The notes below the pieces were generated by a model. That model saw nothing but the letters and a program-made list of their open reading frames with translations, had not been told where the DNA came from and made no database searches. 64,000 bases of DNA from the human T2T-CHM13v2.0 reference genome, Homo sapiens. A program made the translations under genes and the position numbers. Every line of letters starts with the position of its first letter. The stretch's first letter is position 1. The DNA lies in assembly GCF_009914755.1 (NCBI RefSeq), contig NC_060943.1; one strand, 5' to 3'. Shown here in pieces: positions 1-64,000 of this stretch.

Positions 1-929
1 ATAAAAACTAGATAGAATCATTCTCAGAAACTTCTTTCTGATGTGTGCATTCAACTCACAGAGATGAACCTTCCTTTTGATAGTGCAGTTTTGAAACACT
101 CTTTTTATAGAATATGCAAATGGATATTTGGAGTGCTTTGAAGCCTTCGTTGGAAACTGGAATATCTTCACATAAAAACTAGACAGAAGGATTCTCAGAA
201 ACTGCTCTGTGATGTGCGCATTCAACTCAGAGTTGAACCCTCCTTCTGGCAGAGCAGATTTGAAACACTGTTTTTGTAGAATCCGCAAGTGGATATTTGG
301 AGCACTTTGAGGCCTCTGGTAGAAAATGTAACTTCTTTAAATAAAAACTAGAAAGAAGCATTCTCAGAAACTAGTTTGTGATGTGTGCATTCAACTCACG
401 GAGTTTAAACTTTCTTTTGATAGAACAATTTTGAAACCCTCTTTTGGTATAGTCTGCAAGTGGATATTTTGACTGCTTTGAGGAAATCGTTGGAAACGGG
501 AATTTCTTCACATGAATAGCAGACTGAGGCATTCTCAGAAACTTCTTTGTGATGTGCGCATTCAACTCACAGTGTTGAACTTTCTTTTCAAAGGGAAGTT
601 TTGAAACACTCTTTTTGTAGACTCTGCTAGTGGATATTTGGACTGCTTTGAGGCCTTCATTGGAAACGGGAATATCTTCACATAAAAACTAGACAGAAGC
701 ATTCTCAGAAACTACTTTGTGATGTGAGTATTCAACTCACAGAATTTAACATTCCATTTTATAGAGCAGTTTTGAAACACTCTTTTTGTATAATCTGCAA
801 TTGATTTTTGGACTGATTTGAGGCCTATGGTAGAAAAGGAAATATCTTCATACAAAAACTAGACAGAAGCATTCTCAGAGACTTCTTTGTGATGTGTGCT
901 TACAACTCACAGAATTTAACTTTTCTTTT
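1..929 (+). repeat. Alpha satellite, divergent ~171-bp monomers
   Basis: Recurring CATTCTCAGAAAC...GCATTCAACTCACAGAG...GAGCAGTTTTGAAACACTC...AGAATCTGCAAGTGGA motifs at ~171-bp period. Confidence 0.99.
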
Positions 930-1151
930 TTTTTTTTATTTATAATTAATATACTTTAAGTTTTAGGGTACATGTGCACAATATGCAGGTTAGTTACGTA
1001 TGTATACATGTGCCATGCTGGTGTGCTGCACCCACTAACTCGTCATCTAGCATTAGGTGTATCTCCCAATGCTATCCCTCCCCCTCCCCCCACCCCACAA
1101 CAGTCCCCAGAGTGTGATGTTCCTTTTCCTGTGTCCACGTGTTCTCATTGT

Positions 1152-4968
<3,817 letters not shown>

Positions 4969-5031
4969 TATGATGTTAGCTGGTGATTTTGCTCGTTAGT
5001 TGATGCAGTTTCTTCCTAGTCTCAATGGTCT

Positions 5032-6050
5032 TTACATTTTGGTATGATTTTGCAGTGGCTGATACCGGTTGTTCCTTTCCATGTTTAGTGCTTCCTTCAG
5101 GAGCTCTTTTAGGGCAGGCCTGGTGGTGACAAAATCTCTCAGCATTTGCTTGTCTGTAAGGTATTTTATTTCTCCTTCACTTATGAAGCTTAGTTTGGCT
5201 GGATATGAAATTCTGGGTTGAAAATTCTTTTCTTTAAGAATGTTGAATATTGGCCCCCACTGTCTTCTGGCTTGTAGGGTTTCTGCCGAGAGATCCGCTG
5301 TTAGTCTGATGGGCTTCCCTTCGTGAGGGTAACCCGACCTTTCTCTCTGGCTGCCCTTAACATTTTTTCCTTCATTTCAACTTTGGTGAATCTGACAATT
5401 ATGTGTCTCGGAGTTGCTCTTCTCGAGGAGTATCTTTGGGGTATTCTCTGTATTTACTGAATCTGAATGTTGGCCTGCTTTGGTAGATTGGGGCAGTTCT
5501 CCTGGATAATATCCTGCAGAGTGTTTTCCAACTTGGTTCCATTCTCCCCATCACTTTCAGGTACACCAATCAGACGTAGATTTGGTCTTCTCACATAGTC
5601 CCATATTTCTTGGAGACTTTGCTCATTTCTTTTTATTCTTTTTTCTCTAAACTTCCCTTCTCACTTCATTTCATTCATTTCCTCTTCCATCACTGATACC
5701 TTTTGTTCCAGTTGATGGCATCAGCTCCTGAGGCTTCTGCATTCTTCACGTAGTTCTCAAGCCTTGGTTTTCAGCTGCATCAGCTCCTTTAAGCACCTCT
5801 CTGTATTGGTTATTCTAGTTATACATTCTTCTAAATTTTTTTCAAAGTTTTCAACTTCTTTGCCTTTGGTTTGAATGTCCTCTCATAGCTTGGAATAATT
5901 TGATCGTCTGAAGCCTTCTTCTTGCAACTCGTCAAAGTCATTCTCCATCCAGCTTTGTCCCATTGCTGGTGAGGAACTGCGTTCCTTTGGAGGAGGAGAG
6001 GCGCTCTGCTTTTTAGAGTTTCCAGTTTTTCTGCTCTGTTTTCTCCCCAT
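5032..6050 (-). pseudogene. L1-A ORF1 (RNA-binding protein), disrupted
   Basis: ATG GGG AGA AAA at 6050, canonical ...AAAATGTAA end at 5032. No long ORF. Extra CG at 5322-5323. Confidence 0.94.
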
Positions 6051-6958
6051 CCTTGTGGTATTATCTACTTTTGGTCTTTGACGATGGTGATGTACAGATG
6101 GGTTTTTGGTGTGGATGTGCTTTCTGTTTGTTAGTTTTCCTTCTAACAGACAGGACCCTCAGCTGCAGGTCTGTTGGAGTACCTGGCCGTGTGAGGTGTC
6201 AGTCTGCCCCTGCTAGGAAGTGCCTCCCAGTTAGGCTTCTGGGGGTCAGGGGTCAGGGACCCACTTGAGGAGGCAGTCTGCTGGTCCTCTGATCTCCAGC
6301 TCTGTGCTGGGAGAACCACTGCTCTCTTCAAAGCTTTCAGACAGGGACACTTAAGTCTGCAGAGGTTACTGCTGTCTTTTTGTTTGTCTGTGCCCTGCCC
6401 CCAGAGGTGGAGCCTACAGAGGCAGGCAGACCTCCTTGAGCTGTGGTGGGCTCCACCCTGTTCCAGCTTCCTGGCTGCTTTGTTTACCTAAGCAAGCCTG
6501 GGCAATGGTGGGCGCCCCTCCCCCAGCCTCGCTGCCGCCTTGCAGTTTGATCTAAGACTGCTGTGCTAGCAATCAGGTAGACTCCCTGGGCATAGGACCT
6601 TCTGAGCCAGGTGTGGGACACAATCTCCTGGTGTGCCGTTTTTTAAGCCCATCGGAAAAGCGCTGTATTACGGTGGGAGTGACCCAATCTTCCAGGTGCC
6701 CTCTGTCATCCCTTTCTTTGACTAGGAAAAGTAACTCCCTGAACCCCTGCGCTTCCCGAGTGAGGCAATGACACGCCCTGCTTCAGCTCCTGCATGGTGT
6801 ATGCACCCACTGACCTGCGCCCACTGTCTGGGACTCCCTAGTGAGATGAACCCGGCACCTCAGATAGAAATGCAGAAATCACTGGTCTTCTGTGTCGCTC
6901 AGGCTGGAAGCTGTAGACCGGAGCTGTTCCTATTCAGCCATCTTGGCTCCTCTCCCCC
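6051..6958 (-). promoter_or_regulatory. L1-A 5'UTR (internal sense promoter, antisense promoter, YY1 motif)
   Basis: GC-rich L1 5'UTR. rc CCAAGATGGC YY1-type motif at ~6937-6946. Activity not shown. Confidence 0.8.
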
Positions 6959-8770
6959 TTAAATTTTCTTTTGATAAAGTAGTTTTGAAACCCTCTTTTT
7001 GCAGAATCTGCAAGTGGAAAATTCTATTCCTTTGAAGTCTTCATTGGAAACTGGAATATATTCACATAAAAACTAGACAAAAGCATTCTGAGAAACATCT
7101 TTGTGGTGTGTGCATTCAACTTACAGAATGGAACCTTTCTTTTGATATAACAGTTTTGTAACACAGTTTTTGTAGAATCCGCAAGTTGACATTGGGAGAA
7201 CTTTGAGGACTATGGTGGAAAAAGAAATATCTTCACATAAAAACGAGACAGAAGCATTCTCAGAAACTACTTTGTGATGTCTGCATTCGACTCACAGAGT
7301 TGAACCATTGTTTTGATAGAGCAGTTTTGAAACACTCTTTCTGTTGAATCTGCAAGTGGATATTTGTACTGCTTTGAGGCCTTCTTTGGTAATGGGAATA
7401 TCTTCTCATAAAAACTAGACAGAAGCATTCTCAGAAACTTTTTTGTGATGTGTGCATTCAAGTCACGGAGTTGAACATTCCTTTTCATAGAGCAGTTTTG
7501 AAACACTCTTTTTGTAGAATCTGCAAGTGGTTAATTGGAGTACTTTGAAGTCTTCATTAGAAACGGCTATATCTTCACATAAAAACTAGACAGTTGCATT
7601 CTCAGAAACTTCTTTGTGATGTGTGAATTCAACTCACAGGGTTGAACCTTCCTTTTGATAGAGCAGTTTTGAAAAACTCTTATTGTAGGGTCTGCAAGTG
7701 GATATCTGGAGTATTTTGGAACCTTCGTTGGAAATGGGAATATCTTCACATAAAAACTAGAAAGAAACATTCTCAGAAACTGCTTTGTTTTGGGTGCATT
7801 CAGCTCACAGAGTTTAATCTTTCTTTTGATAGAGCAGTTTTGAAACCCTCCTTTTGTAGAATTTGCAAGTGGATATTTGGACTGCCTTGAGGCCTTCTTT
7901 GGAAACGGGAATATCTTCACAGAAAAACTAGACAGAAGCATTCTCAGAAACTTTTTTCTGATGTGTGCATTCAACTGACAGAGTTACACCTTCCTTTTGA
8001 TAGAGCAGTTTCCAAACACACTTTTTGTATGATCTGAAAGTGGATATTTGAAATGCTGTGAGGCCTTCATTGGAAACGGGAATAGCTTCACATAAAAACT
8101 AGACAGAAGGATTCTCAGAAACTACTTTGTGATGTGTGCATTCAACTCACAGAGTTGAACCCTACTTTTGTAGAGCAGATTTGAAACACTCTTTTTGTGG
8201 AATCTGAAAGTGGATATTTGGAACCTTTTGAGGCCTCTGTAGAAAAGGTAATTTCTTTAAATAAAAAACTAGAAAGAAGCACTTTCAGAAACTAGTTTGT
8301 GATGTTTGCATTCAACCCATGGAGTTTAACCTTTCTTTGGATAGAGCAGTTTTGAAACACTCTTTTTGTAGAATCTGCAAGTGGATATTTTGACTGCTTG
8401 GAGGTATTCGTTAGCAACGGAAATATCTTAACATAAAAACAAGACTGAAGCATTCTCAGAAACTTCTTTGTGATGTTTGTATTCAACTCACAGAGTTGAA
8501 CCTTTCTTTTCAAACAGAAGTTTTGAAACACTCTTTTTGTAGAATCTGCAAGTGTTTATTTGGACTGCTTTGAGGGCTTCATTGGAAACGGGAATATCTT
8601 CACATAAAAACTAGACAGAAGCATTCTGAGAAACTTCCTTGTGATGTGTACATTCAACTCACAGAGTTGAACCTTCCTTTTGATAGCGCAGTTTTGAAAC
8701 TCTCTTTTTGTAGAATCTGCAAGTGGATAATTGGAGTACTTTGAAGTTTTCATTAGAAACAGCTCTATCT
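6959..8770 (+). repeat. Alpha satellite spacer (~10.6 monomers) between head-to-head L1s
   Basis: Same monomer motifs and orientation as the flanks. Resumes in register after the L1-A TSD. Confidence 0.99.
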
Positions 8771-9662
8771 GAAGATGGCCGAATAGGAACAGCTCCAGTC
8801 TACAGCTCCCAGCGTGAGCGACACAGAAGATGGGTGATTTCTGCATTTCCATCTGAGGTACCGGGTTCATCTCACTAGGGAGTGCCAGACAGTGGGTGCA
8901 GGTCAATGGGTGCGTGCACTGTGCGCGAGCCGAAGCAGGGCGAGGCATTGCCTCACTTGGGAAATGCAAGGGGTCAGGGAGTTCCCTTTCTGAGTCAAAG
9001 AAAGGGGTGACGGACGGCACCTGGAAAATCGGGTCACTCCCACCCGAATACTGCGCTTTTCCGACAGGCTTAAAAAACGGTGCACCACGAGATTGTATCC
9101 CGCACCTGGCTCAGAGGGTCCTACACCCACGAAGTCTCGCTGATTGCTAGCACAGCAGTCTGAGTTCAAACTGCAAGGCGGCAGCGAGGCTGGGGGAGGG
9201 GCGCCCGCCATTGCCCAGGCTTGCTTAGGTAAACAAAGCAGCCAGGAAGCTGGAACAGGGTGGAGCCCACCACAGCTCAAGGAGGCCTGCCTGTCTCTGT
9301 AGGCTCCACCTCTGGGGGCAGGGCACAGGCAACAAAAAACAGCAGTAACCTCTGCAGACTTAAATGTCCCTGTCTGAGCTTTGAAGAGAGCAGTGGTTCT
9401 CCCAGCATGCAGCTGGAGATCTGAGAATAGGCAGACTGCCTCCTGAAGTGGGTCCCTGACACCTGACACCCGAGAAACCTAACTGGGAGGCACCCCCCAG
9501 CAGGGGCACACTGACACCTCATACTGCCAGGTACTCCAACAGACCTGCAGCTGAGGGTCCTGTCTGTTAGAAGGAAAACTAACAAACAGAAAGCACATCC
9601 ACACCAAAAACCCATCTGTACATCACCATCATCAAAGACCAAAAGTAGATAAAACCACAAAG
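8771..9662 (+). promoter_or_regulatory. L1-B 5'UTR (sense and antisense promoter region)
   Basis: L1 5'UTR sequence that still holds many CpGs. AAGATGGCC YY1 core at the very 5' end. Confidence 0.8.
8903..9211 (-). CDS. L1 ORF0-like antisense reading frame, open, 102 aa
   Basis: MAGAPPPASLPPCSL...SEPG...RFSRC within ORF-track entry 8903..9469; ATG at 9211. Matches the primate L1 ORF0 N-terminus as recalled. Expression unknown. Confidence 0.6.
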   Translation of the reverse strand: MAGAPPPASLPPCSLNSDCCASNQRDFVGVGPSEPGAGYNLVVHRFLSLSEKRSIRVGVTRFSRCRPSPLSLTQKGNSLTPCISQVRQCLALLRLAHSARTH

Positions 9663-10682
9663 ATGGGGAAAAAAACAGAACAGAAAAACTGGAAATTCTA
9701 AAATGCAGAGTGCCTCTCCTCCTCCAAAGGAACGCAGCTCCTCACCAGCAACGGAACAAAGCTGGATGGAGAATGATTTTGACGAGCTGAGAGAAGAAGG
9801 CTTCAGACGATCAAATTACTCTGAGCTATGGGAGGACATTCAAACCAAAGGCAAAGAAGTTGAAAACTTTGAAAAAAATTTAGAAGAATGTATAACTAGA
9901 ATAACCAATACAGAGAAGTGCTTAAAGGAGCTGATGCAGCTGAAAACCAAGGCTCCAGAACTACGTGAAGAATGCAGAAGCCTCAGGAGACGATGCGATC
10001 AACTGGAAGAAAGGGTATCAGCGATGGAAGATGAAATGAATGAAATGAAGTGAGAAGGGAAGTCTAGAGAAAAAAGAATAAAAAGAAATGAGCAAAGCCT
10101 CCAGGAAATATGGGACTATGTGAAAAGACCAAATCTACGTCTGATTGGTGTACCTGAAAGTGATGGGGAGAATGGAACCAAGTTGGAAAACACTCTGCAG
10201 GATATTATCCAGGAGAAATTCCCCAATCTAGCAAGGCAGGCCAACGTTCAGATTCAGGAAATACAGAGAACGCCACAAAGATACTCCTCGAGAAGAGCAA
10301 CTCCGAGACACATAATTGTCAGATTCACCAAAGTTGAAATGAAGGAAAAAATGTTAAGGGCAGCCAGAGAGAAAGGTCGGGTTACCCTCACGAAGGGAAG
10401 CCCATCAGACTAACAGCGGATCTCTCGGCAGAAACCCTACAAGCCAGAAGACAGTGGGGGCCAATATTCAACATTCTTAAAGAAAAGAATTTTCAACCCA
10501 GAATTTCATATCCAGCCAAACTAAGCTTCATAAGTGAAGGAGAAATAAAATACTTTACAAACAAGCAAATGCTGAGAGATTTTGTCACCACCAGGCCTGC
10601 CCTAAAAGAGCTCCTGAAGGAAGCACTAAACATGGAAAGGAACAACCGGTATCAGCCACTGCAAAATCATACCAAAATGTAA
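9663..10682 (+). pseudogene. L1-B ORF1, disrupted
   Basis: ATGGGG at 9663 followed by an extra A. TGA at 10051-10053. CG insertion at 10391-10392. Confidence 0.96.
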
Positions 10683-10745
10683 AAACCATTGAGACTAGGA
10701 AGAAACTGCATCAACTAACGAGCAAAATCACCAGCTAACATCATA

Positions 10746-14569
<3,824 letters not shown>

Positions 14570-14844
14570 ACAATGAGATCACATCGACACAGGAAGGGGA
14601 ATATCACACTCTGGGGACTGTTGTGGGGTGGGGGGAAGGGGGAGGGATAGCATCAGGAGATATACCTAATCCTAGATGACGAGTTAGTGGGTGCAGCGCA
14701 CCAGCATGGCACATGTATACATATGTAACTAACCTGCACAATGTGCACATGTACCCTAAAATTTAAAGTATAATAAAAAAATAAAAAAATTAAAAAAATT
14801 AAAATAAAAAAAAACAACCCATTTTCTGGGGAGAAAAAAAAAAA

Positions 14845-17800
14845 CTAGACGGATGCATTCTCAGAAACTACTTTTGGATGTGTGCATTCAACTCAAAGAA
14901 TTTAAAATTTCTTTTGATAGAGCAGTTTTGAAACACTCTTTTTGTAGAATCTGCAAGTGGATATTTGGAAACTTTTGAGCCCTATGGTAGAAAAGGAAAT
15001 ATCTTCATAGGAAAACTAGAAAGAAGCATTCTCGGAAACTACTTCGTGATGTGTGCATTCACCTCACAGAGTTTAACCTTTCTTTAGATACAGCAGTTTT
15101 GTAACACTCTTTTTGTAGAATATGCAAGTAGATATTTGGAGAACTTTGAGGGCTATGGTGGAAAAGGAAATACCTTCACATAAAAACTAGACATAAGCAT
15201 TCTCAGAAACTTCTTTCTGAGATTTGCATTCAACTCACAGAGTTGAACGTTTCTTTTCATAGAGCAGATTTGAAACACTCTTTTTGTAGAATCTGCAAGT
15301 GGATATTTGGACTGCTTTGAGGCCTTCCTTGTAAACGGGAATATCTTCACATACAATCTAGACAGAAGCATTCTCAGAAACTTATTTGTGATGTGTGCAT
15401 TCAACACACAGAGTTAAATCTTTCTTTTGATAGAGCAATTTTGAAACACTCTTTTTGCAGAATCCGCAATTGGATAATTGGGGTGCTTAGAGGCCTATGG
15501 TAGAAAAGGAAATATCTACATATAAAAACTAGACAGAAGCATTCTCAGAAACTACTTTGTGATGTGTGCTCACAATTCACATAATTCACCTTTCTTTTGA
15601 TAGAGCAGTTTTGAGACACTCTTTGTAGAATCTGCATTGGACATTTGGACTGCTTTGAGGCCTTCGTTGGAAATGGGAATATCTTCACTTGAAAACTAGA
15701 CAGAAGCATTCTCAGAAACTTCTTTGTGATGTGGACATTCAACTCACAGAGTTGAACATTCCTATTGATAGAGCAGTTTTGAACACACTTGTACAATCTG
15801 CAAGTGGATAATTGGAGTAATTTGAAGTCTTCGTTGGAAACGGGTATATCTTCACATAAAAACTAGACAGATGCATTCTCAGAAACTATTTTGTGATGTG
15901 TGCTCACAATTCACATAATTCACCTTTCTTTTGATAGAGCAGTTTTGAAACACTCTTTTTGTAGCATCTGCATTGGGCATTTGGACTGCTTTGAGGCCTT
16001 CGTTGGAAATGGGAATATCTTCACGTGAAAACTAGACAGAAGCATTCTCAGAAACTTCTTTGTGATGTGGACATTCAACTCACAGAGTTGAACATTCCTA
16101 TTGATAGAGCAGTTTTGAACACACTTGTTGTACAATCTGCAAGTGGATAATTGGAGTAATTTGAAGTCTTCGTTGGAAACGGGTATATCTTCACATAAAA
16201 ACTAGAAAGATGCATTCTCAGAAAGTTCTTTGTGATGTGTGCATTCAGCTCACAGAGTTGAACCTTCCTATTGATAGAGCAGTTTTGAAACACTCTTTTT
16301 GTAGAATCTGCAAGTGGACATGTCGTGCTCTTTGAGGTCTTTGGTGGAAAAGAAAGTATCTTCACATAAAAACCAGACAGAAGCATTCTCAGAAACTTCT
16401 TGTAATGTGTGCATTTAACTCACAGAGTTGAACCTTCCTTTTCATAGAGAAGTTTTGATACACTCTTTTTGTAGAATCTGCAAGTAGATATTTGGAGTGC
16501 TTTCAGGCCTTCATTGGAAACCGGAATATCTTCACATAAAAACTAGACAGAAGCATTCTCAGAAACTTCCTTGCGATGTGTGCATTCATCTCACAGATTT
16601 AGACATTCCTTTTTATTGAGCAGTTTTGAAACACTCTTTTTATAGAATCTGCAAGTGGATAATTGGACTAATTTGAAGCCTTCGTTGGAAACGGGAATAT
16701 CTTCACATAAAAACTAGACAGATGCATTATTAGAAACTTCATTGTGATGTGTGCGTTCAACTCACAGAGTTTAAACCTCCTTTTGATAGAGCTGTATTGA
16801 AACCCTCTTTTTGTAGAATCTGCAAGTGAATATTTGGAGCACTTTGAGGCCTATGGTAAAAAAGGAAATATCTTCATATAAAAGCTAGAAAGAAGCATTC
16901 TTAGAAACTAATTTGTGATGTGTGCATTCATCTCACAGAGTTTAACCTTTCTTTTGACAGAGCAGTTAGAAACACTCTTTTTGTAGAATCTGAAACTGTA
17001 CATTTGGAACACTTTGTGGGCTATGGTGGAAAAAGAAATATCTTCACATAAATTCTAGACAGAAGCATTCTCAGAAACTTCTTTCTGATGTTTGCATTCA
17101 ACTCACAGAGTTAAACTTTCTTTTGATAGAGCACTTTTGAAACACTCTTTTTGTAGAATCTGCAAGTGGACATTTGTAGAAGTTTAAGGTATATGGTGGA
17201 AAAGGAAATATCTTCACATAAAAACTAGACAGAAGCATTCTCAGAAACTTCTTTGTGATGGGTGCATTCAACTCACAGAGTTGAACATTTCTTTTGGTAG
17301 AGAAGTTTTGAAACACTCTCTTTGTGGAATCTGCAAGTGGACATATGGAGCACTTTGAGGGCTATGGTGAAAAAAGAAGTATCATCACATAAAAACAAGA
17401 CAGAGGCATTCTCAGAAACTTCTTTGTGATTTTTGCATTCAACTCACAGTGTTCAACCTTTCTTTTGATAGAGCAGTTTTGAAACACACTTTTTGAAGAA
17501 TCTGCAAGTGGATATTTGGACTGCTTTGAGGCCTTTGTTGGAAACGGGAATATCTTCACATAAAAACGAGACAGAAGCATTCTCAGAAAGTACTTTGTTA
17601 TGTGTGCATTCAACTCACAGAGTTGAACACTCGTTTTGATACAGAAGTTTTGAAACACTGTTTTTGTAGGATCTGAAAGTGCATATTTGGAGCCCTTTGA
17701 GGCCTATTGTACAAAAGGAAATATCTTGATATAAAAACTAGAAAGAAGCATTCTCAGAAACTAGTTGTGATGTGTGCATTCGACTCACAGAGTTGAATGT

Positions 17801-20800
17801 TTCTTTTGACAGAGCAGTGTTGAAACTCTCTTTTGTAGCATCTGCATGTGGACATTTGGAGCACGTGAGGGCTATCGTGGAAAAGGAAAGATCTTCACAT
17901 AAAAACTAGACAGAAGCATTCTCCGAAACTTCTTTGTGTTGTTTGCATTCAACCCACGGAGTTGAACCATCCTTTTCATTGAGCAGTTTTGAAACACTCT
18001 TTTTGTAGAATTTGCAAGTGGATATTTGGACTGCTTTGAGGCCATCGTTGGAAACGGGAATATCTTTACCTAAAAACTAGACAGAAGCATTCTCAGAAAC
18101 TTCTTTGTGATGTGTGCATTCAACTCACTGAGTTGAACTTTCCTTTTGATAGAGCAGTTTTGAAACACTCTTTTTGTAGAATCTGCAATTGGATATTTGG
18201 AGCGCTTTGAGGAATACAGTAGAAAAGGAAATATCTTCATATAAAAACTAGAAAGAAGCAGTCTCAGAAACTACTTTTTGATGTGTGCTTACAACTCACA
18301 GAGTTAAACTTTCTTTTGATAGAGCAATTTTGAAACACTCTTTTTGCAGAATCTGCAATTGGATAATTGGGGTGCTTAGAGGCCTATGGTAGAAAAGGAA
18401 ATATCTACATATAAAAACTAGACAGAAGCATTCTCAGAAACTACTTTGTGATGTGTGCATTTATCTCACAGAGTTTAACTTTTCTTTTGATAGAGCAGTT
18501 TTGAAACAATATTTTTGTAGATTCTGAAAGTGGACTTTTGGAGCACATTGAGGGCTATGGTGGAAAAGGAAATATCTTCACAGAAAAACTAGATAGAAGC
18601 ATTCTCAGAAACTTCTTTGTGATGAATGCATTCAACTCATAGAAGTGAACACTGCTTTGATAGCTCGGTTTTGAAACACTCTTTTTTAGAATCTGCAAGT
18701 GGGTATTTGCAGCCCTTTGAGGCCTATGGTAGAAAAGGAAATATCTTCATATAAAAACTAGAAAGAAGCATTCTCAGAAACTACTATGGGATGTGTGCAC
18801 TCAACTCACAGAGTTTAACGTTTCTTTTGATATAGCAGTCTTACAACACTCTTTTTGTAGAATCTTCAAGTGGATATTTGGAGCACTTTGAAGGCTAAGT
18901 TGGAAAAGGAAATAAATTCACATAAAAACTAGAATGAAGCATTCTCAGAAACGTCTTTGTGATGTTTGCATTTAACTAACAGAGTTGAACATTTCTTTTC
19001 ATGGAGCAGTTTTGAAACACTCTTTTTGTAGAATCTGCAAGTTGATTTTTGGACTGCTTTCAGGCCTCCGTTGGAAACGGGAATATCCTCAGATAAAAAC
19101 TAGACAGAAACATTCTCAGAAACTTCTTTGTGATGTGTGCATTCAACACACAGATTTGAACCTTCCTTTTGATAGAGCAGATTTGAAACCCTGTTTTTGT
19201 AGAATCTACAAGTGGATAGTTAGAGTGCTTTGAAGCCTTCAATGGAAACAGTAATATCTTCACATAAAAACTAGACAGAAGCATTCACAGAAACATTTGT
19301 GATGCGTCCATTCAACTTCGAGAGGTGAACCCCTCTTTTGATTGAGCAGTTTTGAAACACTCTTTTTGTAGAATCTGGAAGTGGATATTTGGAACCCTTT
19401 GAGGGCTATGGAGAAAAGGAAATATCTTCACATAAAAACTAGAAAGAAGCATTCTCAGAAACTGCTTTGTGATGTGTACATTCAATTCACAGAGTTTAAC
19501 CTTTCTTTTGATAGAGAAGTTTTGAAACACTCTTTTTGTAGTGTCTGCATGTGGACATTTGGAGCACTCTGAGGGCAGTGGTGGAAAAGGAAATTCCTTC
19601 ACATAAAAACTAGACAGAAGCATTCTCAGAAACTTATTGTGATGAGTGCATTCAGCTCACAGATTTGAACCTTCCTTTTAATAAAGCAGTTTTGAAACAC
19701 TTTTTGCAGAATCTGCAAGTGGATATTTTGAGGGCTTTGAGGCTTACGGTAGAAAAGGAAATATATTCATATAAAAACTAGAAAGAAGCATTCTCAGAAA
19801 CTACATTGTGAAGTGTGCATTCAACTCACAGAGGTTAACCTTTCTTTCCTTAGAGAAGTTTTGAAATACTCTTTTTGTAGAATCTGCAAGTGGATATTTG
19901 AAGCACTTTGAGGGCTATGGTGGAAAAGGAAATATCTTCACATAAAAACTAGACAGAAGCATTCTCACAAACTTCTTTTGATGTGTGCATTCAACTCACA
20001 GAGTTGAACCTTTCTTTTGTTAGAGCAGTTTTGAAAAACTCTTTTTGTACAATCTGCAGGTGGATATTTGGACTTATTTGAGGCCTTCATTGGAAATGGG
20101 AGTATCTTCACATAAAAACTTGACAGACGCATTCTCAGAAACTACTTTGTGATGTGTGCATTCAACTCACAGAGTTGAGCCTTCCTTTTGATAGAGCAGT
20201 TTTGAAACACTCTTTTTGCAGAATCTGCAAGTGGATAGTTTGAGGGCTTTGAGGCTTATGGTAGAAAAGGAAATATATTCATATAAAAACTAGAAAGAAG
20301 CATTCTCAGAAACTACTTTGTGAAGTGTGCATTCAACTCACAGAGGTTAACCTTTCTTTTCTTAGAGAAGTTTTGAAACACTCTTTTTGTAGAATCTGCA
20401 AGTGGATGTTTGAAGCACTTTGAAGGCTATGGTGGAAAAGGAAATATCTTCACATAAAAACTAGACAGAAGCATTCTCACAAACTTCTTTTGATGTGTGC
20501 ATTCAACTCACAGAGTTGAACCTTTCTTTTGTTAGAGCAGTTTTGAAAAACTCTTTTTGTAGAATCTGCAGGTGGATATTTGGACTGATTTGATGCCTTC
20601 ATTGAAAATGGGAGTATCTTCACATAAAAACTTGACAGACGCATTCTCAGAAACTACTTTGTGATGTGTGCATTCAACTCACAGAGTTGAACCTTTCTTT
20701 TGATAGAGCAGTTTTGAAACACTCTTTTTGTAGAATCCACAAGTGGATATTAGGAGTGCTTTAAGCCTTCGTTGGAAACTGGAATATCTTCACATAAAAA

Positions 20801-23800
20801 CTAGACAGAAGCATTCTAAGAAACTTCTTTGGAATGTGTGTATTCAGCTCACGGAGTTGAACCCTCCTTTTGATAGAGTGGTTTTGAAACATTCCTTTTC
20901 TGTAATCTGCAAGTGGATTTTGGGAATGCTTTGAGGCCTATGGTAGAAAAGGAAATGTCTTCATATAAAAATTAGAAAGAAGCATTCTTAGAAACTACTT
21001 TGTGACGTCTGCATTCAACCTAAAGTGTTTAAATTTTCTTTTGATAGAGTAGTTTCAAAAAACTCTTTTTGTAATATCTGCAAGTGGACATTTGGAGCAC
21101 TTTGAGGTCTATGGTGGAAAAGGATATATCTTTACATAAAAATTAGACAGAAGTATTCTCAGAAACATGTCTGTGATTTCTGCATTCAACTCAGAGAGTT
21201 GAGCCTTTCTTTTCATAGAGCAGTTTTGAAACACTCTTTTTGTAGAAACTGCAAGTGCATAATTGTACCCCTTTGAGAACTTCGTTGGAAACGACTTTAT
21301 CTACACATAAAACTAGATCGAACCATTCTCAGAAACTTCTTTCTGATGTGCTCATTCAACTCACAGAGTTGAACATTCCTTTTGATAGAGCAGTATTGAA
21401 ATTCTCTTTTTCTAGGATCTGCAAGTGGATTTTTGGAGTGCTTTGAAGTCTTCATTGGAAAAGGGAATATCTTTACATAAAAACTAGACAGAATCATTCT
21501 CAGAAACTTCTTTGTGATGTTTGCATTCTACTCACAGAGTTGAACCTTGCTTTTGATGGAGCAGTTTTGAAACACTCTTTTTGTAGAATCTGCTAGTGGA
21601 TATTTGGAGAGATTGAAGCCTTCTTTGGAAACGGGAATATCTTCACATAAAAACTAGACAGAAGCATTCTCAGAAGCTTCTTTGGGATGAGTGCATCCAA
21701 CTCAGAGAGTTGAACCTTCCTTTTGATAGAGCAGTTTTGAAACACTTTTTTTTTGTAGAATCTGCAAGTGGACATTTGGAGCACTTGGAGGGCTGTGGTG
21801 TAAAAGGAAATATCTTCACATAAAAACTAGACAGAAGCATTCTCAGAAACTTCTTTGTGATGTTCTCATTCAACTCACAGAGTTGAACATTTCTTTTCAT
21901 AGAACAGTTTTGAAACAATCTTTTTGTAGAATCTGCAAGTGGATATTTGGACTGCTTTGAGGCCTTCTTTGGAAACGGAAATATTTTCCCATAAAAACTA
22001 GACTGAAGCATTCTCAGAAACTACTTACTGATGTGTGCATTCATCTCACAGTTTTGAACATTTCTTTCGGTAGAGCAGTTTTGACACACTCTTTTTGTAG
22101 AATCTGGAAGTCTATATTTTGAGTCCTTTGAAGCCTTCGTTGGAAACGGGAATATCTTCACATAAAAGCTAGACAGACGCATTCTCACAAACTACTTTGT
22201 GATGTGTCCATTCAACTCACAGAGTTGAACTTTCCTTTTGGTAGAGCAGTTTGGAAACACTCTTTTGTAGAGTCTGCAAGTGGATATTCAGAGTGCTTTG
22301 AAGCTTCCGTTGGAAACGGGAATATCTTCACATAAAAACTAGACAGAAACATTCTCAGAAACTTCTTTGTGATGTGGGCATTCAACTCACAGAGTTGAAC
22401 CTTCCTTTTAATAGAGCCGTTTTGAAACACTCTTTTAGTAGAATCTGCAACTGGATATTTGGAGTGCTTTGAAGCCTTCGTTGGAAACAGGAATATCTTA
22501 ACATAAAAACTAGACAGAAGCATTCTCAGAAACTTCTTTGTGATGTGTGCATTCAACCCACAGAGTTGAACCTTCCTTTTGGTAGAGCAGTTTTGAAACA
22601 CTCTTTTTGTAGAATCTGCAGGTGGATATTTGGAGTGCTTTCAGGCCTATGATAGAAAAGGAAATATCTTCATATAAAAACTAGACAGAAGCATTTTCAG
22701 AAACTACTTTGTGATGTGTGCATTCAATTCACAGAGTTTAACCTTTCTTTGGATAGAGCAGTTTTGAAACACTCTTTTTTTAGAATCTACAAGTGTACCT
22801 TTTTAGCATATTGAGGGCTATAATGGAAAAGGAAACATATACATATAAAAACTATACCGAAGCATTCTGAGAAACGTTTTGTGACTTTTGCATTCAACTC
22901 ACAGGGTTGAACATTTCTTTTGATAGAGCAGTTCCGAAACACTCTTTTTGTAGGATCTGCAAGTGGATGTCTTGACCGCTTTGAGGCTTTCGTTGGAAAC
23001 GGGAATATCTTCACATGAAAACTAGAAAGAAGCATTTTCAGAAACTTCATTGTGATGGGTGCATTAAACTCACAGAGTTGAACCTTGCTTTTGATAGAGC
23101 AGTTTTGAAACACTCTTTTTGTGGAATCTGCAAATGGATACTTAGAGAGCTTCGAGTCCTTCGTTGGAAACCGGAAAATCTTTACATGAAAACTAGACAG
23201 AAGCATTCTAAGAAACTTCTTTGTGGTGTGTGCATTCAACTCACAGATTTGAACCTTACTTTTGATAGAGCAGTTTGGAATCCCTCTTTTTGTTCTATCT
23301 GCCAATGTATATTTGGAGTGCTTGGAAGCCTTCGTTGGAAATGGGAATATCTTCACTTAAAAACAAGACATAAGCATTCTTAGAAACTTCTTTGTGATAT
23401 GTGCATTCAAATCACAGAGTTGAACCTTCTTTTTGATAGAGCAGTTTTGAAGCACTCTTTTTGTAGAGTCTACAAGTGGATATTTGGAGTGCATTGAAGC
23501 CTTCCTTGGAAACGGGAATATCTTCACATAAATATTAGGCAGAAGAATTCTCAGAAACCACTTTGTGATGTGTACATTCAGGTAACAAAGTTGAACCCTC
23601 CTTTTGATAGAGCAGTTTTGAAACACTCTTTTTGTAGAATCTGGAAGTGGATATTTGGAGTCTTTTGAGTCGTATGGTGGAAAAGGGAATATCTTCATGT
23701 AAAAACTAGAAAGAAGCAATCTCAGAAACTACTTTTTGATGTGTGCAGTCAACTCCCAGAGTTTAACCATTCTTTTGATAGAGCAGTTTAGAAACACTCT

Positions 23801-26800
23801 TTTTGTATAATCTGCAAGTGGACATTTGGAGTGCTTTGAAGCCTTCTTTGGAAACTAGAATACCTTCACATAAAAATTAGACAGAAGCATTCTCAGAAAC
23901 TCCTTTGTGATGTGTGTATTCAAGTCACAGAGTTGAACCTTCCTTTTGATAGAGCAGTTTTGATGCACTCTTTTTGTAGAATCTGCAAGTTGATATTTGG
24001 ACCCATTTGAGGCCTTCGTTGGAAACGGGAATATTTTCACATAAAAACTAGACAGAAGTATTCTCGGAAACTTCTTTGTGATGTGTGTATTCAACTCACA
24101 GAGTTGAACCCTCCTTTTGACAGAGCAGTTTTGAAACACTTTTTTTTAGAATCTGCAAGTGGACATTTGGAGCTCTCTGAGGGCTATGGTGGAAAAGGAA
24201 ATTTCTTCACATGAAAATGAGACAGAAGCATTCCAGAAACTTCTTTGTGATGTTTGCATTCAACTCACAGAGTTGAACCTTTCTTTTCATAGGGAAGTTT
24301 TGAAACACTTTTTTTGTAGAATCTTCAAGTGGATATTTGGACTGCTTTGGGGCCTTCATTGGAAACGGGAATATCTTCACATAAAAAGTAGACAGAAGAA
24401 TTCTCAGAAACTGATTTGCGATATGTGCATTCGACTCAAAGTTTTGAACCTTTTTTTGATACAAGAGTTTTGAAACACTCTTTCTGGTGAATCTGCAAAT
24501 GGCTTTTGGAGCGCTATGAGGCCTATGGTGGAAAAGGAAATATCTTCATATAAAAACTAGAAATGAACATTCTCAGAAACTGATTTTTGATGTGTGCATT
24601 CAACTCACAGAGTTTAACCTTTCTATTGATAGAGCAGTTTTGAAACACTCTTTTTATAGGATCTGGAAGTAGACATTTAGAACACTTTGTTGGCTATGGT
24701 GGAAAAGGAAATATCTTCACATAAAGTCTAGATGGAAGCATTCTCAGAAACTTCTTTTTGATGTTTGCATTCAACTCACAGAGTTGAAACTTTCTTTTGA
24801 TAGATCAGTTCTGAAACACTCTTTTTGTAGAATCTGCAAGTGGATATTTTGACCACTATGAGGCTTTCGTTGGAAACGGGAATACCTTCACATAAAACCT
24901 AGACAGAAGCATTCTCAGAAACTTCTTTGTGATGTTTGCATTCAACTCACGGAGTTGAACCTTCCTTTTGATAGAGCAGTTTTGAAACACTCTTTTTGTA
25001 GAATCTGCAGGTGGATATTTGGAGTGCTTTGGGGCATTCATTGGAATCAGGAATATCTTCACATAAAAACTAGACAGAATAATTCTCAGAAATTACTTTG
25101 TGATATGGGCATTCAACTCACAGTTTTGAAACTTCCTTTTGATAAGCAGTTATGAAACACTCTTTTTGGAGAATCTGCAAGTGGATATATGGAGCACTTT
25201 GAGGTCTATGGTAGAAAAGGGAATATCTTCATGTAAAAACTAGGCAGAAGCATTCTCAGAAAGTGCTTTGTGATGTGTGCATTAAACTCACAGAGTGTAA
25301 CATTTCTTTTGATAGAGCAGTTTGAAACACTCTTTTTGTAGAATGTGTAATTGGATATATGGACTGCTTTGAGGACTTCGTTGGAAACGGGAATATCTTC
25401 ACACAAAAACTAGACAGAAGCATTCACAGAAACTTCTTTTTGATGTGTGCATTCAACAGACAGAGTTGAAACTTTCTTTTGATAGAGCAGTTTTGAATCA
25501 CTCTCTTTGTAGAATCTGCAAGTGGACACATGTAGCACTTTGACTGGAATGGTGGAAAATGAAATATCTTCACATAAAAATTAGACAGAAGCATTCTCAG
25601 AAACTTCTTTGTGATGTTTGCATTCACCTCACAGAGTTGAACCTTTCTTTTCATAGAACAGTTTTGAAACACACTTTTTGTAGAATCTGCAAGTGGATAT
25701 TTGCACTGCTTTGAGGACTTCGTTGGAAACGTGAATATCTTCACATAAAACTGGACAGAAGATAGTCAGATGCTTCTTTGTCATGTATGCATTCAACTCA
25801 CTGAGTTTAAACTTCTCTTTGATAGAGCAGTTTAGAAACACTCTTTTTGTAGAATCTGCAAATGTATATTTGGAGCACTTTGTGGCCTATGCTAGAAAAG
25901 GAAATATCTTCATAGAAAAACTAGACAGAAGCATTCTCAGAAACTACTTTGTGATGTGTACATTCAACTCACAGAGTTTAACCTTTCTTTTGATAGAGCA
26001 GTTTTGAAACAGTCTTTTTGTATAATTATCAATCTTACATTTGGAGCACTTTGTGGGCTATGGTGGAAAAGGAAACATCTTCTCACAAAAATTAGACAGA
26101 AGTATTATGAGAAACTTTTTGTGATGTTTGCATTCAACTCACAGAGTTGAAAATTTCTTTTCATAGAGCAGTTTTGAAACAGTCTTTTTGTACAAACTGC
26201 AAGTAGATATTTGGAGTGCTTTTAAGCCTTCAATGGAAACGGGAATATCTTCACATAAAAACTAGACAGAAGAATTCTCCGAAACTTCTTTGTGATGTGT
26301 GCATTCAACTCACAGAGCTGAACCTTCCTTTTGATAGAGCAGTTTTGAAACACTCTTTTTGTATAATCAGCAAGTGGATACTTTGAGCCCTTTGAAGCCT
26401 TTGGTAGAAAAGAAAATATCTTCACATAAAAACTAGACAGAAGCCTTCTCAGAAACAACTTTGTGACGTGTGCATTCAACTAACAGAGTTCAACCATCCT
26501 TTTGATAGAGCAGTTTTGAAACACTCTTTTTGTAGAATCTGCAAGTGGATATTTGGAGCCCTTTGAGGCCTATGGAAGAAAAAAAAAATATCTTTATATA
26601 AAAACTAGAAAGAAGGATTCTCATAAACTACTTTGTGATGTGAGCTTTCAACTCACAGAGTTGAACATACCTTTCATAGAGCAGTTTTGAAACACTCTTT
26701 TTGTAGAATCTGCAGGTGGATATTTGGAGCCCTTTGAAGCCCATGGTAGAAAAGGAAATATCTTCATATTAAAACCACAGAGAAGCATTCTGAGAAACTA

Positions 26801-29800
26801 CTTTGTGATGTCTGCATCAACTCACAGAATTTAACCTTTCTTTTGAGAGAGCAGTTTTGAAACATTCTTTTTGTACAATTTGCAAGTGGACATTTGGTGC
26901 ACTTTGAGGACTACGGTGGAAAAGGAACTATCTTCACATAAAAACTAGACAGAAGCCTTCTCAGAAACTACTTTGTGATGTGTGCATTCAACTCACAGTG
27001 TTGAACCTTCATTTTGATAGAGCAGTTTTGAAACATTCTTTTTGAAGTATCCACAAGTGGATATTTGGAGTGCTTTGATGCCTTCATTGGAAACGGGAAT
27101 ATCTTCACATAAAAACTAGACAGAAACATTCTCAGAAAATTATTTGTGATGTGTGAATTCAACTCACAGAATTGACACTTCCTTTTAATAGAGCAGTTTT
27201 GAAACACTTTTTTTGTAGAATCTGCAAGTGCATATTTTAAGTGCTTAGAAGACTTCATTGGAAATGGGAATAACTTCATATAAAATGTAGACAGAGGCAT
27301 TCTCGGAATCTTCTTTTTGATGTGTGAATTCAAATCACAGAGTTGAACTTTCTTTCCGCAGAGCAGTTTTGAAACAATCTTTTTGTAGAATCTGCAAGGG
27401 GATAGTTGGAGTACTTTGAATTGTTCGTTGGAAATGGGAATAACTTCTCAAAAAAAGTAGACAGAAGCATTCTCAGTAACAGCTTTGTGATGTGTGCATT
27501 CAACTCACAGAGTTGAACACTTCTTTTCATAGAGCAGTTTTGAAACACTGTTTTTGTAGAATGTGCAAGTGTATATTTGGAGTCATTTGAGGCCTATGGT
27601 AGAAAAGGAAATATCTTCATATAAAAACTAGAAAGGAGCATTCTCAGAAACTATTTTGTGATGTGTGCATTCCACACACAGAGTTTAACCTTTCTTTTGA
27701 TAGAGCATGTTTGAAACACTCTTTTTGTAGAATCTGCAAGTGGACATTTGGAGTACTTTGAGGGCTATGGTGGAAAAGGAAATATCTTCACATAAAAACT
27801 AGATAGAAGAATTATCAGTAACTTCTTTGTGATGTTTGCATTCAACTCACAGAGTTGAACCTTTCTTTTCATAGAACAGTTTTGAAACACTCTTTTTGTA
27901 GAATCTGCAAGTTGATATTTGGAGTGCTTTGAAGCCTTGGTGGGTAACGGGAATATCTTCCCATAAAACTAGACAGACGCATTCTCAGAAATTCGTTGGT
28001 TGTGTGTGAATTCAACTCATAGAGTTTAAGCTTTGTTGTGATAGAGCAGTTTTGCAAACACTCTTTTTGTAAAATCTGCAAGTGGATATTTGGAATCCTT
28101 CATATGAAAACTAGAAAGAAGCTGTCTCAGAAATTACTTCAGGATATTTGCATTCAACTCAGAGAGTTGAACCATTCTTTTGATAGAGCAGTTTTGCAAC
28201 ACACTTTTTGTAGAATCTGCAAGTGGATATTTGTAGCTCTTTGAGGCCTGTGGTAGAAAAGGATATATCTTCATATAAAAAGTAGAAAGAAGCATTCTCA
28301 GAAACTAATTTGGGACGTGTGCATTCAACTAACAGAGTTGAACATTTCTTTTGAAAGAGCAGTTTTGAAACACTCTTTTTGTACAATCTGCAAGTGGATA
28401 TTTGGAGTGCTTTAAAGCCTTCATTGGAAACGGGAATATCCTCAAATATAAACTAGACAGAAGCATTCTCAGAAACTCCTTTGTGATGTGTCCATTCAAC
28501 ACACAGAGTATAACATTTCTTTCTATAGAGCAGTTTTGAAACACTCCTTTTCTAGAATCTGCAAGTGGACATTTGGAGCACTTTGTGGTCTATGGTGGAA
28601 AAGGAAATATCTTCACATAAAAACTAGACAAAAGCATTCTCAGAAAAATCTTTGTGATGTGTACATTCAACTCAGAGAGTTCAACCTTTCTTTTGGTAGA
28701 GCAGTTTTGAATCATTCTTTTTGTAGAATCTGCAAGTGGTTGTTTTGAACCCTTTGAGGCCTATGGTAGAAAATGTAATATCTTCATATCAAAACTAGAC
28801 TGAAGCATTCTCAGAAACTACTTTTTGTTGTGTACATTCAACTCAGAGAGTTGAAACTTTGTTTTGATATAGCAGTTTTGAAACACTCTTTTTGTAGAAT
28901 CTGCAAGTGGACATATCGAGCTTTTTGAGGTATTCGGTGGAAAAGGAAGTATCTTCCCCTATAAACCAGACAGAATCATTCTCAAAAACTTCTTTGTGAT
29001 ATGTGCATTCAACTCACAGAGATGAACCTTCCTTTTTATAGAGCAGTTTTGAAATACTCTTTTTGTACAATCTACAGGTGGATATTTGGAGTGCTTTGAA
29101 GCCTTCATTGGAAACGGGAATATCTTCACATAAAAACTAGAAAGAAGCATTCCCAGAAACTTCTTTGTGATGTTTGCCTTCAACTCACAGAGTTGAACCT
29201 TCTTTTTGATAGAGAGTTTTGAAACACTCTTTTTATAGAATCTGCATGTGGATATTTGGAGCGCTTTGAGACCTATTGTAGAAAATGAAACATCTTCTAA
29301 TAAAAACTAGATGGAAGCATTCTCAGAAACTACTTTGTGATGTTCGTATTCAACTCAGAGGGTTGAACCTTTCCTTTGATAGAACAGTTTTGAATCACTC
29401 TTTTTGTAGTATCTGCAGGTGGATATTTGGACAGCTTTGAGGCTTTCTTTGGAAACGGGAATATCTTTACATAAAAACTAGACAGAAGCATTCTCAGAAA
29501 AGTCTTTTTGATGTGTGCATTCAGCTCACAGAGTTGAACCTTCCTTTTGATAGAGCAGTTTTGAGACACTCTTTTTGTAGAATCTGTAAGTGGATATTTG
29601 AAGTGATTTGAAGCCTTCAAAGGAAACGGGAATATCATAAAAACTAGATAGAATCATTCTCAGAAACTTCTACGTTATGTTTGCATTCAACTCAGAGAGT
29701 TGAACGTTTCATTTCATACATCAGTTTTGCAGCACTCTTTTTGTAGAATCTGCAAATGGACACTTGCAGCACTTTGAGGGCTATGGTGGAAAAGGAAATA

Positions 29801-32800
29801 TCTTTACATAAAAACTAGACAGAAGCATTCTCAGAAACATCTTTGTGATGTTTTCATTCAACTCAGAGAGTTGAACATTTCTTTTGATAAAGCAGTTTTG
29901 AAACACTCTTTTTCTAGAATCTGAAAGTGAATATTTGGAGTGCTTTGAAGCCTTCATTGGAAACAGGAATATCTTCACATAAAAACTAGACAGAAACGTT
30001 CTCAAAGACTACTTTTTAATGTGTGCATTCAACTCAGAGAGTTTAACCTTTCTTTGATATACCAGTTTTGAAACACACTTTTTGTAGAATCTGCAAGTGG
30101 ACATTTGGAGCACTTTGAGGGCTATGGTAGAAAAGGAAATATCTTCACATAAAAACTAGACAGAAGCATTCTCAGTAAGTTTTTTGTGATGTTTGCCTTC
30201 AACTCAGAGAGTTGAACCTTTCTTTTGATAGAGCAGTTTTGAAACACTCTTTATGTAGGATCTGCAAGTGGATATTTGGACCGCTTTGAGGCCTTCGTTG
30301 GAAACGGGAATATCTTCACATAAAAACTAGACAGAAGGATTCTCATAAACATTTTTGTGACGTGTGCCTTCATCTCACAGAGTTGAACGTTCCTTTTGAT
30401 AGAGCAGTTTTGAAACACTCTTTGTAGAATGTGCAAGTCGATATTTCGAGTGCTTTGAAGCCTTCATTGGAAAAGGGAATATCTTCAAATAAAAACTAGT
30501 GAGAAGCATTCTCAGAAACTTCTATGTGATGGGGGCATTCAACTCACGGAGTTGAACCCTCCTTTTGATAAGGCAGTTTTGAAACGCTCTTTTTGTAGAA
30601 TCTGAAATTGGATATTTGGAGTGATTTGAGGGCTACAGGGCAAAAGAAAATATCTTCATATAAAAACTACGCAGAAGCATTCTCAGAAACTACTTTGTGA
30701 TGAGTGCATTCAACTCACAGTGTTGAACCTTTCTTTTGATAGAGCAGTTTTGAAACACTCTTTTTGTAGAATCTGCAAGTGGACATTTGGAGCACTTAGA
30801 GGGCCATGGTGGAAAGGGAAATATCTTCACATAAAAACTAGACAGAAGCATTCCCACAAATTTCTTTGTGATATTTGTATTCCACTCAAGGAGTTGAACC
30901 ATTCTCTTCATAGAGCAGTTTTGAAGCACTTTTTTTGTAGAACCTGCAAGTGGATATTTGGACCGCTTTGAGGTCTTCCTTGGAAACGAGAATATCTTCA
31001 CATAAAAAGTAGACTGAAGCATTCTCAGAAACTTCCTTGTGATGTCTCCTTACAACTCACAGAATTTAACCTTTCTTTTGATAGAACAATTTTAAAACAC
31101 TCTTTTTGTAGAATCTGCCAGTGGATAATTGGAGTGCTTTGAACTCTTCGTTGGAAACGGGAATATATTCACATAAAAACTAGACAGGAGCATTCTCAAA
31201 AGCTGTTTTGCGATGTGTCCATTCAACTCACAGATTTTAACATATGTTTTGACGGAGCAGATTTGAAACACTCTTTTTGTAGAATCTGCAATTGGACATT
31301 TTGAGCACTTCGAGGGCTATGGTGGAAAAGGAAATATCTTCACATAAAAACTAGACAGAAGCATTCTCAGAAGCTTCCTTGTGATGTTTGCATTCAACTC
31401 AGAGAGTTGAACATTTCTTTTGATAGATCCGTTTTGAAACACTCTTTTTCAAGGTTCTGCAAGTGGATATTTAGATGGCTATGAGGTCTTCTTTGGAAAC
31501 AAGAATACCTTCACATAAAATCTAGACAGAAGCATTCTCAGAAACTTCTTTGACATGTGTGCATTCAACTCACCCAGTTGAATCTTCCTCTTGATAGAGC
31601 CATTTTGAAACATTCTTTTTGTAGTATCTGCAAGTGGATATCTGGATTGCTTTGAAGCATCCCTTGGAAATGGGAATATCTTCAAATGAAAAGTAGACAG
31701 AAGCATTCTCATAAACTTTTTTGTGATGTGTGCATTCAACTCACAGATTTGAAATCTCCTTTTGATAGAGCTGTTTTGAAACACTATTTTTGTAGAATCT
31801 GCAAGTGGATATTTGGAGTGCTTTGAAGCCTAAGGCAAAAAGGAGATATCTACATATAAAAACGAGACAGAAGCATTCTGAGAAACTTCTTTGTGATGTG
31901 TGCATTCAACCCACAGATTTCAACCTTTCTTTGGATAGAGCAGATTGGAAACACTCTTTTTTTAGAATCTGCAAGTGGATATTTGGTCAGTTTTCAGGCC
32001 TTTATTGGAAATGGGAATATCTTCACATAAAAACTAGACAGAAGCATTCTCAGAAGCTTCTTTGTGATGTTTGCATTCAACTCAGAGAGTTGAACATTTC
32101 TTTTGATAGAGCCGTTTTGAAACACTCTTTCTGAAGGATCTGCAAGTGGATATTTGGACGGCTATGAGGTCTTCTTTGGAAACGGGAATATCTTCACATA
32201 AAATCTAGACAGAAGCATTCTCAGAAACTTCTTTGTCATGTGTGCATTCAACTCACCCAGTTGAATCTTCCTCTTGATAGAGCAGTTTTGAAACACTCTT
32301 TTTGTAGTATCTGCAAGTGGATGTTTGGATTGATTTGAAACATCCGTTGGAAATGGGAATATCTTCAAATGAAAAGTAGACAGAAGCATTCTCAGAAACT
32401 TTTTTGTGATGTGCGCATTCAACTTACAGATTTGAAATCTCCTTTTGATAGAACTGTTTTGAAACGCTATTTTTGTATAATCTGCAAGTGGATATTTGGA
32501 GTGCTTTGAAGCCTATGGCAAAAAGGAAATATCTACATATAAAAACAAGACAGAAGCATTCTGAGAAACTTCTTTGTGATGTGTGCATTCAACCCACAGA
32601 TTTCAACCTTTCTTTGGATAGAGCAGATTGGAAACACTCTTTTTTTAGAATCTGCAAGTGGATATTTGGCCAGCTTTCAGACCTTCATTGGAAATGGGAA
32701 TATCTTCACATAAAAACTAGACAGAAGCATTTTCAGAAACTTGTTTGTGATGTGTGCTTTCAACTCACAGAGTTGAACCTTCCTTTTGATAGAGCAGTTT

Positions 32801-35800
32801 TGAGACACTCTTTTTCTAGAATGTGCACATGGATATTTAGACTGGTTTGTGGTCTTCGTTGGAAATGGAATACCTTCCCATAAATACTAGACAGAAGCAT
32901 TCTCAGAAACTTCTCTGTGATGTGTGCATTCAACTCACAGAGTTGAATCATCCGTTTGGTAGAACTGTTTTTAGACACTCTTTTTGTAGAATATGCAAGT
33001 GGATATTTCGAGTGCTTTGAAGCCTTCATTGGAATGAGAATATCTTCAAATAAAAACTAGACAGAAGCACTCTCAGAAACTTCTTTGGATTGGTGAATTC
33101 AACTCACAGAGTTTAACCTTTCTTTTGATAGAGCAGTTTTGAAACCCTCTTTTTGTAGAATCTGCAAGTGGACATTTAGAGCTCTTTGATGGCTATGGTG
33201 GAAAAGGAAATATCTTCACATAAAAACTAGATGGAAGCATTCTCAGAAACTTCTTTGTAATGTGTGCATTCAGCTCACAGAGTTCATCCTTTCTTTTGAT
33301 ACAGCAGTTTTGAAACACACTTTTTGCAGAATCTGCAAGTTGACATTTGAAGCAATTTGAGGGCTATGGTGGAAAAAGAAATATCTTCACATAAAAATTA
33401 GACAGAAGCATTCTCAGCACCTTCTTTGTGATATTTGCATTCAACTCACAGAGTTTAACCTTTCTTTTGATAGAGCAGTTTTGAAACCCTCTTTTTGTAG
33501 AATCTGCAAGTGGACATTTAGAGCTCTTTGATGGCTATGGTGGAAAAGGAAATATCTTCACATAAAAACTAGATGGAAGCATTCTCAGAAACTTCTTTGT
33601 AATGTGTGCATTCAGCTCACAGAGTTCATCCTTTCTTTTGATACAGCAGTTTTGAAACACACTTTTTGCAGAATCTGCAAGTTGACATTTGAAGCAATTT
33701 GAGGGCTATGGTGGAAAAAGAAATATCTTCACATAAAAATTAGACAGAAGCATTCTCAGCACCTTCTTTGTGATGTTTGCATTCAACTCACAGAGTTGAA
33801 ACTGTCTTTTGATAGAGCAGTTTTGAAACACTCTTTTTGTAGAATCTGCAAGTCGATATTTGGTCTGCTTTGAAGCCTTCGTTGGAAATAGGAATATCTT
33901 CACCTAAAAACTAGACAGAAGCATTCTCAGAAACTTCTTTTTGATGTTTGCATTCAACTCACAGAGTTGCACCTTCCTTTTGATACAGCAGTTTTGAAAC
34001 ACTCTTTGTAGAATACACAAGTGGATATTTGGAGTGCTTTGAAGCCTTCATTGGAAAGGGGAATATCTTCACATGAAAAGTAGACAGAAGGATACTCAGA
34101 AACTACTTTGTGATGTGTGCATTCAACTCACAGATTTGAACTCTCCTTTTGATAGAGCAGTTTTGAAACACTCTTTTTGTAGAATCTTCCCGTGGATATT
34201 TGGAGCCCTTTAAGGCCTCTGGTGGAAAAGTCAATTTCTTTATATTAAAACTAGAAAGAAGCATTCTCAGAAACTAGTCTCTGATGTGAGCATTCAACTC
34301 ACAGATTTTTACCTTTCTTTTGATAGGGCAGTTTTGAAACACTCTTTTTGTAGAATCTGCAAGTGAATATTTTGACTGCTTTGAGGAATTCTTTGGAAAC
34401 GATATTTTCGCATAAATACCAGACAGAAGCATTCTCAGAAACTTCTTTGTGATGTTTGCATTCAACTCACAGAGTTGCACCTTCCTTTTGATACAGCAGT
34501 TTTGAAACACTCCTTGTAGAATACACAAGTGGATATTTCGAGTGCTTTGAAACCTTCATTGGAAAGGGGAATATCTTCACATGAAAAGTAGACAGAAGGA
34601 TACTCAGAAACTACTTTGTGATGTGTGCATTCAACTCACAGATTTGAACTCTCCTTTTGATAGAGCAGTTTAAAACACTCTTTTTGTAGAATCTTCCCGT
34701 GGATATTTGGAACCCTTTAAGGCCTCTGGTGGAAAAGTCAATTTCTTTATATTAAAACTAGAAAGAAGCATTCTCAGAAACTAGTCTCTGATGTGAGCAT
34801 TCAACTCACAGATTTTTACCTTTCTTTTGATAGGGCAGTTTTGAAACACTCTTTTTGTAGAATCTGCAAGTGAATATTTTGACTGCTTTGAGGAATTCTT
34901 TGGAAACGATATTTTCACATAAATACCAGACAGAAGCATTCTCAGAAACTTCTTTGTGATGTTTGCATTCAACTCACAGAGTTGAACGTTTCTTTTCATA
35001 GAGCAGTACTGAAACACTCTTTTGGTAGAATCTGCAATTGGATATTTGGAACGGTTTGAGGCTTATGGTAGAAAAGGGAATATCTTCATATAAAAACTAT
35101 ACAGAAGTTTTCTCAGAAACATCTCTGTGATGTGTGCTTACAACTCACAGGATTTAACATTTCTTTTGATAGAGCAGTTTTGAAACATTCTTTTTGTAGG
35201 ATCTGCAAGTGGATAATTGGAGTGCTTTGAAGCCTTCGTTGGAAAAGGGAATATCCTCACCTAATAACTAGACAGAAGCATTTTCAAAAACTACTTTGTG
35301 ATGTGTGCATTCAACTCACAGAGTTTAACCTATCTTTTGAGAGAGCAGTTTTGAATCACTCTTATTGCAGAATCTGCGGGTGGACATTTAGATTACCTTG
35401 AGAGTTATGGTGGAAAAGGAAATATCTTCACATAAAAACTAGACAGAAGCATTCTCTGAAACTTCCTTGTGATGTTTGCACTCAACTCAGAGAGTTAAAC
35501 ATTTCTTTTGCTAGAGCAGTTTTGAAACACACTTTTTGTGGAATCTGCAAGTGGATATTTTAATCACTTTGTGTCCTTTGTGGGAAACGGGAATATCTTC
35601 ACATAAATACTGGACACAAGCATTCTCAGAAACTTCCTTGTGATGTGTGAATTCAACTCACAGAGTTGAATCTTCCTTTTGATAGAGTAGTTTTGAAACA
35701 CTCTTTTTGTAGTATCTGCAAGTGTATATATGGAGTGCTTTGAAGCCTTCATTGGAAACGGGAATATCTTCATCTAAAAACTAGAAAGAAGCATTCTCAA

Positions 35801-36325
35801 ATACTGCTTTGTGATGTGTGCAATCAACTCACAGAGTTTAACCTATCTTTTGATAGAGCATTTTTGAAACACACTTATTGTAGAATCTGCAAGTGGATAT
35901 TTGGAGCACTTTGAGGGTTATGGTGCAAAAGGAAATATCTTCACATAAACTAGACAGAAGCATTCTCAGAAACTTCATTGTGAAATTTGCATTCAACTCA
36001 GAGAGTTAAACATTTCTTTTGCAAGAGCAGTTTTGAAACACTCTTTTTGAAAAGTCTGCAAGTGGATATTTTGAGTGCTTTCTGTCCTAAGTTGGAAACG
36101 GGAATATCTTCATATGAACACTGGACAGAAGCATACTCAGAAACTTCCTTGTGATGTGTACATTCAACTCACATAGTTGAACTTTCCTTTTGATAGAGCA
36201 GTTTTGAAACACTCTTTTTGTAGTATCTGCAAGTGGATATTTGGAGTCCTTTGAAGCCTTCTTTCGAAACGGGAATACCTTCACATAAAAAGTAGACAGA
36301 AGGATTCTTAAAAAACTCCTTTGTG
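14845..36325 (+). repeat. Alpha satellite, divergent monomeric, mixed A-type (pJalpha box) and B-type (CENP-B box) monomers, SF5-like
   Basis: ~171-bp period. Irregular alternation of CTATGGTGGAAAAGGAAATATC and CTTCGTTGGAAACGGGAATATC. Several local tandem duplications. The SF5 assignment is inference. Confidence 0.97.
16680..16696 (+). promoter_or_regulatory. Canonical CENP-B box (example; others at 24014, 43041, 50720, 57915, 60971)
   Basis: Exact CTTCGTTGGAAACGGGA 17-mer. Many other copies are decayed at CpG (CTTCATTGG, AAATGGG). Confidence 0.93.
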
Positions 36326-37218
36326 GAAGATGGCCGAATAGGAACAGCTCTGGTCTACAGCTCCCAGAGTGAGCGACGCAGAAGACGGGTGATTTCTGCA
36401 TTTCCATCTGAGGTACCAGGTTCATCTCACTAGGGAGTGCCAGAGAGTGGGCACAGGTCAGTGGGTGCGTGCACCGTGTGTGAGCCGAAGCAGGGCGAGG
36501 CATTGCCTCACTTGGGAAGTGCAAGGGGTCAGGGAGTTCCCTTTCCAAGTCAAAGAAAGGGGTGACAGAGGCACCTGGAAAATCGGGTGACTCCCACCAG
36601 AATACTGCACTTTTCCGACCGGCTTAAAAATCGGCGCACCACGAGATTATATCCCGCAACTGGCTGGGAGGGTCCTAAGCCCACGGAGTCTTGCTAATTG
36701 CTAGCACAGCAGTCTGAGATCAAACTGCAAGGCGGCAGCTAGGCTGGGGGAGGGGCGCCCATAATTTCCCTGGCTTGCTTAGGTAAACAAAGCAGCCGGG
36801 AAGCTCGAACTGGGTGGAGCCCACCACAGCTCAAGAGGCCTGCCTGCCTCTGTAGGCTCCACCTCTGGGGGCAGGGCACAGACAAACAAAAAGACAGCAG
36901 TAACCTCTGGAGACTTAAATGTCCCTGTCTGACAGCTTTGAAGAGAGCAGTGGTTCTCCCAGCACGCCGCTGGAGATCTGAGAATGGGCAGACTGCCTCC
37001 TCAAGTGGGTCCCTGACACCTGACACCCGAGCAGCTAACTGGGAGGCACCCCCCAGCAGGGGCACACTGACACCTCACATGGCAGGGTATTCCAACAGAC
37101 CGGCAGCTGAGGCTCCTGTCTGTTGGAAGGAAAACTAACAAACAGAAAGGACATCCACACCAAAAACCCATCTGTACATCACCATCATCAAAGACCAAAA
37201 GTAGATAAAACCACAAAG

Positions 37219-38243
37219 ATGGGGAAAAAACAGAACAGAAAAACTGGAAACTCTAAAAAGCAGAGCGCCTCTCCTCCTCCAAAGGAATGCAGTTCCTCAC
37301 CAGCAATGGAACAAAGCTGGATGGAGAATGACTTTGACAAGCTGAGAGAAGAAGGCTTCAGACAATCAAATTACTCTGAGCTACGTGAGGACATTCAAAC
37401 CAAAGGCAAAGAAGTTGAAAACTTTGAAAAAAATTTAGAAGAACGTATAACTAGAATAACCATAACCAATACAGAGAAGTGCTTAAAGGAACTGATGGAG
37501 CTGAAAACTAAGGCTCGAGAATCACGTGAAGAATGCAGAAGCCTCAGGAGCCGATGCGATCAACTGGAAGAAAGGGTATCAGCGATGGAAGATGAAGTGA
37601 ATGAAATGAAGCGAGAAGGGAAGTCTAGAGAAAAAAGAATAAAAAGAAATGAGCAAAGTCTCCAAGAAATATGGTACTATGTGAAAAGACCAAATCTACG
37701 TCTGATTGGTGTACCTGAAAGTGATGGGGAGAATGGAACCAAGTTGGAAAACACTCTGCAGGATATTATCCAGGAGAACCTCCCCAGTCTAGCAAGGCAG
37801 GCCAACGTTCAGATTCAGGAAATACAGAGAACGCCACAAAGATACTCCTCGAGAAGAGCAACTCCGAGACACATAATTGTCAGATTCACCAAAGTTGAAA
37901 TGAAGGAAAAAATGTTAAGGGCAGCCAGAGAGAAAGGTCGGGTTACCCTCACGAAGGGAAGCCCATCAGACTAACAGTGGATCTCTCGGTAGAAACCCTA
38001 CAAGCCAGAAGACAGTGGGGGCCAATATTCAACATTCTTAAAGAAAAGAATTTTCAACCCAGAATTTCATATCCAGCCAAACTAAGCTTCATAAGTGAAG
38101 GAGAAATAAAATACTTTACAGACAAGCAAATGCTGAGAGATTTTGTCACCACCAGGCCTGCCCTAAAAGAGCTCCTGAAGGAAGCACTCAACATGGAAAG
38201 GAACAACCGGTACCAGCCACTGCAAAATCATCCCAAAATGTAA
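37219..38243 (+). pseudogene. L1-C ORF1, open for 251 aa then frameshifted
   Basis: MGKKQNRK from 37219, open to ...RVTLTKGSPSD* (37974). C-terminal domain (ARR, YPAKLS) lies in another frame to 38243. In-frame 6-bp duplication (ITITN) in the coiled coil. Confidence 0.96.
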
Positions 38244-38306
38244 AGACCATCGAGACTAGGAAGAAACTGCATCAACTAATGAGCAAAATAACCATCTAAC
38301 GTCATA

Positions 38307-42131
<3,825 letters not shown>

Positions 42132-42411
42132 ACAATGAGATCACATGGACACATGAAGGGGAATATCACACTCTGGGGACTGTGGTTGGGTGGGGGGAGG
42201 GGGGAGGGATAGCATTGGGAGATATACCTAATGCTAGATGACAAGTTAGTGGGTGCAGCACACCAGCATGGCACATGTATACATATGTAACTAAGCTGCA
42301 CAATGTGCACATGTACCCTAAAACATAAAGTATAATAAATAAATAAATAAATAAAAGAAGTTACTGAAAAATAAAATAAAATAAAATAAAATAAAATACT
42401 CTATAAAAAGA

Positions 42412-45191
42412 AAAAAACTACTTTGTGAAGTGTGCATTCAACTCACAGAGTTGAACACTCCTTTTGATAGAGAAGTTTTGAAACACCCTTTTTGTAGTAT
42501 ATACATGGGAACATTTTGATCCCTTTAAGGCCTCTGGTAGAAAAGGCAAGTCCTTTATATAAAAACAGGAAAGAAGCATTCTCAGAATCTAGTTTCTGAT
42601 GTGCACTTTGAACTCACAGAGTTGAACCTTGTTTTTGATAGAGCAGTTTTGAAACACTCTTTTTGTAGAATCTGCAAGTGGATAATTGGAGAACTTTGAT
42701 GTCTTCGTTGGAAACGGCTATATCTTCACATAAAAAAAGACATATGCAGTATCAGAAACTTCTTTGTGTTGTGTGCTTTCAACTCACAGAGTTGAACCTT
42801 ACTTTTGATAGAGCAGTTTTGAAACACTTTTTTTGTAGAATCTGCAAGTGGATATTTCTAGTGGTTAGAAGCATTCGTTAGAAACGGGAATATCTCCGCG
42901 TAAAAACTAGACAGAAGCATTCTCAGAAACTTCTTAATGAGCGCATTCAACTCATAGAGTTGAAGCTTTCTTTTGATAGAGCAGTTTTGAAACCCTCTTT
43001 TTGTAGAATATGCAAGTGGATATTTGGAGTGCTTTGAAGCCTTCGTTGGAAACGGGAATACCTTCACATAAAAAGTAGACAGAAGGATTCTCAGAAACTA
43101 CTTTGTGATGTGTGCATTCAACTCACAGATTTGAACCTTCCTTTTGATAGAGCAGTTTTGAAACACTCTTTTTGTAGTATATGCAAGTGGATATTTGGAG
43201 TGCTTTGAAGCTTTCATTGGAAAGGGGAATATCTTCCCATAAAAAGTAGACAGAAGGATTCTGAGAAACTACTTTTTGATGTGTTCATTCAACTCACAGA
43301 GTTGAACACTGCTTTTGATAGAGAAGTTTTGAAACACTCTTCTTGTTGAACCTACACATGGATACTGGGATCTCTGTAAGGTCTCTGGTAGAAAAAGCAA
43401 TTTCTTTATATAAAAACCAGAGGGAAGCATTCTCAGAATCTAGTTTCTGATGTGTGCATTCAACTCACAGATTTCAACCTTTCTTTTGATGGAACAGTTT
43501 TGAGACACTTTTTGTGGTATCTGCAAGTGGATATTTTGACTGCTTTGAGGAATTCGTTGGAAACGGGAATATCTTCACATAAATACCACACAGAGGCATT
43601 CTCAAAAACTTCCTTGTGATACGTGCATTCAACTGACAGAGTTGAATCTTCCTTTGGATCTAGCAGTTTTGAAACACTCTTTTGGTAGTATCTGCTTGTG
43701 TATATTTGGAGTGCTTTGAAGCCTTCTTTGGAAACGGAAATATATTCACAAAGAAAGTAGACGGAAGCATTCTCAGAAACTTCCTTTTGATGTGAGCATT
43801 CAACTCACAGAGTTGAACCTTCCTTTTGATATAGCAGTTTTAAAAAACGTTTTTTGTAGAATCTGCAAGTGGATTGTTGGACTACTTTGAAGTCTTCATT
43901 GGAAACGGCTATATTTTCACCTAAAAACAAGACAGATGCATTCTCAGAAACTTTTTTGTGATGTGCCCATTCAACTCACAGAGTTGAACCGTCCTATTGA
44001 TAGAGCAGTACTGAAAGACTCCTTTGGTACAATCTCCATGTGGATATTTTGACCGCTTGGTGTCCTTCTTTGGAAACGGGAATATCGTCACAAAAAACTG
44101 GACAGAAGCATTCTCAGAAACTTCCGCGTGATATGTGCATTCAACTCACAGAGTTGGACCTTCCTTTTGATAGAGCAGTTTTGAAACACTCTTTTTGTGG
44201 TAGCTGCAAGTGCATATTTGGTGTGCTTTGAAGCTTCCGTTGGAAACGGGAATATATTCACATAAAAACTAGACAGAAGCATTCTCAGAAACTTCCCTGT
44301 GATGTGTGCATTAAACTCACAGAGTTGAACGTTCCTTTTGATAGAACAGTTTTGAGACTAACTTTTTGTAGAATCTGCAAGTGGATAATTGCAGTAATTT
44401 GAAGTCTTCATTGCAAACATCTATATCTTTACATGAAAACTAGACAGATGCATTTTCAGAAACTTCTTTGTGATGTGTGCATTCAACTCACAGAGTTGAA
44501 CCTTCCTTTTGATAAAGCAGTTTTGAAACACTCTTTTTGTAGAATCTGCAAGTGTATAATTCTAGTGTTTATAAACCTTCACTGGAAACGGGAATATCTC
44601 CACATAAAAACTAGACAGAAGCATTCTCAGAAACTTCTTTATGATGTGTGCATTCAACTCACAGAGTTGAACATTCCTTTTGATAGAGCAGTTTTTAAAC
44701 ACTCTTTTTGTAGAATATGCAAGTGGATATTTGGAGTGCTTTGAAGACTTCGTTGAAAACGGGAATATCTTCACATGAAAAGTAGACGGAGTTATTCTCA
44801 GAAACAACTTTGTGATGTGTGCATTTAACTCTCAGAATTGAACACTCCTTTTGATAAAGCAGTTTTGAAACACTCTTTTTGTTGCATCTAAAAGTGGATA
44901 TTTGCATCCCTGTAAGGCCTCTGGAAGAAAAGGCAATTTCTTTATATAAAAACTAGAAAGAAGGATTCTCAGAATCTAGTTTCTGATGTGTGCATTCAAC
45001 TCACAGATTTCAAGCTTTCTTTTGATAGAGCAGTTTTGAAACACTTTTTGTGGGATCTGCAAGTGGATATTTCGACTGTTTTGAGGTATTCGTTGAAAAC
45101 GGGAATATCTTCACATAAATACCATACAGAAGCATTCTCAGAAACATCTTTTGGATGTTTGCATTCAACTAACAGAGTTGACCATGTCCTT
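42412..45191 (+). repeat. Alpha satellite, divergent, B-type rich
   Basis: ~171-bp monomers in register with those left of L1-C. Confidence 0.98.
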
Positions 45192-47322
<2,131 letters not shown>

Positions 47323-50300
47323 GAACATGTCCTTCAATAGAGCAGTTTGAAGTAGTCTTTTGGTAGAATCTGCAATTAGATATTATGAGCGCTTTGAGGC
47401 CTATGGTATAAAAGGGTATATCTTTTTATAAAATCTAGATAGAACAATTCTCAGAAAATATTTTGTGATGTGTGCCTAAAACTCACAGAATTTAACCTTT
47501 CTTTTGATAGAGCAGTTTTGAAACACTGTTTTCACAGGATCTGCAGGTGGATAATTGGAGTCTTTTGAAGCCTTCGTTGGAAACGGGAATATCTTCACCT
47601 AAAAACCGGACAGAAGCATTCTCAAAAACTGCTTTGTGAGGTGTGCATTCAACTCACAGAGTTTAAGCTATCTTTTGACAGAGCAGTTTTGAAACTCTCT
47701 TATTGTACAATCTGCAAGTGGACATTTGGAGCACTTTGAGGGCTATGGTGGAAAAGGAAATATCTTCACATAAAAACTAGACGGAAGCATTCTCAGAAAC
47801 TTCTTGTGATGTTTGCGTTCAACTCAGAGAGTTAAACATTTCTATTGCTGGAGCAGTTATGAAACACTCTTTTTGTAGAATCTGCAAGTGGATATTTTGA
47901 CCACTTTGTGTCCTTCATTGTAAACGGGAATATTTTTACATAAAAACTGGACAGAAACATTCTCAGAAACTTCGTTGTGATGTGTGCATTCAACTGTCAG
48001 AGTTGAACCTTCCTTTTGATTGAGCAGTTTTAAAACAGCTTTTGGTGGTATCTGCAACTGCATATTTGCTGTGTTTTGAAGCCTTCGTTGGAAACGAAAA
48101 TGTATTCACTTAAAAACTAGACAGAAGCATTCTCAGAAACTTCCTTGTGATGAGTGCCTTCAACTCGCAGAGTTGAACACTTCTTTTGATAGAGCAGTTT
48201 TGGAACACTCTTTCTGTAGAATCTACACGTGGATATTTTGAGCCCTTTAAGGCCTCTTGTAGAAAAGGCAATTTCTTTACATAAAAACTAGAAAGAAGCA
48301 TTCTCAGAATCTAGTTTCTGATGTGTGCATTTAACTCACAGATTTTAACCTGTCTTTTGATTGAACAGTTTAAGATTGAACCTGTCTTTTGATTGAACAG
48401 TTGCATTCAACTCAGAGAGTTAAACATTTCTTTTGCTAGAGCAGTTTTGAAACACTGTTTTTGTAGAATCTGCAAGTGGATATTTTGACCGCTTTTTGTC
48501 CTTCGTTGGAAACGGGAATATCTTCACAAAAAAACTGGACAGAAGCATTCTCAGAAACTTCCTTGGGATGTGTGCATTCAACTCACAGAGTTGAAACTTC
48601 CTTTTGATAGAGTAGTTTTGAAACACTCTTTTAGAGTATCTGCAAGTGTATATTTGGAGTGCTTTGAAGCCTTCGTTGAAAACGGGAATATATTCACATG
48701 AAAACTAGACAGAATAATTCTCAGAAACTTCATTGTGATCTGTCCATTCAACTCACAGAGTTGAACCTTCCTTTTGATAGAGCAGTTTTGAAACACTCTT
48801 TTTGTAGTATATGCAAGTGAATATTCGGAGTGCATTGAAGCCTTCTTTGGACACGGGAATATCTTCACATAAAAAGTAGACAGAAGGATTCTCAGAAACT
48901 ACTTTTTGATGTGTGCCTTCAACTCACAGAGGTGAACACTTCTTTAGATAGAGCAATTTTGAAACACTCTTTTTGTAGAATCTGTAAGTGGATAATTGCA
49001 GTACTTTGAAGTCTTCATTGGAAAAGTCTATATCTTCACATGAAAACTAGACAGATGCATTCTCAGAAACTTCTTTGTGATGTGTGCATTCAACTCACGG
49101 AGTGGAACCTTCCTTTTGATGGAGAAGTTTTGAAACACTCTTTTGGTAGAATCTGTAAGTGGATACTTGGAGCGCTTTGAGGCCTTTAGTAGAAAAGGAA
49201 ATAACTTCATATAAAAATTAGTCTGAAGCATCCTCAGAAACTACTCTGTGATCTGTGCTTAGAACTCACATAATTTAACCTTTCTTTTGATAGAGCAGTT
49301 TTGAAACCCTCTTTTTGTAGGATCTGCAAGTGGATAATTCGTATGCTTTGAAGCCTTCTTTGGAAAAGGGAACATCTTCACCTAAAAACCAGATAGAAGC
49401 ATTCCCAAAAACTAGTTTGTGATGTGTGCATTCAGTTCACAGAGTTTAACCTATCTTTTGGCAGAGTAGTTTAGAAACACTCTTATTGCAGAATCTGCAA
49501 GTGGACATTTGGAGCACTTTGATGGCTGTGGTGGAAAAGGAAATATCTTCACATTAAAACTAGACAGAAGCATTCTCAGACACTTCTTTGTGATGTTTGC
49601 ATTCAACTCAGAGAGTTAAATATTTATTTTGCTAGAGCAGTTTTGAAACACTCTTTTTGTAGAATCTGCAAGTTGATATTTTGACCTCTTTGTGTCCTTT
49701 GTTGGAGAAGGGAATATCTTCACATAAAAACCTGACAGAAGCATTCTCAGAAACTTCCTTGTAACGTGTGCATTCACCTCACAGAGTTAAGCCTTTCTTT
49801 TGAGAGAGCAGTTTTGAAACACTCTTTTTGTTGTATCTGCAAGTGGATACTTGGAGTGATTTGAAGCCTTCATTGGAAACGGGCATATAGTCACATAAAA
49901 ACTAGACAGAAGCATTCTCAAAAAATTCCTTGTGATGTGTGCATTCAACTCACAGCGTTGAACTCTCCTTTTGAGAGAGCAGTTTTGAAACACTCTTCTT
50001 GTAGTATCTGCACGTGTATATTTGGAGTGCTTTGAAGCGTTCGTTGGAACAGGAATATATTCAGATAAAAACTAGACAGAAGAATTCTCATAAACTTCCT
50101 TGTGATGTGTGCATTGAACTCACAGGTTTGAACCTTCCTTTTGATAGAGAAGTTTTGAAACACTCTTTTTGAAGGATGTGCAGGTGGATAATTGGAGTTC
50201 TTTGAAGCCTTCGTTGGAAACGGGAATATCTTCACCTAAATACTAGACAGAAACATTCTCCAAAACTACTTTGTGATGCGTGCATTCAACTCACAGAGAT

Positions 50301-53300
50301 TAACCTATCTTTTTACAGAGGAGTTTTGAAACACACTTATTGTAGAATCTGCAAGTGGACATTTGGAGCACTTTGAGGGCTGTAGTGGATATGGAAATAT
50401 CTTCACATAAAAACTAGACAGAAGCATTCTCAGAAACTGCTTGTGATGTGTGTACTCAACTCACAGAATTGAACCTCTCTTTAGATACAGCAGTTTTGAA
50501 ACACTCTTTTTGTAGAATCTGCAAGTGGATATTTTGACCCTTTGTGTCCTTCATTGGAAACGGGAATATCTTCATATAAAAACTGGACAGAAGCATTCTC
50601 AGAAACTTCTTTGTGATGTATGCATTCAACTCACAGGGTTAAACCTTCCTTTTGATAGAGCAGTTTTCAAACACTCTTTTTATAATATCTGCAAGTGGAT
50701 ATTTGGAGGGCTTTGAAGCCTTCGTTGGAAACGGGAATATAGTCACATAAAAACTAGACAGAAGCATTCTCAGAAACTTCCTTGTGATGTGTGCATTCAA
50801 CTCACAGAGTTGAACCTTCCTTTAGATAGAGCAGTTTTGAAACACTCTTTTTGTAGTATCTGCAAGTGGATATTTGGAGTCCTTTGAAGCCTTCTTTGGA
50901 AACGGGAATACCTTCACATAAAAAGTAGACAGAAGCTTTGTCAGAAACTTTTTTTGTGATGTGTGCATTCAACTCACAGAGTTGAACCTTCCTTTTGATA
51001 GAGCAGCTTTGAAACACTCTTTTTGTAGAATATGCAAGTGGATATTTTGACTGATTCGAGGAATTCGTTGGAAACGGGAACATCTTCACATAAAAAATGG
51101 ACAGAAGTATTCTCAGAAACTACTTTGTGATGTGTGCATTCAACTCACAGAGTTGAACACTCCTTTTGATAGAGCAGTTTTGAAACACTCTCTTTGTAGT
51201 ATCTACATGTGGATATTTGCATCCCTTTAAGGCCTCTGGTAGAAAAGGCAATTTATAGTAAAACTAGAAAGAAGCATTCTCAGAAACTAGCTTCTGATGT
51301 GTGCACTCAACTCACAGATTTTAACATTTTTTTTGATAGAGCAGTTTTGAAACACTCTTTTTGTAGAATCTGCAAGTGGTATTTTGACCGCTTTTTGTCC
51401 TTCGTTGGAAACGGGAATATCTTCACATTAAAACTGGACAGAATCATTCTCAGAATCTTCCTTGTGATGTGTGCATTCAATTCCCAGAGTTGAACCTTCC
51501 TTTTGATAGAGCAGTTTTGAAGCACTCTTTTTGCAGTATCTGCAAATGTATATTTTGAGTTCTTTGAAGCGTTTGTTGGAAACGGGAATATATTCACATA
51601 AAAACTAGGCAGAAGCATTCTCAGAAAGTTCCTTGTCATGCACGCATTCAACTCACAGAGTTGAACCTTTCTTTTGAAGAGCAGTTTTGAAACACTCTTT
51701 TTGTAGTATCTGCAAGTGTATATTTGGAATGCTTTGAATCCTTCATTGGAAATTGGAATATATTCACATAAAAGTTAGACAGAAGCATTCTCAGAAAATT
51801 TTTTGTGATATGTGCATTCAACTAACAGTGTTTAACCTTCCTTTTGATAGAGCATTTTTGAAACACTCTTTTTGTTGATTCTTCAAGGGGATAATTGGAG
51901 TACTTTGAAGTCTTCATTGGAAACGGCTACATTTTCATATCAAAACAAGGCAGATGCATTCTCAGAAAGTTTTCTGTGATGTGCCCATTGAACTCACAGA
52001 GATGAGCCTTCCTTTTGATAGAACGGTATTGAAAGACTCTTTTTGTAGAATCTGCAAGTGGATTTTTTGAGCGCTTTTTGTCCTTCTTGGAAACGGGAAT
52101 ATCTTCAGATAAAAACAGGACAGAGGCATTGTCAAAATCTTCCTTGTGATGTGGGCAATCAACTCAGAGAGTTGAACCTTCCTTTTGATAGAGCGGTTTT
52201 GAAACACTCTTTCTGTAGTATCTGCAAGTGGATATTTGGAGTGGTTTGAAGCCTTCGTTGGAAATGGGAATATACTCAGATTAAAAACTAGACAAAAGCA
52301 TTCTGAGAAACTTCTTTGTGATGTATGCATTCAACTCACAGTGTTGAAACTTCCTTTTGATAGAACAGTTTTGAAACACTCTTTGTAGAATCTACACATG
52401 GATATTTGCATCCGTTTAAGGCCTCTGGTAGAAAAGGCAATTTCTTTATATAAAAACTAGAAAGAAGCATTCTCAGAAACTAGCTTCTGATGTGTGCCTT
52501 CAATTCACAGATTTTAACATGTCTTTTGATATAGCAGTTTTGAAACACTCTTTTTGTAGAATCTGCAAGTGGATATTTTGACCGCTTTCTGTAGTTCGTT
52601 GTAAACGAGAATATCTTCACATAAAAACTGGACAGAAGCATTCTCAGAAAGTTCCTTGTGATGTGTGCATTCAACTCTCAGAGTTGAACCTTCCTTTTGA
52701 TAGAGCAGTTTCGAAACACTCTTTTTGTAGTATCTGCCAGTGTATATTTTGAGTTCTTTGAAGTCTCTGTTGTAAATGGGAATATATTCACAGAAAAACT
52801 AGACAGAAGCATTCACAGAAACTTACTTGTCATGCACACATTCAACTCACAGAGTTGGACCTTTCTTTTGATAGAGAAGTTTTTAAACACTCGTTTTGTA
52901 GTATCTGCAATTGAATATTTGGAGTACCTTGAAGCCTTCGTTGGAAACGGGAATGTAGTCACATAAAAACTAGACAGAAGCATTCTCATAAACTTCCTTA
53001 TGATGTGTGCATTGAACTCACAGATTTTGAACCTTCCTTTTGATAGAGGAGTTTTGAAACAGTCTTTTTGAAGGATCTGCAAGTGGATGATTGGACTGCT
53101 TTGAAGTCTTCATTGGAAAGAGGAATATCTTCACCTAAAAACTACACAGAAGCATTCTCAAAAACTACTTTGTGATGTGTGCATTCAACTCACAGAGTTT
53201 AACATATCTTTTGATAGAACAGTTTTGAAACACTCTTATTGTAGAATCTTCAAGTGGACATTTAGAGCACTTTGAGGACTATGGTGGAAAAGGAAATATC

Positions 53301-56300
53301 TTCATATAAAAACTAGGCAGAAGCATTGTCAGAAACTTCCTTATGATGTGTGCATTCAACCCACAGAGTTGAAACTTGCTTTTGATAGAGCAGTTTTGAA
53401 ACACTCTTTTTGTAGAATCTGCAAGTGGATATTTCTATTGGTTAGAGGCCTTCGTTGGAAACGGGAATATCTCCACATAAAAACTAGATGGAAGCATTCT
53501 CAGAAATTTCTTTGTGATGTGTGCATTCCACTCACAGAGTTTAACCTTCCTTTTGTTAGAGCAGTTTTGAAACACTCTTTTTTTTAGTATATGAAAATGG
53601 ATTTATGGAGTGCTTTGAAGCTCTCGTTGGAAATGGGAATATCTTCACATAAAAAGTAGACAGAAAGATTCTCCGAAACTACATTGTGATGTGTGTTTTC
53701 AGCTCACAGAGTTTAACCCATCTTTTGACAGAGCAGTTTTGAAACACACTTATTGTAGAATCTACAAGTGGACATTTGGAGCACTTTGAGTGCTATGGTG
53801 GAAAAGGAAATATCTTCACATAAAAACTAGACAGAAGCATTCTCAGAAACTTCTTGTGATGTTTGCATGCAACTCAAAGAGTTAAACCTTTCTTTTGCTA
53901 GAGCAGTTTTGAAACACTCTTTTTGTAGAATCTGCAAGTGGATATTTTGAGTGCTTTGTGTCCTTCATTAGAAACGGGAATATCTTCACATAAAAACTGG
54001 ACAGAAGCATTCTCAGAAACTTCTTTGTTATGTGTGCATTCAACTCACAGAGTTGAACCTTCCTTTTAATAGAGCTGTTTTGAAACACTCTTTTTATAGT
54101 ATCTGCAAGTGTATATTCGGAGTGCTTTGAAGCCTTCGTCGGAAATAGGAATATATTCCCATAAAAACTAGACAGAAGCATTCTCAGAAACTTCCTTGTG
54201 ATGTGTGCATTTAACTCACACAGTTGAACCTTCCTTTTGATAGAGCAGTTTTGAAACACTCTTTTTGTAGAATCTGCAAGTGTATAATTGGAGCACTTTG
54301 AAGTCTTCATTGGAAATGCTTACATATTCACATGAAAACAAGACAGATGCATTCTCCGAAACTTCTTTGTGATGTGTGCATTCAACTCACAGAGTTGAAC
54401 CTTCCTTTTGATAGAGCAGCTTTGAAACACTCTTCTTGTAGAATATGCTAGTGTATATATGGAGTGCTTTGAAGCCTTCATTGGAAACGGGAATATCTTT
54501 ACATAAATAGTAGACAGAAGCATTCTCAGAAACTACTTTGTGATGAGTGCATTCAGCTCACAGTGTTGAACACTCCTTTTGATAGAGCAGCTTTAAAACA
54601 CTCTTTTTGTAGAATCTGAAAGTGGACTTTGGAACACTTTGATGGCTATGGTGGAAAAGGAAATATCTTAAAATATTTGCATCCCTTTAAGGCCTCTTTT
54701 AGAAAAGGCAGTATCTTTATATAAAATCTAGAAAGAAGCATTGTCAGAAAGTAGCTTCTGATGTGTCCATTTAACTCATAGATTTTAACATTTCTTTTGA
54801 TAGAGCAGTTTTGAAACTCTCTTTTTTGTAGAATCTGCAAGTGGCTATTTTGACTGCTTTGAGTAATTCGTTGGAAACGGGAATATCTTCACTTAAATAC
54901 CAGACAGAAACATTTTCAGAAACTTCTTTGTGATGTTTGCATTCAATTCACAGTGTTGCATCTTTCTTTTCGTAGAGCAGTTTTAAAACACTCTTTTGGC
55001 AGTATCAGCAATTGGATATTTGGAGCGTTTTGAGGCCTACAGTGGAAAAGGAATTATTTTCATATAAAAACTAGACAGAAGCATTCTCAGAAACTACTTT
55101 TTGATGTGTGCTTACAACTCACAGAATTTAACCTATCTTTTGATAGAGCAGTTTTAAACACTCTTTTTATAGAATCTGCAATTTGATAATTGGAGTGCTT
55201 TGAAGTCTTTGTTGGACACGAGAATATCTTCACCTAAAATTAGACTGAAGCATTCTCAAAAACTCCTTTGTGATGTGTGCATTCAACTCACAGAGTTGAA
55301 CCTTCCTTTTGACAGAGCTGTTTTGAAGCACTCTCATCGTAGAATCTGAAAGTGGACATTGGAACACTCTGATGGCTATGGTGGAAAAGGAAATATCTTA
55401 ACATAAAAACTAGGCAGAAGCATTCTAAGAAACATCTTTGGGATGTTTGCATTCAACTCAGAGAGTTGAACTTTTTTTTGTTAGAGCAGTTTTGAAACAT
55501 TCTTTTTGTAGAATCTGTAAGTGGATATTTTGACCGCTTTGTGTCCTTTATTGGAAACGGGAATATCTTCACATAAAAACTGGACAGAAGCATTCTCAGA
55601 AACTTCCTTGTTATGTGTGCATTCAACTCACAGAGTTGAACCTTCCTGTTGATAGAGCAGTTTTGAAACACTCTTTTTGCAGTACCTGCAACTGTGTATT
55701 TTGAGTTCTTTGAAGCCTTTGTTGGAAACGGGAATATATTCACATAAAAACTAGACAGAAGCATTCTCAGAAGCTTCCTTGTCATGCACACATTAAACCC
55801 ACAGAGTTGAACCTTTCTTTTGAAAGAGCAGTTTTGAAACACCCTTTTTCTAGTATCTGCAAGTGTATATTTGGAGTGCTTTGAATCCTTCATTGGAAAT
55901 GGGAATATATTCACCTAAAAGTTAGACAGAAGCATTCTCGGAAACTTTTTTGTGTTGTGTGCATTCAACTTACAGAGTTTAACCTTCCTTTTGATAGGGC
56001 AGTTTTGAAACATTCTTTTTGTTGAATCTGCAAGTGGATAATTGGAGTACTTTGAAGTCTTCATTGGTAATGGCTACCTCTTCACATAAAAACAAGACAA
56101 ATGCATTCTCAGAAACTTTTTTATGATGTGCCCACTCATCTCACAGGTTGAACTTTCCTTTTGATAGAGCGGTATTGAAAGACTCTTTTGGTAGGACCTG
56201 CAATTGGATTTTTTGAGCGCTTTGTGTCCTTCGTTGGAAACGGGAATATCTTCACAGAAAAACAGGACAGAAGCATTCTCAGAAACTTCCTTGTGATAGG

Positions 56301-59300
56301 TGCACTCAACTCACGAAGTTGAAACTTCCTTTTGATAGAGCAGTTTTGAAACACTCTTTTTGTAGTATCTGCAGGTGGATATTTAGAGTGGTTTGAAGCC
56401 TCCATTGGATACGGGAATATATTCACATTAAAAACTAGACAGAAGCATTCTCAGAAACTTCCTTATGATGTGTGCATTCAATTCAGAGAGTTGAAATCTC
56501 CTTTTGATAGAGCAGTTTTGAAACACTCTTTTTGTAGAATCTGCAAGTGGAGATTACTAGTGGTTAGAGGCCTTCATTGGAAACGGGAATATCTCCACAT
56601 AAAAACTAGACAGAAGCATTCTCAGAAATTTCTTTGTGATGTGTCCTTTCCACTCACAGAGTGGAACCTTCCTTTTGTTAGAGCAGTTTTGAAACACTCT
56701 TTTTGTGTATATGCAAGTGGATATATGGAGTGCTTTGAAGCCTTCGTTAGAAAAGGGAATATATTCACTTAAAAACTAGATGGAAGCATTCTCAGAAACT
56801 CCCTTGTAATGTGTGCATTCAACTCACAGAGTTGAACCTTACTTTTGATAGAGCAGTTTTGAAACACTCTTTTTGTAGAATCTGCAAGTGTATATTTGGA
56901 GTGCTTTGAAGCCTTCGTTGGAAACTGGAATATACTCACATAAAAACTAGACAGAAGCATTCTCAGAAACTTCTTTCTGATGTGCGCATTCAACTCACAG
57001 ATTTGAACCTTCCTTTTGATAGAGCAGTTTGGAAACACACTTTTTGTATAATCTGCAAGTGGATATTTCCAGTGGAGAGAAGCCTTCGTTGGAAAAGGGA
57101 ATATCTCCACGTAAAAAATAGACGGAAGCATTCTCAGAAACTTCCTTGTAATGTGTGCATTCAACTCACAGAGTTGAACCTTCCTTTTGATGGAGCAGAT
57201 TTGAAACACTCTTTTTGTAGAATATGCAAGTGGATATTTGGAGTGCTTTGAAGCCTTCGTTGGAAACGGAAATATTTTCACATAAAAAGTAGACAGAAGG
57301 ATTCTCAGAAACTACTTTGTGATGAGTTCTCCTTTTGATAGAGCAGTTTTGAAACACTCTTTTGTATAATCTACACGTGGATATTGGGATCCTTTTAACG
57401 CCTCTGGTAGAAAAGGAAATTTCTTTATATAAAAACTTGAAAGAAGCATTCTCATAATCTAGTTTCTGATGTGTGCATTCAACTCACAGATTTTAACCTT
57501 TCTTTTCATAGGGCAGTTTTGAAACACTATTTTTGTAGAATCTGCAAGTGGATATTTTGACTGCTTTGAGGAATTCCTTGGAAATGGGAATATCGTCACA
57601 TAAATACCAGACAGAAGCATTCTCAGAAACTTCTTTGTGATGTTTGCATTCAACTCACAGAGTTGGACCTTTCTTTTCATAGAGCTGTTTTGAAACACTC
57701 TTTTAGTTGAATCTGCAATTGGATATTTGGAGCGCTTTGTGGCCGATTGTAAAAAAAGTAATATCTTCAAATAACAACTAGACAGAAGCATTCTCAGAAA
57801 CCAGGTTGTGATGTGTGCTTACAACTCACAGAATTTAACCTTTCTTTTGATAAAGCAGTTTAGAAACCCTCTTTTTGTAGGATCTGCAAGTGGATAATTG
57901 CAGTGCTTTGAAGCCTTCGTTGGAAACGGGAATATCTTCACATAAAAACTAGACAGAAGCCTTCTCAAAAACTACTTTGTGATGTGTGCATTCAGTTCAC
58001 AGAGTTTAACCTATCTTTTGACAGAGCAGTTTTGAAACACTCTTAATGTAGAATCTGCAAGTGGACATTTGGAGCACTTTGAGGGCTATGGTGGAAAAGG
58101 AAATATCTTCACATAAAAACTAGACAGAAGCATTCTCAGAAACTTCTTTGTGATGTTTGCATTCAACTCAGAGAGTTAAACATTTCCTTTGCTAGAGCAG
58201 ATTTGAAACACTCTTTTTGTAGAATCTGCAAGTGGATATTTTGACCCTTTGTGTCCTTCGTTGGAAACGGGAATACCTTCACATAAAAACTGGACGGAAG
58301 GATTCTCAGAAACTTCCTTGCGATGTGTGCATTCAACTCACAGAGTTGAACCTTCCTTTTGATAGAGCAGTTTTGAAGCACTCTTTTTGTAGTAACTGCA
58401 AGTGTATTTTTGGAGTGCTTTGAAACCTTCACTGGAAACCGGAATATATTCACATAAAAATTAGACAGAAGCATTCTCAGAAATTTCCTTTTGATGTGTG
58501 CATTCAACTCACAGAGTTGAACCTTCCTTTTGATAGAGCATTTTTGAAACACTCTTTTTGTGGAATCTGCAAGTGGTTAGAGGCCTTCGTTGGAAACGGG
58601 AATATCTCCACATAAAAACTGGACTGAAGCATTCTCAGAAACTTCCTTGTGATGTGTGCATTCAACTCAGAGAGTTGAAATCTTCTTTTGATAGAGCAGT
58701 TTTGAAACCTCTTTTTGTAGAATCTGCAAGTGGGTATTACTAGTGGTTAGAGGCCTTCGTTGGAAATGGGAATATCTCCACATAAAAACTAGACAGAAGC
58801 ATTCTCAGAAATTTCTTTGTGATGTGTGCATTCAACTCACAGATTTGAGCCTTCCTTTGGTAGAGCAGTTTGGAAACACTCTTTTTGTAGAATGTGCAAG
58901 TGGATATTTCTAGTGGTGAGAAGCCTTCGTTGAAATGGGAATATCTCCACAGAAAAAATTGACAGAAGCATTCTCAGAAACTTCTTTGGGATGTGTGCAT
59001 TCAACTCACAGATTTGAACCTCCTTTTGATAGAGCAGATTTGAAACACTGTTTTTGTAGAACATGCAGGTGGATATTTGGAATGCTTTGAAGCCTTCGTT
59101 GGAAACGGGAATATCTTCACATAAAAAGTAGACAGAAGGATTCTGAGAAACTACTTTGTGACGAGTGCATTCAACTCACAGAGTTTGCACTCGTTTTGAT
59201 AAAGCAGTTTTGAAACCCTCTTTTTGTAGAATCTACACGTGGATATTTGGATACATTTAAGGCCTCAGGTAGAAAAGGAAATTTCTTCATGTAAAAATTA

Positions 59301-62300
59301 GAAAGAGGCATTCTCAGAATCTAGTTTCTGATGTGTGCATTCAACGCACGGATTTTAACCTTTCTTTTGATAGAGCAGTTTTGAAACACTATTTTTGTAG
59401 ATTCTGCAAGTGGATATTTTGACTGCTTTGACGAATTCATTGGAAACGGGAATATTGTCACATAAATACCAGACAAAAGAATTCTCAGAAACTTCTTTGT
59501 GATGTTTGCATTGAACTCAGAGAGTTGGACATTTGTTTTCATGGAGCAGTTTTGTAACACTCTTTTGGTAGTATCTGAAATTGGATATTTGGAGCTATTT
59601 GAGGCCTTTGGTAGAAAAACAAATATCTTTAAATAAAAACTACACAGAAGCATTATCAGAAACCAGTATGTGACGTGTGCTTACAACACACATAATTTAA
59701 CTTTCCTTTGATAGAGCAGTTTTGAAACATTCTGTTTGTAATTTCTGCAAGTGGATAATGGAGTGCTTTGAAGCCTTCTTTGGAAACAGGGAATATCTTC
59801 ACCTAAAAGGTAGACAGAAGAATTCTCAAAAACTACTTGGTGATGTGTGCATTCAACTTACAGAGTTTAACTATCTTTTGACAGAGCAGTTTTGAAACAC
59901 TCTTATTGTAGAATCTGCAAGTAGACATTTGGAGCACCTAGAGGGCTGTGGTGGAAAAGGAAATATCTTCACATAAAAACTAAACAGAAGGACGCTCAGA
60001 AACTTCTTTGTGATGTTTGCATTCAACTAAGAGAGTTAAACATTTCTTTTGCTAGAGCAGTTTTGAAACACTCTTTTTGTAGAATCTGCAAATGGATATT
60101 TTGACCTCTTTGTTTCCTTCGTTGGAAACGGGAATATCTTCACATAAAAAATGGACAGAAGCATCCTCAGAAACTTCCTTGTGATGTGTGCATTCAACTC
60201 GCAGAGGTGAACCTTCCTTTTGATAGAGCAGTTTTGAAACACTCTTTTTGTAGTGTCTGCAATTGGATATTTGGAGTGCTTTGAAGCCTTCATTGGAAAA
60301 GTGAATATATTCACATAAAAACTAGACTGAAGCATTCCCAGAAACTTCCTTTTGATGTGTACATTCAACTCACTGAGTTCAACCTTCCTTTGGATAGAGC
60401 AGTTTTGAAACACTCTTTTTGTAGAATATGCATGTAGATAATTGTAGAACTTTGAAGTCTTCTTTGGAAACGGCTATATCTCCACATAAAAACTAGACAG
60501 AAGCATTCTCAGAAATTTCTTTGCGATGTGTGCATTCAACTCACAGAGTTGAACCTTCCTTTTGTAGAGTAGTTTTGAAACACTCTTTTTGTAGAATCTG
60601 CAAGTGGCTATTTTGACCGCTTGGTGTCCTTCGTTGGAAACGGAAATGTCTTCACATAAAAACTGGACAGAAGCATTCTCAGAACCTTCCTTGTGATGTG
60701 TGACTTCAACTCACAGATTTGAACCTTCCTTTTGACAAAGCAGATTGGAAACACTCTTTTTGAAGTGTCTGCATTTGGATATTTGGAGTTCTTTGAAGCC
60801 TTCGTAGGAAACGGGAATATATTCACATAAAAACTAGACAGAAGCATTCCCAGAAACTTCCTTGTGATGTGTGTATTCAACTCACAGAGTTGAACCTTTC
60901 TTTTGGTAGAGCAGTTTTGAAACATTCTTTTTGTAGTATTTGCAAGTGTATATTTGGAGTGGTTTGAAGCCTTCGTTGGAAACGGGAATATATTCACATA
61001 AAAACTAGACAGAAGAATTCTCAGAAACTTCCTTGTGACGTGTGCATTCAACTCACAGAGTTGAACCTTCCTTTTGATAGAGCAGTTTGGAAACACTCTT
61101 TTTGTAGAATCTGCAAGTGGATATTTCTAGTGGAGATAAGCCTTCATTGGAAACGGGAATATCATCACATAAAATGTAGACAGAAAGATTCTGAGATACT
61201 ACTTTGTGATGAGTGCATTCAACTCTCAGAGTTGAAATCTTCTTTTGATAGAGCAGATTTGCAACACTCTTTTTGTAGAATATGCATGAGGATATTTGGA
61301 TCCCTTTAAGTCCTCTGGTAGAAAAGGCAATTGCTTTTTATAAAAACTAGAAAGAAGCATTCTCCGAATCTAGTTTCTGATGTGTGCATTCAATGCACAG
61401 ATTTTAAACTTTCTTTGGATAGAGCAGTTTTGAAACACTCTTTTTGTAGAATCTGCAAGTGGATATTTTGACTGCTTTGAGGAATTCATTGGAAACGGGA
61501 ATATCGTCACATAAATACCAGACAGAAGCATTCTCAGAAACTCCTTTGTGATGTTTGCATTCAACTCACAGAGTTGGTCCTTTCTTTTCATAGAGCAGTT
61601 TTGAAACACTCTTTTAGGAGAATCTGCAATTGGATATTTGGAGCGCTTTGTGGCCGATTGTAGAAAAAGTAATATCTTCAAATAAAAACTTGACAGAAGC
61701 ATTCTCAGAAACCAGTTTGTGACGTGTGGTTACAACTCAACGAATTTAACCTTTGTTTTGATAGAGCAGTTTTGAAACACTATTTTTGTAGGATCAGCAA
61801 GTGGATAATTGGAATGCTTTGAAGCCTTCATTGGAAACGGGAATATCTTCACCTAAAAACTAGACAGAAGCATTCTCAAAAAGTACTTTGTGATGTGTGC
61901 ATTCAACTCACAGGGTTAACCTAACTTTTGACAGAGCAGTTTTGAAACACTCTTAACGTAGAATCTGCAAGTGGACATTTGGAGCACTTTGAGGGCTATG
62001 GTGGAAAAAGAAATATCTTCACATAAAAACTAGACAGAAGCATTCTCAGAAACTACTTTGTGATGATTGCATTCAACTCAGAGAGTTAAACATTTCTTTT
62101 GCTAGAGCAGTTTTGAAACACTGTTTTTGTAGAATCTGCAAGTGGATATTTTGACCGCTTTTTGTCCTTCGTTGGAAACGGGAATATCTTCACAAAAAAA
62201 CTGGACAGAAGCATTCTCAGAAACATCCTTGTGATGTGTGCATTCAACTCACAGAGTTGAAACTTCCTTTTGATGAGCAGTTTTGAAATACTCTTGTTGT

Positions 62301-63492
62301 AGTATCTGCAACTGTATATTTGGAGTGCTTTGAAACCTTCGTTGGAAACGGGAATATATTCACATGAAAACTGACAGAAGGATTCTCAGAAACTTCCTTG
62401 TGATGGGTGCATTCAACTCACAGAGTTGAACCTTCCATTTGTTAGAGCAGTTTTGAAACTTCTTTTTGTAGTATCTGCAAGTGTATATTTGGAGTGCTTT
62501 GAAGCCTTCATTGGAAACGGGAATATATTCACATAAAAACTAGACAGTTGCATTCTCAGAAACTACTTTGTGATGTGTGCATTCAACCCACAGAGTTGAA
62601 CCTTCCCTTTGATAGAGCAGTTTTGAAACACTCTTTTTGTAGAATCTACACATGGATATTTGGATCCCTTTAATGCCTGTGGTAGAAAAGGAAATTTCTT
62701 TATATAAAAACTAGAAAGAAGCATTCTCAGAATTTTGTTTCTGATGTGTGCACTCAACGCACAGATTTTAACCTTTCTTTTGATAGAGCAGTTTTGAAAC
62801 ACTATTTTTGTAGAATCTGCAAGTGGATATTTTGACTGCTTTGAGGAATTCATTGGAAACGGGAATATCGTCAGATAAATACCAGACAGAAGCATTTTCA
62901 GAAACTTTATTGTGATGTTTGCATTCAACTCACAGAGTTGGACCTTTCTTTTCATAGAGCAGTTTTGAAACACTCCTTTTGTAGATCTACAAGAGGATGA
63001 TTTGACCGCTTGGTGTCCTTTGTTGGAAAAATGAATGTCTTCAAATAAAAACTGGACAGAGGCATTCTCAGAGGCTTCCTTGGGATGTGTGCTTTCAACT
63101 CACTGAGTTGAACCTTCCTTTTGGTAGACCAGTTTTGAAACACTCTTTAAGAGGTATCTGCAAGTGTATATTTGGAGTGCTTTGAAGCCTTCGTTGGAAA
63201 CGGGATTATATTCACATAAAAACTAGAAAGAAACATTCTCAGAAACTTCCTTGTGATGTGTGCATTCAACTCACAGAGTTGAAAATTCCTTTTGATAGAG
63301 CAGATTTGAAACACTCTTTTTGTAGTATCTGCAAATGTATATTTGGAGTGCTTTGAAGCCTTCATTGGAAACCGGAATATATTCAAATAAAAACTACACA
63401 ATTGCATTCTCAGAAACTTCTTTGTGATGGGTGCATTCAACTCACAGAGTTGAACCTTCCTTTTGATAGAGCAGTTTTGAAACACTGTTTTT
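47323..63492 (+). repeat. Alpha satellite, divergent, B-type rich with recurring ordered monomer variants
   Basis: ~171-bp monomers. Multi-monomer blocks recur (e.g. GTGGCCGATTGTA at ~57739 and ~61649). Confidence 0.97.
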
Positions 63493-63975
63493 TTGTTTTT
63501 AGCAATGTATCAAATAATCTATTTTTTCAATGCATGTTTATGTTAACATAACAAAAGTCATATTGCATTTATTAATTTTACACTGTTTTTATCAATGATT
63601 GCCATAAATATTTGTTTGTTAAGTTCTTTGTGAATATTTTTAATTGTGTGTATTTTATTAATCATAATACATTCATGCATTTTCTCCTTGTTTGAATTTT
63701 ACTTTGTATCCAAATTTTGTCAGTATGAAAAATGATGCAAACAAAAATATTCTTTTGCAAACATTTTGCCTGTATGTCTGGTTATCTTATTTCTTAAACT
63801 ACTAATACAGCTTAAGCTGCATTCCCGAAGCTATTTATATAGATTACCAACTATGTCTGAAAAATAGAACTAATATTTAAAATTTAGAATGATTTTCTAT
63901 ACATTTGATATTAGCCAAAAGACCTATACATAAATGGAAATTCTCGTTCCCAGTTAATAGTTTCTGGCTTCACAG
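63493..63975 (-). mobile_element. 483-bp AT-rich retroposed non-satellite segment (orphan 3' transduction or truncated retrocopy)
   Basis: Flanked by 15-bp TSD TGAAACACTGTTTTT (63478-63492) / TGAAACACTCTTTTT (63976-63990). T-rich tract at the left end. The alpha monomer resumes in register. Confidence 0.8.
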
Positions 63976-64000
63976 TGAAACACTCTTTTTGTAGAATCTG
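63976..64000 (+). repeat. Alpha satellite resumes
   Basis: TGAAACACTCTTTTTGTAGAATCTG. Confidence 0.9.

What the first reader, a model, noticed from the sequence alone, without database searches (positions are those of the whole stretch)
5322..37974. Three separately inserted full-length L1s share the same ORF1-killing 2-bp insertion
Seen: L1-A (5322-5323), L1-B (10391-10392) and L1-C (37952-37953) all read GTTACCCTCA-CG-AAGGGAAGCCC. This gives ...RVTLTKGSPSD* instead of the known ...RVTLKGKPIRLTADLS. They also share other non-consensus variants: AGAAGACAGTGG (RQW for REW), SKWKR for SKCKR, GACACCCGAAC/GACACCTGAAC for GACACCCTAAC, and DCQL for DCKL. Yet each has its own insertion site, junctions and tail, so they are not copies made by satellite duplication. 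Known: the ORF1p C-terminal domain (RR261-262, YPAKLS) is required for retrotransposition in cis, and L1 shows strong cis preference. Inference: this is either an ORF1-defective source lineage that spread by trans-complementation, possibly enriched in alpha satellite, or long-range gene conversion homogenising satellite-embedded L1s. It is the best candidate here for an undescribed system.
Basis: partly seen in the sequence, partly recalled or inferred. Interest (0 to 1): 0.85.

Follow-up and report, generated by a model that had tools for sequence, protein, structure and literature searches.

The report
Neighbouring L1 copies share frameshift by conversion
Three old L1 retrotransposon copies lying close together in chromosome 19 satellite DNA carry the same 2-base defect because a short stretch of DNA was copied between them, not because a defective L1 lineage was jumping.

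Summary
Three L1s (A, B, C) with different insertion sites, orientation and tails all read CCCTCA-CG-AAGGGAAGCCC. In the whole assembly the motif occurs only 6 times: these three and their copies in a duplicated block on chr5.

The mobile ORF1-defective lineage is not supported.
- A 376-column patch around the CG has 0/366, 0/367 and 1/367 pre-duplication differences between the pairs. The background is 4.1-5.4%.
- Within the patch, mutation after the duplication is normal.
- A belongs by descent to a dispersed sub-lineage that includes a chr4 copy, so it is not a sibling of B and C.
- About 51 site transfers happened between the copies after the chr5/chr19 duplication, including multi-site tracts and a shared 4-bp deletion.
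- The other "shared variants" each occur 32-234 times across the genome.

Best reading: short-tract non-allelic gene conversion among neighbouring L1s. One point stays unexplained: B and C begin at the same L1 nucleotide. Interest is low to moderate.

The parts
930..6958 (-). L1-A. It is full length: the 5' end is GGGGGAGAGGAGCC... at 6958 and the A-tail ends at about 930. It lies antisense to the satellite. Flanking duplication is AAAAGAAAATTTAA (6959-6972) / AAAAGAAAAGTTAA (916-929).
   Evidence: By descent it is related to a chr4 copy, L049, with 12 exclusive shared states. It is older-type at about 14 diagnostic sites.
8772..14814 (+). L1-B. It starts at AAGATGGCC and lacks the first ~11-12 nt. 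Its tail is A-rich. A degenerate flanking duplication is present: AAACAGCTCTATCTG / AAACAACCCATTTTCTG. It lies head to head with A across a 1.8-kb satellite spacer.
36326..42411 (+). L1-C. An extra G is followed by AAGATGGCC, the same L1 start nucleotide as B. The tail is of (TAAA)n/(AAAAT)n type with an internal GAAGTTACTG. Flanking duplication is AAAAAACTCCTTTGTG (36310-36325) / AAAAAACTACTTTGTG (42412-42427).
   Evidence: ORF1 is open for 251 aa up to the frameshift stop. Pfam finds Tnp_22_trimer, Transposase_22, Exo_endo_phos and RVT_1.
5322..5323 (-). The 2-bp CG insertion in ORF1 of L1-A.
10391..10392 (+). The 2-bp CG insertion in ORF1 of L1-B.
37952..37953 (+). The 2-bp CG insertion in ORF1 of L1-C.
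10276..10651 (+). The homogenised patch (alignment columns 1530-1905) in B. Its counterparts are about 5063-5438 in A (-) and about 37837-38212 in C (+). It holds the three changes seen in no reference: A>G at column 1559, the CG insertion, and G>C at column 1706.
   Evidence: Pre-duplication differences are 0/366 (A/B), 0/367 (A/C) and 1/367 (B/C), against a 4.1-5.4% background. For every pair, the longest difference-free run lies here.
45190..47323 (.). L1-D, a 5'-truncated copy with an internal inversion: 45190-46273 on the minus strand and 46275-47323 on the plus strand. It starts 2.8 kb beyond C and also takes part in the local sharing.
   Evidence: It carries 4503C but not 5443C. It shares 10 of its 48 non-reference states with A, B or C, 6-7 of them with C.
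1..48371 (.). The block duplicated, in inverted orientation, in the chr5 pericentromere (G000:C5, about 50.61-50.67 Mb). The duplicate carries copies A5, B5, C5 and D5 with the same junctions.
   Evidence: Window 1-35813 is 98.25% identical over 35.8 kb. A/A5 is 98.6%, B/B5 98.3% and C/C5 99.06%.

Best explanation
A, B and C are three separate, old L1 insertions into monomeric 171-bp satellite in the chr19 pericentromere. They come from at least two different dispersed L1 sub-lineages.

The CG insertion arose once, in one decaying copy. A short stretch of DNA then carried it to the other two copies by non-allelic (ectopic) gene conversion between neighbouring homologous repeats. The tract is about 0.3-0.4 kb and also holds an A>G change 86 bp upstream and a G>C change 60 bp downstream. 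This happened long after the insertions and shortly before the whole block was duplicated to the chr5 pericentromere.

The same process has kept moving other small patches among A, B, C and the fourth L1, D, both before and after that duplication. No retrotransposition of a defective element is needed.

Shown: the locus restriction, the homogenised patch, the separate ancestry of A, and the transfers after the duplication. Inferred: the direction and number of the conversion events, their timing in years, and which copy first acquired the CG.
For: 1. Locus restriction. The exact motif occurs 6 times in 3.1 Gb: 3 here and 3 in the mirrored chr5 block. The reversed-pattern control gives 0. The chr5 copies have the same junctions, flanking duplications and tails. 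With up to 2 mismatches there are 40 hits (control 12). Of the 30 loci given, the ORF1 probe matched 11: the six cluster copies plus L007, L008, L019, L027 and L030. Those five read GTCACTCAC(A/G)AAGGG, 21 nt and in frame. Four more near-hits that I fetched are not L1 ORF1.

2. Homogenised patch. In columns 1530-1905, differences fixed before the duplication are A/B 0/366, A/C 0/367 and B/C 1/367. Outside the patch they run at 4.10%, 5.39% and 4.09% (P = 3e-7, 2.5e-9, 4.8e-6). An unbiased scan puts the longest difference-free run of every pair on the CG site: AB 1276-2026, AC 1530-1905, BC 1474-1813, any pair 1530-1813. Shuffles reach these lengths in 0, 0, 3 and 0 of 10000. Inside the patch, paralogue divergence (A/A5 1.86%, B/B5 1.60%, C/C5 0.80%) equals that outside (1.38, 1.65, 1.05%). 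So the patch is not a cold spot for mutation.

3. A is not a sibling of B and C. L049 on chr4 shares 12 exclusive states with A along the whole element, against 3 with B and 1 with C. It also carries 2949G and 5443C. A has 11 of 68 private substitutions in older-subfamily states, against 2 of 27 for B and 1 of 52 for C. A, B and C form a clade only downstream of column 1550. The B/C marker GTGCTTAG occurs in 16 dispersed copies.

4. Conversion is seen directly after the duplication. About 51 site transfers of donor-private states occurred, some counted under two donors. They include A5>B5 at 7 sites in columns 1474-1529, and C5>A5 at 2324-2325 and 3326-3331. A and B on chr19 share a 4-bp deletion that A5, B5, C and C5 lack.

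5. All three pair types share variants seen in no reference: AB 12, AC 6, BC 7. No single tree gives that pattern.

6. Literature. Non-allelic conversion between neighbouring retroelements, strongest within about 10 kb, is described for Alu (passages of PMC8230782 and PMC6598467). Conversion between LINE copies is mentioned in passages of PMC1920257.
Against: B and C begin at exactly the same L1 nucleotide (AAGATGGCC), C with one extra G. Conversion does not explain this. A common source RNA would.

Four further variants (2650G, 2949G, 4503C, 5443C) are shared by all three over 2.8 kb. The 2650G+2949G pair occurs only in the six cluster copies (6 of 6 hits). These variants do not sit in conspicuous difference-free runs (30-141 columns). 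So their spread needs several older tracts, or shared descent of B and C.

GC bias is equivocal. Variants in all three elements are 5 W>S to 1 S>W, against 78 to 150 for single-copy changes (p = 0.022). Variants in two elements show no bias, at 6 to 13.

The references L049-L053 were picked because they carry cluster variants. So the count of only 4 columns seen in no reference is partly circular. Only L037 is an unbiased same-age reference.

D's sharing (10/48) is only moderately above the controls (L037 1/15, L050 3/70, L051 4/32, L049 8/63).

Only one human assembly was examined. No reads and no ape orthologues were available.
Confidence: 0.8

Rival explanations
1. Mixed history. B and C are siblings, or parent and offspring, from one source RNA that started at AAGATGGCC. 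That source may already have carried the CG, so it would have been mobilised in trans. A is an older, unrelated insertion that acquired the shared states from B by conversion across the 1.8-kb inverted spacer.
For: B and C have the same 5' start nucleotide. B/C is the closest pair overall, at 95.0%. There are 7 BC-only variants seen in no reference. The 2650G+2949G combination is unique to the cluster. A's separate ancestry fits this model as well.
Against: The patch around the CG is also homogenised between B and C: 1/367 against 4.09%. So even for this pair the CG region coalesces far later than the rest of the element. From the three pre-duplication pair differences, B's and C's branches are very unequal, roughly 1.4% against 2.7% by my arithmetic. 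Siblings or a parent-offspring pair should be equal. L059 and L060 share a marker at column 2662 with C but not with B. No other member of such a lineage exists in the assembly. Two siblings landing 27 kb apart has a chance of order 1e-5 under random insertion (inference).
Confidence: 0.1
2. All three are offspring of one ORF1-defective source lineage that spread by trans-complementation, perhaps with a preference for alpha satellite.
For: The CG and several other variants are shared by three insertions with separate flanking duplications. All three sit in satellite.
Against: No copy exists outside this block and its duplicate. A shares ancestry with a chr4 copy and carries older-subfamily states that B and C lack. 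A, B and C are not a clade upstream of column 1550. Divergence is 0-0.3% in the patch against 4-5% elsewhere, whereas siblings would be evenly diverged. Private changes are unequal, at 180, 74 and 135.
Confidence: 0.03
3. The donor of the patches was not chromosomal DNA. It was cDNA made from a locally transcribed L1 copy, used as a repair template in the neighbouring copies. This is RNA-mediated conversion, as described for yeast Ty and Tf2 elements.
For: The mechanism exists for other retroelements (passage of PMC6598467). The data here do not distinguish the nature of the donor molecule.
Against: A cDNA donor would have no reason to act only on copies within 37 kb. The locality and the shared 4-bp deletion between the inverted pair fit direct DNA-DNA pairing. 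No evidence for this mechanism in L1 was seen in the papers I read.
Confidence: 0.04
4. Assembly or polishing artefact. Reads from one copy were used to correct the others.
For: The region is repetitive and duplicated on two chromosomes.
Against: The six copies keep their own private variants within tens of bases of the CG, and each pair of paralogues differs by 0.8-1.9% inside the patch. An artefact would need to hit six places on two chromosomes identically. Reads could not be examined.
Confidence: 0.02

Closest known systems
Non-allelic (ectopic) gene conversion between neighbouring interspersed repeats, best documented for Alu (Aleshin and Zhi 2010, as cited in passages of PMC8230782 and PMC6598467)
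   Same: Separate insertions keep their own flanks. Short internal tracts become identical. Sharing is confined to nearby copies. Trees disagree along the element. Non-diagnostic mutations are shared between neighbours.
   Different: The repeats here are 6-kb L1s, not 300-bp Alus. Four copies take part, over 1.8 to about 27 kb, which is beyond the ~10 kb range quoted for Alu. The setting is pericentromeric satellite. A later inter-chromosomal duplication gives an internal clock.
Arm-to-arm conversion in inverted repeats and palindromes (recalled general knowledge, e.g. Y-chromosome palindromes)
   Same: A and B are head-to-head inverted repeats with a 1.8-kb spacer. They exchange tracts repeatedly: a shared 4-bp deletion, the A5>B5 tract, and 99.2% A/B identity in one 400-column window.
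   Different: The arms are only 94.5% identical overall. So conversion is occasional and short-tract, not continuous homogenisation. The arms arose as separate insertions, not by duplication.
Trans-mobilised defective L1 or non-autonomous L1-derived lineages (cis preference and trans-complementation, Wei et al. 2001; recalled, not read here)
   Same: The shared lesion removes the C-terminal part of ORF1p, which such a lineage would lack.
   Different: A mobile lineage should leave dispersed copies with the lesion and evenly diverged siblings. Neither is found.

Membership tests
LINE-1 (L1PA-type primate L1) | ORF1 with coiled-coil/trimerisation and RNA-binding domains | tested here: met
   In C's ORF1 (251 aa), Pfam finds Tnp_22_trimer (1.8e-28) and Transposase_22 (5e-57). 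The reading ends at the frameshift before the C-terminal domain.
LINE-1 (L1PA-type primate L1) | ORF2 with apurinic-type endonuclease and reverse transcriptase | tested here: met
   Exo_endo_phos (2.7e-8) and RVT_1 (1.2e-31) are found in broken ORF2 pieces of C.
LINE-1 (L1PA-type primate L1) | About 6 kb long, A-rich 3' tail, flanking target-site duplication | tested here: met
   Lengths are 6.03-6.04 kb. Tails and 14-16-bp duplications are clear for A and C and degenerate for B. Identity to other genomic full-length L1s is 94-96%.
ORF1-defective L1 lineage spread by trans-complementation | Copies with the lesion at dispersed, unrelated genomic sites | tested here: not met
   6 of 6 exact hits lie in one block and its chr5 duplicate. 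No other L1 with the insertion was found among the near-matches I examined. Six near-match places were not examined.
ORF1-defective L1 lineage spread by trans-complementation | Carriers form one clade over the whole element and are evenly diverged from each other | tested here: not met
   A groups with L049. There is no A-B-C clade upstream of column 1550. Divergence is 0-0.3% in the patch against 4.1-5.4% elsewhere.
ORF1-defective L1 lineage spread by trans-complementation | Retrotransposition of the defective element when ORF1p is supplied in trans | not testable with these tools
Non-allelic gene conversion among dispersed repeats | A bounded tract of near-identity within otherwise diverged copies that keep different flanks | tested here: met
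   patch at columns 1530-1905; different flanks and monomer phases.
Non-allelic gene conversion among dispersed repeats | Transfer events that can be timed independently of the inferred tree | tested here: met
   Transfers after the duplication are seen by comparing each copy with its chr5 or chr19 paralogue: about 51 sites, multi-site tracts and a shared 4-bp deletion.
Non-allelic gene conversion among dispersed repeats | Conflicting phylogenetic signal along the sequence | tested here: met
   Region trees differ. AB, AC and BC exclusive variants all exist, at 12, 6 and 7.
Non-allelic gene conversion among dispersed repeats | GC-biased transmission of variants | tested here: inconclusive
   Variants shared by three copies are 5 W>S to 1 S>W (p = 0.022 against singles). 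Variants shared by two copies are 6 to 13, with no bias.

The most novel reading that the evidence does not exclude
B and C, which start at the same L1 nucleotide, could be local offspring of an ORF1-frameshifted source whose RNA was reverse-transcribed close to where it was made. Alternatively, the patches could have been copied through cDNA of a locally transcribed L1. Either way this would be an RNA-based route that homogenises or re-inserts L1 sequence preferentially within tens of kilobases in pericentromeric satellite.
Probability: 0.07. Interest if true: 0.65.

Novelty: new member of a known kind. Interest (0 to 1): 0.25.

Why it matters
It is a clean worked example, with an internal clock supplied by the chr5/chr19 duplication. 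It shows that a shared disabling mutation in separately inserted L1s does not by itself indicate a common source element.

Conversion between neighbouring L1s can imitate a small subfamily. It can distort age estimates based on divergence and create mosaic elements. That matters for L1 phylogenies, for source-element tracing, and for dating satellite layers by their embedded L1s.

It also shows exchange over up to about 27 kb among four L1 copies inside monomeric satellite. Complete assemblies have only recently made such regions readable. The mechanism itself is not new.

Tried and rejected
1. Satellite or segmental duplication of one L1 with its flanks. Rejected. The flanks of B and C align only at generic monomer level, about 78% by my arithmetic from the 90.08% whole-HSP identity. 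The monomer phases differ and A is inverted.

2. Near-matches of the motif elsewhere as decayed members of a lineage. Rejected for those examined. L007, L008, L019, L027 and L030 read an in-frame 21-nt older form. The other 19 of the 30 loci did not match the ORF1 probe. Of the 4 fetched from the 10 places without a locus, 3 do not match L1-B at all and the C13 one matches only its 5'UTR part at 69%. The other 6 were not examined.

3. Single-variant genome counts as evidence of a subfamily. Uninformative on their own (234, 116, 32 and 144 hits). Co-occurrence was used instead. I also compared the listed coordinates by eye. These lists show only the first 100 places.

4. A as the source of B and C. 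Rejected, because A has older-type states that B and C lack.

5. D as strong extra proof of local exchange. Only moderately above controls.

6. GC-bias test. Mixed result.

7. First permutation run. It mis-measured the observed run for three rows because of a coding slip. I redid it and use only those numbers.

Only two 2.3-kb pieces were obtained.

10. Literature searches returned no listed title that describes this locus. These were only three keyword searches, so this is not a claim of absence from print. Supplements (for example the TE tables of the T2T repeat paper) were not seen.

Full report
WHAT IS THERE

The window is 171-bp satellite (TRF period 171, 80-81% matches), interrupted by L1 sequence. 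A self-comparison and the junctions give three essentially full-length L1s.
- A lies at about 930-6958 on the minus strand. It has the complete GGGGGAGAGGAGCC 5' end.
- B lies at 8772-14814 on the plus strand.
- C lies at 36326-42411 on the plus strand.
- A fourth copy, D (45190-47323), is truncated and internally inverted.

Pfam finds the L1 ORF1 trimerisation and RNA-binding domains, and the ORF2 endonuclease and reverse transcriptase, in C.

The 19-nt motif with the extra CG occurs three times in the window, with none expected, at the stated bases. Twelve of 12 full-length L1s fetched from elsewhere in the same genome lack the CG and read AGAAGAGAGTGG 60 bases downstream. All six cluster copies read AGAAGACAGTGG there.

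In C the ORF1 frame is open for 251 codons and ends RVTLTKGSPSD*. A has earlier private stops. B has an earlier private frameshift.

The three elements are separate insertions. Their sites fall at different phases of the monomer (about 2, 83-107 and 137-151). The flanks overlap by about one target-site duplication. A is antisense to the satellite, and the tails differ. The flanks of B and C align only at the generic level of any two monomers.

GENOME-WIDE DISTRIBUTION

In the whole 3.1-Gb assembly the exact motif occurs six times: the three here and three on contig C5 near 50.62-50.66 Mb. The C5 copies have the same spacing in mirror image, 5075 and 27056 against 5074 and 27561.

Window 1-35813 matches the reverse complement of that chr5 stretch at 98.25% over 35.8 kb. 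The chr5 L1s have the same junctions, duplications and tails. So the three-L1 arrangement, with the CG in all three, existed before the block was duplicated between the two pericentromeres.

With up to two mismatches there are 40 hits (control 12). Among the 30 given as loci, the ORF1 probe matched the six cluster copies and five older L1s. Those five read GTCACTCAC(A/G)AAGGG, which is 21 nt and in frame. Of four more that I fetched, three do not match L1-B at all and the C13 one matches only its 5'UTR part at 69%. Six were not examined.

ARE THE THREE A LINEAGE?

Overall identity is A/B 94.5%, A/C 93.8% and B/C 95.0%. Each copy is 98.3-99.1% identical to its chr5 paralogue. B is closer (about 96%) to unrelated young L1s than to A or C.

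Against the 12-copy panel, 25 columns are shared by A, B and C. Private changes number 180, 74 and 135. Of 24 of those columns examined, the unbiased same-age reference L037 shares 14. In columns 200-3050, 7 of 11 shared substitutions are simply older-subfamily states. What remains specific is 1559G, the CG, 1706C, 2650G, 2949G, 4503C and 5443C. Two weaker cases are 155T (a CpG transition) and 3258A, both of which are also seen in some references.

The DCQL word occurs 234 times, the SKWKR word 116 times and GACACCYGAAC 32 times. In combination they are unique to the cluster. 2650G with 2949G gives 6 of 6 hits in the cluster. 1559(G/T) with 1706C gives the six plus one unrelated divergent L1.

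A HAS ITS OWN ANCESTRY

L049, a copy on chr4, shares 12 exclusive states with A, spread over the whole element. It shares 3 with B and 1 with C, and it carries 2949G and 5443C. I estimate chance would give about 2-4 such sites.

A also has 11 of 68 private substitutions in older-subfamily states, against 2 of 27 for B and 1 of 52 for C. About 14 diagnostic sites are older-type in A only, and 12 of them lie upstream of column 1530.

Region trees put A, B and C in one clade only downstream of column 1550, with support 0.955 and 0.835 and short stems. The double substitution GTGCTTAG shared by B and C occurs in 16 dispersed copies. Two of those, L059 and L060, also share a marker with C but not with B.

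So at least two of the "shared non-consensus variants" look like markers of A's dispersed sub-lineage that passed locally to B and C.

THE DECISIVE PATCH

Listing the variable columns shows that A differs from B and C at seven sites in columns 1474-1529. From column 1530 to 1905 the three are then the same, apart from changes made after the duplication.

I counted only differences fixed before the duplication, meaning both paralogues of each element agree. In the patch these are A/B 0 of 366, A/C 0 of 367 and B/C 1 of 367. Outside it the rates are 4.10%, 5.39% and 4.09% (P = 3e-7, 2.5e-9, 4.8e-6).

Because I set those limits after looking at the data, I also scanned the whole element. For every pair the longest difference-free run covers the CG: AB 1276-2026, AC 1530-1905, BC 1474-1813, any pair 1530-1813. 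The next longest runs are 141-233 columns. Random placement of the same number of differences reaches the observed length in 0, 0, 3 and 0 of 10000 trials. One search's own permutation lines were faulty for three rows and are not used.

Inside the patch the paralogue pairs differ by 0.8-1.9%, as they do outside (1.05-1.65%). So the patch mutates normally. The between-element divergence inside the patch (0.5-2.1%) equals the divergence accumulated since the duplication.

Siblings from one source would be as diverged here as everywhere else. The patch therefore records a late homogenisation of about 0.3-0.4 kb that carried 1559G, the CG and 1706C into all three copies shortly before the duplication.

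CONVERSION IS DEMONSTRABLY ACTIVE HERE

Each copy has a paralogue that shows its earlier state, so transfers after the duplication can be read directly. About 51 site transfers of donor-private states are seen, some counted under two possible donors. They include A5 to B5 at seven sites in columns 1474-1529, and C5 to A5 at 2324-2325 and 3326-3331. I estimate a few would be expected by coincidence.

A and B on chr19 share a 4-bp deletion that A5, B5, C and C5 lack. A/B identity is 99.2% in one 400-column window, and A5/B5 is 98.5% in the neighbouring window.

Variants seen in no reference are shared by all three pair types: AB 12, AC 6, BC 7. No single tree can produce that.

D, a structurally different L1 2.8 kb beyond C, carries 4503C but not 5443C. 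It shares 10 of its 48 non-reference states with A, B or C, and 6-7 of these are with C. Controls give 1/15, 3/70, 4/32 and 8/63. That is only a moderate excess.

WHAT DOES NOT FIT NEATLY

B and C start at the same L1 nucleotide, which conversion does not explain.

The four other shared variants span 2.8 kb and do not lie in striking identical runs. So they need older, eroded tracts or some shared descent of B and C.

The GC-bias test is mixed. Variants present in all three elements are 5 W>S to 1 S>W, against 78 to 150 for single-copy changes (p = 0.022). Variants in two elements are 6 to 13.

References L049-L053 were chosen because they carry cluster variants, so filters that use them are partly circular.

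TIMING (INFERENCE)

The block paralogues differ by about 1-1.75% and the elements by 5-6%. With a recalled neutral rate of about 1e-9 per site per year, this puts the duplication at some millions of years ago and the insertions at some tens of millions.

A passage of the T2T repeat paper (10.1101/2021.07.12.451456) says that L1s embedded in monomeric alpha satellite are more diverged than L1s elsewhere. So such ages may be overestimates.

COMPARISON WITH WHAT IS KNOWN

Non-allelic gene conversion between neighbouring retroelement copies is established. It falls off with distance, within about 10 kb for Alu, and it produces mosaic elements (passages of PMC8230782 and PMC6598467, both citing Aleshin and Zhi 2010). 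Repair of a break in a LINE by conversion from other LINEs, and an intrachromosomal conversion inside an L1, are mentioned in passages and the reference list of PMC1920257. Cis preference and trans-complementation of L1 (Wei et al. 2001) are recalled, not read here.

This case is a further example of the known process. It stands out for involving four L1s over up to about 27 kb in satellite DNA, and for the dating that the duplication allows.

VERDICT

The mobile-lineage reading is not supported. The conversion alternative is supported at about 0.8. It is a new member of a known kind, of low to moderate interest.

Noticed in passing
window 8772 and 36326-36327: B and C both begin at the same internal L1 nucleotide (AAGATGGCC...). 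C has one extra G that could be cap-derived or could match the base before B. A has the complete 5' end. No explanation under conversion.
   Followed up: partly
window 35813-36326 against G000:C5: The 98.25% chr19/chr5 alignment stops about 512 bp (three monomers) upstream of C. It resumes with that offset, and the chr5 copy lacks three monomers there. C/C5 (99.06%) is more alike than A/A5 (98.6%) or B/B5 (98.3%), so the two parts of the block may have different histories.
   Followed up: partly
L050 (C19:25683950-25690250) / L052 (C5:50449580-50455880) and L051 (C19:24555950-24562250) / L053 (C5:50040440-50046740): Two further L1s in the chr19 pericentromere each have a 98.8-99.0% twin in the chr5 pericentromere. 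So chr5/chr19 pericentromeric duplication extends well beyond this window. L051/L053 carry 2650G and 4503C, and L050/L052 carry 2650G.
   Followed up: partly
window 10380-10403, with L007 and L008: The frameshifted string can be read as the usual GTTACCCTCA joined to the ...CTCACGAAGGG form seen in two older L1 copies, offset by 2 nt at a shared CTCA. The CG might therefore come from a misaligned exchange with an older L1 rather than from a new insertion. The next older-type site, 26 bp downstream, is not carried, so I did not pursue this.
   Followed up: no
window 42357-42366 against 911-929: C's tail contains GAAGTTACTG between A-rich runs. It loosely resembles the sequence just after A's tail (GAAAAGTTAAATTCTG). 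The similarity is too weak and low in complexity to call a 3' transduction.
   Followed up: no
window 9663-10700 (ORF1 of B): In B an earlier private frameshift and the CG together bring the reading from B's ATG back into the normal ORF1 C-terminal frame (…GKPIRLTADLS…YPAKLS…), although many stops lie in between.
   Followed up: no
window 45190-47323: L1-D is a 3' fragment in two abutting pieces of opposite orientation. That is the pattern expected from twin priming (recalled term). It is present with the same structure on chr5.
   Followed up: partly
genome lists: Hits of single-variant words are regionally clumped, for example 8 DCQL-word hits in C4:96.87-97.42 Mb. The GTGCTTAG word occurs in pairs on the short arms of C13, C14 and C21, with one more on C15, presumably through duplications there.
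   Followed up: no
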